In this document: positions 1-64,000 of the stretch, one piece after another
Numbering within the stretch: position 1 is the stretch's first letter
Layout: every line of letters starts with the position of its first letter
Source: Euglena gracilis
Lineage: Eukaryota
DNA: 64,000 nt
Assembly (NCBI GenBank): GCA_039621445.1
Contig: CP154954.1
Location: 19,826,642-19,890,641 of the forward strand
Direction: 5' to 3'
Notes under the pieces: generated by a model
Told to the model about the DNA's origin: nothing
Database searches by the model: none
Seen by the model: the letters and a program-made list of their open reading frames with translations, nothing else
Translations under genes and position numbers: made by a program

Positions 1-1214
1 AATGGTCTAAAATGGCCTAAAATGGGAAAAATGCTGTTGCACAACACTTTTTTTTTGTGAACAACTGAATCCATTCAGGTAATGATTTTTGGTGTCTTTT
101 GTTAATGTGGACGGCGAATGCTAATGTGGACGGTGAACAGTGCATTTGGTTGAAGAGCACAGCCCACAAAGCCCATTTTTCTTATCCCAATTAATATTAC
201 TATCAGTCCCCAAATCCACGGCCCTCAAACGTCTTTTGGCGCTGAATTTTGAAGGTTTGGATAGCTGTATTTTGTGAAGATTTTCAGAGTGCTTCCCATT
301 TCGGCAACTTTCAACAACCATTTGGCACACAGTATCAAACAGTTTTGAATACAACAACCAACCCAAAATGGCTAAAATTTTCCTAAAGTATGGTGAATAC
401 AGCAAAATCGGACGAAAAATACGAAAACAGGAGAAAGGGTCGAAAACATATGTCATTGCTGCGGTCGTGGACCCCGCAGCACGTTGAAGACCCCTGCAAA
501 GGGGGAATAAACAAAAAAAAACAGAATCAAGGAAGCGGTAAATATTCCATTCTGCTTCAAACGCCATGTTTGACAGAAATGTAACACAAAAATTGAATAA
601 CTAACGTGATTTTCAGGAACTCAACGTTCATGAAGTAACACCAAATTGAAACGAAATGAACAGCATTGCGCCTTGCTTTCTTCTTCCAGGAGAAACAAGA
701 GGACAGTGCAGGAAAACAGAACAAAGACAAGCTTAGAACAACAAACAAAGCGATCAAATTGGATTTCACCCAGCAACAGCATCATCTTTAAAAAAAAATG
801 ACTTCTTTTTGCGAAATCCCGCAAAAATGGTGTTGATTTCACAAAATGCAAAAAGCCAGGCGCTGTTTTGGTAGCGCAAATAAAAACGTTTAATATTTTC
901 CCAACATTTTTTTCTGAAAAATATTTTCACTGCTGTAAATTTGAACTGTTCAGAATTCCTGTATGGGTATGAATTAAGATTTGTTGAGCTTCCCATGGTT
1001 TTGATCCAGTGTTCATGAATTTCGCACGCTTTTTTGGCTGTACGTTTATTATCACTGAATAAGAGAAGGTTTGCATACGTTATGATACAGTTTTCGGGAC
1101 AAAAATAATGCAAATTTATGGTTTTCAGAATCCCCACCTGTGCCTTAAAATGGCCTGAAATGGCCTGAAATGGCCTAAAATGGGGAAATTTTTGGGCTTG
1201 ACTATAGGTGCTTG

Positions 1215-4200
1215 CTCCTGAGCTACTGGCCCAAGGTGCGGGTGGGGGGTATCTTCGCGGGGCATGACTTCTACTTTGCTGGCCACTTCCTCCTGGGGAA
1301 AGACGACTGGCGGGGCGATCTTTTCGGTGCTGTTTTCCACGTGCAACCTTTTCCTCGATTTTTTCAAGTCATTTGTTGCGTCTGCTCTTGTGCCTCTAAA
1401 AGCGAATTTCCTTTTATTTACACTTTCAAGAACCAGAGAGGAGAATTTTGGTTGGTTTGTTGCCAGATGACAGTAAAAGGTATTCCTTGGCAGTCCTGGA
1501 AAATGAGGCTCATTGCCCTGGCAACCCAACAATCCCATCTCGATGTCCATGAAAAAGCTGCACAGCTGTGGTTAGGGTTCGGGTTAAACCCTAACCCTAA
1601 CCCTAACTTGGTCCCTCGAAAGCGCCACTTTTCGGTGCCGATCCGAACCCTGACCCCATCCCTCCAATTAAACGCGGAATCTCCGCATCCAACCATTTCT
1701 GGATCCGGCGCAATTCTGGGGCACCGCGGGACCGAAACAAGGGGAACGTCGGACACGGGGGTGCACCTGCCCCTTGCCAACAGTCAAATATCCCCTGATC
1801 TGGCAAGTGCATGTTTTTTTTTGCTGGTTTCTTTGTGATCCGGGTTGAATATTATTTTACAAATGTCAGATTCCACCCCCCCCCGGGGGGGCTTGGCCCA
1901 CGCCATGATTGACTGTAAGGCTGGGGGCCAAGTTTGCATGTAGAAGGGGGGCAAGTGCCTGGGGGGGGGAGGTCGAGCGGGGTGGGGAAGGGCGCCCCCC
2001 GCCGGTCTCTTTGCCACAACGGGGAGCGGCACAAGGAGGCCGTGAAGGGCGCGGTGGTGGAGTTCGCCCGGAACTCAGGTGGCCGAAATGGCACAAAACT
2101 GGTGGTCACGCCCTCTTTTGGAATGCCCAGGAGTTGCAGCCCCACGGCTGATGATGGGAAGTCCCATGGGTGGTGGGGCGGGGGGGGGGGGAGGGCGGCA
2201 CCGGCCCTGCCTGTTTGTCCCGGGATGGTTCAGGTCAAGCTTTCTCAACGCAGTGTTGGCGGGTGGGCGGCCCCCACAGTCGTTCCCCACAGCACCGCCC
2301 CCGTGCAGCCTTTTCAGCCCCGTGTTCTTCCCCGGGGTGTTCTGTGGCTGGGCGGATGGGGAGGGCCACCCTAGTTGCAGGCAGCCAGCCACCAACCCCA
2401 ACCAGCCCTTCAAAGTTCTCCGCAACCTTTTGCTCAATCCAGGAGTTCGCCAATCGGTGGCTTAATTTCGATTTGGCGTTGTTTTTATTCGAGGGTTGCC
2501 CGCTTGGCCGAGCTCAATGTTGCTGGGCCTTTGCAGAAAATTTGGCATGCAAAGGTCCAAACCTTTTCAGCAGAGGGTTGGAAGCTTGTGCCTCTAAGAT
2601 GATCCCTGTTGTAGACATCGATGGGTGGGTGGGAACCCCCGCACATCCGATTTTCCCTGAGACCAAGCACCTCCAGCGACAAATCTGACAAATTCTGACA
2701 ATCGTGACAAATCCCGACATATTTTTTTTGGCCTCTAGATGTGTGGGTTCCGACAAATCTTGTCAAATCCCGACAACACTCAAAATTATTTAAATTATAA
2801 AATCATTTTGCAAAAATAAATTTTGGACAAAAGGATGGACGAAGTTTCCCAAAAGGAATGTTTATGACTTTCCTGAATTTCTTTGCTTTTCTTTGTTTAT
2901 GCTTTTTGTCTTCACGGGTTGTTCTAAAAATGAGAGCCGTTTTCTTTGTTGTTGGTTCAAAAGGAGCTTGTTGTCAGTGAGGATAAGTTTTATGTCTCAA
3001 CAACGATAGAGCCACTATTTCCATCAAGAAGACAGTCAAGAAGTCAAAATGTCATTAATTTTCCTTGTTTCCCGCAGACATCATTTTGCTTGAATTTGAG
3101 ATTAAGAAGCTTGGCATTGTCCAGCAGCTGGTTGAAATTGCTATGTAAGTGGATTTGCATTAGAGAACTGGTGCATGTGGCAATTCTCATGAGAATCGAC
3201 CATTTCCAACATTAATGTTCTATTTCCCAGGCCTCCTTTTTTCCTCCACAGTTTTATCTCTGTGCATCAGAGATGAATGTGTTGTAAATGCAAAACGTAG
3301 GCATCGTAAAAAAGTATCAGTGGTCCTTGGACAATTGTGGTATGCAATCCAAGAAATCATTGCAAGGAGGATGATTTTAGGATGCTAAGGTTTGACAATT
3401 CTTGCAATTCCTGGCAAAGACAATAAAATATCATGTGTCTGAAGGTGATTTCCTGTATGCCCGCCCCCCTGTCTTTTTGTCCACGACCCTCACTCATTGT
3501 GGAAGATGAACCTTTGCTGTATCAACAGCCGGCCCCTGGTCCAAGGCAAATGTCAGTGGTCGTTGGACAAGTGGGTGCAGGGGGGGATATGAAGCGCGCA
3601 TATTCTTCGCATATTTTGCATATTTAGCACATGTTGCATTTTTTTTGGCCAAAAAGTGCCTGTTGTGTATATTTAGCACATATTCCGAGAGTTTTCAGAA
3701 TTTCTGCCACATGTTTTACTCATTCCATGTCTTTTGGGTCCGTTTGAATTTTTTCCAACCATTTTAAGCCATTTGCTTTCATCTCAGGCAGTGCATCTCG
3801 CACTTAAGCTTTTTTTGGTCGATGTGCGCATTTTCGCAAACCGACCAAAAACCACTTTGAGCGCCAGCGTTACAAGGGGTGAGAGCAAGAGGCAGCAGGA
3901 TTGGACAAAATACGAGCGATTTCTCATTTTTGGCACTGACTCTCCCAGGAATTATGTGTTTTTTTGCTGTTTTTTTTTAGGTTGGAATGTCACGAAAACC
4001 CCCGGACCTATCCCCCCAAAGTGAAAAAAACGCCGACAAAAACTCCAAAACCATTGTACCGCCACCCCCATTCACTGTGTGACAGCTGCCAGCGCCAGGT
4101 GGTGCTCTGGGGGTGGGGTGCAGGTCCATCCCTTTGCTTGCTTTTTGAAGCTTTGTGACACGTTGTGGAGGTTTTTGAAGTTGGTTACGAAAGGAGTGGA

Positions 4201-7200
4201 AGTGCACATGCCACATGAACAATGCACTGTTCGAGAATTCTGCCACCGAGGGATGATGAGGGAGATACAGAACGCAAGAGGACTGCCACCGGTTTCCAAT
4301 TGACTTCGGTGGCGATTTGCCCATCAATGCCCCACTGATGTTTAAGGCTCCGTGGCACCCACACAACAGCGTAAATGATGTCTATTTGCGCAAATGCGCA
4401 CACGGACGACGTGCGCGTTTGCGCACGCCGACGCTTTAAAGCCAACCAAGAGCCTCCAATTGCAGTGTGTTTGGAACTGGAAAATGAATATGGCAACACT
4501 GTGATATTACCTCCCTGGTATTCATGTGGTGCTGGACCCCCTCTGTTGAATGCTGCTGGTATGTTTGGGCGGTTGGTGTGCGCAAATGCGCACATCAGCC
4601 ATTAAAATGCTTGCTTTTCACAACTGTGGGCACCAACCAGAATTATTCATTTTTCATTTTGAAGCCTTGGCAACAGGGACTTCTGAGACAACAGAAGGAT
4701 CGAAACAGGAGGAGAGCAGATTGTGGAGGTGTTGCGCTCAAAGTGGTGGTGTTGCAAGGTATGTCTGAGAAGGTCAAATGAAGCGTGTCGGTATTTTTAA
4801 GTCAGCAGACACATCCATTTCAAGCCAATGTATTGTGCCTCATTTTCAGACTAAAATGGGTGAAGGGCACTTTAAACTCAGTTTTTTTTTTTTGGATAAA
4901 GCCTGAAAACGTTGTTTATTTTGATGTTTCAGGGGCTAAGAAATAGTTTTTCACAGCTTCAATTGCCAATGCCCAAATTTGGGCCCGCAGGCTGGTCATT
5001 CTGTTGAGTTTAAATAAAACAGAATACCTTGCATTAAAGGATTTTCAAACTGCAGTGGTGCCACACCCTCCAAATGGTACATGTGTTAAGTTGCAGAACA
5101 GCTTGGCGTGCGCAGATGCGCAAACCGACCAAAAAGTCTGGTTTCGCATTTGCACAAACCAACCACTTGAACAATGTTACAAACACACCAATTGCAGCTG
5201 GCACAGATGGTCCTTTTCACAGTTGTACAAACGGCTGGTGTGCGCATTTGCGCACACCATCTATTTGCGCACACCATCTATTTGCGCGTTTGCCCGCACC
5301 GACCACCAACATCTCACATAGCCAAGTTTCAGGGTATCGTTGCAGGCTTAGGCACACCCACCAAATCGTTCAGTCAATATCCTAATTTAATAAGACAGCC
5401 ATTGTAGGATTCTGAACACACCTGCTGGGTGTGGTCTATATTATGTGCTGCGGTGATTCCTGCTCTTAGGCACCCTATTTGCCAAAGCCCCTGCTTCCAT
5501 CTCCGCGTCCTGTGGCAACACATCACATCCTGCCTACATTTTTAGATTTTCGGGGTCGTATCTTGTCATTTTCATAAAAAATGTCGATGTGCGCAATTGC
5601 GCACAACGTCAAAGAAAAAAGCTTAAGTGCGAGATGCGCCGCCTAAGTTCATTTTGGAGGCACTTTCGAGCTTTTTTTTTCCAATTTCGGGCCATTTTTT
5701 TTTTAACATTGAGCAACTTAAGGCCATTTTTGGGCCATTTTGGACCACTTATGGCCATTTTTGGTCATTTTCTATCATTGTTGGCCTTTTTTTTTGAGAA
5801 AATCAGCTGCTTTGGTCATTTGAGCCATTTTCCATCGCAAAATCATTGTAATTTGTTGAAAATGGCCAAAAACGACCAAAAAGAAAATAGGCCCAAAATG
5901 GCCGAAATGATGGGGAAATGGTCGAAAACAGCTGATTGTGGCCGGTTGTGGGCTGAAATGGCCTCAAAATGGACCAAAATGGCTTGAAATGACTTGCTGG
6001 TTGGGTCATTTGAATATGTCCAAATATGTCTCGGTTCGAGGAAAATTGTATGTATATTCAGCATATTTTTCCGCATTTTTACCGCATATCCCCGCATGTT
6101 TTAGCGCATATTTGGAGGAGCTTTTTAGCGCATGTTCCCCCCTCCCCTGGTGGGTAGTGGTATAGACTGCATTCAAATACTGCCAATTCAATGAGGAGCA
6201 ATTTGAGTTTGCTGCCTGAAATCTGCCTGAAATGAGTCCCGCGCTCCACAAGTAAGTGATGACAAGATTCCATCTCATGGGTCAACCACCTTGTGTTTAA
6301 CACACATCATTTGCCTCGGATCAACGTTTTCCAAAATCATGTTGCTGGGACCCCACCTCCAGTGTTCAAACCCCGACAAATCCTGACAAATCTTGACAAT
6401 TTCAAAAAAATGCCAAGCTTTTGGAGGTGCTTGCCTGAGACCAATCCTTTTTGTCATTTTTGAATCTTTGGCCAATAATTTGTATATTTGCAAATAGAAT
6501 CAGATTGGTATCAAATAGTAAAAACCATGTGATTTTGATGGGTTTTTTTTGTAACATCAGGCGGCCCTCAAAATCCATAAAACTGTGATTGCATTTCTTT
6601 TTTTTGCATTTTTGCAGACCTTTTGCTTTTTCCTCCGCTTTCTGCATCTTCTTTGAGGGTCCGTGTTCCCCCCCCCCGAGAGTCACATGGGTTTGGGTGA
6701 GGCACGACAGCCCCTTTGAGGGCTTTCCCATCCATCAGTGCATTCCAAACTGCCCTCCGACCCCGTCCCCCGCCTCCCCATCTGTCAAATCACGAGTGGG
6801 AATGGAATTTCCCAGGGCAGAATATGGCATCTTGGGTCGGGGGGGGGGGGGGAGGGGGCTTGGCTGGAAGAGGTGTGCACACCCATCGATGGCCCATCGG
6901 GGACCTTGTTTTTCATGGGTTTAGAGTGGGAAAATATTTTCTTGGGGGAGGTTAGGTTGGGGGTTCCCCGGTTCGTGTCACGCCTGTACCACACCTAAAC
7001 TCACTAAGGATTTTGGCAGTGGCAGCAGCATGGTCGGAGGCTCTCAGTTTGTGGCAAAATTGATGTGCTGGGCTGGTTCTGTAGAGATGGTCTGGTGGTG
7101 CCATTCTGGCCATCTAAGAACAACCGGTCCCTCTCCATCTGCGTCACGAGCGGCGAGGTGTGGCACCATAGCTTCGTTTTTCACGAGATTGCTGAACGCG

Positions 7201-9510
7201 AGGCAACCCTACCCCCCCTCAGGTCCCCCCCTCTGGCCGTACAGCGAATTCCCATTTCCCTGCCCAATCCAGTGCTTTCCCATAGAAGCTGTGTTGTCCT
7301 TTCCAAGCTACTGCTGATGATGCATTCCTTTCTGAAGTGGCCAAACTGGATCAAAGTTGGTGGATGAAGGGTCTAAAATTGTGATGGGAGCTGCACCTCC
7401 ACACCTGCACAAAATAGTTTGGGAGGGGGAATGTACGGGGTGCATATTTTTTGTACGTTTAGCACCTTCTCCATCAGAATTTTCCTGCTGCATACTTGCT
7501 CGTTCTGTTTTTGACCACGCATTTTTGGGGTATTGTTTTGGAAAATTATTTGGGCCATTTTCTGTCACCAGACGTGGCATCTGCACATAACAGGGAAAGC
7601 AGAAATTCTTGGGAGGCAAAAGGTGAAGGTGAACGAAATAGTTCAAACACATATTTCTGAAAATGTATTGTTTAATGGTTCCCAAGATGTGTTGTGCTGA
7701 AATGAATATGATGCTTCACATGCAGATGCTTCATTTGTTTCAGACATGTGTGTTTGATTAATATACAGGTGTTTGTGTTTTTCCATTCTCTGTTTACACA
7801 ACCATGAATTAGGCACCATGAAGATAGCATTAAGCAATTTCAGGGTCCTCAGTTTGGAACGGGGTGGGGGGGTGCATATAATTGGCTCTGAAACATATGT
7901 GGAAATCATGTGGTGGTTTTGGTACAGGGCCCTTTGGTGTTTTTTTTCAGAGCTCCCATTGGGTCAGTCGTTTCAGGTTACAATTGAGGTTGGGACTGTT
8001 ACTACCAAGCATTCCCGATGATTCCGGGTGATGCAGGGCGATGCAGGGAGATGCCATGCAATTTTGTGGCCATTGTTGAAAATTGCAGCCATTTTGGCCA
8101 CTTCTGCCATTTCCCCCCACTTTTTCCATTTTGAGCACTTCTAGCCGCTTTTGGAGCTTTTTTTTTGGCCTCTTTTGGTACTTTTCGGCCACTTTTGGCC
8201 AGCTTTAGGCCAGTATTGTCCATATTTGACCGTTTCTTGCTGCTTTTGGCTGCCTATGGCTGTTTTTTGACTGCTTCTGGCTACCCTTGGCCACCTTTCG
8301 TCATTTAGCCATAACTTGTGGCCATTTTTTTTGACCATGTTGGCCACTTTGGTTGCTTCCGAAGAAACAGAAAGGGAAGGCCAAAATTGTCCAAAATTTG
8401 GCCAAAAGCAGGAAAAAGGGGCGAAAATGGCCAATGGTGGCCAAAAGGGCAAAATAGGCAACCAAAAGTTGTCAAACGTGGCAAGGAGCAGCCAAAAGTG
8501 GCACACGTGACCAAAAGTGGCCAAAGGCAGCGCAAAAGGGCTTGGTTACTCTTGGCTGCTTTTGGCTTGGCCAAAATCGAAATGACCAAAGTGGACAATA
8601 GGCTGGCCAAAAGTGTCCAAGCCAAGAAGCACCAAGCACCTTCGAGGACCGCAAAAACGGCGCATGGCAATGCGGGACCCAAACGGGATGTGGCACGCCA
8701 GGCACTTCCCACCACTGTGCGCCCCTTTCATCCATGCGTTCAGCCGCCCTTGACCATTCCAACCATTTCGGGGTCATTGTGGGGTGTGTTCCACATGGTC
8801 CGCCCTGAACCCTCCTTTGCTGCCTCCCCACCTCCCCGGTGCTGCGGGACCTCTTCCCCTCGTGGCTCATCCGCAAGCCTGGCCCTGGGGTGGCGGGGGA
8901 GGCGGGCTGTATGAGCCCCAGCCGGCCGACTGCTGGGGCCGGAGCGGGATTATCAAAGCCCTACAGATCACAGGTCTCCTGGCAACCTTTGAGATGCATT
9001 TTCACCAAAAAATTTTCTGCATTTTTAACCCTGTTTTGGAGTTTTACCTTCTGCAATTCTGCATTCTGGACGCTGTTGTCTTCTGAGACCAATTTTTGTG
9101 ATTTTTCTTCGGCTAATTATCACATATTTTCAGAATCAGCAAGCTCCTACATTTTTAAAAAAAACCAGGGGGGTTTTTGATTTTTTCCTTACATCCAGAC
9201 CTCCAAAAAATTTGGATTTCGCGTTTTTTTTCTTGTTTGTTTTGTTTTTTGTTAGTGTTTTTCTGCGTGGCGTTTTTCGAGGGTCCATGTTGCGTCCTCC
9301 ACCCCTGGTGCTTGAGGTGCCCCAGCGATGGACAGCCAAAGGACAAAAGTCTTCCAGTGCTACCTCTGAGGCAGAAGTATCTGTTTTGAGAGCGATGGGG
9401 TGCTTGACGAGTGGCCGAAGGGGACGAGGCGGCCACAAGCGAGGTGTACACCCCACACCACCAGCGCCTCCTGCAGCGCATGAGGAAGGCAGAGCGTCTC
9501 TTCCTCCTGA
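1215..9510 (+). CDS. Class I SAM-dependent methyltransferase (Methyltransf_24-like), paralog A, 5'-partial, multi-exon
   Basis: Exons: ~1215-1308 LLSYWPKVRVGGIFAGHDFYFAGHFLLGKDD; 2004-~2072 WSLCHNGERHKEAVKGAVVEFAR; ~7123-7150 NRSLSICVT; ~8838-8881 VLRDLFPSWLIRKP; 8911-~8946 EPQPADCWGRS; ~9410-9510 EVYTPHHQRLLQRMRKAERLFL. The WPKxRxGGIFAGHD, GAVxEF and PSW motifs are typical of the family and are collinear with paralog B. The 3' end is uncertain (possibly an exon at ~10000-10155 and a stop near 10305). Confidence 0.8.
1571..1607. repeat. Interstitial telomere-like repeats, head-to-head TTAGGG/CCCTAA
   Basis: gttagggttcgggttaaaccctaaccctaaccctaac. Confidence 0.7.
3783..5647. mobile_element. 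Non-autonomous TIR element, CTTAGG family, 5-bp TSD
   Basis: TIR ctcaggcagtgcatctcgcacttaagctttttt / aaaaaagcttaagtgcgagatgcgccgcctaag. TSD ttcat on both sides. Closely similar to 11483-13175. Confidence 0.88.
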
Positions 9511-11482
9511 TGGACAGGAGAATGGCGTCCCACCACCAAGGTGCAAGGAATCCCCATTCACAAGCTGGCCGGAAACTACCTCACAAAAACGAGGCACAGC
9601 ATCACTGCTATTGACAGTGGCCCTCATTTTTTGCAAGTGCCGGCATATTTTTTTTGTCTGCGGCGGGTGCACCCCCCCCCGAGATCACAGGTTGGGGTGG
9701 CGGGGTTGGATGGTTCGGTGGGGAGGGTGTCCATCCGCCTATTAAACCCCCCTCCCAAATAACACCCCCCCAAACAACATCCCCCCTCCTGGGGCCCCAG
9801 CTCAGGTGCCCAAATAACACACCGGGGGGGAGTGTTATTTGGGGGGGGGTTACTTGGCACGAAGCGACATAAATATTTGATATGATCTCTAGAGCAGTGG
9901 GTCGTCTCATGTCCACCCTCCCACCCTCCCACCGTGATCCAAAAGAACAAACTCTTGGACAGCAGGCGGGACGGTACCCCCCCCCCCGTTAATGCATCCG
10001 TCTCACACCCGCAAGCCAGTGCACGCTTCCAGCGGCGGCCCTGCAGGGGATACCGGGCCAACCGCCCCGCTGCCGCCAACCGGTCTGTGCCTGTGTCGTC
10101 TGCCACTCCCGCCCAGGGTTGTATGGGAAGCTCCGACAGACAGCTCAGACATGAGGTAGGGGGCAGGGGGGGTCACCCCCCCTCCCCCTAGGGGGGGGGT
10201 AAGGTGGTAGGGGGGGTCCCCCCCCTCCTAGTTTCGGAAGGGGGGCCCCCCCACCCCCCTCCTCCGAGATTCCCATCCAAGCCTGCTCCTGCCGCTGCTG
10301 GCTGACCCTCTCCGGAGCCGGACGTCCGGAGGCTTCTGGTGGGGCCCCCCACCTCGTGGACTGCGGGGGTTGCGCCGATCCGCTGCCAGTTCCGCTGGGT
10401 TCAGGCCATTGCCGGTGTATCCCAGGGGAAACTTTCCAAGTGGCGGCACTTGAAGTTCGGATTTATGAGCTCACAGATGAAGCTTCTCGAAGCATGATTA
10501 ACCACCAAAGATACCTCGGTCAGCCGGGCAAACTACGGCTTGCTGTCGTCCAGCCCCCTTCTGGGGCACTGAATTACCCACCCCCTTTTCTGGGAGTTGG
10601 GGGGGGGGACTAGAAAACAAACCATTGGTTAATGATAACCTGATTGGTTAATGATAAGTAACCTGGACCCCCTTTTTTGCTCAATGGCGCTGGATTTTAT
10701 GCCTAAATAACCTTGGAGCTATTTTTTTTTACCACACCTCCCCAAGCCAGAAACTGGCACATCGCCGGGCTATTTGGGGAGGGGGATGGCATTTTTAGAG
10801 GCCACTCAGTTAAACTGGGGAAAATTTGGAATCCCTGACTTTTGGTTCCCTGAGTCTCTGCGGAGCCTCTCTTGCCGAGCCTCTGCGGAGTCTGGTTACC
10901 TGGGTGCTTCCCCACGGAGCCTCCCCAGCTCATGGAATTCGTGTTCAGGTCACCACAAACCCCGTCTTCAGGCCACCTCCAAGACTGCACCACATCTCAT
11001 GCCCCCCCTCCCTGGCACAACGCATCCCCAATTCAGTGAGCGTTGTTTGAATGTTGTTTTTTGCAAGGGGGGGTCAGACCCCTCCCCCGGTGTGCTCAGA
11101 CCCCACCTCCTTCCTTTCAGACCCGAGGGGTCCAGGACCGTCCCAAACCAAAAATAGTGCCCCCCCCCCAGTCCGGAGTGCCCCCCCCCCTCCTGCCAGG
11201 GGGTCTGCACACACCCAGGGAGGGGGATCCCAGGACCCCCTCAATAAGGTCAAAAAAGGTCAAAATTATCCCCCTAGCGTTTTGTGCCGAAATTTTTAGC
11301 ATTTTGGCAGATTTACCCCCAAAAAGTTCCCAAAGTGGCACTTTTTGACAATTTTGGGGGGCCTTTTCAGACCAGCTCTGGGATGGGTCCGACTCGCCAC
11401 CTGCCTTTATATCGAACCCCGCCCCTCCCAGGGTAACATGTGCAGGGGGGGGGGGGCAATTTTTGGAGGGACGAGAAAATCA

Positions 11483-13175
11483 CTTAGGCGGCGCATCTCG
11501 CACTTAAGCTTTTTTTTGGTCGATGTGCGCATTTTCGCACATCGACCAAAAACCACTTTGAGCGCCGGCGTTACAAGGGAGAGCGAGAGGGTGCAGGATT
11601 AGACAAAGTACGAGTGATTTCTCGTTTTTGGCACCGGCTCTCCCAGAAATTATGTATTTTTTTGCTGTTTTTTTTTGAGGTCGGAATGCCACGAAAACCC
11701 CCGGACCAACCCCCCCAAAGTTAAAAAAAACACCGACAAAAACTCCAAAACCATTGTACCGCCACCCCCCATTCCCTGTGTGACAGCTGCCAGCGCCAGG
11801 TGGTGCTCTGGAGGTGGGGTGCAGGTCCATCCCTTTGCTTGCTTTTTGAAGTTTTGCGACACGTTGTGGAGGTTTTTGAAGTTGGTTACGAAAGGAGTGG
11901 AAGTGCACATGCCACATGAACAATGCACTGTTCGAGAATTCTGCCACCGAGGGATGATGAGGGAGATACAGAACACAGCAGGACTGCCACCGGTTGCCAA
12001 TTGAGTTCGGTGGCAAGTTGCCCATCAATGCCCCACTGATGTTTAAGGCTCCGTGGCACCCACACAACGTCATAAATGAGGTCGGTTTGCGCAAATGCGC
12101 GCATGGACGATGTGCGCATTTGCGCACGCCGACCGCTTTAAAACCAACCAAGAGCCTCCAATGGCAGTGTGTTTGGAGCTGGAAAATGAATATGGCAACA
12201 CTGTGATATTACCTCCCTGGTATTCATGTGGTGCTGGACCCCCTCTGTTGAATGCTGCTGGTATGTTTGGGCGGTTGGTGTGCGCAAATGCGCACATCAG
12301 CCATTAAAATGCTTGCTTTTCACAATTGTGGGCACCAACCAGAACTATTTTTCATTTGAAGCCTTGGCAACAGGGATTTCTGCCACAAGAGAAGGATCGA
12401 AACAGGAGGAGAGCAGATTGTGGAGGTGTTGTGCTCAAAGTGGTGGTGTTGCAAGGTATGTCTGAGAAGGTCAAATGAAGTGTGTCGGTGTATTGCATTA
12501 TATCGCCCCTTGAACACAGGGATTTCCAAGTCAGCAGACACATCCATTTTCAGCCAACGTATTGTGCCTCATTTTCGGACTGAAATACTTGGGGTGAAGG
12601 GCACTTCTAAACTCAATTTTTCAGGATAAAATCTGAAAATGTTGTTTATTTTGACGTTTCAGGGGCTAAGAAATGGTTTTTCACTGCTTCAATTGCCAAT
12701 GCCCACATTCGAGCCTGTAGGTTTGCCCTTTGGTTGAACTTAAATTCTACAGAATACCTCGCATTTAAGGATTTCTAAACTGCAGTAGTGCCACAACCCT
12801 CTAAATCTCTAAACGGCAAGTGCGCTAAGTTGCACAAGCGGGTGTTGTTTGGAGATGAGCAAACCCACCAGACAGACTGTTTTTCGCATATGCACATGCC
12901 AAACCACCTGCGCATTTTTTTAAACACACCAGTTGCAGCTGGCACACCTGGCCCTTTTCACAGCTGCGCAAATGGTTGGTGCGCATCGTCCATTTGTGCA
13001 TTTGCCCACACCGACCACCAATTTCTCACAAAGCCGAATCTCATTGTATTGCTTCAGGCTTAGGCACAACTCACCAAATCGTTCAGTCAATATCCTAATT
13101 TAATAAGACAGCCATTGTTGGGTTCAAAACACATTGACAAATAAAAAAGATTAAGTGCGAGATGCGCCGCCTAAG
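11483..13175. mobile_element. Non-autonomous TIR element, CTTAGG family, 5-bp TSD
   Basis: TIR cttaggcggcgcatctcgcacttaa / ttaagtgcgagatgcgccgcctaag. TSD aatca on both sides. Confidence 0.9.
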
Positions 13176-13569
13176 AATCACAAGTCCCGGAATTCATTCT
13201 TCTTCCAACCAGGCTTCTTTTTACAACCCCAGGTCAATGCAGCTCGGGGGACTCGGGGGACCCTCCAGGAGGGCTGGGTTCGCCAAAAAAGACTCGTTGG
13301 GAAACCTAGCAGCAGTGTAGAACGCTCGCTGACTGCTGAGTTCCTCAGTCAGAACCAGCAATGGAGGCCACTGAGATAAGATTAAACGAACTGACTTAAT
13401 TGACACAAAGGGCAAAAGAAAGTTTTTAAAAAATATCATTTGCATTCTTTCTCAGCAGCCTCTAGCTCTACCTGCGACCGCTGTCAACAGGGGACAGGGA
13501 AAACCCGGGAAACCCCAGTCCCTGGGCTAGTTATTGTCATAATTGTTATCATTGGAAACGTTCCAAATT

Positions 13570-13745
13570 CAAAAGTGCATTTTGAACGATGCCAATGCTC
13601 TGTGTCTGGAACGAATAGACAAGCATGCAAAAAAAATTCCTGTCGGAGAAATGGATTTCTGAACGAAAAATGGAGGGTCACCAGGGGGAGAGAACGGAAA
13701 TGGGAAATGTTAATGATCAAAAATGGGTGGAGCGAGAGCTCCTCT
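13570..13745 (+). repeat. Dispersed repeat with a diverged inverted copy at ~18010-18170
   Basis: gtgtctggaacgaataga...caccagggggagagaacggaaatgggaaa...atgggtggagc matches the reverse complement of ~18030-18165. Confidence 0.75.
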
Positions 13746-15243
13746 GGACCAACTTGAGCAAGTCGTTGTGTCGGTCAATTTTCTTCTGTTGTTCATCTAA
13801 TTATTCTGTTGCAGTAGACCCAGACTTGCCCCAATGGTCGTAGGGAGGCCCTCCACCAATTCAGCACAAGGCCTTGAGCAAAGGCCTGTCCCTACACTTG
13901 TAGTTTAAAGGGATGCAGTTGGACATCATCGGCCTCGCTGTTTCTCAGCATTCAATGGACCCGCTTACCATTCCTGTTAATATCCCTGTCCCTTCAGCGT
14001 TGCAGGCAGCTGTCTAGTTTGATGATCCTCCCCCGGGCAAAATGCCCCCCCCCCCTTGGTATTCTGCTTGTTTTTTTTCCGAGCTGAATGCACATAGGCT
14101 CCACATGCAAAGCATATTCTTTTTGGATCCTTGCAACTTTATGCGAGTGTGTGAAGTGTGGGTGTGTGCATGCACGAGCATGTGTGTGTGTCGTGCGGGC
14201 GCACGCGTGCGAGTGCTGTACCATGGCCGTCCATAGAGGGTGTGCACTCGTGCGTTGCGTTTTGTGGGTGGGTGGTCAGTCCAGATCAGGCTTCTGGGGG
14301 GGACAAGTGTCCACTCAGACCTGACCAAGAATGCCGCACTTCAGTTGAGGAGGGGGAGGGAGGCGCCAGATCGGGCGAGTGCAGGATGTGGAAGCGCATT
14401 GATTTTTTTCGAACTTCGGCAAAATTCCCTTCCTTGTTTTTGTCAATCTCCTCGGTCTGCTCGCATTTGTGCATTATCTGGGCAGGGAGGTTGACTTCAC
14501 CAAGATCACCCTCTCCCACTCACATCCAATTTACCCCCCACCCCCGTCCAACCATGTACAACCTTGTACCCGTCGGTAACACCTCTCTCTGGAGCCGACC
14601 ACACAGCACAGGACCATTCAACCCCCCTAACAAAAAAAAATGAATTATGCCTGGCATAAAGTCTGGCCCAGAGCCCCACAGTTTTTCCCAACGTGGCCGA
14701 CCGTCAGGAAGAGTGCAAATTTCGACAAGTTTCATCAAGGACGACATCACAGGCCACTTGAGATCTGTCTGTCTGGGATAGTTACCAAGCACCTCTGATG
14801 ATGCTGGGCGATGCTGGGCGATGCTTGGTTTTTGGAGACCAGAGGTGGGGTTCCGATGTTGGGCGATGCTGGGCGATGCTGGCATCTTTTTTTGCAGTTT
14901 TTGAAGAATTAAACCCATTTTTGGGATAATCTTCCAACAAATCTCCAGTTTCACACCCATCTTGTTGATTTTGGATGAATTTTTGCTAATTTTGGGAGCT
15001 ATTTGTCACTGATTTGGCAAATGTTGGGCTAATTTGGGTCAATATGAGCACATTTAATGGCATTTTTGGCCATTTTGTGTCATTTTGGTGATTTTGGGTC
15101 ATTTTTCACAATCGTTTATGGACATTGTTGGCATTTTGGGCAGTTTTAGGTTATTTCAAGCCACTTTAGGTCATTTTGGTTGCTTTTTGGGGCTTTTTGT
15201 GGTCGTTTTTGGGTTTTTTTTATAGTTATTTGCATCATGTAGA

Positions 15244-15510
15244 CAATTGCAGATGCTGGACAATATGCAGATACTGGACAAGATGCAGATGCTGGACGAG
15301 ATGCAGGTGGTCGAGATGCACACACTGATATTGGACAAGATGCAATGGTTGCAGACACTGGACAAGATGCAGATACTGGACAAGATGCAGATGCCGGACA
15401 AGATGAAGATTAAGATTCTTGACAAGATGCAGGTGTTGGTCGAGATGCACACACTGATATTGGACGAGATGCAATGGATGCAGATACATACTGGACAAGA
15501 TGCAGATGTT
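15244..15510. repeat. 18-bp minisatellite (gatgcagatactggacaa)
   Basis: Tandem degenerate units that translate as MQILDK repeats. Confidence 0.9.
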
Positions 15511-18500
15511 GGATTGACCAAATGAAATAAGGGATCAAGGGAGATGCTTGTGGCCAATGATATAAAATTGCCTTTGGCTGACCAATGGTCTTAAAGGGGC
15601 CAAAGCAGTCAATCGGCAGTCAAATCGGAAGCATATCTGGCAGTCCCCGCAAGCCAAAGGCGGCCAAAGGCGGCCAAAGGTGGGTTAAATCGGGCCAAGT
15701 GGCCGAAAGTGGCCAAAAGCAAAAGCGACCAAAAATTGTACAAGTGGGTAAATGACCAAATGTGGATAAAAGTGGATGAAGTGTATGCAGATGCTGTATT
15801 GGATGCCGAGCTGAAGGGCATGGGTGACCAGAGGTGCTTGATAGTGACCAACGATTCCTTTTCTTGATCAAATGCTATTTATTACCCCCCCCCCCGCCTG
15901 GTTGACCAAAGCAAAGCAGATCATGCTAACCTCAGGAAACTGATCAGTGGGGGGGGGGAGGATTTTGAGGTAATTTTCAGCCAAAGATTTGTTGGCGAAA
16001 AGGCACATTCAGGCATTAGGCAGCCGAATTCGGGCGATTTTTACGTTAACCGTGTTAAGGTTTTGATTTTTAAAACTAGTCAACCGGAGTGGGTGATTGG
16101 TTTTTTCAGAGTGACTGGCTGGTTTTTGCCCCCCGGGGGGGGGGGGTCGGCAAAAAACCACTAAAGTGACCCAGCACCGAAGGCGCCGGGGGAAAAAATG
16201 GCCTTTTTTGCATGTTTTTGGTCAAGTTTCTTTTGGATTCCAGAGTGGCCGACCCCCCCCCCCCCGGGGGGATAGTGACTGACTGGTTTCCCGGAAAAAA
16301 GTGACTGACTGGTTTTTTGAAGACCCCGGGGTCGGAGTTGGGGTTATATGCCCTGAGCTTATGAGAGCCCCTCTGATGTGTTACGGTGCGTCGGGGGGGG
16401 GGGGACATTCTCTGCACAGCCAATGTGTGGGCTTGGGGAGGACAGGTGGACGGAATCCCGCTGGAGATCACGTTGCCTTGAATTGGGTAAGCATTTGGGC
16501 ATTGGCGCACGCTGATTTAGAATTTTAATCATTGTATTTCTATTGCGCCGTGGTGCAGTATAACTCTTAAATTTCCATTATACACAAACGTGCCCATTGC
16601 GCAGTGGAGCAACGGTTGCCAATTTTTAATTTCTTTTTTTTGTCATTGTGGGCGGAGAGAGCAGTCCTCTGGAAGCATCTCATTACCAGAGCGGGCAGAG
16701 CTAAGGTGGAGGGAAGCCTTTCCTGGGACAAAAAGCCAACCCTGTTGTGTGAATGCAACCGCCATTATCTTCACATCTCGACGGGTCTTGTTTTATGTGT
16801 TTGTGAGCCTGAATGCCAGTGCCACAGGTTCCTCCCACTTGCTTCGCAGTTTAGCATGCCTGAAGGGCCCTTCTTTTTGGTCAACTTTTGAAAGTATGAA
16901 AATCTCTGTTTGAAAAAGAACAGGTACCAGATGAAACCTTGGAATCACATCCGAGGAAACAGTTTTGGGCACCCAAAAGTGTTTTAAAAAACTTCGCCCC
17001 CCCCCCTTTTTCTCACCCAGGATTTGAAGCACACAATTTTGGGTGGAATTGAAAAATCGAAAGGGTCCATCAAAAACACGGAGAAAGGCAGGCTGACACA
17101 CCTTTTTTCGGTAATTTGCAACCCACCAGACAGCCACATCACCAAAAAGTGAGTCCCTGATCCTCTCCCCTCCCTCCAGGGGTGGGGCCTACCCGTGCGT
17201 GGATGGGTGACCCCCCTCCCCCCCCCCTGGTTATTAAAAAAAATCCCCAACCCAACACCCACCCGACGCAGGTCGCCTTGTGGTGCTGTCCCCTGCCAGG
17301 CCGTATTTTTGTCGGGTGCCGACCCCACCCGGGGGGGGCGGGGGGCTGCCTGGGCAGGCACTCCAAGGCACTCCCAATCCGACCCGGGGGGGGGGGGTAG
17401 GGCATACAGCCAAAAGTGCCTTAGCACAGACCCGGCGCCGGGGAGCCAAAAAATGGCCTATTATCAAAGGAATGTGCCTGGGCACAGGCCAAAATCCGAC
17501 CCCCCCCCCCGAGGGGGGTGGTGCCTGCCTGGGCAGGCACTCATAGGCACTCTGGACCCCCCGCCTCCCCCCCCCCGGTGTTGGTAAAAAAAAACAGCCT
17601 GTCCCCTGCTCTTCGTCAACAGGCCTTGATGTGTGCTTCAACATTGTCTATGATCGTTGTTTTGATGTTGGTTTCGCACATCCGTGAAGGCACAAGTGGA
17701 CCGACAGCTCTGTTGCAGGTCATCCTAACCAGGTACCTGTTAATGTTCGAGGTGCATTTATGGGAATTTTTTTTCGCCATATTCATCATCTTTTCTCATT
17801 GCACTTTTTTCCCCGTTTCCTTTCATTTATCATGTTTACAATTGGTGTTGTCATAAATATATTTTGTTATGGTTGCAATGATTGTTTTTCTCAGGAGATG
17901 AAAAAACTGTATTTTTTTTTCACAACCATGAAGAAGTTTTGTTTATTATTATCATTTTTGCAGAGCTTTTCAGCTGAACCAGGGAGATATATTATTTTTT
18001 TTTATCTCACAAGTGCTCAAATTCCTCTTTGCTCCACCCATCATTGATAAGCTTTCCCATTTTCCGTTTTCTCCCCTGGTGGCCCATCATTTGTTTTGAA
18101 GTCCACATCTCCAACACAGCCAAATTTTTTTCTGCTTCATTTTCTATTCGTACCAGACACCGAGCACAGGAATCGTCCAGAATTGACTCATTCATTTGGA
18201 CCCATTCAAAATGAATGAATGGTTCCAAATAATTCCACCCAGAACCCTCCCCCGGATATTGTCCTCCCTGGAAAATTGTCCTGTACTCGCTGACCTGTCT
18301 TTAGGGGGACCAGTCTCCCACCTCTGTCCCCGCTGATTTGTCTGGAGACAGTTTCCCGGGAGGGGGGGGGAGGGTGAGTACCAACTCCCGTATCCACCCA
18401 AGGTATTTCCGAAGCTGGAGGGGTCCCAACCCCCTTGGGGACCGAGCCAGGCACCTTTTTATCCCAGCCATCAGCTTCCGGCAAGGCTGCAGATCCCCCC

Positions 18501-19053
18501 CGGTGTGTCCGCTGAAATAAATGATTGTGTGGCGGAGACCACACAGTTCAAAAAGGGGGCATCATGACCAAAATATTTTCGAGACGTTTGACTTCAAAGT
18601 TTCAGATGAAATACTCCGATGCAGGGGTTGCTGGTTTTGGGAAACCAGTTGGGTCCAGCCAGCCAGTCAGCTCCTGTTTTCCAGCCGGCCTCCTTGGCGC
18701 CCCAAAGAAATCCCGAAGAAATCCTCTGACTCAATTGCGTGCAAAAGCACCTTCTGGGTTGCGAGCGAAGGTCCAGTGTGCCATTGTTGCAAAACAGACA
18801 CCACCCGCTGTGCCTCGACGAAGACAGCACAATACGAATGATGTAGCAATGCCCTCAGGTCACACCCTTGTACCCCCATTTCCCCAGGGGGGGGCACAGA
18901 AGTCCTCCTCAGAGTCGGTATAATAATTGTACTGTTAAAAATAATGATCTTGTTGTCTTTGTTGCTGCCAGAAATTGAAGGTGGCTATTGTCCCCGGCCA
19001 AAAAAAGTATTCTTTCGGACGACCACTGGCCAGTGCCGGGCAGCGGCCGACAG

Positions 19054-23580
<4,527 letters not shown>

Positions 23581-26000
23581 ATGCTGGACGGGTGCTCGGG
23601 TCGTTGCTTTCAGGGACTAAAGGTTCCAGCGGCAAAGAAGTGGAGACCACCTTCCCATTCACCAAACCTGGCTAAACTCAGGTTGTGCGATCCTTTCAGC
23701 ACAGCCCAAACGTTTGGTTCAGTGGATTTGTACCATTTTCATGATCACATGTGGATATGTGGTCCTCATCGTAGTCTTTGACCTCGCAGGCCAGCATTTT
23801 CCACATCAGTTCTGTACGAATCTGTGTTACCGCCAAATTCTACGCTTGTCTTGCCCTTTTTGAATGGCGGCTTGCCATACCTTTGCGACAGAGCGGCCCT
23901 GCCACTGACGGTCCAGCCAGAACCAGGTTGTGGCTTTGTATGCTGCCCCCTGTCGCTCTTGGGAAACTGTGGAACAATCAGCCCCTTCGGTTGATCCTGA
24001 CAGTGGGAAAGCGGGTTTGGTTGTGTGAAACAGATCTCTTGTGAGAGGGCAGTCACTGACACAGCCTGACTGCGAAGCTGCCGTCTCCTCTTCATCCCCG
24101 GCTGCCTTGCCTGGGGACCCAGGCCCATCGACGCCAACCCGTTGAGCCCATCACTTTGCACGCACTCGCATTGTGTTTCTCATATGTTTCCATCTTTCGC
24201 AATGCGATAGACCGTGGGCTGTCGCTTGTTGCATTGCAAGATTCTTTTTTGTGATTTTATAGCCATCCTTCCTTGGAAGACCGAAAAAGTGGATTTGCTC
24301 AGGTTTCAGTGGGATTTCGCATGAGATGCCAACACGACAAAAACGTGGTCGGGGGAGGGGTAGATGAAAAGTTTTGCCTTTGAGATATTCTGTCTTCCAA
24401 AGGTTCAGTCCGCAAGCCTGTATTGTGAATTAAAACAGAGAGCTCATTTTTCGTTCTGCCTAGAATTGTGTTCCGCTTCTTTTAAACAGTCCACCAACCA
24501 AGGTTCTTTGGACAGAAATTTCTTTAAATTCACTTTTCAATTCTGCTCCCCAATACAAAAGGAATCCTCCTCTTCACCGCTGACAGTTCGAACATTTCCC
24601 TCACTTGTACGTTGCCCATGCGTTCACCAGTGCCTGGTCCCCTCGGCAGAATCAACCTGCACACTGACCATGTCCGTCGTCTCCCTTCACAACGCTCTCT
24701 CTCCTTGACTGCCTCCATGCAAGATGTTCCCTTAGATCCGATGATCTAAAGATTTCATGGAATCCCATGCAAGCCCCTCCTGACCATCAAACACTAGCTT
24801 TACAATGTAGACAATGCTGTTTACATTTCGAAAGAATGTTTGGAACCGTCTCTCAAGTTGGGGATGGTGCTTCCCGACCCTCCTCGGGGGAATGGCCGGG
24901 CCCACGTGCCCCCAAAAGTGTGTACCTCCAAACACGTCACAGAAAAGATACCCCGACCAACCTGAGGGAATTCCTGTCGCACCGGCTCACTCACCCCTGT
25001 GTGAATGGCTCTGTGTGAGTTATGCAATTCCTTCTTTGCTCCCGTTTGCAGCACACATCTCTGTTTGCCATTGCATTCAGTCAATATCTCCTTCTGGTGC
25101 TGCGCGCGATTTTTTTTGGAGTCTTCGACGGAATTTTCCCCCAAATGTGCCAATCACATTCCGTTGTCGTTGGCCACTGGGCGGTGATGGTCTGCCCATC
25201 CACGTGAGGGAGACGACACAAAACCACAAAACAATCTTCCCCCTCTCGAATTTAGGGCTTTTGCACTGCAACAACCGAACAGCAGCGCTTTTGGAGCAGT
25301 CGAGGGCACTCTTTTAACTTCTGTGTGTCCCCGCTCCCCGGATGGGTTCCACAGTGGGTGGACCGCGGGTGGAGTGCCAAGGCGGATGGATGGGAAGCCT
25401 TTCGGTTGTGACGTAGGTGGTGGGGGGGGTCCCGACCACCCCCCCCCTCCCCTTGGATGTTGGGAGGGTGGGTGTCCAGACCCCCACCCTCCCTCCTCAG
25501 CAGGTTTCAAATATAGCGAAAATTATCCTTCCGCCGCTGCATGCCGGGAAATGAGCAAAAAAAAATGCTTTTTTTTTCTTCATTTTTGAGCACATTGCCC
25601 ATTTTTTGCCGTTTGGGTGTTTTTCACATAAAAAATGTTCAAAAAATGAGCTTTTTTTCGATTTATTTTCAAAGAAAAATCAAGGTTTTTTGACCAATTT
25701 TGGCCTGGTATGGCCTTTGCTGGTCCACAAACCGAAAAATTCCGGGCCCATGTCAGTTTCGAGGGAGGAGGGGAGGTCCGGCCCAGCCCCCCCCCCTCGA
25801 GGCTTCCCATCTATCCTTGGCCCAAGATCAATCCGGCTGGCTGGAAGTCGAGTGGGTGTTGAACCCTAACCCTGGGTGGGGTCTCAGGTGGATGTAGGTG
25901 GATGGATGGGTTTTCAAAGAAGAAGAAGAAAGTGGATGCGCACTCGGCATAGGCACTGGAACCCAAGTTGCAGGAAGCCTCGAAAAGGGCCTCATTCTGG

Positions 26001-29000
26001 CTTAGGCGGCGCTAATTGCCCAATTTTTTTTCCAATTTCCGTGCGTTTGAGGTGCGTGGGTTTCCGCTTACGATACCCCACCGTTTTGTGCTCAAAATTT
26101 TAAGAGGGTGACACCAGCACAAAAATTTGGTTGGTTTTGGATCCATTTTAGGCATTTTGACAAAGTGGCGATTTTGAAATTTTATGGTCGTTTTAGGGGG
26201 GGGGGGTTGGAAAACACCCCCCCTGGAACGCCCTGAATTTTGAAAAACAGAAAACGGTGGGTGAACGCCTGGCCTCCGGAGCCCCGGTTGTTTGGCGATG
26301 CTACCGGACCCCCCTCTGGAGGGGGGGTGACACGGTGTGGCAGGTGAAGAAGAGGCCACCGCCTAAGCAACCCGCCCATTTTTGAACCTCTCGTGAGTCC
26401 CGAGGTCCAGTGATGGGGGAGGTGAACAGACAACAGTGCCCAAAAGATGCTATAATTTCTGGAAGGGATGTTTTAGGCGGTAAACCGCCCAAAACTTGTT
26501 TTTGTGATGAAGAGATGCTGCTCTAACGGAGGGGACCGGACTGCGAATAACGTTAAAAATGAGGTTAGGCGGTTTACCGCGTAAAGCAGTGATGATTCTA
26601 TAACGAGGTGTGCGCTGTGTGTGCTTGCCCCGGCGTCCTGATTGGTTTACAAGCTCCCCTGCATTACCCTCCTCCTGGGCTGTGCACCACGATGTATCAT
26701 TTGGCAGCGCAAAGATGACAGTTGGAGCAGGAAAGCATGGGAGGGTGGCGTGGTTGCCTGTGCTGCTATCCAGAACAAGAGGGTTGGGAAAGGCTTCAAT
26801 ACCATTCTGACCATCACAAGTTCAAGAACTTTGAGAAGCTTGGGGACAAGGTGAACTGAAGTGGGATGCAGTTTGAGTGCGTGTTGTCCTTAATTTGTCA
26901 GCGCACAAGTTCCTGTTGATGACACAACTGGGCCACTCAAAACTGAACATTTTTTCCCACCTGTCAACCCCCGGTGAGAGATACTCAAAAATTTTGTTTG
27001 AGGCGGTGTGGAAACAGAACACAACTTTTTTTTGCAAGTTTTGTAGGACCGTTTGTAGGCGGATCTCGGTGTCCCAATGGGTTGTGTCTGTGATTTTTTG
27101 GTGTCCCGAAGTGTCCCAGTGTCGGTGGTGGTGCGCGGCGACATAATTTTTAAAAGTTGGGCGGGACAGGTTGAAAGGGAATTGTGGCTGCTGCACCTTG
27201 GCAGCAAGCACCCAAGCAGGCGGAAACCTGCCTGGCATTTGAGCAGGAGGTGGACACCCTCCTCTCCAGTGAGGAGGCGGTAACGTTCCCCCTGGCCGGT
27301 GGTGGGGTCGTCTGCAGGTACAGCAGTAGAACACATGTGTCAGTTGCCCGGCCGGCTGTGCTGCAGTAGAGGTGATGTTTTTCACTGTCCTGAAAAACAG
27401 CAAAAAACCTGAGTTTGATTTCTCAGGAGGGAAGGAAGCACCTCCCAGGGCCCTCCATTTGGAACCCAACGTTGTTGGTGGTCCAAAATCAGGGTTTGGG
27501 GATGGCTGACGAAGAAGTGATTCAAGATATGGACGGAGAAACGCCTGTTTCAGCGGCTGGTGGCGGCAATCGAAAAAAATTGGGGGGGTTTCGGAAGGGG
27601 TTCTCCAAGTTCTGAAAAATTCAAGGCCTTTTTAATTATTTTTTTGAAAGAGTTTTACAGCATTTTTCCTTTGATAAGCTGCAGTTTTTGCTGAAATTGA
27701 GACAAAATGCCCAAAACAGCTCTTTTTCATGGCTCTCCTTCCTTTAGGTCCGGCAACGTGCCTCCAGAGGAGGCAACAGTGGTCTCCACAGTCAGAAGCC
27801 GCGTGGAAGGGGGGTAAACCAGAAGGTTGTCTGTTCTCAACCAACGCCGGGTCGATGTTTGACCCAATGCAGTTGGCATCCATGTAACCACCCTGAGCAC
27901 AAGTGTTTCCGGTCCTTTTCAAAACCACCCCTGCTCTGAGTGCCCAAGTTTAAAGTCGCAGGTCTCCTCTCGTTTGGTCAACCCCCTCTTGTGCAATCTC
28001 CTCTCCCTGGTTTCCATAAACCTCGATCCCTCAAACCCTACACAACACGCCAGACACTATTCAGTTGCAAAATTTCCAAGCTTGGCAACTAAATCTGTCG
28101 TCTATGTCCTTCGCAGAGGTTCACGCCTGTGACTGGTGTCGCAAGTAGTCATGACAAACCAGCAGAGTTCATTTCTAGGGTGGTTTCCATCTTCCACCAC
28201 CATCCCATCGTCCACAAATGCTTTTCTTTTTCTGCCCGCCCTTAACGCAGCCAGGAGGTTTCCCGCCTGACTTTTCTGTCCTCACAGCTGGTATGCCCCC
28301 CTCCATCTCTCATTATTGGTTGTGTCTGTGCAAACCCCGTTTCCATCTGAACTCATAAAATCAGACCAAGCCTCACTGCGCAAAGGCTGACACTTCATCT
28401 GTTGGCCTCCTGAGCAGGTACTCTGTGTTTTCGTTTAAGCGGATAACCGCCTACGTCGTCTCTTGGTCCCCACCCAACCCCATGCCAACTCCTCAATGGC
28501 GTTTTTAAATTAACGTGGGGATGGTCAGGCGGTTAACCACCTAAACAAACCGTTGGTGGGGGAAAGACTTTGTGGGTTTTGGCTCATACCGGATGCTGCG
28601 AGTGCAGAGTTTCATAAATCAGTTAATTCCTCTTTTTTTTTGTTATTGGGCCGTTTCAGACAGGAACCTTTTCTTCTATCCAAGTGCGTTGCTGAAGGCA
28701 GAATACCGTCGGGTGGCACCTGCCCACATCGTCAGGGAGTTCCCCAGCTACCATTGGCCACGGTGTCACTGCCCCCCGTTCCAGAGACCCCAGCAAGCAA
28801 TGGCACCTGGCCTATGCCAGTCTGGACACAGGGGGGGTGAGGGCAACACCACCAGGACACCACCATTGTTTCTTCTTTACTCCCAGACGGATTTCCGCCT
28901 ACACCAAGTTGCCTTAGACTCACCACATATACAATATACACACACAGCAGGCGGATTCCCTCCTACCAATCATCAGCTGCTTGGCTTACGGTGGGCGGTA

Positions 29001-29453
29001 ATCCCCATGCCATGCTTTGTTTTCAGTTGTAGGCGGTAATCCGCACGCAAGTTTATTCTACGCGGATATCTGCCTAAACATTTAACTCCGTCGTCTGACA
29101 CCTCTTGTTTCGTTTTACGCGGTTATCCGTGTACGCTTGCAATATTCATTCGTTTCTCAAATACGGTTATTATCATAAACCATGAAGACACAGCCCCGTG
29201 TCACACCCATTCAAAGTCAGTGTTTTCCCAACCATTTCAAACATTTCTAGTACACCCCCAACTCACACAATTCACACACAATCGTAAATCGTTTAAGCGG
29301 AATACCGCGCAAAACCACTTTCGGAAAATTTTGGCCCAAAGCTGCAACGCACCCCTCTCAGCCCAGAATTTTGTGCCCTTTCAGGGGGGTTTTAAAACAG
29401 CCAAAAAACGTCAAAAAACGCAAAAATCGGTTGGGCAATTAGCACCGCCTAAG
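26001..29453. mobile_element. 3.45-kb TIR element, CTTAGG family (different interior), 5-bp TSD
   Basis: TIR cttaggcggcgctaattgcccaa / ttgggcaattagcaccgcctaag. TSD tctgg on both sides. No intact long ORF inside. Confidence 0.88.
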
Positions 29454-29464
29454 TCTGGGGGGGT

Positions 29465-31850
29465 TAACCCCCCCATTTATAGCCAGGCCCATTGACTTTG
29501 GGTCAAAACCGGGTCAAAAAAGTCGAAAAAAATCGGGAAAAAAATTGTTGGCCTGAAACGATGTTTTTTTGGCCACCCGGGCCCGGAGAAACTGTTTCTG
29601 AGCCGAAAATGAGCGTTTTTTTTTTTCGACTTTTTTTGAAAAAAATGACCAAGTCCATGGTGGTTCGGGCAAACGGGGGGGAGCTGGCGGTCAAAAAAAG
29701 AACGCTCATTTCGGCTCCTCAGAAACAGTTTCTCCGGGGCCCGGGTGGCCAAAAAACACATCGTTGTCAGGCAATCAATTTTTTCCCGATTTTTTTCGAC
29801 TTTTTTGACCCGGTTTTGACCCAAAGTCAAGGGTGGGTGGCGGCCCCAAAACGGGGCGCCGGCGGGTCGAAACCCGCTCATTTTCGGCTCAAACCAAGTT
29901 TTTCCGGGTCCGGGAGGCCCAAAAACATCGTTTCGGGCAAAAAAATTTTCGATTTTTTTGACTTTTTTGGCCGAAAACGGCTAAGTCGGACAGTGGAAAA
30001 AGTGTACAAAATGGCCTAAAATGGCCGAAAAACGGCCGTATCTCAGGCTGGGCAGGGAGTTGCGGGGAAATCAAAATACCAGTAGATGGGGCGTTCCAAG
30101 GGCTTCAATTTAGGTGTCCGGACATTTCCTTTGATTTTGCATCATTTTCGATAAAATTTGAAACCTTTGTTTTTTTTTGCCCCAAAATGGCAAAGTCCAA
30201 AGGGGGGGGGGGGCTCATGGTCATGATGGCCATCATGGGTCATGATGTGCATCAAGGGGGATGATGGCCGTCATGGGTCAGGATGGGCATCATGATGGCC
30301 ATCATGGGTCATGATGGGCATCATGGGTCATGATGGCCATCATGGGTCAGGATGGGCATCATCATGGGTCAGGATGGCCATCATGACCCATAATGCCCAT
30401 CATGACCCATGATGGCCATCATGACCCATGATGCCCATCATGGGTCATGATGGGCATCACGGGTCATGATGGGCATCACGGGTATCACGGGTCATAATGG
30501 GCATCACGGGTCATGATGGGCATCACGGGTCATGATGGGCATCACGGGTCATGATGTCCATCACGGGTCATGATGCGCATCATGGGTCATGATGCGCATC
30601 AGGGGTCATGATGCGCATCACGGGTCATGATCCGCATCATGGGTCATGATGGGCATAATGGGTCATGATGACCAAGATGGGCCGGGAGATCGAAAAGCGC
30701 CCATTTTCGGCTCGAAAATAGTTTTTCCAGGTCCGGGAGGCCCAAAAAGCATGGTTTTGGGCAAAAAAATTTCGCCTTTTTTTCGCCTTTTTTTCGCCTT
30801 TTTTGGCCGCCGAAAGCGGTGGAAAAAGTGTACAAAATGGCCAAAATCGGCCGAAAAACGGCCGTATCTCGGGCTACGCGAACAGTTGCGAGGAAATCAA
30901 AATACCGGTAGATGGGGCGTTCCAAGGGCTTCAAATTAGATCTCCGGACATTTCTTTTGATTTCGCTTCATTTTTGAGAAAATTTGAAAATATTCATTTT
31001 GGCCGAATTTTGACCGAAAACGAAGTCGGACAGTGGAAAAAGTGGACAAAATGGCCCCGTTGGCCGAAAACGGGCATATCTCAAGCTGGGCAGGGAGTTG
31101 CGGGGAAATCAAAATACCAGTAGATGGGGCGTTCCAAGGGCTTCAATTTAGGTGGCCGGACATTTCCTTTGATTTTGCTTCATTTTGGAGATATTTTGAA
31201 AATTGACATTTTTTGGCCGAAATGGCAGAGTCCAAAGAGGGGGGGGGGGCTTAAAAAGGGGGTGGGCCGATCCTTCCCGGTTTAGACCCCTTCGCGCGTG
31301 AATAACTCGGGCCTGGTGGGGAGTTGGGGGTCAAACCCAGGTGATTTGGAAACTAGAGATCCAGTCGCTCGCGACTGGAAAAAAATTTTCGGGAACGGGC
31401 CGGGTTCATGGTGATAATCCGCCGGTTCCCGAGGTGGCCCCGAGGGGGGGGGGTCGAGGGGGGAGGAAGGGGGAGGGAGGAGGGAGCTCAGCGACCCCCC
31501 ACCTATAAACTCCCCCAGCCAACCAACCAAACTGGATCTTATAACCCCCCCCCCCCCTGGGGGAGAAGAATTCAAACCGCCGGGACGATTTTTTCGGCCG
31601 CAAACCAACCAAAAACTGATTTTTTTGGCTTTTTTTTGAGACCGACCATCATTAAAAATGCCGGTTTTGACCAAATTTGCCAAAAAAAAGTGCCAATTTC
31701 GGGGGGTTTTGGGGTCATTTTGGGGGGGTCGGATTCTCACCAACAATTTTGGGACCTATAACTCCCCCCCCCCCCCTATAAACCCCCCTTCGGCCAACCA
31801 ACCAAACCGGATCCTGTGAACCCCAGGGGGTTTATAAGTGGGGGGGGTTA
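29465..31850. mobile_element. Composite fold-back element containing an internal palindrome, direct repeats and a satellite
   Basis: Termini taacccccccatttata / tataagtggggggggtta. Inverted arms ~29492-29546 and ~29777-29830. Three ~170-230 bp direct repeats start at ~29985, ~30820 and ~31024. No TSD seen. Confidence 0.6.
30214..30670. repeat. 9/18-bp minisatellite (gggtcatgatgggcatcat-type) with an internal orientation flip
   Basis: Tandem units read directly; reverse-complement units lie at ~30380-30440. Confidence 0.9.
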
Positions 31851-31976
31851 GTCTTCCGGTCTTCTCTCCAAGGTTTCAGTGCATTTTCACATATTTATAA
31901 ATTCAGCCTTGTTTACCCACTCGCTAAATGCCCCTCTTTGGCTCTTTGGATCCCTTCAATCTGTGCAGCACTTTTC

Positions 31977-34900
31977 ATGGCGATCGAGGATCCGTTGCAA
32001 GCGAAGCCAGAGGTGTGTTCCCGAAGCTTGGGACTCCATCACCTGGGGGGTCCTGAATGTTTTCTGTGTTTTGTATTGAACGCTCAAAAAAAAAGTAATG
32101 TGGAGGAGCAAAGAAAAACACACTCCTGACAAAAAATATTGAATGATAAAATTATTATTTTTCTGCAGTGGCCATGGGATGCTAGAGGGACAGTGTAGTG
32201 TTTGTGTTATTTGCAAGCTTTTTTTCACGGTTTCCTCCCATTTTTAAAGTTTTTTTTGCTGTATTTTCGTTGTTTATTGTTGCATTTTTCCCCATTTCTT
32301 TGTTTGCCCCAGTTTGCTGAAGTTTTTTTTGCAGTTTTTTTTGAAATTTTTGCAGCAAACCTAAAAGTTTTTTAAAGTTTTTTTGCAGGTTTTGCATTTC
32401 TTGGGGGCTTCTGTTGCATTTCTTTTTGGATTTTTCCATCTGCCCCTGTGCACATTGGTCCCGCCCTACTACTCCCTCCCCCCCCCTGTGCCCCAGGCCA
32501 CCCAGGCTGCGGGGGACGGCGCTGCCAAGGAGGGTGCCTCGTCCTCTGCCGGCTCGCCGTCCATCGCCTCGCGGGTGGCGCAGACCGCGGGCTTCTCCCC
32601 GAAGGTGCGCATCAACGACACGTTCGACGAGGTCGCCCCAAGGCGTGAGCCTGCCTGCCCCCCCCCCGCCGCCGCCCAAAGCCATTTCGCTCCTTCCACT
32701 CCAGTCATTCCGGTGCCGAAGGTCCAGTTCAGGTTCTTGGGACCCGTTCAGTCAGGGCTGAGTGGAAATGTTGGAAACCCAACGTGTTGTGGCTGACCCC
32801 TGCCACCCCAGTTCCGTCCATAGCGCCTCCACACCTGCCACCCTTTCCCGTTTTGTAGCCGCTCCGATTCTGGGGCTCAATTTTTTCTGTGCTTTCGATA
32901 TGATGATGATTTTTTTGCAATCCCCCCAGGAAAGCTATCATTTGCAAGAACTTGCCGGAGTCCCTTGGGTAATGGCCGATGTGTCATTGTGGAAAGCTGC
33001 CATCATACATCTCTCTAAGGTTTTGCGAACCCCCCCCGGGGGGGGGGGGCGGCTGCAGCCAGCCCCGATTTGGGCCCAGCCCAGCCGCAGCAGCACCCCC
33101 CCCCCGGGGGGGGTGCTGCTAGCCCAGCTAGCCAGCCCCTTTTTTGGGGGTCCAGCCCAAAATTTTTCGGCGCAAAGCGCCGAAATTTTTTGAAAAACTG
33201 TGTTCAAAAGTGGCCAAAAATGGGGTTTGGGGGGCGTTTGGGGCATTTTTGGGGGGTTTCAGATGCATCATTTTTTTCAAAACTGTGTTCTGCAGGTCAT
33301 TTTTGGGCATTTTTCCGATTTCAGTCCAGCTCGCCCCGGTTCGGGTCCAGCCGGGGCCCAGCCCCCCCCCCCCGGGGGGGTGGGCTAGCCAGCCCAAATT
33401 TCTAGCCAGCCCAAATTTCTAGCCCTAGCCCAGCACCCCCCCGGGGTCCTTAAAGAGATGTATGGCTGCCATCCTGATGACCATCTTGATGGTCGGTGAA
33501 TGGCAAGGAGGGCAATATCAGAAATTTTGGGGAAATGTCCAACAAATTTGAAGCTGATAAGATTTGCTGTCTGGACCAATTTTTAAAGCCATCACGTTCA
33601 GTTTTCTCATCACCGGTCACTTTTTTTAAATAAAAAAAGGTCGTGCAGCTTATTTCTCCACAGGCACTGTATTGAATGGGAAGTATGGTAGTGACCATTT
33701 GACGAGACGAGGATGTAATGTCCCAAAAGGCGTTAAAACGTTGGAATGGAACCCAAGCAAGGGACTCGTGTGCAAGGGGCAAGTGTTTTTTTCCCCAACA
33801 AAGAATACAGACCGATGAAGCCCAATTATAAAGCAAAAGGTCCATTCCAAATTGTTAATTGCTATGACCAAAAGATCAAAGGCAAGGCAGTTTGCCAGAA
33901 CAGGGATTGGCATACATCCCAAGTTCTGGTGGAGGGTGGACCACGCCCACGGACACCCATCCGGCTGTGCACTGCCACTGCACTCCGGCCAGGAGACCCC
34001 GGCTAACTTCCACCATCAGATCAGGATCATAACGGGCCAGCCCAACCAAGAACATTGTTGGCTGAAAAAAGGGTTGGACGTTCCAGCTGGGTCCATTTGG
34101 GTATTTCCATTTGAGTTGCTGGACAGTGGCCGTTCTTTTTTTTGTCTTGGAGGGCGCCAAAATGGGCCAAAAATGAGCAATGGGTCCTGAGCCCAAATTT
34201 TTGGTCAAAAAATTGGTTTCTTGCCGAAATGGCAGTTTTTTTTGGTGTATTTCCAGTTTCGATTTCCTCATACCTGGTTCAACCCCAGCTCAGGTGGTGT
34301 TCAGCCGGGAGATTCCCGTGAGCCACCGGCTTGGGGGGGGGGTCCAAGGCTGGAAAAAGGCTGCTGGTTGGCTGGACCTCCCCTCCCCCCGTGGCCGTGG
34401 GGTCCACTTTTCTTTAAGCAACGTCCTGGCCCTAACAAGCCGCCAGCACAGTTGAGCCGAGCGACTCCCCCTGCCCCCGTCTTTCCGCATCGCAGCCACT
34501 CGCTGGACGTGGCCGAGCCAGTGCCGGAGTCGCAGCTGAAGCGCCGCTGGCGCAGCACCCCCAAGAAGACGGTGGCGGTCAGCGCCATGATGCTGCTCGT
34601 TGGTCCGCTGCCCCAATACTGTTCTGTGCCCCTCCGCTTTGCCTGCATATGCAACCTTGGGTGACCTCGAGCCGGATGGCTGAGCCAAAGCACCTGCGAT
34701 GGGAGGTCCTCCCAGAAGTGGATCAGCATGCATCCCACAGCCTGCATCTGAGCCTGGATGCCTGATTCCCACAGGAAGGACACGCTTTCTGATGCATCTG
34801 AATTCCATTTTTCCCTCGATGGTCGTGGTCAATTGAGATGATAGTTTGGAACACACCGCATTTGTCGAAATCCGTGACAAATGATATGATGCACGTTTTT

Positions 34901-36180
34901 TTTTCAAATCACACATGCAAGAACACGTTGTTTCCATCGGGGATTGGACGGAGATACCTTTCGATTTGCCTGCAGGTACTTCGTTCCTGGTGGGTGGCCT
35001 GGCCTGCCTGTTTGCATGCGATGAGAAGGGCAAAGGAGGCGCCTACTCTGGGCTTGGTGTGCCGTGTTGCTTTTTTTTTTGCATGCAAAAATGTAGGTTG
35101 GTTGCCCCGTGGCCTTTCAGCGCACTCCTGGTCAGGCAGATACAGGCAGTATCTTCCAAGCTGTCGGAATGGTGTGGCTTCAAGCGGAAAAGCCCGAACT
35201 GGGAGAGTTGGGGGCTCTTCTGATGAGCAGTAAGTTGGACGAGGACAATAAGCAGTTTGCACCATCCCGCAATCTTGAGAGGGTCATCATGAACAGAGCA
35301 GCAGAGCATTTTTTTGAGTTTGAGAATTTGTTTGAAAGTTCCATTGGGCACCATTTGGGCAGCATGCAAAGCACCTGGTGTTGTCGGCTCGTTCAATCTA
35401 TGACTCTTAGGATGTGTTTCATTGAAGTTTGGTGTCCGCAACTTCTGTTTGTAATCATCGGGGGTGGGGGGTGGGTCTGGGGCTGGAGCCCCAGGGGGGG
35501 GGGATCCCAGGACGGTGGCCCAGGCTTAGATTTCGGCGCTTTGCACCGAAATTTTTTTGGAAATGCCCTTACCAGCCCGATTTTTTGGGGGGCCGGGGGG
35601 GGGTTCCCTTGCCAAGCTGGGTGGGGGGAGCCTTAAAAAAAAAAGCCTCGCGCTCATGTCATTGTCCAGTTTACAATAGCCACCGGGGAGTTGCTTAAGC
35701 TGAAGGACACCCCATCTCTGGGGGGTCCAGCCAGCCAGCCAGCAGCCTTTTCCACCCTCCCCCCATCGACAAGTTACCCATTTATTTTCCAGCCACCCGA
35801 AGTGCCGCCCGAAGTAACGGTGGTGCCAAAAATTGGCCTAAATGATATCATTTTTTTTGCAGTTTTGGGGTAATTTTGCAGTTCCGTTTTTTTTTTCCTT
35901 TTTGGTGCCTGGTTTGTTCCTGGGTTCAACCCTGTGGGGGGGGGGGCAGCCCCCATATTCCAGCCCCTCAGCTCGACCCCCCCCCCGCAGGGGGGGTGGT
36001 TAAGTGACGCTCTGATTGTCGCCCGACCCGGTCACACGCAGCACCCGACCCAGGTCATGCCCTCCCCATCCCGCAGGGGGGCTCCTGCTGCTGCCCGGCT
36101 GCTACAGCGGCTTCATCCTGCTGCAGTACCTGCGGGGCGTGCCGGGCTTCTCCCCCAACCAGCTGCCGCACTTCGAGTGA
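31977..36180 (+). CDS. TMEM230/TMEM134 (DUF872)-like small membrane protein
   Basis: Exons: ATG 31977-32012; ~32497-32642; 32812-32849; 33924-33963; 34496-34602; 34976-35056; 36077-36180 (TGA). All joins are in frame at GT/GC-AG. The C-terminus ...PKKTVAVSAMMLLVGTSFLVGGL...LGGLLLLPGCYSGFILLQYLRGVPGFSPNQLPHFE resembles the family's two TM helices plus PG-x-Y...G-x-x-GFS...P-x-F tail. Confidence 0.8.
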
Positions 36181-36663
36181 AGCTGACTGGCCGGGGCACG
36201 CCGCCCGTGCCCCGCCACTCACCCTCCGCGCTGATACGCTTGCGGCGCTCATTGTTGTATTTCTTACCCCCCTCGACTGGGGACAATGCATCCGCTTTGC
36301 CTGGGATGGGCTGGCCAGCTGGCTGAATTTTGAGGCGAGGTCGACCCCACCCCAGGGGGGGGGGGTCGACTGGGCAGGCACCCAGATCTGGGGGCGCAGG
36401 GTTGGGCATATGGCCGATAGTGCCTGGGCTTTGGGCACTTTTTTTGCCCCCACAACCAGGCAGTCACCGACCCGGGGGGGGGGGGTTCCTGCCTGCCGAG
36501 GCACCCCAGGGCACTCGGAGGTTGACCAAATTCCCTGCTGGCCAACAGAGTGGTGAAGATTTGTGGGGTGTTGTCCAGTGTGTTTGGGGGGCACAGTATG
36601 TGTTTGTGTGTGTGTGTGTGTTTCTCTCTGTGTGTGTAGTGTGTGTGGTGTGTGTGTGTGTGT

Positions 36664-36707
<44 letters not shown>

Positions 36708-37676
36708 GTGTGGTGTGGTATGTGTGTGCTTGCATGCGTGGGTGGGTGGATGGGTTTGTGGGTGAGGAGGTGGGTGTGCGTGCTGGGTGCTGGGTAGATT
36801 TATTGTGTCCCCAGGAATGTTCATTTGAGGTTGTTCGCTCGAAGGACGCATGCAGAGATGCACGCCCCCCTCTATGGGTGCCAAGCAATAGGCCAAGTGG
36901 ATTATTTTGGCAAAGTGGTATAAAATGAGCACACTTCAGGCTTCACTGTCAGTGCTCAATTGGCACCCTCCATCCCAAGCACCCAGCTTGCCCCAGGCTG
37001 GATCATGTGTACATTGACCCCCCCCCCCCCCCCGCACCCCTTCCCTCCCTTCCATCCACCCCCTGTTGGGCTGGCCCTCCCCCACCATGCAGCCTCCCCT
37101 CTCCCCGACCCCAGCGGCTGGGCCGCCGTGCGCTTTGCGACACAGCGTCACAGACTCGATACGTACTCCTTGTAGGCCATGCCATTCCCGAGTTGTATAA
37201 GATGCCGCTTACAAAAATAACAGGGTTCACAAAGTTTCTTCCCACTTGTAAACCGCCCTTTAAGGGGAAAAGGCCCTTAGGTCTAAGTGCCAGCCAAGGG
37301 CCGGACTGGGGCTCGAACGGGGTCGAAATGAAAAGGCTGGAAAAAAACACATTTTTTTGACATTTTGGGCTGATGGGCATTGATCCAAGGATGCCAGAAC
37401 CACAGAGTTTTTTTTTTGCACCGAAGTTGACCTGTTTTCGCCAAAATTGGTAATTTTTGCCCAAATTGGTCGGCATATCGAGGCCATCACCCCATCAGCC
37501 CACGTTGACAGGGGTTGTTAATTTGTATTGTTCAAAGTTGGGGTCCAATGCCACTCACTGCAGTGTGAGCCGCCTCGTCCCCTTACCTGAGGCTTGGTTT
37601 GATTCGCAGTCCAAAAGGGGTGAAGAAATGGAAAAACCCTGCTCGCATAAAATTGGCCTGAATTTTGCACAGCGTG

Positions 37677-37790
37677 CTGCAGCAGAGCTGGCTGGGGCAC
37701 TGCTGCGTGGGGCAGGGCCATGCCAGTGTGCACAAACCATCACCACATCCCATGGGCTGGCAGAGGCTTTGGGGCTGGGGGTTGGGTATG
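37677..37790 (+). repeat. Dispersed ~100-bp repeat (copies ~60050-60145 on -, ~60778-60855 on +)
   Basis: Shared core gccagtgtgcacaaaccatcac...atgggctggcagag. Confidence 0.7.
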
Positions 37791-37888
37791 ACCCACAAAA
37801 TTCTCAGGTGTCCCACTATTTAGTTTCCCTACTGTGCGATATTTTCAGAGGGTAATTCCCCAATGGAGTGTTCATGGCCTGAATTGAG

Positions 37889-38304
37889 TACCCCCCCCTA
37901 TGCCCAACGACCCCCCTATGTCCAATGACCACCCCCCCGGTCAGAGGACACCTTTTCGGAGGTTTGACCAAATTTTTGGTCCCGGCGTGAAGCGCCGGGA
38001 CGAAAAATTTTGCCCAAAAATTGGCCCAAAATTTGGCCAAAATGCCAATTTTGACACTTTTTGGACAAAAAATTGTCAAAATTGCCCAAAATTTTCGGCG
38101 CGAAGCGCCGGAAGGGAAAATTTGGGCATTTTTGGGTGGGTAGGGACCCGGGTTCCCACCAACTTTCTTTTGACCCCATGTCCAACGACCACCCCCCGGT
38201 CAGAGGACACCTTTTTGGTCACTACCCTATGTCCAATGACCACCCCCCCCCCCCCCGGTCAGAGGACAGAGGTTACCGGTCATTGGACATAGGGGGGGGG
38301 GGTA
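37889..38304. mobile_element. MITE-like TIR element with internal tgtccaatgaccacc repeats
   Basis: Termini tacccccccctatgcccaa / ttggacatagggggggggggta. No clear TSD. Confidence 0.7.
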
Positions 38305-38644
38305 ATGAAGTTAATGAAGCCCTCAAGAGTTGAACTTTGACCGATGCTACGTCGCTAGTTAGTGGTTGTGCATGCATTTTTGTCGGGGGAGGGGGTATGG
38401 TGATTGAATTGATCTAAAGTGGAGTGAATTCATGGACCTAAATTTAAGGGTTCAAATCAAGGATTTTTCTTAGCAACAAGATTTTTTACAGATGTGTTGG
38501 GGAATGTTTTTTTTATTTCAGAAGCATAGGAAAGATGGACCAACATTTGTCAGGACCAGTTTTATTATCTTCCTCCACTTTACTCTTTTCACTCTTTTGC
38601 AGGCCGTTTTTTTCACCTGCGCCACCTTCGCCATGCGCTGAGCT

Positions 38645-41600
38645 ATGCCGGTATGTGTTCATTACTGGTGTCGTCTTTTTCGGTGCATCTCTCAAGCGTT
38701 GGAATTTTTTTAAAGTCTGGAAAGCTCCAAATATCAATGATTTGTGCAGCTGATATCCAGCACTCTTAAGGAGGGATCTTGCCAGGATGTTTATGTGTCC
38801 TCGTTGCTTGCACAGGGGAAGAAGAAGGGAGCGAAGATGTCCTTGGGCGATTTCCTGGGCCCCCCGCAGCCAACGGTGTGTAGAACAGCCCATCACTGAA
38901 CTTGTGGTGACTGAAGATGGTTGGATGGAATGGCACGACAGCAAGAATCTGCTCCCTCCCACCTCAACCAATGTCGAACTCGGGCAGTAGCAGTAGCTGA
39001 TCCTTTCAAGAACCCTGGGTATGGAAAAATGAGAGCACATGTGCGGGTTTTATTCCACAGGAATAGGTGGCGCCGTTGAGAACAAACATCTCTGAGAAAT
39101 TCATCTGCAAAATGGCCTTAAATGTTAATTAAGAAATTAAATGTTAATGTTGATGTCAAATGTTAATTAAAAAGGCAAAAAATGCCATACGTGCAGCCTG
39201 CCAAGTTTATTTAAAAGCAAATTGTCTTCATCAAATCATCTTTGTTACCTGAACTTGAAGCCCCATGGCTTACGATGGGTATCCTGGTTGACCGGGGGGG
39301 GGGGGGGTCAGGGCCCCCTTTTTCCAGGAAGCAGCCGGGACCGCCAAAAAGCCCAAGTTTTTCCCAGCGCTTTTCATCCCAAATTTTATCTTTTGGGGGG
39401 CAAACATTTTGCTATAAAAATAGTTCTCCAACCGCATTTTTGTCCATTTTGGATTCAACATTTTTCAGCTGGGCGTTTCAAACTAAACCAGAATGAAAAT
39501 TGGGTCATTTTGGCGATGTCACTGTTTAGCTGGTGGATGGAATATTGGAGCTCCCCACTTGACCACGCCAAACCCTGTTCGCACCACAGGAGCATTCCGT
39601 TGAGGTCGAAGAGGCTCCCCTTTCGGCAGACCCGCTGCTGAAGTACAGCTCCTACTTCACCAACGAAGGAGGTATGGGCAAACCTTTCCGTCCGATCCCA
39701 ATTGGTTGAAGGTTGGAACAAAAGGTGGGTTTCTCTGAAGACATCTACTGTTGGCCAGATGACAATGGCAATGATGATGTGTGCCGCTTGCGGTTCCACA
39801 TAGTTTTCGCATATTTTCAAGTGAACGTTCTTCCACAAATCCGCAATTGACCTCCCAGAAAAATCGACCCAAGAAGCTTTTTCAAGGGTTGGTATCTCCC
39901 CCCCGAAAATTCTTTTCTGCCAACCAGTTTGTGACAACAGCACCAGAATCAAATACCTTTTCCCACATGGCTGAAACAAGATGTGATCAAACCGTTTCTT
40001 AAGGAACCCGAGGGGGGGGGTCCACTGGCTGGCCATTTGCTAGACACTGGTGAAAATGGCCAAACTAGACCCCCCTTCCCAATCCAATCCGAGGTCCCCC
40101 CCCTGACTGAAAAAAAAAACTCCTCCAGCACGGCGCACTGAGGTGAAATGAGGACTTAATGTGTTTCTTTTTTGGCTGATTCTGTTCAAAAAAAAATTCC
40201 AAAATGGCCAAAAATGGGCATTTTGGCTATTTTGGAGGTCAGAAAATTTTCCAGCATTTCGCACTGGAAGAAAATTATCCACTAGCTAGCCCTGCTAACG
40301 GACTCCTCCCCCCGGGTTCACTGGGATCCCCACTAGCCAAATTTCTACTAGCTGCAGTCCAGCCCATCCCCCCGGGAGGGTAAACCCCCCCCCCAAATAA
40401 CACACCCCCCCGGTGTGTTATTTGGGCACCCGAACTGGGGCCCCAGGGGGGGGTGTGTTATTTGGGGGGAGTGTCATTTTTACATGGAAAACCAAAGGAA
40501 AACAGGGGGGGTGTGTTATTTGGGCGCTCGAAATCGGCCCCCGAGGGGGGGTGTGTTATTTGGGGGGGGGGGTGTGTTATTTGGGGGGGGGTGTTATTTG
40601 GGGGGGGGGTTTACTGCATACCTTTCAGCAAATGCCTGGATGTGACCCTCCCAAGGTTTGCCAAGGTCTCTGAAGATATGTCTTTGAAAAATTGCAGTGA
40701 GCAAAGTCATGTAGCTGTGTCTCTCACATGCATGTGGAACTTCAACGTATGAGAGAGCCTAACACTTCAAAAAAGAGCGAAGTGGGTGCCACGAAGGGGG
40801 TGGCAATATCCCCCCAGGGCCAAGGATGGCCTCCTCGCCCTCCAAAATCAGAACGGGGAGGCAAATGGTGCCCGGAACGTGGGTGCAGTGGAGCGGTGGT
40901 GCACTCGGTGGGCATTCACCCCTGCGGAACTCCAGTGCCTTCCCCAGTGTGCCGATTCCAAATCAGGGGCAACGTCGGCTGGGCTCTTCCGGGGAACTCA
41001 ATTGTGCAGCCAACTTACAATGACCCATCTCTTGCCTTTTGTATTCGCTGGTCTGTCTGGAGACAGTTTCCCAGGAGCGATGTGTCCAAAATTTTGCTGC
41101 AGGCGATTTCGAAATTTCCTGCACTGTCTCGGGTTTTATTTAACAAGGTGTCCGCTTTCAGCACTCCCGATGACCCGACCCCTGGTGCCCTCAACATCGT
41201 CGTGGTCGTGGGGGTGGAGGCCCGCGTTCTTTAGGGCACCCAGATGGGGGTTTTGTCGACATTCTTTTTTGTGAGTGCTGTCATTTTTAGGGTGAGGATA
41301 TTGTTTGGATAGGGATCAGGGTGAGGGTCTGCCGTCAGGAAAGAAGTGGATCGAAATCAGGTGGAAGGTTTGGCCTGATATAGAATTTATAGACACCTAA
41401 ATTTACGCACCTATTCAAGGTCCAACAGTTTTGATCTTAACCTATTCCATACCATAATCCGAACCTTACCTCTCAGAAATGACCCAAATTCTAATCCAGC
41501 AAGGAGGATGGCAAATTTGGGTTTGTGGCAGTATTTTAGGGCTGCCAGTTTTCATCAAAATCCATCGATGGGAGTGGTGAACAATTAACGGGGTTATTTT

Positions 41601-44600
41601 GTGTGATGTTAGCGTGTTTTTTGGACAAAGGTGCGGGAAGGTGACCTTTTTTTGCAAAGTTATTGTAATCGCCCATCAGGTCTCGGTGGAGATTTTGCAA
41701 ATGTCGGTTTGCAAAGGATTCCTCAAAGGATTTGCTGGAAGCATCAACAGAATTAGGTCGGCTTTGTTTGGCAGTATTCCAATCGTGTAAGGGTCCCGGC
41801 ACATCCTTCTTTTCACATTGAATGCATAAATTGGGGTGCCTCTCCATGCAGACTGCCACGGCTACTATGCCGGAGATGAGCTGTGGGACGAGGCTTTCTC
41901 TTCAACCCATCAGAGGCACACACACACACACACACAGACACACATACACACACACACACACCAATGTTTCATGATTCTGGGCCATGGCCCCCAGAGACCC
42001 CATCTTTTTGGCCGTGGGGTGTTCGCCTGCCGACCACTGGGCCGGGTTCGACCTGAGGGTGTGCCTCCCTTGGCCCCCGAAGCTTCCGGTCCACCCCCTG
42101 TCGCCCACTGGTCTGGGCCATCACGGCATTCACGTCAAACCCGGGCGAGGCCACCCACCCACCCCACTGGGCCAAGGCCTCCGGGGGACAAGCTGGTGCA
42201 GGACCAGGACTGGACCCGGGTGACGGCGATGTACAACCACATCGCGCTCATCTTCGAGCGGGACCGGGAGCGGAGCACGAGCGTGGGCCGCTGGGGTGTG
42301 CCCCATGTGCGGCGGAGCGGCGCGAATTTGTTTTTGCCCGGGCAGCGTCGGAGGTGCAACACAGGGGGTCCAACTGAGGGCACAAGACAAACATTAACTC
42401 AACCGAGTTCTTGTGACCCAGATTTTCAGCAATAAACTCCAAGAATAATTGTGTGGGATTTGAAATTTCGGCAATGTTCATAGCCGAAATGGAATTTGCC
42501 TTGGGATCCTACCACACTTCACCAATCGTCTCAACAAGAATTTCGGAGTTAAAAAGTGCATTGCCCATGGATTTGGCAGCCATGTTGGTTTTGGTTTAAA
42601 TCTGGTGCTTTTGGTGCTTCCATCTGATCGGCTGCCGCAGGAACCCACCCGACGTTCATGCAGCTGCTGTTGAAGCTCTGGGAGAGGTATGTTGCTGGTT
42701 TCTCACTTGTCCTTCCAGTCGGCAATTTATGGGTCGATGCCCACCCATTTTTTTTGCCTTTACTGGCCGTGTGGGTCGTTGCAGTGCCGTTGATTCTGCT
42801 CGCTTTTCGACCTTGCGACGTTATTTGCCCCTGGAATTCTGTTCGATTCTGTGCCCTCTGGGATGGCAGAATTGGCTGATTTGGCGACGCTTATGATCAC
42901 CCCAAAGCTCCCTTCCAGACCCGAGTTATCCAGCCAGCCAGCAAGGCTCTAAATTGGATGAACTTGCCAATCCCCCCAACTTTCAACACTGCCATTTCGC
43001 CAAGGCGAGTTCTTGGTTCCAAAATATGCCGAAGTGAGTGTTTGGGTTGAAAAAAAATATGTTGCAAAAGTATCTCGAAAACTTACCCCCAAATGGAGGT
43101 GTTTCGTAAAGCAGGGATCCAATGGCTCGCAATTTTTCTCCCGCAAATGGGGTTGTGCTCAAGGTGATAATCCGCGGTTATCATTCCCTATCTGACCCAG
43201 GGGGGTCGAGCGCCAGGAGGGCGTCCTCCTTTTTCCGGGTGGTGAGGTTTCTCTTACCATAAAGAGATGAGAAAAGCGCAGCAAAGACCCCCTAAAAGTG
43301 TCTTAATCTCCCCAAACATCCAAAGGGAAATGTGTTGCCATTGTTTTCGCATTTTTGTGCTTTTTTTGTGCATTTTTCGAACTTTCCAAAAAATGTTCAT
43401 TTCTGCGCATTTATCGCATTTTTTTGCACTTTTTTTTGATTTCTTTCAGCGCATTTTTTTTTTGCCATTTTGGCACATTTTTTTGTGATTTACCCAGTAT
43501 TTCGCATTTTTGACCATTTTATAATTTTTTTCGATATTTTTTGAAACTGATATTTTCTTTATAATTCCATATAATTCCCGTAAATTTGTTGCCATTTTTT
43601 GCATGTTTTGGGGTAATTTTGCATTTTTTTTCCCCTCCAGATTTTGCAGATTTTGCATATTTTTGCGCTTTTTTGCACACTTTGCGCATTTTTTTTTTGC
43701 GGGGCTGGGCTAGCGCATCCACCTCCCCCCCCCCTGAACCAGGGGTTTTTTCCAGTCGTGGACCCCCAGGGGGGGGTAGGGTGGGTGGGTCCGGCCGAGC
43801 CCCCCCCCCCGGGGGGGGTCCCCCGGAGGGTTGTGGGATATACTTTTCGGCGCCAAAGGCGCCGAAAAAGTGCTATTTTAGCACTTTTCGCGATTTTCGG
43901 CCATTTTTTGTGGGTACCCCGGGGGGGCCCCCCTCCCCCCCCCCCGGTCTTAAAAAAACCCCTGCCCTGAACGTCCTGATTTTTTGAATTTTCGGGAAAA
44001 TTTGCCATTTTTATGTGTTCAACGATGTATCCTAATTTTTGAGACATATTCTTTTCACAGTGCACGATCCTGGTTTTGCGGCTTATTTTGGACCCTCCCA
44101 CCAGAAAAAATTTTGGGCCAAAATTTTCAGCGAAAATCCCAAAAGGGTGACCCTCCTTGTGATTTTCAGCAACTGACCCAAAAGGTCTAATTTCGGGGTG
44201 GGGTTTACAGGAGATCCCACAGGTTTCTTTTTTTCCCTTCTGAAGATGGACGTTTCGTTGTTGATATTGTTATTGCACAAAAGAAGGGTGCAAAGAAGAA
44301 CATATTAAATGCAATGTTGTGAACCCGCGATGCTTGTTTTTTTGCTTTCTTTTCTCCCGCGCAGACTACGTTGGATGCTGGACCAAGGGGTCCTCACCCC
44401 CGAGTGCAAGCAAGCCAGTCGTCGGCTGTTCGACGCGGTGTGCTCCACAACCCAGACCGAAAGGAACGCCCCGAGCGTGCGAGGCACTTTTGTGTTTATC
44501 CAGAGGAAGAAAGGGTCGAAGCCAGTGCAGCGCCTCCGCCAGACGGGACCCCAGCCAGTCCAGCCAGCTAGTTGCGTTTTTCAAGCCCTGGACGCCCTCC

Positions 44601-47589
44601 CTTTCCCACAGACATATTTCACCAGGCACCATCCAGCCGCCCTAAGAACGGCTGGATGGTAACAGGTTTTCCGCTTTGGAGGGTACCTAATTGGACCAAC
44701 TTTGGGTGAAAAAGGGGTAAATTTGAATGCCCAGCTCAAATTCCTGAGCTAAAAATCAATTTCTGGCATAATTTGCCGGTTTTGGGACTTCGTTTGATTT
44801 TCCCTTGCCCAGTCCGACCCGGGTTCAGCCCAGGTTTAACTAGGGGGACCCACCCCGGAGGGAGGGGTCAGCCACCGCCTGTTTCCAATCAGCCCGAACG
44901 TTCTGGCTTCTGACCTCCCCCCGGGGTTGTCAAGCGACGCCCTAGTCGAAACGTCTTCTTTACATGGTCGGAAGAATGAAAATTGATTGTAGGAAGGATT
45001 TATGAAAGCATTTTTTTTTGTGAGTTGATGATGGAGATTTGCGCAGGATATTGCTGACGGCAGAAAAGCAACACCCAAAGCGATACCGTCCTTGAAGGTG
45101 CAAAAGCACCGGAACCGGTGAAAAAAGTCCTTTGGGAATTTGGTTCGAAACCGCAGTTCCAGTCCCAACATGCTAATCCAGGTTTTCTTGGTGGTCGTTG
45201 TCTTATTTTTGGGTGGTCTCTTTCCGAGGGATATTGGATCAGGGGTTTTTTTCTTAGTCGTAGACCCCCCTGGGGGAGGGGGGGGGTAGGGTGGTCTGAC
45301 CGAGCGTCCCCCCCAGGGGGACGAAGGCGCCGAAAATTTTTGAAAAAGGTGCTATTTTTGGCGTTCTCGCAATTTTTGGCCATTTTCGGGGAAATTGAGT
45401 GGGTCCCCTGGGACCCCCCCCTGGGGGCCCCCAGGGGGTTGGTGGGTGGGAGGACCCCCCCTCCCCCCGGTCTTGAAAAAAACCGTGGATTGGATTCAAG
45501 CATTGTGGATTCAAGAATTGTGGGCCTGCGTTACTTATTATTATTTTGAGCCGATGGAGTACCTCTCAACCCCCCCTCCCCAGGTCAACCTGGAGCTGAC
45601 GTTCAAGCAGACCAGCAAGATCCCTAAGTGGGGCAGCCTGGCACAGCACGGAGATTGCAGCCGGTTTTAAGGAAGTCCGCACCTTGAGAGGGTGAGTGCT
45701 TTGGGGGGCAGTGGGCACCCCCGGGGGTCGGGTTTTGGGATGAGTGGGGGACACACCTTTCGGTGCCAAAGGCACTGGGGGCCCAAAAAATGGCCATTTT
45801 CAAGAAAAATTGTGCTTCACAGGCAGGCACCGGGACCCAAAACCGACCCCCCTTTCAGGGGTGTGCTTGCTGCGGGCATGCACCCATGTGGGGTGGGTAA
45901 CAAGAATCCTGAATGGGGAGATGTCAGGGCATACCAAAAAAAAAAGACGAAACAGGCAAAAATGCCCCGAAGTCATCAAAGGATGTGTCAACCTTATTCA
46001 GTTGCAAGCAGAATATGGATTAAGACCGGCTGGCATAGTGGACAAAATTTTTGAAGAAAAATATTGCTTGCCGTTTTTTTTTTTTGCTGCTTTCAACAGC
46101 TTTTGGCCCTTTTTTGCTGCTTTTGACCTCTTTTGGGCACTTTTTGCTGCTTTCATTTTCAAAAATAGGGGAAATGGGGTAAAAGATGGCCAGAAATGGT
46201 CCAAAGGTGGCCAAAAGTTGCTAAAATTGCCGAAAGTGGGCAAAAGTCAATTGAAAAATGATAAAAATGGCCAAAAGCAATCAAAAAATAATGTGGCCTT
46301 TCTCTGCCATTTGGTGGCATTTTTTGGCCATTTTTGGCCAAAAATGTCCAAAACTGGCCTTAAAGTGGGCATACGTGGGCAAAAATGGTGAGAATTGGCA
46401 AAAGCAGCTAAAAGCAAAAGCAGCAAAAGCAGCTAAAAAGGCAGACGAAAGAAGCAAAAAAGTTGGCAAAATTGGCCAAAAAGTTTGGCGAAAGTGGCCT
46501 ACAATGGGCAAAGGTGGACAAAAAAAAACGGCCCAAAAAAAGGTGGCCAAAAGTGGCCTCAAAGTGGCCAAAGAGCAGCAGAAGCACTCCAGTGGGCAAA
46601 GGTGTCCAAATTGGGCAAAAGTGGGCAAAGTTGCCCAAAAGTAACCAAAAGTGAACAAAACGCAACTAAAGCAGCCAAAAGTGGACAGAAACAGCTTATA
46701 GCAGCCAGAAGTGGGCAAAAAGTGGCGAAATAATTTCGCTTAAAGTTGGGGTGACTGGGATTTCTATTGCTGTGACTGGGCGTTGGTTGCTTAAGCACTG
46801 GCCGACCCCCCAGGGGGGTGACTGACTGGTTTTTTCAGAGTGACTGACTGGTTTTGCCCCCCCCCCCCGGGGTGTCAGCCAGGGGTGGGCAAAAGTGGCT
46901 TCAGTGACCCCGGCGCCAAAGGCGCCGGGGAATTTTTTTTGGCCTAAAATGGCCTAAAGTGACTGGAGTGGCCGGTTTTCCTGAGAGGCCGACTCCCCCC
47001 GGGGGGGAGCAGTGATTAACGGTTTCCCAAAAAAAAGTGATTGACTGGGTTTTCGAAGAGTGGAGTGACCCCCCCGGGTCGGTAAAAAATTGTATGCTGG
47101 GCGTGACTGGGCGTGATCGGGCGTGACTGGGTCTAGGACTCTAGATGACCACAGGTGCTTGTTTCACTCCCCCCCCCAAACGCAGACTCCGAAACTCCGT
47201 GCTGCGGCGGACTTGATGGCGGCGTCCACCGCCTAGCTGCGGAGCACCGGACTGTGGGATCGTCTTGCTGGCCCCCCCGGCCACTGACCAGCCCGTTGCT
47301 CTCTGCCCCCACGCCGGACAACCTCCGACACGGCCCCTCGACCCGCCCAGCCATTCCCAGCCTCGACCACTGCTTTGTCCTCGCCCATTGTGTTCCGCGG
47401 AGTCCCACCCACAGGCGCCTGGCATTGTCTGTCACCGACCGCGTCAACCCCTGCCTCCCGCCGGCTGCTCACTGTCCCAAGGTGCAGCAAGTATGGCCGT
47501 GGAACGTCTTTCTCGCCGTTATGAACCTGCAACTCAACCCCCTGCACCCGGACCCAACCACCTGGCGTTGGTTTGTGCACTATTTTTGA
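38645..47589 (+). CDS. Hypothetical multi-exon protein
   Basis: GC-rich, GT/AG-bounded in-frame blocks: 38645-38650 MP; 38816-38875 GKKKGAKMSLGDFLGPPQPT; 39590-39671 EHSVEVEEAPLSADPLLKYSSYFTNEG; ~40875-40950; ~41148-41219; ~42190-42282 KLVQDQDWTRVTAMYNHIALIFERDRE; ~42641-42686; ~44365-44437; ~45584-45630; last exon ~47482-47589 VQQVWPWNVFLAVMNLQLNPLHPDPTTWRWFVHYF*. Internal frames are not all resolved and no family was recognised. Confidence 0.55.
40381..40614. mobile_element. MITE-like TIR element with GTGTTATTTGGG repeats (related copy 9743-9852)
   Basis: Termini taaacccccccccaaataacac / gtgttatttgggggggggttta (homopolymer lengths approximate). Confidence 0.75.
43740..43964. mobile_element. 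hAT-like MITE (intronic copy)
   Basis: TIR caggggtttttt / aaaaaacccctg with a perfect 8-bp TSD, ccctgaac. Confidence 0.88.
45240..45487. mobile_element. hAT-like MITE (intronic copy, same subfamily as 43740)
   Basis: Termini caggggtttttt / aaaaaaccgtg. TSD tattggat / gattggat (7/8). Internal sequence resembles 43740-43964. Confidence 0.82.
46080..46735. repeat. Low-complexity TTTTGGCC/GGCCAAAA array (also ~5650-5990, ~8060-8620, ~15650-15780)
   Basis: Degenerate ~10-bp units recur at several loci. Confidence 0.8.
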
Positions 47590-50500
47590 TCGAACTCGAG
47601 TGGTCCCAAAGGAACCTCGCAGCGACCAACTTCGGCAAAGTCTTCTTACCTTGGAAATATTGGAGATTGGCTGAGTGCTCTAAAATTGTGGTTTTACTGT
47701 CTCAGAGATTTAGAACTTCGTATTCCGATTCCAGGTTGAAGGCAATTAAGAATCAATTAACGTGTCAAGGCAGGGGGGGATTTATATCCTCAATTCTCCC
47801 ACAATTTCCGCAATTTTCTGCAAATTTTTGGTATTTTACCCCCCTTTCTGCATTTTTTACGCCAAATTTTAAATTGGAGCAGGGGGAAAATATGCAAGTC
47901 GCATACTTTGCATATTTTTTTCATATCCAAAATCTCGAAAATTTGCATAATTTGCATTTTTTTTTTTGCATTATGGAAAATTTGTGAAAAGTCACATTTT
48001 TGCAGTTTTTTTCATATTTTGCCTTTCCGATTTTTGGGGGCATTTGCACAGGCAAATTTCTCCCACTTTTAGACAACTGGAAGTTGCATACCTCACGTTT
48101 TGGACCAATTGCACATTACGAGTAGTTGTATGGTGAAATATAACTAGGTGAACCAGCCACTTCACTTTTGCATTTTTTTGCGCTACGTATTCTGAGGAGC
48201 CTTGTTGCATATTCCCCAGCAAATTTCAGGGAAAAAAACACAAAAAAAATCGCCAAAATTGGCGGCTTTGCCAAAATTTTGCCAATGTTGGGAGAAAACA
48301 CAAACAGATGCGAAAAAGTACTTGTTTTCCTCCTTGCCTGCTGAACCATTTGTGGAATGGCCAGAACTCATTGCACCTTTATAATAAATAATATAATAAT
48401 TTCGATTTTATTATATTCGAAATTATTTCTAAGTCGCATTCAGACTTGATTCTTCCTGAGGTTTTTTGTCCAATTTTTGTCATTTTTTTTAACAAAATCC
48501 CCAAAGTTACATTAAGGACAAAGTTGCATGTTTTTGGACTATTTTGCTTTTGGAAAGAAATGTGAATGACAGCACAAAACACACACCGCTGCAAAATAAT
48601 CAAGCAGGCGAAATTTTTCCAAGTACTTCCAGCTGAAATGTGTACGTTCCCAATAAATTTCTCCGCAATTTTTTTCCCTAGGGCGTCCAATATCACCCCC
48701 TCCCCCAGTCAAGACTTTGGTAGGGTACCATGTCAGCTGATGAAGATTCCTTCGGAAAAAGGAAAATTTTGGCAAAACAGGAATAGGTGCCCCTGGAAAA
48801 ACGGGAATAGACAGTGGGGGTGCCGACCCCCCCCCCCCACCGAGAACACAGCAAACCATGGGTTTCCCGGGGATCCCATTCAGCCTTGTTCGGCCGATCA
48901 CCACTAATCTCCCCCCCCCCAAACTCTACGGATTGGTTTGTGCAACCTAGACAAGCCCCACAGTGAACATTCACCGCCGATCCTGATTTCGTCCTCAGGT
49001 GTTGTATCATTATCAGGTGTGTTCTCCCCCCAAGGCTTTCTGGCCCAGAAACGAAAGTCAACGTTGGGAAGGACATGGGGGGGGGGGGCTCTTCCCGTGC
49101 CGACGTCTTTCCGATCAGGGTTTGCGGTGGCGGCGACCCGCGATGCTGGCGGAGCGATGCCCGAGACCGCCGCTGCGCTGAGCCGACCGCGCCATGCTTG
49201 CCGCGACCCCCGCATTGCGTCCCCCTCTCTGCCCAGGGGTCGGCGTGTGCCCGTTCCTGCGAACATTTGAGTGGTGTTATTTCGGGGCCTCGTGCTACAA
49301 GTAATAGATAACCAATAGATATGTCAAAATCTTCCTCCCAAAATCAACCAAACTCAGTCCAAAGAGCGTCCGATTTGTGATGATCGCCAACGTTACAAGA
49401 AAAACAGGACTGCGGGAAATTGTGTATTGCTTTTTTGTGAAGCTTTGACCGCGAAGATTTGGGCCATAAGCACCTCCTCCCCACTTGTGAAATACCCAGT
49501 CCCGAATGCCCACGACCCAGCCAACAGCCACACTCGGCTAATAGTATCTCAGCTGCTGCGGTGCGGGGCTGCCATTTGTCGTATATCCGTGACATTTGGG
49601 TGGTCCAATTGTCGTGGCCGATTCCTGGCCCCCTCCCGGAACACACCTTTCGCCGGCCCTTCCCCAGCGTCGCTCCCCCGGCGCCTCCCGCCACCGCTGC
49701 CCACCGTCTTTGGTGTGCCTGCCGCCGGCTTGAAAGGAGTGTACTCTGTTTCCGCGGGTGCTCTTCCGCTGTGTGAAGGCCCGCAGCATGGGGATGGCCT
49801 GTTTTCCCGTCCCCAAATGTGCCACGGTGTGCTGTTTGCAGACGCCATTTCTGCTCAGGAGGCGATGTCGTCACCCGCAGCCCTCTTTTGCCCTTTGCTG
49901 CGCTTGAAGTTGCCGCTTTCTTGCTCGCCGCCAGCTTCTTGACGTTCGCAAGACGGCTCTTTCCCCGGCGTCGGGTATGGGCGTCCAACACAAACCATCA
50001 TCCAATCGGTGCATATACTGCCTCGCAAAACGAAGACTGGAAGACTGGATCCAACCCCCCCCCCCAGAGATCGCAGGCTGGGTGTTGGCACATCCATCTC
50101 TCAATTGGATCAACAGCGTGGCTTCAGCGTCCTTTGCTGGGAGCAAGGCTTGTCGAGTTTTGCATTAATGCATCCTGTCTTCCTGTGCCCATTCAACACC
50201 GGAAACACGTTTTGTAAACCTGATCACAACCAAACATCCCAGACTTCCAGATATCATTTACCGGACATCATTTGTCTCTTCAGATGCTGTCTTTGATCAC
50301 TCAACCCGTTGAAGGATTCCCCAACACTGACATGCGATTTGCAGTCTTTCAGGTCCCTTTTGTTGCCAATATCTGGCAAGCTTAACCAGCCAATGTCGGA
50401 GGAAACCGTTCAGGGGTGGTTAGTTCCAGGTTCATTTTTATCGCAATCACCAATGCTGAAGACTCCAAAGCAGAGCAGACGCTCATGGACCAATGCGTTG

Positions 50501-51678
50501 CACATTCAAACCACTATCCCAAACCATTACCTGTGCTTTAATATGCCACACTCATCTGAAAGGCCTGTGGCTGGGATTCGGGCCACTGCGGTTGCACAGA
50601 CAGTTTGCATGGTTCTCCGGCAGCAATGTGTGACGCATTCTATATGCACTGTTTCTGTCTTGTTCGGGTCTCCTAACCTTCTTCGCTTCATTCTTTGAGA
50701 TATTTCTCCACAAAAAATATCCTTCAAAAATCAATTCCAACGGCAGAAGGTGCCAAAGGAAATTTTGGCACCACTGGAAAAATGAGAAAAGCTGACAAAG
50801 GGGGACCAAACCAACGCTTCCCGCATGCCCTTTTGGCCCTGGTTATTTAGGGCTTTTTCGAAGATTTTCGAGTATTTTTTTTAAAAAAAATACGGCTGCT
50901 TCGCTTCCCCTTCCCCTTTCCAAGGATGAAGGCTTTTAAGGCATTTTTTTAAATAGATTTTTTGAAGACTTTTTAAGGTTTTAAAACTTGAAGGGTTTTC
51001 AGCTGTTTTTTTTTGTTCTTTTTTTTTGAAACGTGCAATGATTGTGCTTGCGTGTTTTTTTTAAAAGAAAAATGTAAACCCAGTTCAAGACATCCACAGT
51101 GTTCGTGAAATGTTGTTGCATAATGGAGATTTTTTTTTCGCAGACATGAATTTTTTTGATCTTTATCAACGTAAATGTGTACAGTCCGACATGGTGAAAA
51201 AATATATCGTCATGCTTTTCTTAAAGGCAATTTAAGTCATTTCATTTTTCAAGGCTTTGGAGCCTTGAAGAGGTGTAGGGCCTAAATTTCTCCCTCGACA
51301 GTCTGCGTACTTCTTTTCCAGGATGGCCGCACCCCCGGGGGTGTTGTAAGCAGGTGGAGGGGGGGGGGGGCGTTTTCATCAACCCCCAGAGGCCTCCCCA
51401 AAACCCTGCGGCAGGGTTGGATATAAGGACTGAAGGAGGGTGTGTGGAATTTAGGCGGCCCCACCCCTCCCCCCTCCTCCACCTCTTGAAACCTTGGGGT
51501 AGAATGCCCCGCCAAAAAAAGATCAAATTTTCTTTTCCGGCGCTTTGTGCCAAAAACATTTGGGAATTTCGACATTTTTTTTACCCCCCTGTCCCGCTTG
51601 GCCCGGGGGGCGGGGGGTTCGACCCCCTCACCTGCCATATCGAACCCTGAGCTGCAGACAGAAGCCAGCCATCTCCGA

Positions 51679-53080
51679 ATGGCGGTGCTGTGCCTGAGGG
51701 GCGGGAAGTCTTGCTGGCGCACGAAACTGAGTGGTCCGGTGGTCCAGTGGTCCTCTCGGCTCGGGTTGACCCAGGCCAATTTCCCTTTTAAGACAGACTC
51801 CAATTTTTGGACACCCGGCGCTGGGCGGTGTGCTATCCCCCCACCAGTCAATCATTTAGTCACTGGCCGACCCCCCCCCCCGGGGGGGGGGGTGACTGGT
51901 TTTTCCAGAGTGACTGACTGGTTTTTGGCCCGGACCCCCCCCCCCCCCCGGGGGGGGGGGGGGGCAAAAAACCGCCAAAATGACCCGGCGCCGAAGGCAC
52001 TGGAAATTTTTATTTGTCCTTTTTTTTACATGTTTTGGGTCAAAATTCCCTTTGGATTGCAGAGTGGCCGACCCCCCAGGGGGGGGGGGTTGACTGACTG
52101 GTTTCACAAAAAAAAGTGACTGACTGGTTTTTCAAAAGTGGAGTGACCCCCCTCCCCCCTGGGGGTCGATAAAAAAGGTATGCCCCCCACCCATCCCCGC
52201 CCTTCAGGTCTCAACATCGACTGCAGCGCCTGAGGGGTTTCTGTCAGATCCCCACCGTGAGGTTGGAGGGCATCCGTGGCTGCGCCAAACAGGAGGGGCC
52301 GAAGCGCTGAGGCGACCTGAGGGCAGTCCGTTGTCTCGGCCGGATGAGTTTGGATTGCGAAAGGTATTGACTCCACTGAGCTGCTTTTTTTTTTGTGAGC
52401 GTGCTGCATACCTCGGTTTTCTTTCGGTTCAATGGTGTATTGTTTAATTGTGCTGGAGTTCAGAGTGTGACGCATTGCCAGGAGTGGACCAAGTGCTTCG
52501 TGCCGGACGCCCCCGAAGTTGCTTTGGCGGACGTTTCGGAACATCTTCAAAAGCACGTGTATGATGTCCTGGTGGACGTGCGCGATGCGCGGCTACCAGG
52601 CTTCTGCTTAAGGGATTGCAGTACCCCCCCCCCCGGGGGCTGGACTGCAGCTAGTCCAAATTTGGCTAGTGGGATTTCTAGCAGACCCCCCCCCCGGGGT
52701 CTGCTGGCAGGGCTAGCTAGTGGAAATTTTTTTCCAGTGACCGGCGTGAAGCGCCGGAAATTTTTGGGGGGACCCCCAAAAATGGCCAAAAAAGCCCGTT
52801 TTTGGCCATTTTTGGGAATTTTTGGACCAAAATCAGCCAAAAACCTATTAAAACCCTCATTTCCACCTCGGCGCACAGCGCCTGAGGAAAATTTTTTCCA
52901 GTTGGGGGGACCCCCGGACCCCCCCTCCCCCGGCGGGAGGGGGGGTCTAGCTAGTCCATTTTTCCAGTGTCTAGCCGATTGGCTGGCCAGTACCCCCCCC
53001 CGGGGGTCTTTAAGCAAAAGCCTGGCGGCTACCACAATCATCCCTCCATCCACAATACCAGGGATTGGCCAAAGTTGTGC

Positions 53081-53116
<36 letters not shown>

Positions 53117-56100
53117 GGTGCCAACCCTGGAATGAAAGTCTGATGGATCCAATAGCAAGATAAGCCCGACAAATGTCTTTGAAATGTTTTTTTTAAATAT
53201 TTTCCTGTCAGAAAGGTTGAACATAAGGGCGCATGTGTTATGAAGGCAAGCCGAACGTATCTAACTGCTGGTCAGACTTTGTGGGGGGTGGGTTAGTATC
53301 CCGTTTTCGCTCAATTCCCAGCCCAGGGTTTCCGACTCGGCTGCTGATCTCTGTTGCATGCTACGGTGGTGTTCATTGGCCCGTGCCAACCCCCCTCCCT
53401 CCCCCTGCCATCGCCGGCCTCCCTCCCAGGCCCACATCGTGTGCTACACCCACGCGGAACGGCTCAGCCGGGAGGACGTCGACCGGGTCGCGGCGTGGAC
53501 AGAGCACACCCACGGCCCCTCCGCCCAGCAGCCGTCTCTTCTTTCCACCACGGTGCCCGTTGGCCCCTCGCGGGCTGAGGGCTGGGCCGCCGACTGCTGA
53601 ATGCGCCGCCGTCTTCTTCCTGAATCTGCGGCGTGTGCGGCGGATGGACCGGAAGCAGCCCTGGCGACTCCTTTCCCCACCCACATGGTGGACTCGGGCG
53701 AGGGGTTGGTGAGAGGTAGGGTGTTGTTTGTGTAGAATGGGGACATTCTTAATTGCAGGCCAGGGTTTAGGGCAGGGTAAAGGGGAGGTACGGGATCAGG
53801 GTTTGCGACAGCGTTGGGGTTGGGTGGGACACCAGGCCCCCACCTACTACCGGACCAAGTATGGACATGGATGCGCGCCCAACAGCAAGGATGTGCCACG
53901 CCGTCCAGCCGGCGGGCCACGCGTCGCACGTGCCCACGCTCCGCACCGTTTCAACCGATACATCCGGGACCTAACTCCGGTGTCCAGCCCCGACAAGGTC
54001 CGGCATCACCGCCAACAACAGTCACCGGCCTGCGGGCGCATGGGTGTCGAACGGGGGTCATCCCGGACCGCCGGAAACGAGGGAACGCCGTGCCCGGACC
54101 CCGAGGGGCCCCCAGCCCCCGGCCAGCGCCGCCCTCCGGCCCCTGCGGCGGGCGGTGGCCGCCGCGTGCCGGGCCGGCGGGGGCGCCGAGGCGCTGGTGG
54201 CGGGCCTCCCCAACGCCGGCAAGAGCAGCCTGTTGCACCCGCTGGCCCGCCGGTTCCTGCAGGCGGCGTGGAAGCGGAGGTCCGAGGACCACATGCCCCA
54301 GGTCCAATCCGGAACTCGTGATGGGGGACCCCCTGGGTGGGGGGACCCCCGATCTCAAGAAAATCCCTGACATATGTGTATTGCATTGTAGATCACCTCC
54401 TCACCCCCCGTGGGAGGTGGCCCAGCCAGTCATAAGCCATTTTCCACCTTCCCCCATCGAGGGATTTTAATTTCTTTCCGGTTGCATTTCGGGCGGCTGG
54501 ATAGTGGCGGAGTTTTTGCCGTGGTGGGTTCCAACGTGGCAACATGCCAAACTTCATAAAAGTGTGTCGAAAATTGCCCAAGCTGTTTCAATTTTGGGTC
54601 TGAAAATTCATATCTTAAAATTTTGATTTTTGGGGGGGCTTGTCTGTTGTCTTAATTTTTTTGGCACCCGGTAAGACCCCTGGGGCGGTCAGCCTAGATC
54701 CAGCCAGCCCAAATTTTCTAGCCTCTGATCTTCCTTCCCCCCTGCCTGTTTCATTTCTTTTCTCCTCAGAGCTTGCACCCAAATCAAAGTTGTCCTATTT
54801 GGTGCTGCCTTGCAAAAAGAATATAAATGCAATATGGTTGACATGGGCATGTTTCACTGAAGATGCCTTTACTCAGTATTTCAGACCGATTGACTGGTCG
54901 GTCAGAAATGCCGACCAGTTTTTCTTGGCTCAATAACCCAGGCGAGGGATTTGGCCAAAATTGTGAAGTGGCTCCGCTCCTGCGCACCAAAATTAAATGC
55001 GGACATTTCTCTTCGCCTCTTCGACCAATTTTCCCAACGTGGCTGCCAAGCACCTCCAATGGTGCATCCCGACAAATCCGACAAATTGTGACAGATCGCG
55101 ACAACACGTATTTGGCCTCCTTGAGATGGGGGTTCCATCAAATCCCGACAAAGCCCAACCAATCCCGACAACAGCGCCAAAATTTGTGACCACTGATGAA
55201 GTTGCCAAGTCAGGATTTGGTTGGTTTTCTGTTTTGCACAGTTTTTTCTTTGTGAAACCACATAAAGAATTTGCATGAAAAAAAGCTTCGACACACTTCA
55301 GATATGGCCAGGACCCAGCTCCAACGTGCAGAGCACAACAAACCCCGAAAAATCCCGACAAATTCTGCGGCCAGCACCCAATTATCAGACGGTATGGAGG
55401 TGCATGGTGGCTGCCTAACCCGGTGGGAGGTGGTGGCCAGGTTGCCTCTGAGGGAAAAGCTGCCTCTGAGGGAGTCTTTGCTGACTGGTGGGTGGGCGAA
55501 TGAAAGGAACACCCCCAAGGGTCGGCCAACCATCAATGATCCCGAACGCATTAACTTCAGGTGGTTTTTGGCCAAACATCGTCCCTTCTGCCGGCGTTGA
55601 GCCTGGGATGGGTCAGGGGCCCCGCCGCCCCCGTCACAGGTCGCCTGCAAGCCCGGCACGACCACCTCCGTCCTGCCCTACCCCATGCCCAGTCCCTGTT
55701 TTGCTGTTCCCCCACTCCCAGAGAGCGAAATGGGGGGAAGGGAATTTGTGGTACCGCCCATCCGAAACCACGCTGTGTTCAGAATCAACAAGGGGGTACA
55801 TGGGCTTTGGGAGCCCACTTGTTGTTGTTGTTCTTGTTGTTGTTGTTGCAATTGCACAAGTGGTCCAAAATTAATATATATTTTTGAGGCTTTATTAGTG
55901 GTGATTTTTGAGACAAAAGGAGAATAAGAAAAACAGCGCCCACAAAGTGGAGGTGTTTGTACAGCATTCCTGAGCACATATGTACATGTGCATATACAGC
56001 ATATGCAGCATGTCTGAGAGGGTCAAAGAAAGTGTGTCAGGGTATTGCACCATGAATTGAAGGGTATTGCGCCATAAATTCAACGTGTACACACATTCAC

Positions 56101-59100
56101 GTAATCTGCAAACCCGTCGTCTGTGTGGTCAGTTTGTGAAATCGCACAAGTAATTCACCACTTCGGACCACTTGCACGACTGTGGGAACGTCTGTTCCCG
56201 TAATTACACAAGTGGAATATTCCCGCAGTTGCCCAAGTGGTTGGTTTGCACATTTTGCAACTGCTTTGTGTGTGCAGTTGCGCACGGAGACCGACAGGGA
56301 CAATTTTTTTAAAAAAAATCAAAGTGCAAGCTCGCCAAGCAGCACACATGGTGCACGTTTGAAAGTTGTGTGTGTCGAAAGACCGGGAAAAAAAGCCCGC
56401 GTTCCATGTTCCATGGCTTATGCAGTGCATCCAACCAAGTCAGGCGGCCCATCTTGCACTTGAAACGGCATTGGTTTTGCGGAATTGTGCAAACGGACCG
56501 TTTGTGTTTTTTGAAAGTCCCAACAAATTGCACCTAAACCTGTTAATTTGATCAGGATGTGGTCTGGTGCCCGGACGGTAGAAGGTGGTTCAAAGATTTT
56601 GACCAATACGGTATTCATGAGGCAGGTGTCCCAAACAGCACACCCAGTCTGTGTGCTTGGGAAACTCCCAACGGCTGCCTCATCAACTTGGGGTGGCGTG
56701 GGGCAGACGGCATCGAGCCCTCCCCAACAACGTACACTTAGACGCCGGGGAACAACGTTCGCATGGGCAGTCGGGGCCGAATCGCTCGGGGGCCGGGCGG
56801 CCCCTCTCCGTCTTCCCGGGGGGTGAATGCCGGCCCGCACTGCCGGGCCTGCCCCCCAGCGTGCCGGCCGCAGTGGCTCTGGGGCATCGACACCCCCGGG
56901 CTGGACCCCCCGGCGGCGGCGTTCCACGCGGACCCGGAGCTGGGCTCAGGGGCTTTCTTAAGCTGGGGGGGTCCTACCCCCCCCCCGGGGGGGGTCCAGC
57001 CAGCCAGCACGTTTTATCCAGCCAACAACTCCCCCCCCCCGTGTTCGCCGAAATGAAGTTGGGGCTGGGACAAAAAACCGCCAAAATTTCTTTCGAAAAA
57101 AGTTGGGGGAAGGGGCCAAAAAAGGTATTTTTTGAGCGGATTTGGGGCTTTCACCCGATGTTTTTTTTTGAAAAGTCCCAACCCAGCTGAAATTGCACTT
57201 TTCTTTTTGCCGTTTTTCGGGTTTCAGACAGGTCCAGCTGCCTGCCCCCCCCCCAGACCCCCCCCAGAGGGATTCCAACCATCACCTTTTTTCTCCGGCT
57301 GCACCTTTTTCCAGCCGGCCCATGCCCCCCCCCCCCGGGGGGGTCCATAAGAAAGCCCCTGGCTTGGCTTCAAGCTGTTCCTCACGGGCCACCTGCGCCG
57401 GGGCAGGGCCCCGTGTGCGGTGGACGTTGCCGACTACGTGCTGTGGAAGTGCAATTGGGTGCGTCCCCTGTGGCCTGGCCCTCGGTGGGGGCTGGAATGT
57501 CGCGGCAGGTTTTATCCGTTGGAGGCTGGCAGGCGCCGGAGGAGGAGGAAGAGATCTGTGTGGTGCGCTCCGGTGCAAAAGCTATGACGTCCAATATGTT
57601 CATGTGGGACGAGTAACCCACGTGTGCACGCAAACCAATCACCCCCCACCAATTGAAATTGCGCTTCAATTTTGGATTTTGGTATTCGTTTGGGTTTGCA
57701 TCATTTTGGGGACTGTGTTTAATGGATGGCCACCTTTGGAAATTGCCATTTTGTTGTTTTCACTGCAAAATTGCTGGAAAGAGCAACAATAAAAACCCAT
57801 GGGTGTTGTGCTTTGCCCCATTGGGATTTGTCTTTTTTTAATTTAACGGCTGTCAATCCATGCAAAGTTTGGAAAGGGTCACCGTGTCTTCCAGGGTTCA
57901 CCCATCCGACCAATACAACTACCAGCGATGAGAACCCCAAGCTCCAATGTCTTTTCCGGGCTTCTGCTTAAGGAAGTGGGGGGGTTGCTATGGGCAGGCA
58001 GGGAGGGGGGGGAGGCAGGGGGTTGAAAGTGGGTTGGCAGTGCTATGGCACACCCCCCGGTGCTGAAAGACGCCAGGAGTCCGAAAACGACCATTTTCAA
58101 AAGACATGGGTCGGAGGGAATTTTCAAGGCTTGGTTGGCAGGCACCGATGTCCGAACGCCCCCTCCCCGAGGGGGGTGCTCGCAATGAGCAGGCACCCCA
58201 TAGCACCCAACCCCCAGGGGGGTTGGCAAACAGAAGCCTGGTCTTTTGTTATCTTATAACTCAGCCATTCTCCCTAAGTCAGCTTAATTGTTCCTTCGAC
58301 ATTTGTAAGCTGAAGACGATCCCAAGGGTTAATCGAGCTACGATTGCTTTCTCGTTTGCTTGCTCTACTCAGCTTCGCCACCATTTCTATGTTCCAATTT
58401 TAAAACTCCGTTCATCCCAGTGCTTGTTGACTCCCACGGTGGATCACTTCGGGTTTTCCCTCCTCCAATCTCCGTCCACCACCCATTCACTCAGCCATCT
58501 GCACGCACAGGGAGAGGCAAGAACGTGCACACACATACAGAAACCCACATGCACACACATATACACACAGACACATACATACACACATAATTGCATACAC
58601 ACAACAACACATATGCAGACGCGTGCATCCACACAGACATGCATACACAATCACACACATATGCAGACACATGCACACACGCATACATATATACACACAT
58701 ACCGACACACACATACATGCATTCACACATCCACACATACAGGCACATGCATACACATATACACACAGGCACGCACATATGCATAAACACACATACAGAC
58801 ACAAACATCCACACAGGTGCGCACAGACACAAGGCTTTTCCTCTTGGCATTTTTCTTTTTTGTTGCATCCATGCATCCAATGCATTTCGGAAGCGGGGGG
58901 TTGCTGCCAGGGGCCGACGGATGACATCCAGCTGATCCTGCGGCAGTTTATGGGAGAGGCCGACCACGGTGTGGCCTGGCACCCCATGCAGCCACTGCTC
59001 CAATTTCCCTCCCTCCCAAGGTTGTGGAAAACATTTTTTCCAGTTGTATACAACTTTCATGGAACACAACCAGTGTGCATCACATACTGCACATGTCACA

Positions 59101-59807
59101 TGATGTTCACTTGCTGTGTTTGCTGACACATCGGCGTCCACGCAGCTCCGCATGCGTGTGCATTGCACACATGCGTTGATGGGACCCTTTTGGCCCTCTC
59201 TCCCTGCTGCCCATGCCCGGGCACCGCCTCCCTCCCTGCCGCCCGCAGGCGACCCGCGGGCGGCGGCCCGGGCGGCGGAGTGCTTCCTCGGGTTGGCCGC
59301 AGAGCACGGCTTCGACCGCCTCGTGCTGGACCCACTGCCGCTGCCCGCCGGAGCCCCCGGCCAGGCTTTTTTTTTTTAACTCGGAAGACCCCCCGAGGGA
59401 GGTCCCACGCCCCCACAGCGTATGTCCTACGTCCAGGGTATGTCCCTACAGCGCTGGAATTACCCCAGAGTTGCTCACCGGGCGAGGGGGAGCCACACAC
59501 GAGCACTGGTGTCAGGGGTCCCTGGCCACTCACCACACAAATTGGGCCAGAAGCGAAGAAGTTAGTGCCGGCCATAAACCGACAAGAAGCCTTGGTGCAA
59601 CTGAGGGGGTACTGGGTGGGGGGGGGGAACCCTCCGGGGACCTTAAATAGGAAGCCTGCTCCCGGCACCTTGACGCGGCCGCTCCACTTCCCGGGGGAGG
59701 GGCCGATCATTGCCACCAATTTCCGGCCGGAGAGTTTCCGTGGGCCTCGGCTAAGGGTGGTCGCCCCCCCCCCTCTTTTGGTTTCCCTGCTGTTTGAGCA
59801 ACGCTGA
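51679..59807 (+). CDS. Circularly permuted ribosome-biogenesis GTPase (RbgA/YlqF/MTG1 family), probably organellar
   Basis: Exons from ATG 51679 (Arg/Leu/Ser-rich N-terminus): 52208-52362; 52482-52593 (DVLVDVRDARL); 53030-53082 (PQSSLHP); 53430-53509 (HIVCYTHAE, G4 position); ~54182-54301 (ALVAGLPNAGKSSL, G1); 55640- (VACKPGTT, G2); ~56865-56943 (IDTPG, G3); 57367-57458 (GFKLFLTG...ADYVLWKCN); ~58905-58968 (PTDDIQLIL); 59249-59358 (AAECFL...RLVLD); 59664-59807. The G4-G1-G2-G3 order is diagnostic. Confidence 0.88.
52597..53024. mobile_element. hAT-like MITE forming non-conventional intron ~52594-53029
   Basis: TIR caggcttctgcttaa / ttaagcaaaagcctg. Perfect 8-bp TSD gcggctac at 52589-52596 and 53025-53032. 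Lies inside the DARLP motif. Confidence 0.9.
56947..57361. mobile_element. hAT-like MITE forming non-conventional intron 56944-57366
   Basis: TIR caggggctttctta / taagaaagcccctg. TSD gctgggct / gcttggct (7/8). Removal gives DPELGFKLF. Confidence 0.88.
57957..58240. mobile_element. hAT-like MITE (intronic copy)
   Basis: Termini cgggcttctg / cagaagcctg. TSD gtcttttc / gtcttttg (7/8). Confidence 0.8.
59362..59658. mobile_element. hAT-like MITE forming probable intron 59359-59663
   Basis: Termini caggcttttt / aggaagcctg. TSD cccccggc / ctcccggc (7/8). Removal keeps the GTPase frame open to the stop at 59807. Confidence 0.75.
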
Positions 59808-61918
59808 GACATCCATTTGCCCAGGTTCAAAACGGTTTGAAAGGCAGGGCGGAGACGCAAAAAAGGATGTATCTGTTAATGTTTTCATCGAGTCAAGAAA
59901 GATGAACAGGGGACACAGAGGCAGCACCAGGTTGTTGATCTCGAGTTGGCGTGCCACGCGCTCGGGTGTGTGGCCATGGATGACCCAGCGGGTGTCCAGG
60001 GGGTGTACATGAAATGTCCCTTGGACATTTCATGTACCTCACCCCACAGTCAGCCTCCAGTCCCAAGGCCTCTCTCAGCCCATTGGGTTGTGATCGTGTG
60101 TGTGCACACTGGCACTTCCCCACCCATGTAGCAATGCCCCAGCTAGCTCTACCGCAAAAAAATTGAAGCCAGTCCTGTGAGAGTGCACTTTGTGACAATA
60201 AGCTTTATCTGGCTCCTTTCATATCATAAGGGATCAATCAGGCAAGAGATTTTCTTTTGTTCTCAAGGATTGGCCTCTTTTTGCACAGCACGTTGCAGCA
60301 GAGCAGGGGGTAGGGCAGGGGCATTCAGGGGAGGGGAACGCAAATGCGTTTGTATTTTTTGATTTTGGCAAAAATTGCGTTTTTTTTTTGGCGCTTTTTT
60401 TTTGCATTTTTCCCCGCGATTTTCGGATTTTTGTTGGAAAATTTTTGACCATGAAAAATTCCTTATTTTGTCCCCGATTTTCCCCGAGACCTAAAATTTT
60501 GTCAAATTTTTTTGTCATTTATGCTTTCTGGGGCAAAAAAAATGCTTATGCTAAGTCCTTTCTTTTTTATTTTTAAGTCCTTTTTTATTTTGTTTTTATT
60601 TTTATGCTAACTCCTCTCCAGTGGAAAAGTGTACATCCTGGGGGAGCTCCTAAAGGATTTTACATGCAATTTTTTGTGTTTTTTTTTTTGCTTTCTTTTG
60701 TGTTTATTTGCGGTTTTTTTGCGGCGCGGTTTTTTTTTTTGAGGGTCCACGTTGTGCCCCCCCCCCTTGGGGCATTGCTGCGTAGGGTGGGGCTGCGCCA
60801 GTGTTCACACACCATCACCTCTACCAATGGGCTGGCAGAGAGTATAAGGTTGCTGATGACTCAAATCCCTTGATGTCAATACTAAAGGTTGCAATGCAGA
60901 AGTTTAAAATCCACTGCATTGATCAAGATTCAATAATGTCTTTGCCAAGGCATCGACGTCGGATTGCCTGTGCAATACATATGCAGCCACTTCAATGAAT
61001 AATGTCTGGCACCTTCGCCGAAGGCGATTCGGGATGTCCTGTGTGAGGATCCCATTTGCCAGCAGGCATTCTTGTCGGATTTGGTTCAGCTTGAGAAGGG
61101 GGCCACACCACCCCCGTTCCCCCCTTGTTCCACTTCCCCACACGACCCATTTTGTTTTGCCCACGTTTTTGTGCGGCCCCCCACGGGCACCAGGCCCCCC
61201 GCCCCGCCGCAGCCCCCCACCGCCCCCCCTCACCAGCCCCCGCATCCCCACCGCCCTGTCTGTCAAAGCCCCTGTTTCTTTAGATGTTCTCATGGGTCGC
61301 TTTCATCATTCGCGAAGTACACGCTGATTTTTGCCTCAATTTTTTCTGTCTGGTGCATTTTCTTCCACCATTCCATTTCTTCTCCCCAACCACCACCACA
61401 TTCTTCAGAATTTCCACCATGTTACTCTCCAAAATTCTCCTCGAGGTTCCAAAAATCAACCTCCTGTTTAAAAGGGGTCTTGCCCACAGGGAATCAATTG
61501 TCGGTCAGAAGTGAAGAACACATCTCCTTCTTGCTTTCTTTAAAAGTGAACCAGCGGTGCTACGCTGAGGTGTGCGTGCATACATACGTGTGTGTGTTTG
61601 TTTGTGTGGGTGGGTGGGTGGGTGGGTGGATGTGTGCATTAGCGTGAGCTGCATCCTTCCTTGGGGGTTAAAACCAGAGCCCTGTGCGAGGTTTCTGGTC
61701 TGAACCTGAAGATGACGATGCCTCGCTGGGGACTCCTCACGTGGCTGGTCTGTTCTTATTCCGAACGCAAATTGTGGCTTCTTTGCAACCTTTATCAAGT
61801 CGGCCACGGTTACGAGACTATCCAAAAGTGGAAGTGCTTTCGACTTTCTGGCCCACTGTGATCAACCCCGGCTCCACCAGTCAGCCCACTGCATGGACCG
61901 CCACCTCATATTCAATTT

Positions 61919-62243
<325 letters not shown>

Positions 62244-62510
62244 TTGATTGGTTGTTGTGATTGATAGGGTTGACAGGATGGAGGGACATTGCTGCAGGGT
62301 TCCCTGCTGAGGAGGCTCTGGGCACTGAAGTGCAGGCGTGGTACAACCGGCTGCCGGCAGGGTCTGCCGCCACGGACAACGTGCCGGCTGGCGAAGCGGT
62401 TGGCGGCGCCGCAGCCAGTCCACCCGATGCCCAGCGACCGGATGAGGCCCTGTGGACTGAATCAATCTGCAATCCCCGCCCTTTTCTGGAAGTCGGAGAC
62501 TGGTTGCAAC

Positions 62511-62611
62511 CAGGGTTCAGTATAAGGAGGGTTTACAGGGTTCAGGAGGAGGGGGATGCCCCCCATCCCCCCCCCTGACCCTCCCTCCACCTGCCCTTAT
62601 ATTGAACCCTG
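62511..62611. mobile_element. Short CAG...CTG TIR element (related copy 51412-51649)
   Basis: TIR cagggttcagtataagg / ccttatattgaaccctg, with the duplicated flank ggttgca. Confidence 0.7.
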
Positions 62612-62788
62612 GGTTGCAGATCAGGAGAGTGAGAACTGTTAGGGACCGGTGCTGAATCTGAACTCCGGCGTTATTTTTCTCCAAGATTGCTTTCTCCTTC
62701 TTTGTGCAATTTTTTTTAATTTTTTCAACTCAATTTAAAAACGGCCATGGTCGTGGTTGGGGGCAGAGGTTTTTTAAGTTTTGTGCAG

Positions 62789-63288
62789 GCAGTGCTTCCG
62801 GGCACTGCCTCGCCCCGGCCCTGTTGTCCAGCAGCAACGCCGCCCCGACTGCGCCAGCCCCCACCCAGAAGGTGCCTGCCCGTTTGCCCCGGAGCACGCC
62901 TCTCCAGCTCCCCCAGCCCGTCCATTTGCGTCACGGCTGCTCAACACAGACTTGGCAACAGTTTCCTCCAGTACGGTGCTGCTTTCCCCTCCCGGGCAGG
63001 CAGGGGACTCGCGTCCCTCGTTCAGGACCGCCCTGGCAGCCCGGCGTTCCACGCCCCCGTGACCCCGAGGACCTCTGGCTTGGTCCGCAGTTTCCAAAGC
63101 GACGGTCCCTGGACCGTACGAGTTGAGCCCCCACTGCAGTATGATGGGGGCTGGGGGGTTTTGTTTTTTTTGTTTCCTGCAGCTGTTCTTACAACGATCA
63201 TTTTTTCCTGGGGAGGGGAAAGAGTGCCGAATGCCATGTCGGATTCACATTTGAACGCACATGCAATTGCCCATTCCCTGATGCATGG

Positions 63289-63359
<71 letters not shown>

Positions 63360-63730
63360 CGCGCATTCGTGCCAGTGTGTCTCTCTTGGCATGGTTGAAA
63401 GTTCGATTGTGCAGAAATACACACACATACATATACATATAACATGCATGCACATATGTTTATACATTATATACATATATGTATGTGTATAATCGAACCT
63501 TCAACCATGCAATTATATATATATTCAACTCTACATGTAATTCAATTATATATTTTATTGCAGGCGCATTTTTCACACCTCGGGTTGGGTTGGAATTTCC
63601 TTCAGCTGAATAATGGGATGCCCCAGACCCCACGTGACACCGCGCTTGAGAATGCGCTGCGTGTGTTGCGCACTGTCCCGTTCGCTGTTGTCTTGGAGGT
63701 GCGGGACGCTCGCATCCCACGGTCAACACA
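62789..63730 (+). CDS. Second RbgA/YlqF/MTG1-type GTPase paralog, 5' part (continues beyond window)
   Basis: The exon 63606-~63730 after an AG acceptor reads ...ALENALRVLRTVPFAVVLEVRDARIPRSTH, the VxEVRDARIP motif. The upstream GC-rich block ~62789-63140 is a candidate presequence exon; ~62268-62510 may also belong. Confidence 0.7.
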
Positions 63731-64000
63731 CAGGGAGCTCTGGCACCCCATTTTTAAATCAATTTTGAGCTTGACGAGGGCAGGACCACAAGAGCTGCGC
63801 TCCTGCAATGTGCGGGGGAGTGTATGCTTTGTTTTTGATGGGCCCGAGGCCATGGGCTCAGAAGAGCAAAACCCCCTCTCAATATAAAGCTCCCCCAATA
63901 TACACCCTCCAAATATAAGTCCCCCCCGATATGCAAGCAGATGATGGTGCCATTCAGGAAAAATTGCAGAATTTGGGGTGTATACCACATTTTTTCCCTC

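What the first reader, a model, noticed from the sequence alone, without database searches (positions are those of the whole stretch)
3778..29458. TIR transposon family with CTTAGGCGG termini and 5-bp TSDs
Three elements (3783-5647, 11483-13175, 26001-29453) end in cttaggcgg...ccgcctaag (the first has a degenerate left end). Each has a different perfect 5-bp TSD (ttcat, aatca, tctgg). Among eukaryotic cut-and-paste superfamilies a 5-bp TSD is characteristic of Transib, but Transib ends are CAC...GTG. I cannot assign these to a known superfamily. Two unrelated interiors share the ends, implying a common transposase.
Basis: partly seen in the sequence, partly recalled or inferred. Interest (0 to 1): 0.7.

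Follow-up and report, generated by a model that had tools for sequence, protein, structure and literature searches.

The report
Non-autonomous transposons sharing one end motif
Three gene-less jumping-DNA copies from two families share the same 12-base ends and each duplicated 5 bases of target DNA; they are real, but which transposase moves them could not be tested here.

Summary
E1 (3783-5647), E2 (11483-13175) and E3 (26001-29453) have inverted ends beginning CTTAGGCGG and perfect 5-bp direct flanks: TTCAT, AATCA and TCTGG. E1's left end is decayed to CTCAGGCAG. The exact 9-mer occurs 6 times against 0.28 expected, and 5 of the 6 are element tips.

E1 and E2 are 85% identical copies of one family. 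E3 has an unrelated interior but the same first 12 bases.

Each family carries its own internal palindromes. In E3 the half-site equals the element tip.

None of the 465 ORFs of 75 aa or more in the window hits a transposase family, so all three copies are non-autonomous. Public DNA runs show that E3 belongs to a highly repeated family with shorter deletion derivatives.

A 5-bp duplication is not exclusive to Transib: hAT5 and Ginger2 are published with it.

This scan had already noted, 0.78 Mb downstream in the same genome, an 11.4-kb element with CTTAG..CTAAG ends, a 5-bp duplication and a transposase said to fold like hAT and P-element transposases. I could not see or test that sequence.

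Verdict: these are ordinary non-autonomous cut-and-paste transposons of an unclassified lineage, in a genome that earlier notes name Euglena gracilis. Interest is modest.

The parts
3783..5647 (.). E1: 1865-bp non-autonomous copy of family A. The left tip is decayed (CTCAGGCAG) and the right tip is intact. It keeps both arms of the roughly 65-nt TIR.
   Evidence: It is 85.2% identical to E2, and its ends align to each other at 81.5% over 65 nt.
3778..3782 (.). E1 target-site duplication, left copy (TTCAT). The right copy is at 5648-5652.
   Evidence: read directly.
11483..13175 (.). E2: 1693-bp non-autonomous copy of family A with both tips intact (25 consecutive matching end bases, 29/30). 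It lacks the 181 bp that E1 has at 5421-5601, including the right inner palindrome.
11478..11482 (.). E2 target-site duplication, left copy (AATCA). The right copy is at 13176-13180.
26001..29453 (.). E3: 3453-bp non-autonomous copy of family B. The TIR is 23 nt (22/23 matching), and the first 12 nt are identical to family A.
   Evidence: It is highly repeated in DNA runs.
25996..26000 (.). E3 target-site duplication, left copy (TCTGG). The right copy is at 29454-29458.
26473..26584 (.). E3 left inner palindromes TTAGGCGGT...CCGCCTAA (starts 26473 and 26565). The half-site equals the element tip.
   Evidence: 8 of 8 window hits lie in E3. 20 shuffles gave a mean of 0.65 and a maximum of 3.
28251..29312 (.). 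E3 right inner palindromes of the same type (starts 28251, 28435, 28525, 29058, 29115, 29293).
26415..28398 (.). Interior of E3 that is missing from a shorter family member seen in DNA contigs.
   Evidence: joint 26414->28399 (skips 1984). One contig in each of X1 and X5, depth 302 and 531.
3824..5604 (.). Seven 16-nt palindromes GTGCGCA..TGCGCAC in E1 (starts 3824, 4386, 4411, 4578, 5108, 5240, 5589). Four more lie in E2 (11525, 12087, 12112, 12280).
   Evidence: 11 of 12 window hits lie in E1/E2. 20 shuffles gave a mean of 0.2 and a maximum of 2.

Best explanation
E1, E2 and E3 are non-autonomous cut-and-paste (class II, TIR) DNA transposons. They belong to two families of one lineage.

Proposed mechanism: a transposase supplied in trans recognises the shared 12-nt tip CTTAGGCGGCGC. 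It is probably positioned by the family-specific palindromes inside each element. It then excises the element and reinserts it across a 5-bp staggered cut, whose repair gives the 5-bp duplication.

The window copies are old:
- E1 and E2 are 15% diverged.
- E1 has a mutated left tip.
- E2 has lost 181 bp next to its right end.

On that reading the lineage is a hAT-like group that makes 5-bp instead of 8-bp duplications.

Shown here: the anatomy, the repetition and the lack of coding capacity.
Inferred: the enzyme, the role of the palindromes and the superfamily.

My odds are about 0.85 that these are trans-mobilised TIR transposons of one lineage, and about 0.4 that the lineage is hAT-related. 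The confidence figure below refers to the first statement.
For: - Ends and perfect 5-bp duplications in 3 of 3 elements.
- Exact end 9-mer found 6 times against 0.28 expected, with 0 of 100 shuffles reaching 6.
- The first 12 nt are identical in 4 of the 6 ends. E1-left has 3 changes and E3-right has 1.
- E1 and E2 are 85.2% identical in different flanks, so the element borders are set by two independent insertions.
- Palindromes are confined to the elements: 8 of 8 and 11 of 12 hits.
- No coding capacity. 0 of 465 ORFs of 75 aa or more in the whole window hit a transposase family in Pfam. The longest E3 ORF has no relative at E<=0.001.
- E3 is highly repeated. Summed word depth is 40,458-281,830 (X1) and 71,843-465,597 (X5) over 26089-29258, against about 116 and 196 in single-copy bins.
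- At 21 listed positions inside E3 most of the depth carries a letter other than the window's, in 5-83 contigs in X1.
- Two of the 24 listed contig pieces stop aligning exactly at 26001 or 26002 although the contig goes on.
- One contig per DNA run joins 26414 to 28399, which is a deletion derivative.
- hAT families with 5-bp duplications are in print (passages of PMC12730594).
Against: - No transposase was seen here, so the superfamily rests on an unchecked AI note.
- That note gives only 5 end bases (CTTAG), not the 12-nt core.
- The tip CTTAG does not match the usual hAT end motif as I recall it (YARNG, from memory).
- The published hAT5 group sits among animal hAT lineages (Blackjack: PMC12730594; Buster: PMC3517528). 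A euglenid group would have to be a separate origin of the 5-bp habit.
- There are only three duplications, and no empty site or excision footprint was found.
- The two families have different palindromes, which argues against one and the same enzyme.
- The depth figures are sums over all contigs at 80% likeness. The tool warns they are not copy numbers.
Confidence: 0.8

Rival explanations
1. The lineage is a new superfamily-level group of DDE transposons, related only distantly, if at all, to hAT and P. Its own signature would be CTTAGGCGG tips and a 5-bp duplication.
For: - The tip plus duplication pair fits none of the signatures I could read. CMCT, which includes Transib, is 5'-CA..TG-3' with 2-5 bp. 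hAT is usually 8 bp. Ginger2 is 4 or 5 bp.
- None of five full-text searches for Euglena transposons or 5-bp-duplication families turned up this family.
Against: - The same note says the fold is like hAT and P-element transposases.
- Duplication length is known to vary within hAT (5, 6, 7 and 8 bp).
- No transposase was examined here.
Confidence: 0.25
2. The elements belong to Transib or the wider CACTA-Mirage-Chapaev-Transib clade, with atypical tips.
For: The CMCT clade is described as making 2-5 bp duplications (PMC12730594 passages).
Against: That clade shares 5'-CA..TG-3' termini 'in most cases'. Here the tips are CT..AG in 6 of 6 ends. No RAG1-like sequence was seen in the window (0 of 465 ORFs).
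Confidence: 0.05
3. The elements belong to an integrase-type (Ginger2/TDD) or Mutator-like group that can give 5-bp duplications.
For: Ginger2 is given as 4 or 5 bp, and MuDR/IS256 as 4-10 bp (PMC10045372 passages). Family A has a fairly long TIR of about 65 nt.
Against: Integrase-type elements end TG..CA as I recall (from memory), which is not met here. No integrase or MULE domain is in the window.
Confidence: 0.05
4. The two families are moved by unrelated enzymes and the shared 12-nt tip is coincidence or convergence.
For: The internal palindromes differ, and the interiors are unrelated.
Against: 12 identical tip bases plus the same duplication length is far beyond chance: the 9-mer alone is expected 0.28 times in the window. 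In E3 the palindrome half-site is the tip itself, and the family A tip runs straight into a GCGCA motif like its own palindrome.
Confidence: 0.05

Closest known systems
hAT5 group of the hAT superfamily (Kapitonov and Jurka 2007, Repbase Reports, as cited in PMC12730594)
   Same: Cut-and-paste TIR elements that make 5-bp instead of 8-bp duplications. The TIRs are short, and non-autonomous derivatives are common.
   Different: hAT5 is placed among animal hAT lineages, whereas this genome is said to be a euglenid. The tip CTTAG is unlike the hAT end motif as I recall it. No transposase was available to test membership.
Ac/Ds-type autonomous and non-autonomous pairs with repeated transposase-binding motifs inside the ends (textbook knowledge, recalled)
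   Same: Deletion derivatives keep the ends and inner repeats and are moved in trans. Inner repeats are distributed unevenly between the two ends: E3 has 2 on the left and 6 on the right.
   Different: Here the inner repeats are 16-20-nt palindromes rather than short hexamers, and the duplication is 5 bp rather than 8 bp.
Transib
   Same: 5-bp duplication.
   Different: The tips are not CA..TG, and no RAG1-like gene was seen.
   Same: The first 5 end bases and the 5-bp duplication are the same.
   Different: It is said to carry a frameshifted transposase gene, which the window copies lack. I could not compare sequences: two look-ups by sequence found nothing.

Membership tests
Non-autonomous TIR (class II) transposon | Terminal inverted repeats | tested here: met
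   E2 29/30, E3 25/30. The family A TIR is about 65 nt and the E3 TIR 23 nt.
Non-autonomous TIR (class II) transposon | Target-site duplication of fixed length | tested here: met
   5 bp and perfect in 3 of 3 elements, with different sequences.
Non-autonomous TIR (class II) transposon | No transposase gene of its own | tested here: met
   0 of 465 ORFs of 75 aa or more hit a transposase family. The longest E3 ORF has no relative. Caveat: the relevant family is said to have no Pfam model.
Non-autonomous TIR (class II) transposon | Multiple dispersed copies | tested here: met
   Family A has two copies in different flanks. For family B, summed depth is 350-2400 times the single-copy bins, with many contigs per position.
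hAT superfamily (hAT5-like) | 5-bp duplication (hAT5) instead of 8 bp | tested here: met
   3 of 3. The definition is from PMC12730594 passages.
hAT superfamily (hAT5-like) | hAT-type DDE transposase with its C-terminal dimerisation domain | not testable with these tools
There is no transposase in the window and no genome is held.
hAT superfamily (hAT5-like) | Usual hAT end motif (YARNG, recalled from memory) | tested here: not met
   The tips read CTTAG. The motif itself comes from no call.
Transib / CMCT clade | 5'-CA..TG-3' termini | tested here: not met
   CT..AG in 6 of 6 ends. The criterion is from PMC12730594 passages.
Transib / CMCT clade | 2-5 bp duplication (5 bp for Transib) | tested here: met
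Transib / CMCT clade | RAG1-core-like transposase | not testable with these tools
   No autonomous copy was available.
Ginger2 | 4 or 5 bp duplication | tested here: met
   for the criterion; for the data.
Ginger2 | Integrase-type transposase and TG..CA tips (the tips are recalled) | tested here: not met
   The tips are CT..AG. The enzyme could not be tested.

The most novel reading that the evidence does not exclude
CTTAGGCGG-tipped elements with 5-bp duplications mark a euglenid-specific, superfamily-level lineage of DDE transposons. Its enzyme reads a palindromic 'double tip' site (TTAGGCGGT...CCGCCTAA) both at the ends and inside the element. Two abundant non-autonomous families have diverged in their inner sites while keeping the cleavage tip.
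Probability: 0.25. Interest if true: 0.5.

Novelty: new member of a known kind. Interest (0 to 1): 0.3.

Why it matters
The repeat content of this very large protist genome is barely described. Five full-text searches for Euglena transposons or 5-bp-duplication families found no account of these elements. Tying two abundant non-autonomous families to one tip motif and one duplication length gives a clean handle for annotating them genome-wide. It also gives a way to check the candidate autonomous element that this scan noted nearby. If the enzyme proves to be a deep hAT/P-like branch with a 5-bp stagger, it would add a data point on how duplication length shifts within that fold. For this window alone the result is ordinary: old, gene-less transposon copies.

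Tried and rejected
- Whole genome: none is held for this window.
- Metagenome scan with a 21-nt degenerate tip pattern: 4 loci, each with a single unpaired match. I read these as chance hits. The viral-contig scan gave 0.
- Pfam on all 465 stop-to-stop ORFs of 75 aa or more: no transposase. There were five weak hits below the curated cut-offs: CLZ, Zip, DUF454, Methyltransf_24 and Thioredoxin_5.
- Rfam, whole window, gathering threshold: 0 matches.
- Homologue search with the longest E3 ORF (269 aa): none at E<=0.001 among proteins of 147-471 aa. The minus-strand frame 26450-27949 has only 3 stops in 500 codons against a window mean of 13.8. With no homologue and a biased base composition I treat it as non-coding.
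- Paralogous empty sites in the window: none. The 400-bp flanks were searched separately with BLAST.
- Earlier notes looked up by sequence (E2 left end, whole E3): nothing.
- One-mismatch matches at 51450 and 52522 were inspected and are unrelated.
I then laid 20700-30200 only, so E1 and E2 were never laid.
- No RNA holder was listed by the run search. RNA raw reads over E3 were few (first-mate depth 1-8) and I draw nothing from them.
- The right border of E3 and loose ends at the tips were not among the rows the tool printed.
Full report
**Observation**

I read the three claimed elements directly.
- E2 (11483-13175) begins CTTAGGCGGCGCATCTCGCACTTAAGC and ends with its reverse complement. AATCA lies on both sides.
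- E3 (26001-29453) begins CTTAGGCGGCGCTAATTGCCCAA and ends with its complement (22 of 23 match). TCTGG lies on both sides.
- E1 (3783-5647) has an intact right tip and a decayed left tip (CTCAGGCAG). TTCAT lies on both sides.
- None of the three duplications can be extended to 6 bp.

The controls show that this is not chance.
- The exact 9-mer occurs 6 times against 0.28 expected, and 0 of 100 shuffles reached 6. Five of the six are element tips.
- The one-mismatch version is not informative: 12 matches against 8.99, with 20 of 100 shuffles reaching 12.
- A blind scan for CTTAG..CTAAG pairs with identical 5-bp flanks found only E2 and E3, with 29/30 and 25/30 matching end bases. Fifty shuffles averaged 0.88 pairs and none exceeded 15/30.

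**Anatomy**

E1 and E2 are copies of one family, 85.2% identical over 1693 columns, in unrelated flanks. E3 matches only itself.

Aligning the six ends shows that the first 12 nt (CTTAGGCGGCGC) are common to both families. The sequences then diverge.

Family A has a TIR of about 65 nt. It is best seen between E2-left and E1-right (90.8% over 65 nt). E2 lacks 181 bp that E1 keeps next to the right end (E1 positions 1639-1819).

Each family has its own internal palindromes.
- The 16-nt GTGCGCA..TGCGCAC motif hits 12 places in the window, 11 of them in E1/E2.
- The 20-nt TTAGGCGGT...CCGCCTAA motif hits 8 places, all in E3.
- Shuffles gave means of 0.2 and 0.65.
- In E3 the half-site is the element tip itself.

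**Coding capacity**

I scanned all 465 stop-to-stop ORFs of 75 aa or more in the window against Pfam: 48, 150, 117 and 150 ORFs.
- None hit a transposase family.
- Five weak hits lay below the curated cut-offs.
- The longest ORF in E3 has no relative.
- Rfam found nothing.

The three copies are therefore non-autonomous.

**Repetition**

No genome is held for this window. I therefore laid two DNA runs, one presumed RNA contig set and one RNA raw-read run on 20700-30200 at 80% likeness.
- Single-copy bins have a word depth of about 116 (X1) and 196 (X5).
- The ten bins inside E3 have 40,458-281,830 and 71,843-465,597.
- The tool warns that these sums are not copy numbers. I read them only as 'highly repeated'.
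- At 21 listed positions inside E3 most of the depth carries a letter other than the window's, in 5-83 contigs in X1. This is what a multi-copy family with a private-mutation copy looks like.
- Of the 24 listed contig pieces, one spans the left junction. Two others stop aligning at 26001 or 26002 while the contig continues. This supports the left border.
- One contig in each DNA run joins 26414 to 28399, so shorter deletion derivatives exist.
- The printed rows did not cover the right border.

**What it is**

These are non-autonomous cut-and-paste transposons of two families that share a cleavage tip and a 5-bp target stagger.

- hAT families with 5-bp duplications are named hAT5. hAT also has 6- and 7-bp groups (passages of PMC12730594).
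- Ginger2 is given as 4 or 5 bp, and MuDR/IS256 as 4-10 bp (passages of PMC10045372).
- The Transib-containing clade is described with CA..TG tips, which these elements lack.

This scan had already noted a candidate partner in the same genome, 0.78 Mb beyond the window (e1-7359641). It is described as 11.4 kb, GC-rich, with CTTAG..CTAAG ends, a 5-bp duplication and a frameshifted transposase said to fold like hAT and P-element transposases. This is the natural candidate for the autonomous partner. I could not see its sequence, and two look-ups by sequence found nothing. The superfamily assignment is therefore a lead, not a result.

Two points count against simple hAT5 membership. The published hAT5 sits among animal lineages. 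The tip also does not fit the hAT end motif as I recall it.

**Organism**

Earlier notes call this genome Euglena gracilis, and the run labels here are coded. I did not verify the name. The non-GT-AG, 8-base-ambiguous skip seen in RNA at 21742/21853 is in keeping with those notes.

**Literature**

I searched the full-text library seven times. I read passages of five papers: PMC12730594, PMC10045372, PMC3517528, PMC12455990 and PMC6004678. The last held no hit in its main text. None describes a Euglena family with these ends. Repbase Reports and Dfam are not in the library, so 'not in print' is limited to these searches.

**Verdict**

The elements are ordinary in kind and unclassified in lineage, and the decisive evidence (the transposase) lies outside this window.

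Noticed in passing
window 21743-21860: A 102-bp MITE (21751-21852; ends CAGGCTTGTGCTTA.., 13/14 inverted) with an 8-bp duplication GGCCCAAG sits inside a coding exon of a methyltransferase-like gene. RNA raw reads skip exactly 110 nt (25+25 reads, 8 shared letters). One DNA contig in each of two runs also has the joined form, so splicing cannot be told from an allele or paralogue without the insertion. This matches the MITE-as-nonconventional-intron theme of earlier notes.
   Followed up: partly
window 1179-1835 (+): This ORF contains GGIFAGHDFYFAGH.., a paralogue-like copy of the exon at 21853-21930. It is a possible source of the 'joined form' DNA contigs.
   Followed up: no
window 29489-30700: Extremely abundant repeats lie directly right of E3. 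Summed word depth is 1.4-5.5 million against about 116 in single-copy bins. There are long inverted repeats, and a 19-nt tandem unit GGGCATCATGGGTCATGAT of about 25 copies at 30211-30670.
   Followed up: no
window 21651-21967 and 22602-23235: Short segments inside or next to the expressed gene have very high summed DNA depth, 0.2-2 million in X1. These are probably other small repeats.
   Followed up: no
whole window: The pentamers CTTAG and CTAAG occur only 16 and 21 times in 64 kb, where a uniform expectation is about 62 each. I did not test this against dinucleotide composition.
   Followed up: no
window 51840-52140: Runs of C followed by runs of G lie next to repeated GTGACTGACTGGTTTTT. 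This looks like another repeat family.
   Followed up: no
window 26359-26367 (-): A sixth exact CTTAGGCGG lies inside E3, in inverted orientation to the left tip and 367 bp from it. No matching 5-bp flanks are present, so it is not a separate insertion as it stands.
   Followed up: partly

Follow-up and report, generated by a model that had tools for sequence, protein, structure and literature searches.

A coding exon in the gene for an RbgA/YlqF-like GTPase is interrupted by a 428-bp element in the 64-kb window (the whole stretch of DNA that was analyzed, to which all positions refer), and the element is removed from the RNA as part of an intron with nonconventional borders. We observed the anatomy of the element, the exact removal of 436 nt from RNA, the regained homology of the host protein, and further copies with 8-bp duplications of their own. 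The best explanation, to which we give a probability of roughly 85%, is that a transposon was inserted into the exon and is removed as a nonconventional intron.

The element lies on the forward strand at 52597-53024. It is MITE-like and non-coding, with terminal inverted repeats enclosing an interior that is a very abundant genomic repeat. The left terminal inverted repeat, CAGGCTTCTGCTTA, occupies 52597-52610 on the forward strand and begins with the CAG of the nonconventional splicing code, and the right one, CAGGCTTTTGCTTA on the other strand, occupies 53011-53024 and ends in CTG on the forward strand. These 14-nt repeats were identical at 13 of 14 positions; in the repeat search, the inverted pair was returned with 16-nt arms that were 94% complementary. 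The element had been predicted to carry a perfect 8-nt target-site duplication of its own, and this was borne out by direct reading and by the repeat search, both of which placed GCGGCTAC on the forward strand at 52589-52596, within coding sequence, and again at 53025-53032 without a mismatch. As computed, the direct repeat measured 10 nt (52589-52598 and 53025-53034) rather than 8, because the two bases past the right copy happen to equal the first two bases of the element.

The summed depth of the contigs of the DNA run was about 3 × 10^5 over the element versus about 40 in the unique flanks, a depth that is inflated by runs of C and G and is not a copy number. In addition, 23 DNA contigs aligned from 52596 onward with unrelated upstream sequence, indicating many insertion contexts. 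A stop-free frame of 251 codons (52380-53132) extends from the upstream intron through the entire element and is in the wrong frame downstream of it; this frame is probably a product of chance in GC-rich DNA.

Removal from RNA was analyzed with the reads and contigs aligned to 47200-58400, which came from one raw RNA-seq run, two contig sets, and one DNA run. The RNA origin of the two contig sets is a guess, for which contigs joined across multiple introns argue. A joint that leaves out 436 nt (52588>53025) was found in eight raw RNA-seq reads with seven start points and in one contig of each of the two presumed RNA sets. The 436 nt removed equal the element (428 nt) plus one copy of the duplication (8 nt), which is the intron that the original prediction had proposed. 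The joint was present in none of the contigs of the DNA run, and this absence of the joined form is weak evidence because the DNA contigs break at the repeat. Owing to the direct repeat, the joint is slidable by 10 positions, giving 11 equivalent placements with an intron start anywhere from 52589 to 52599. GT/GC-AG or AT-AC borders were found in 0 of the 11 placements; therefore, the intron is nonconventional by definition and is not a spliceosomal introner.

The upstream coding exon (52482-52588, forward strand), which was delimited from contig pieces with loose ends and from translation, ends in VDVRD. The downstream coding exon (53025-53082, forward strand), based on transcript alignment and translation, begins RLPQSSLHP and is followed by a GT-AG intron beginning with (GT)n. 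This conventional intron starts as a (GT)17 microsatellite (53083-53117), the first repeat unit of which is the GT donor. Removal of the 436 nt joined the two exons in frame to give VRDARLPQSSLHP. In the predicted RNA fold of the intron, the inverted-repeat stem closed the structure; the minimum free energy was −255.3 kcal/mol (z = −9.75), and none of 100 shuffled sequences was as good. No back-joint, which would mark a circular product of this locus, was found among the joints listed (15 of 255).

The intron interrupts the DARxP block of the host protein. To compare this protein with its bacterial relatives, bona fide bacterial YlqF/RbgA proteins were used, one gene of which scored 276.8 bits against NCBIfam TIGR03596 (cut-off, 208.2 bits). 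YlqF matches above the cut-off were present in 35 of 41 bacterial genomes, and 30 loci were used to build a custom profile. The query protein consisted of the joined RNA-supported exons plus one guessed 54-nt exon (53669-53722) in a poorly conserved stretch; for this exon, which lies between 53522 and 54120, splice-motif rules gave 64 candidates, and the choice by eye and by depth bin is a guess. The spliced protein matched the 30-sequence YlqF profile with 37.9 bits (E = 5.9e-14 at Z = 1; profile positions 22-194 of 282), and the three RNA-supported exons around the intron alone reached 17.1 bits against the same profile. In comparison, the unspliced reading scored 3.1 bits, and the reading from which only the 428-bp element had been removed scored 1.0 bits. 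These results indicate that the removal of 436 nt is what restores the YlqF homology.

In a blastp comparison with one bona fide YlqF, the spliced protein gave 37.4 bits (E = 1e-7) and was collinear over 23-198 versus 44-200, and its DARLP region aligned without gaps to the bacterial DARAP block. The expectation that removal would yield the RbgA signature thus held, for a protein that is RbgA/YlqF-like. The order DARxP, G4 region, G1, G2, and G3 was kept, and GxPNxGKS, PGTT, and DTPG were all present, which corresponds to a circularly permuted layout. At the G4 position (53427-53521), the host GTPase has THAE, in place of the NKAD of bacterial YlqF, and so departs from NKxD; the protein may have an altered nucleotide specificity or may be a pseudo-GTPase. 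Judged from its sequence, the host gene encodes a circularly permuted GTPase that is RbgA/YlqF-like yet divergent; with the custom profile, its score stays far under the 208-bit NCBIfam cut-off.

Searches with single exons were also performed. The G1 exon alone, a single short exon, matched YlqF (E = 0.0029) and MnmE (E = 0.0018) in NCBIfam, and the other five exons, taken one at a time, had no NCBIfam match. Pfam MMR_HSR1 matched the open frame 53975-54370, which holds the G1 exon, with an E value of 0.0087. In the PDB searches, the exon ending in DARLP gave no GTPase match, and the G1 exon gave RbgA/MTG1 at E values of 0.07-0.37, ranked behind TrmE. A word-based search of longer proteins with the G1 exon returned none at E ≤ 0.01 among 6252 candidates.

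The THAE sequence at G4 and the weak YlqF match of 37.9 bits could also be those of a decaying gene copy, with the joined transcripts being noise or originating from an element-free paralogue. However, joined reads and contigs were matched to the flanking exons at a threshold of 95-100%, and there are contigs from which at least eight further introns of the locus have been removed. Furthermore, the frame is open over the RNA-supported exons, and the DNA run contains no joined form. We consider a dead gene copy improbable and regard the locus as a transcribed gene whose intron probably derives from a transposon.

The cut positions were considered in light of the published splicing code. In the study of Nomura et al. 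2025 (PMC12501133), knock-in experiments set the code of these introns as N3-CDG...CH'G-N5-6|R with paired ends. The purine as the first downstream exon base is described there as a preference; an A-to-T variant was spliceable in one of two tested introns, and synthetic introns with arbitrary paired sequence past the CAG were spliced (PMC12501133). In the same paper, introns with flanking repeats are set aside as "slidable," and a MITE origin appears in the discussion only (PMC12501133).

Placed by the N3-CAG...CTG-N5 form of this code (PMC12501133), the 436-nt intron would occupy 52594-53029 on the forward strand. With its start at 52594, the intron reads TAC-CAG...CTG-GCGGC, so that the N3 and N5 spacing is present. 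In contrast to the preferred code (PMC12501133), the first downstream exon base under the N5 placement is T rather than a purine; the N6 placement gives A as the exon base, but the 5′ spacer is then 2 nt. The T after N5 pointed out in the original prediction is indeed there, but it is not exceptional, because the intron at 49231-49632 of the same gene, which is non-slidable and RNA-verified, is followed by C. The idea that this locus would be a useful test of the rule failed, as neither the mRNA nor the intron circle reveals where the cut lies. Sequencing of the circular intron had been suggested as a means of fixing the ends, and it would not do so, since the circle junction should be identical for every cut within the repeat.

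We propose that this exon of the RbgA/YlqF-like GTPase gene received, within the DARxP block, an insertion of a short non-autonomous DNA transposon. Its ends are CAG...CTG, its inverted repeats measure about 14-17 nt, and its insertion creates an 8-bp target-site duplication. In the pre-mRNA, the inverted ends would pair and thereby draw the exon borders together, and the euglenid nonconventional system would cut 3 nt 5′ of the CAG and 5 nt 3′ of the CTG, presumably releasing a circular product. According to the code, the cuts would fall between 52593 and 52594 and between 53029 and 53030, each within a copy of the duplication. Because 3 + 5 = 8, the ligated mRNA would retain exactly one copy of the duplication, which is the pre-insertion sequence. 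Moreover, either orientation of the element should be spliceable because its ends are reverse-complement symmetric.

Four copies with common ends were found in the 64-kb window, and their 8-bp duplications matched at 8/8, 8/8, 7/8, and 7/8 positions. In addition to the element at 52597, a 102-bp copy lies at 21751-21852 on the forward strand, with the ends CAGGCTTGTGCTTA and CAGGCTTGCGCTTA and the repeat GGCCCAAG at 21743-21750 and 21853-21860 (8/8). A 284-bp copy at 57957-58240 on the forward strand (duplication, 7/8) is located inside the conventional GT-AG intron 57458-58371. A decayed copy of 651 bp at 39988-40638 on the reverse strand (duplication, 7/8), in which the 3′ CTG is mutated to TTG, shared 71% identity with the 52597 element across 397 nt. 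When the ends of the four copies were aligned, the flanks were unrelated, and similarity began at the CAG and continued into a run of C and then a run of G. The end types among the elements were CAGGCTT.TGCTTA and CAGGGGCTTTCTTA. With up to two mismatches allowed, the 14-nt end pattern occurred nine times in the window versus a mean of 1.31 in shuffled sequences, and 0 of 100 shuffles reached nine. This result confirms the earlier observation that the 52597 element has the ends of the 21751 element.

The 21751 copy breaks a frame matching Pfam Methyltransf_24 (positions 52-93 of 105, E = 8.6e-4), and the match ends at the element. The methyltransferase-like frame continues once 110 nt are taken out. 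A separate test for stop-free frames over excised elements did not discriminate in this GC-rich DNA. The different 8-bp duplications at the two loci (GCGGCTAC versus GGCCCAAG) fit the proposal of separate insertions into two unrelated genes.

A blind scan of the window for CAG...CTG pairs whose end bases matched at 10 or more of 12 positions gave 156 pairs. Perfect flanking repeats were present in four of these pairs at length 8; at each length from 4 to 7 and from 9 to 12 there were none. In 6 of the 156 pairs, the 8-bp flanks agreed at 7 or more of the 8 positions, versus 0-1 when the comparison was displaced. Control trinucleotides also yielded "duplications" (34 of 2288 pairs for GGG...CCC and 24 of 298 for CAT...ATG), and the control was therefore not clean; we assume that these stem from G/C runs and a CA-rich microsatellite region. 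Further CAG...CTG elements with different ends were located at 10114-10285 (172 bp), 17297-17601 (305 bp), and 43740-43964 (225 bp), with flanking repeats of 7/8, 8/8, and 8/8, respectively. The pair 13210/13888 was rejected as a copy, with two mismatches per end and a duplication of just 2/8.

These copies bear on the question of whether the intron could have arisen otherwise than by transposition. In the report on gapC intron 4 of Euglena agilis ACOI 323 (PMC4770533), that intron is likewise nonconventional, recently gained, and flanked by an 8-nt direct repeat, for which break repair was proposed. Staggered double-strand-break repair with capture of filler DNA might be extended to the present intron, and no transposase was found in the window, where 10 of the 18 open frames of at least 230 aa were scanned. 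However, the gapC case concerns a single intron, whereas here several copies have the same ends, the homology halts at these ends, and each copy has a different 8-bp repeat, which indicates transposition. Perfect flanking repeats at length 8 only and the 23 DNA contigs that enter the left end of the element from unrelated flanks also argue against break repair, which we regard as an improbable source of the intron.

Spread at the RNA level, in which an excised circular intron would reverse-splice into a different transcript and then enter the genome through reverse transcription and recombination, appears still less probable. Circular products of nonconventional introns have been reported (review PMC11282704), but reverse splicing would bring along the old 3-nt and 5-nt spacers, whereas the spacers match the flanks of each copy (GCGGCTAC, GGCCCAAG, and GTCTTTT-); moreover, one copy sits within a conventional intron. 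Convergence under the splicing code, with flanking repeats due to chance and no common mobile ancestor, is the least credible account, for although the code requires CAG/CTG and paired ends, arbitrary paired sequence suffices in synthetic introns so that a common 14-mer is not needed (PMC12501133), the end pattern occurs nine times versus the 1.31 expected, four perfect 8-mers were found among 156 pairs versus about 0.002 expected (4^-8), and a second copy shares the interior at 71% identity over 397 nt.

A transposon was probably inserted elsewhere in the host gene as well. Transcript joints defined introns of the conventional GT-AG kind (among them 50348-52202 and 57458-58371, forward strand) and further nonconventional introns at 49231-49632, 55687-56857, and 56943-57365 on the forward strand. 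The N3-CAG...CTG-N5 spacing fits every readable nonconventional intron of the gene. A related element of 415 bp (56947-57361, forward strand), with the ends CAGGGGCTTTCT matching at 12/12 positions and the flanking repeat GCTGGGCT/GCTTGGCT matching at 7/8, is removed as the intron 56943-57365. The corresponding joint, 56942>57366, skips 423 nt and was found in one contig of each of the two presumed RNA sets, in no raw RNA-seq read, and in no DNA contig. This intron is a second transposon-derived nonconventional intron of the host gene, about 4 kb downstream of the first. Among the four nonconventional introns listed for the gene, two lack a recognizable duplication (3/8 and 4/8), and a transposon origin is therefore not established for all such introns.

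Other features of the gene were noted along the way. The hexamer GCCCAG opens, or may open, three nonconventional introns (49231-49236, 55687-55692, and 53523-53528); this common start may be due to chance, to a preferred target, or to a signature of a subfamily. The intron whose last base is 54120 closes with CAG plus 5 nt, followed by G (54113-54121 of the window); it would have the reversed CTG...CAG configuration, which was spliceable in the 2025 study (PMC12501133). The segment 51688-52061, within the conventional intron 50348-52202, had the top summed DNA depth, about 3.7 × 10^5 versus about 40 in unique sequence. It has many runs of C and G, as do the element interiors, and probably represents a further repeat of very high abundance.

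With regard to the transposon class, the family of the 52597 element has inverted ends, a fixed 8-bp duplication, and many copies with unrelated flanks, as expected of MITEs. No Pfam family was detected in the 10 open frames scanned of the 18 of at least 230 aa in the 64-kb window. As no transposase-like domain was found in these frames, the element appears to be non-autonomous and is putatively mobile. From the 8-bp duplication and the CAG ends alone, it looks hAT-like. The element resembles hAT-type MITEs in its 8-bp duplication, its short inverted CAG ends, its small size, and its lack of coding capacity. It differs from them in that no transposase was seen and in that the hAT end consensus, YARNG, is complete in the CAGGGG subfamily only. 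Duplications of this length are not unique to hAT elements, as other superfamilies produce them too.

Where euglenid nonconventional introns come from has been debated as an open question since the 1990s; in E. agilis, such introns account for about 70% of the total. The hypothesis that they derive from MITEs has been in print since 2013, with indirect arguments behind it. Published work describes these introns as having paired ends and often direct repeats at their flanks, and it raises the possibility that they arose from MITEs (PMC3935182, PMC4770533, PMC11282704, PMC12621601). The 52597 intron is like those in the literature (PMC12501133; Milanowski et al. 2014, PMC3935182; Milanowski et al. 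2016, PMC4770533) in its non-GT-AG borders, its N3-CAG and CTG-N5 arrangement, its paired ends, its slidable joint, and its removal from RNA. Unlike typical euglenid nonconventional introns, it is visibly a copy of a repeated element, with the 14-nt ends of its family and an intact 8-bp duplication, and its origin is therefore directly readable.

The intron was also compared with introners, the spliceosomal introns that in Micromonas, dinoflagellates, and other organisms derive from transposons (review PMC11282704). Both involve a short non-autonomous transposon with inverted ends and a target-site duplication that is inserted into an exon and removed from RNA, and in both the duplication supplies part of the splice sites. 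In contrast to those of introners, the borders of the 52597 intron are non-spliceosomal, and the cuts would be set by the distance from the paired CAG/CTG, both within the duplication. The 52597 locus is thus a clear and unusually clean new example of a known phenomenon. Our literature search, with supplements and subscription journals outside its scope, found no paper that names the repeated end family or ties the 3 + 5 spacers to the length of the duplication, and such a statement may be in print.

The present locus offers a putatively young copy, with intact ends and duplication, sister copies, and RNA-proven removal from a conserved motif, which makes the MITE hypothesis directly testable. 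That the 3-nt and 5-nt spacers add up to the length of the duplication would be a simple reason for the spacers set by experiment. We tentatively suggest, at somewhat less than even odds, that a single DNA-transposon superfamily left its footprint as the splicing code, with CAG...CTG as its termini and the 3 + 5 spacers as its 8-bp duplication. Splicing would then erase insertions in either orientation, and most nonconventional introns would be decayed descendants of such elements. This suggestion predicts that the sliding distances of young nonconventional introns cluster at 8 and decay with intron age. If it is true, nonconventional splicing would be an RNA-level "precise excision" system against one transposon superfamily.

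What the first reader, a model, noticed from the sequence alone, without database searches (positions are those of the whole stretch)
56939..59666. Two further MITE-introns with 7/8 TSDs suggest an age series
The elements 56947-57361 (gctgggct/gcttggct) and 59362-59658 (cccccggc/ctcccggc) fit N3-CAG...CTG-N5|purine exactly and restore the reading frame. With the 8/8 cases, and with introns that keep only the stem and no TSD (19132-19531, 21471-21669, 53510-53594), the window appears to show decay from fresh MITE to generic non-conventional intron.
Basis: partly seen in the sequence, partly recalled or inferred. Interest (0 to 1): 0.75.

Follow-up and report, generated by a model that had tools for sequence, protein, structure and literature searches.

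The report
Two transposon-like introns in euglenid genes
Two short transposon-like insertions sit inside protein-coding exons in exactly the form that Euglena's unusual second splicing system removes, which supports the old idea that these odd introns began as mobile DNA, but the window gives no evidence that they form an age series.

Summary
56947-57361 (415 bp) and 59362-59658 (297 bp) are CAG...CTG inverted-repeat elements flanked by 8-bp direct repeats matching 7/8. Seven such elements occur in the window against 0.135 expected from shuffles. I found an eighth at 57957-58240, between the two, also 7/8.

Removing each element plus one repeat copy (3 nt before CAG, 5 nt after CTG, next base G) joins two stretches that share a reading phase by third-position G+C. 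For the first element the join also runs colinear with a conserved motif of a YlqF/RbgA/MTG1-type GTPase, though that score gain is small. The host gene of the second element is unidentified.

Three or four of the eight elements lie outside recognisable coding DNA, so they behave as DNA-level mobile elements (MITEs) and not only as introns. No RNA evidence was obtained, so splicing is inferred from the published Euglena code.

The age-series reading is not supported. Repeat identity does not track inverted-repeat integrity (4 v 4, p=0.55 and 0.76), and both mismatches fall on synonymous third codon positions. The only signal is a modest, non-independent excess of 5-6/8 matches.

These are new members of a known, already hypothesised kind. 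The notable point is that the 3+5 nt splice spacers equal the 8-bp duplication.

The parts
56939..56946 (+). Left copy of the 8-bp target-site duplication of element 1 (GCTGGGCT). Bases 1-5 would be exon and bases 6-8 the intron spacer.
56947..57361 (.). Element 1: 415-bp MITE-like element with a 14/14 terminal inverted repeat CAGGGGCTTTCTTA and subterminal C-run/G-run palindromes. It has no coding capacity.
   Evidence: no Pfam hit in ORFs over it
57362..57369 (+). Right copy of the duplication of element 1 (GCTTGGCT), 7/8, with the mismatch at position 4.
56944..57366 (+). Predicted nonconventional intron 1 (423 nt = element + 8). It has no GT-AG at any of the 9 slid positions.
   Evidence: Geometry. 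G+C phase is continuous across the join. The join is colinear with the YlqF profile. Splicing itself was not observed.
56853..56943 (+). Exon of host gene 1 (YlqF/RbgA/MTG1-like GTPase) holding the DTPG (G3) motif. It ends ...FHADPELG. The 5' border is approximate.
   Evidence: (profile 175-183)
57367..57458 (+). Next exon of gene 1. It starts FKLFLTGHLRRG... and is followed by a GT...AG intron and a last exon that ends at the stop codon 57614-57616.
   Evidence: (profile 198-200)
57957..58240 (.). Third element (284 bp), not in the finding. Its termini are CGGGCTTCTGCTTAA / CAGGCTTCTGTTTGC (reverse complement), and its 8-bp flanks are GTCTTTTC (57949-57956) and GTCTTTTG (58241-58248), 7/8. 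It lies about 340 nt after the stop of gene 1, outside coding sequence.
   Evidence: (its 3' part is 73.8% like 21751-21852)
59249..59358 (+). Exon of unidentified host gene 2. It ends ...DRLVLDPLPLPAGAPG. G+C by codon position is 0.88/0.56/0.91.
59354..59361 (+). Left copy of the duplication of element 2 (CCCCCGGC).
59362..59658 (.). Element 2: 297-bp MITE-like element with ends CAGGCTT.../...AAGCCTG (11/15), a T-run then TTAA, and C/G runs as in the other elements.
59659..59666 (+). Right copy of the duplication of element 2 (CTCCCGGC), 7/8, with the mismatch at position 2.
59359..59663 (+). Predicted nonconventional intron 2 (305 nt). It shifts the frame from 1 to 0, as the G+C phase requires.
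   Evidence: splicing not observed
59664..59807 (+). Downstream exon of gene 2. It starts GTLTRPLHFPGEGPIIATNFRPESF. The 3' border is unknown.
52597..53024 (.). Sister element (428 bp, TSD GCGGCTAC 8/8) in the same GTPase gene. It splits the DARxPxSS motif.
   Evidence: joined 17.1 bits against 2.3; 33.0 against 15.1 bits without the downstream exon
21751..21852 (.). Sister element (102 bp, TSD GGCCCAAG 8/8) in a Methyltransf_24-like gene.
   Evidence: upstream exon matches profile 68-93 of 105
39995..40365 (-). Decayed copy, 71% identical to 52597-53024, without CAG/CTG termini or a duplication.

Best explanation
Both features are non-autonomous DNA transposons (MITEs) of one terminal architecture: CAGG(C/G)..., a T-rich stretch, TTAAG, then C-run/G-run palindromes. 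They make 8-bp target-site duplications.

Each inserted into a coding exon. Element 1 is in a YlqF/RbgA/MTG1-type ribosome-assembly GTPase gene, between the DTPG motif and the helix that follows it. Element 2 is in an unidentified gene.

In the transcript the terminal inverted repeats pair and bring the two ends together. The nonconventional-intron machinery of euglenids, whose components are unknown, then cuts 3 nt before CAG and 5 nt after CTG. Because 3+5 equals the 8-bp duplication, this removes the element plus exactly one copy of the duplication and gives back the pre-insertion mRNA. The insertion is therefore tolerated.

Shown here: the anatomy, its excess over chance, the coding phase on both sides, and colinearity with a GTPase profile.

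Inferred: that transposition was cut-and-paste, that the RNA is spliced at these sites, and the superfamily (hAT-like by 8-bp duplication and CAGGG/CAGGC termini).
For: Anatomy and excess over chance:
- Anatomy and coordinates.
- 7 elements against 0.135 in shuffles. All termini share one layout.
- Copies with the same 8-bp duplication lie where no coding signal is seen: 17297, 43740, 57957, and perhaps 10114. This argues for insertion at the DNA level.

Coding phase, G+C by codon position in the joined phase:
- Element 1: 0.77/0.65/0.97 upstream and 0.61/0.45/0.90 downstream.
- Element 2: 0.88/0.56/0.91 upstream and 0.62/0.59/0.81 downstream.
- The third-position maximum falls in the same joined phase on both sides.
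- The same holds for 21751 and 52597, so 4 of 4 elements with a coding signal. This is not independent of how 'coding' was called.

Homology to a GTPase profile:
- A profile built from 30 bacterial YlqF genes hits the gene's exons in colinear order: profile 27-41, 39-54, 126-148, 153-160, 175-183, 198-200.
- A scripted core of the spliced product scores 33.0 bits. The best of 200 residue shuffles scores 1.9 (76 reported).
- Across element 1 the alignment DTPG...ELG then FKL.LTG runs through the join without a gap: 4.1 bits against -1.4 for the upstream exon alone.
- TIGR03596 hits the P-loop exon (E 0.0036, 16.7 bits).

Splicing:
- No GT-AG is available at any slid position (reading).
- Both introns fold with paired ends.
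- The N3-CAG/CTG-N5/purine code was established by knock-in in Euglena (PMC12501133, passages read).
Against: - No RNA evidence: no reads were laid, and no protein from this organism's transcripts was found in the protein collections.
- Homology support at the element 1 join is weak. At whole-protein level the downstream exon adds only 1.4 bits (33.0 against 31.6). Permuting the order of the pieces loses only about 4 bits.
- Host gene 2 has no family match. Near element 2 nearly every frame is open, so frame restoration is weak evidence there.
- Neither element has a full-length relative in the window. Family membership therefore rests on about 25 nt of termini and on C/G runs.
- No transposase was found: 0 of 532 ORFs of 70 aa or more.
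- The sister element 52597 is followed by T, not a purine.
- Element 2's whole-sequence fold is no better than shuffles (z = -0.10).
Confidence: 0.72

Rival explanations
1. Age series: 7/8 elements are older than 8/8 ones, and the window shows a continuum from fresh MITE to generic nonconventional intron that keeps only its stem.
For: - A decayed copy of the 52597 family without termini exists at 39995-40365, 71% identical.
- Intron-like 19132-19531 has an 11/12 stem in the right geometry but flanks matching only 2/8.
- There is a modest excess of 5-6/8 flank matches among pairs with stems of at least 9/12: 17 against 8.4 expected.
- In both 7/8 elements the base that breaks the G/C-rich third position (T) sits in the copy that would be intronic (reading).
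Against: - TSD identity does not go with inverted-repeat integrity (p=0.55 and 0.76, 4 against 4).
- The 7/8 element 56947 has the most perfect ends.
- One difference in 8 sites is within sampling noise.
- The 5-6/8 excess includes pairs that share one end (three end at 53407) and G/C-run sequences, so the pairs are not independent.
- Two of the three cited 'stem only' introns do not fit the code exactly.
- No dating by family consensus or orthology was possible.
Confidence: 0.3
2. The elements are real insertions but are not spliced out. The interrupted genes would then be pseudogenes, or dead alleles or paralogues.
For: There is no RNA evidence. The GTPase is divergent: it has no NKxD motif and scores 33 bits against a bacterial profile.
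Against: - A strong third-position G+C signal (0.90-0.97) is kept right up to both joins.
- The frame is kept on both sides.
- The same gene carries a second element and further introns, all compatible with one open frame.
- The geometry is exactly the one shown to be spliced in Euglena (PMC12501133).
Confidence: 0.08
3. The 8-nt direct repeats come from an intron-gain process other than transposition, such as reverse splicing of a nonconventional intron RNA or repair of staggered breaks, so these are propagating introns and not MITEs.
For: The repeat length equals the sum of the splice spacers. A reversal of the splicing reaction might also produce that (inference).
Against: Elements with the same ends and the same 8-bp repeat lie in A/T-rich or non-coding DNA, where no splicing would be needed (43740, 17297, 57957). 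A decayed copy lies outside any frame.
Confidence: 0.07
4. Chance: CAG/CTG triplets with similar flanks in G+C-rich DNA.
For: 38 CAG..CTG pairs have flanks matching >=7/8, against 30 in shuffles, so flank matches alone are common.
Against: When the inverted repeat is also required, the count is 7 against 0.135 (max 1 in 200 shuffles). The termini also resemble each other.
Confidence: 0.01

Closest known systems
Nonconventional introns of euglenids (Euglena agilis/gracilis splicing code; PMC12501133, PNAS 2025)
   Same: CAG three nt into the intron, CTG eight to six nt from its end, a purine as the first base of the next exon, paired ends, and no GT-AG.
   Different: That study set aside introns with flanking direct repeats ('slidable' introns). 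In the passages I read it calls the origin unclear. Here the repeats are exactly 8 nt and abut the inverted repeat, and the same elements also occur outside genes.
MITE-origin hypothesis for nonconventional introns (Milanowski et al. 2014, PMC3935182; review PMC11282704, 2024)
   Same: [quoted passage not shown]
   Different: The 2014 paper states that no transposable element had then been identified in euglenids. Here there are concrete elements with TIR plus an 8-bp TSD, both in and out of exons. They add cases but not a new idea.
Introner elements (Micromonas, dinoflagellates, others)
   Same: Short DNA transposons whose insertion creates an intron. The duplication helps to restore the message.
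   Different: Introners supply or co-opt GT/AG sites for the spliceosome and make 3-5 bp duplications (PMC11282704). These have no GT-AG, make an 8-bp duplication, and rely on a stem-defined cut.
hAT-superfamily MITEs (such as Ds1-type)
   Same: An 8-bp duplication and termini starting CAGGG/CAGGC (hAT consensus recalled, not from a call).
   Different: There is no transposase in the window. The recalled nTnnnnAn target preference is not seen (T at position 2 in 2 of 8, A at position 7 in 3 of 8).
Merlin elements of Euglena gracilis (PMC8101967)
   Same: The only DNA transposons I found reported for E. gracilis. Both families make 8-bp duplications.
   Different: Merlin inverted repeats start with GG; these start with CAGG. 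The one E. gracilis alignment end I saw in that paper's S3 Appendix does not resemble these termini.

Membership tests
Euglenid nonconventional intron (published splicing code) | CAG at +4..+6 and CTG at -8..-6 of the intron | tested here: met
   Met for both, given introns 56944-57366 and 59359-59663.
Euglenid nonconventional intron (published splicing code) | Spacers of 3 nt (5') and 5 nt (3'), and a purine as the first base of the downstream exon | tested here: met
   Removing element + 8 nt keeps the coding phase, and 57367 and 59664 are G. The duplication makes the exact cut sites indistinguishable ('slidable').
Euglenid nonconventional intron (published splicing code) | The intron ends pair in the RNA | tested here: met
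   MFE structures pair the termini.
Euglenid nonconventional intron (published splicing code) | Actually excised from pre-mRNA (spliced reads, circular intron RNA) | not testable with these tools
   No reads were laid. No transcript-derived protein was found.
MITE (non-autonomous class II element) | Terminal inverted repeats directly abutted by a target-site duplication of fixed length | tested here: met
   8 elements, all with 8-bp flanks matching 7-8/8.
MITE (non-autonomous class II element) | Short, with no coding capacity | tested here: met
   415 and 297 bp. No Pfam family in ORFs over them.
MITE (non-autonomous class II element) | Many related copies in the genome | tested here: inconclusive
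   Termini are shared among 8 elements. Only 52597/39995 (71%) and 21751/57957 (74% over 80 nt) share internal sequence. Elements 1 and 2 have no full-length relative in the window, and no genome is held.
hAT superfamily | 8-bp target-site duplication | tested here: met
hAT superfamily | Autonomous partner encoding a hAT transposase with matching termini | not testable with these tools
   0 of 532 ORFs of 70 aa or more in the window match a transposase family. The genome is not held.
Merlin superfamily | Inverted repeats that begin with GG (PMC8101967) | tested here: not met
   The termini begin CAGG, and the CA/TG is part of the inverted repeat, not of the duplication.
Introner elements (spliceosomal) | GT/GC-AG splice sites supplied by the element or the duplication | tested here: not met
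   There is no GT at any of the 9 possible slid donor positions of either element (reading).
YlqF/RbgA/MTG1 GTPase (host gene 1) | Score over the curated cut-off of TIGR03596 (208 bits) | tested here: not met
   Only single exons could be sent: 16.7 bits, E 0.0036 for the P-loop exon. The spliced product could not be sent to the library.
YlqF/RbgA/MTG1 GTPase (host gene 1) | Circularly permuted order: DARxP and G4 region, then G1 P-loop, G2, G3 DTPG, then the C-terminal helix | tested here: met
   Colinear hits to my own 30-sequence YlqF profile. The scripted core scores 33.0 bits against at most 1.9 for shuffles.

The most novel reading that the evidence does not exclude
The 3-nt and 5-nt spacers of the Euglena nonconventional splicing code exist because they add up to the 8-bp duplication made by one class of CAGG-ended transposons. 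Most nonconventional introns would then descend from such insertions. The excision system would have been selected, or recruited from the transposon's own end-recognition, to remove 'element plus one duplication' so that any exon hit is erased at the RNA level. My searches and the passages I read in PMC12501133 did not show this 3+5=8 link in print. The 2024 review notes only 'TSD-like' repeats.
Probability: 0.4. Interest if true: 0.8.

Novelty: new member of a known kind. Interest (0 to 1): 0.5.

Why it matters
The origin and removal mechanism of euglenid nonconventional introns have been open questions since the 1990s. In the passages I read, papers up to late 2025 still call the MITE origin a suggestion.

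This window holds concrete elements that are at once textbook MITEs (inverted repeat plus 8-bp duplication, found both in and out of genes) and perfect substrates of the experimentally defined splicing code. That turns the hypothesis into something countable genome-wide. It also explains why the code's spacers are 3 and 5 nt.

The two elements of this finding add cases and a third neighbour. They do not by themselves date anything.

Tried and rejected
RNA and DNA reads:
- The look-up of sequencing runs listed 14 probable DNA holders, 6 small-share contig runs only guessed to be RNA, and 4 raw RNA runs. No RNA holder is on record.
- Read laying gave nothing. One call was stopped for a simple repeat, one by a filter, and the third by the cap.
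- So there is no evidence on splicing, expression or empty sites.

Whole genome: none is held.

Protein searches with the P-loop exon ORF:
- No hit among longer proteins.
- Against 1.84 billion representatives there was one irrelevant tandem-repeat protein.

Library and structure searches on single exons:
- Pfam and NCBIfam: only weak P-loop and Methyltransf_24 hits, and nothing for gene 2.
- PDB sequence search with the two exons flanking element 1: nothing useful.

Other searches:
- Metagenome scan with the first 20 nt of element 1: one hit in a bacterial-looking contig without any element features, so chance.
- Earlier findings of the scan: none.

Rejected readings:
- Merlin origin, because of the termini.
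- Spliceosomal introner, because there is no GT-AG.
- Pair 33168-35548 (8/8 flanks), which looks like two copies of an internal hairpin motif and not one element (reading).

Supplements of PMC12501133 (Datasets S7, S8 and the SI figures on sliding distance) were not opened. They may show whether an 8-nt repeat peak was already seen.
Full report
WHAT IS THERE

Reading the sequence confirms the finding's coordinates.

Element 1 (56947-57361, 415 bp) begins CAGGGGCTTTCTTA and ends with the exact reverse complement of those 14 nt. It is flanked by GCTGGGCT and GCTTGGCT.

Element 2 (59362-59658, 297 bp) begins CAGGCTT and ends AAGCCTG, with 11 of 15 terminal positions complementary. It is flanked by CCCCCGGC and CTCCCGGC.

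In both, the base five nt after CTG is followed by G. Each predicted intron folds with its ends paired. Element 2 as a whole is no more stable than shuffles (z = -0.10), while element 1 has z = -3.54.

MORE THAN CHANCE

I scanned for CAG...CTG pairs 40-3000 bp apart with 8-nt flanks matching at least 7/8 and ends matching at least 11/15. The scan finds 7 elements: 10114-10285, 17297-17601, 21751-21852, 43740-43964, 52597-53024, and the two of this finding. The mean in 200 dinucleotide-preserving shuffles is 0.135, with a maximum of 1.

Flank matches alone are not unusual (38 against 30). The combination with the inverted repeat is what is unusual.

Allowing CGG/CCG variants gives 16 against 1.64. 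Roughly seven of those have A/T-run flanks or poor ends and are probably chance.

The relaxed scan, and a profile of the 14 termini, revealed an eighth good element inside the finding's span. It is 57957-58240, with ends CGGGCTTCTGCTTAA and CAGGCTTCTGTTTGC (reverse complement) and flanks GTCTTTTC/GTCTTTTG (7/8). Its 5' end is nearly identical to that of 52597-53024, and its 3' part is 73.8% like 21751-21852.

All termini share one layout: CAGG, C or G, a T-rich run, often TTAAG, then runs of C and G that form palindromes.

THE HOST GENES

No Pfam family reaches its cut-off on any of the 532 stop-to-stop ORFs of 70 aa or more in the window, and none is a transposase. The exons are short.

Reading 52300-57620 suggested a circularly permuted GTPase of the YlqF/RbgA/MTG1 type. 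To test this I fetched 30 bacterial YlqF genes, built a profile and ran it over all + strand ORFs of 51500-58000.

The best hits are weak one by one but colinear:

| Window coordinates | Profile positions | Note |
|---|---|---|
| 52554-52598 | 27-41 | |
| 53026-53073 | 39-54 | |
| 54185-54253 | 126-148 | P-loop, 12.1 bits |
| 55640-55663 | 153-160 | |
| 56886-56912 | 175-183 | DTPG |
| 57387-57395 | 198-200 | |

NCBIfam TIGR03596 also hits the P-loop exon (16.7 bits, E 0.0036), far below its 208-bit cut-off.

A core of the spliced product, assembled only inside a script, scores 33.0 bits. The best of 200 residue shuffles scores 1.9, with 76 reported.

THE JOINS

Across the sister element 52597-53024 (8/8 duplication), the upstream exon ends ...YDVLVDVRDARLP and the downstream one starts LPQSSLHPQYQ. 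Joined by the rule they align to the profile's DvviellDaRiPlssrNp at 17.1 bits, against 2.3 for the upstream exon alone. Dropping the downstream exon lowers the whole-protein score from 33.0 to 15.1.

Across element 1, the upstream exon ends ...GIDTPGLDPPAAAFHADPELG and the downstream one starts FKLFLTGHLRRG. Joined, they align without a gap at the join to lDtPGilwpkf...edeevglkLavtgaik. This scores 4.1 bits against -1.4, and the gain in the whole-protein score is only 1.4 bits. Homology support for element 1 is therefore colinear but weak.

The stronger internal evidence is codon-position G+C. In the joined phase that gives these peptides, G+C at positions 1/2/3 is 0.77/0.65/0.97 before element 1 and 0.61/0.45/0.90 after it. 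A sliding track shows the frame-0 signal running up to 56943 and resuming at 57367.

For element 2 the values are 0.88/0.56/0.91 before and 0.62/0.59/0.81 after, again in one joined phase. That needs the 305-nt (2 mod 3) removal. This matters because near element 2 almost every frame is open, and one frame runs open through the element. So 'restores the frame' alone proves little there.

Gene 2 (exons about 58905-59012, 59249-59358, 59664-) matches no family.

Element 21751-21852 likewise splits a Methyltransf_24-like exon. The upstream exon matches profile positions 68-93 of 105.

Neither predicted intron has GT at any of the nine slid donor positions, so the conventional spliceosome could not remove them precisely.

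IN AND OUT OF GENES

Four of the eight elements (21751, 52597, 56947, 59362) sit in coding sequence with the phase conserved across the join.

Elements 17297 and 43740 have flanks with stops or low G+C and no coding signal. Element 10114 is undecidable. Element 57957 lies about 340 nt after the stop codon of the GTPase gene.

A 71%-identical relic of the 52597 family at 39995-40365 has lost its CAG/CTG ends.

Elements with the same ends and the same 8-bp duplication outside exons argue that insertion happens at the DNA level. That makes these MITEs which become introns when they land in exons.

MECHANISM

The Euglena knock-in study (PMC12501133; passages read) showed four things:
- CAG and CTG are required.
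- The 5' spacer must be 3 nt.
- The 3' spacer is 5 nt, with +1 tolerated.
- The next exon prefers to start with a purine.

It excluded introns flanked by direct repeats as 'slidable', and its discussion calls the origin unclear, with MITEs as a suggestion.

In the elements here the spacers are simply the inner parts of an 8-bp duplication: 3 nt of the left copy and 5 nt of the right. Cutting there removes the element plus one copy and returns the original message, whichever way round the element lies. This step is inferred. I obtained no RNA data.

SUPERFAMILY

An 8-bp duplication with CAGGG/CAGGC termini is hAT-like (consensus recalled). The recalled hAT target preference is not seen.

Merlin elements with 8-bp duplications are reported in E. 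gracilis (PMC8101967, passages and one supplement search). Merlin repeats begin with GG, and the alignment end I saw there does not resemble these termini.

The superfamily is unresolved.

THE AGE SERIES

With four 8/8 and four 7/8 elements, inverted-repeat integrity does not differ. For 15-nt matches it is 12,13,13,14 against 13,14,11,11 (p=0.55). For gapped 40-nt matches it is 27,25,27,24 against 25,25,26,25 (p=0.76). Element 1, a 7/8 case, has the longest perfect run (14).

Both mismatches are at synonymous third codon positions (CTG/CTT Leu; GCC/GCT Ala). In each case the T is in the copy that would be intronic.

For 247 CRG..CYG pairs with stems of at least 9/12, the flank-match histogram is 34,54,64,49,21,14,3,3,5 for 0..8 matches. 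The expected values are 25.7, 64.8, 74.2, 50.7, 23.0, 7.0, 1.4, 0.18, 0.03. There is a large excess at 7-8 and a modest one at 5-6 (17 against 8.4). The latter includes pairs sharing an end and G/C-run sequence.

Of the cited 'stem only' introns:
- 19132-19531 fits the code (ACC-CAG...CCG-CCCCC|G, stem 11/12, flanks 2/8).
- 21471-21669 has spacers of 4 and 6 nt.
- 53510-53594 is CGG...CCG followed by T.

The exon flanks of the last two fit their protein profiles.

Decay from MITE to plain nonconventional intron is plausible, but the window does not demonstrate a graded series.

PRIOR WORK

The MITE hypothesis dates from Milanowski et al. 2014 (PMC3935182, passages read). The 2024 review notes TSD-like repeats at the junctions (PMC11282704, passages). 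The 2024 E. gracilis intron survey and the 2025 diplonemid paper repeat the hypothesis.

Five full-text searches found no paper that ties the 3+5 spacers to an 8-bp duplication, or that names a transposon family for these introns. Subscription journals and unopened supplements may hold it.

VERDICT

The MITE-intron reading is well supported by sequence, but splicing is unproven. The age series is not supported.

Noticed in passing
57957-58240: A third MITE-like element between the two reported ones, with CGG...CTG termini and flanks GTCTTTTC/GTCTTTTG (7/8). It lies downstream of the GTPase stop codon. CGG is one of the variant motifs that the 2025 study found spliceable.
   Followed up: partly
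52470-57616 (+): A divergent YlqF/RbgA/MTG1-like circularly permuted GTPase gene. It carries at least three nonconventional-type introns (52594-53029, 53510-53594, 56944-57366) and three apparent GT...AG introns (53083-53429, starting with a GT microsatellite; 54303-55639; about 57459-57533). It has THAE where NKxD is expected.
   Followed up: partly
21408-21932 (+): A Methyltransf_24-like gene whose last exons are split by the 8/8 element 21751-21852 and by 21471-21669. The latter has spacers of 4 and 6 nt in place of 3 and 5.
   Followed up: partly
39995-40365 (-): A relic copy, 71% identical to element 52597-53024, with mutated termini (CAA in place of CAG) and no duplication.
   Followed up: partly
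62511-62611: A 101-bp element with a 14/15 inverted repeat CAGGGTTCAGTATAA. Its flanks (GTTGCAAC / GGTTGCAG) match only if shifted by one base, so the true ends may be CCAGGG...CCCTGG. 51412-51649 has similar CAGGGTT.GATAT ends with flanks matching 5/8.
   Followed up: no
16129-16286, 33029-33124, 33346-33411, 51865-51981 and inside most elements: Recurrent palindromes of a C-run followed by a G-run (8-12 of each). They are the main sequence shared between elements, and clusters of them suggest nested or decayed elements at 33-36 kb and 51.3-52.2 kb.
   Followed up: no
60004-60036: A perfect 15-bp-stem palindrome (GTACATGAAATGTCC, 3-nt loop) in the region downstream of gene 2.
   Followed up: no
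58490-58830; 61922-62032; 53083-53111: A long imperfect CA-rich repeat between the two genes, a pure (GT)n of about 110 bp, and a (GT)n at the start of a conventional intron.
   Followed up: no
33168-35548: Identical 8-mers AAATTTTT next to near-identical hairpin motifs CGGCGCAAAGCGCCG, 2.4 kb apart. A related hairpin (CCGGCGTGAAGCGCCGG) lies inside element 52597-53024, so these are probably internal motifs of two separate elements.
   Followed up: no
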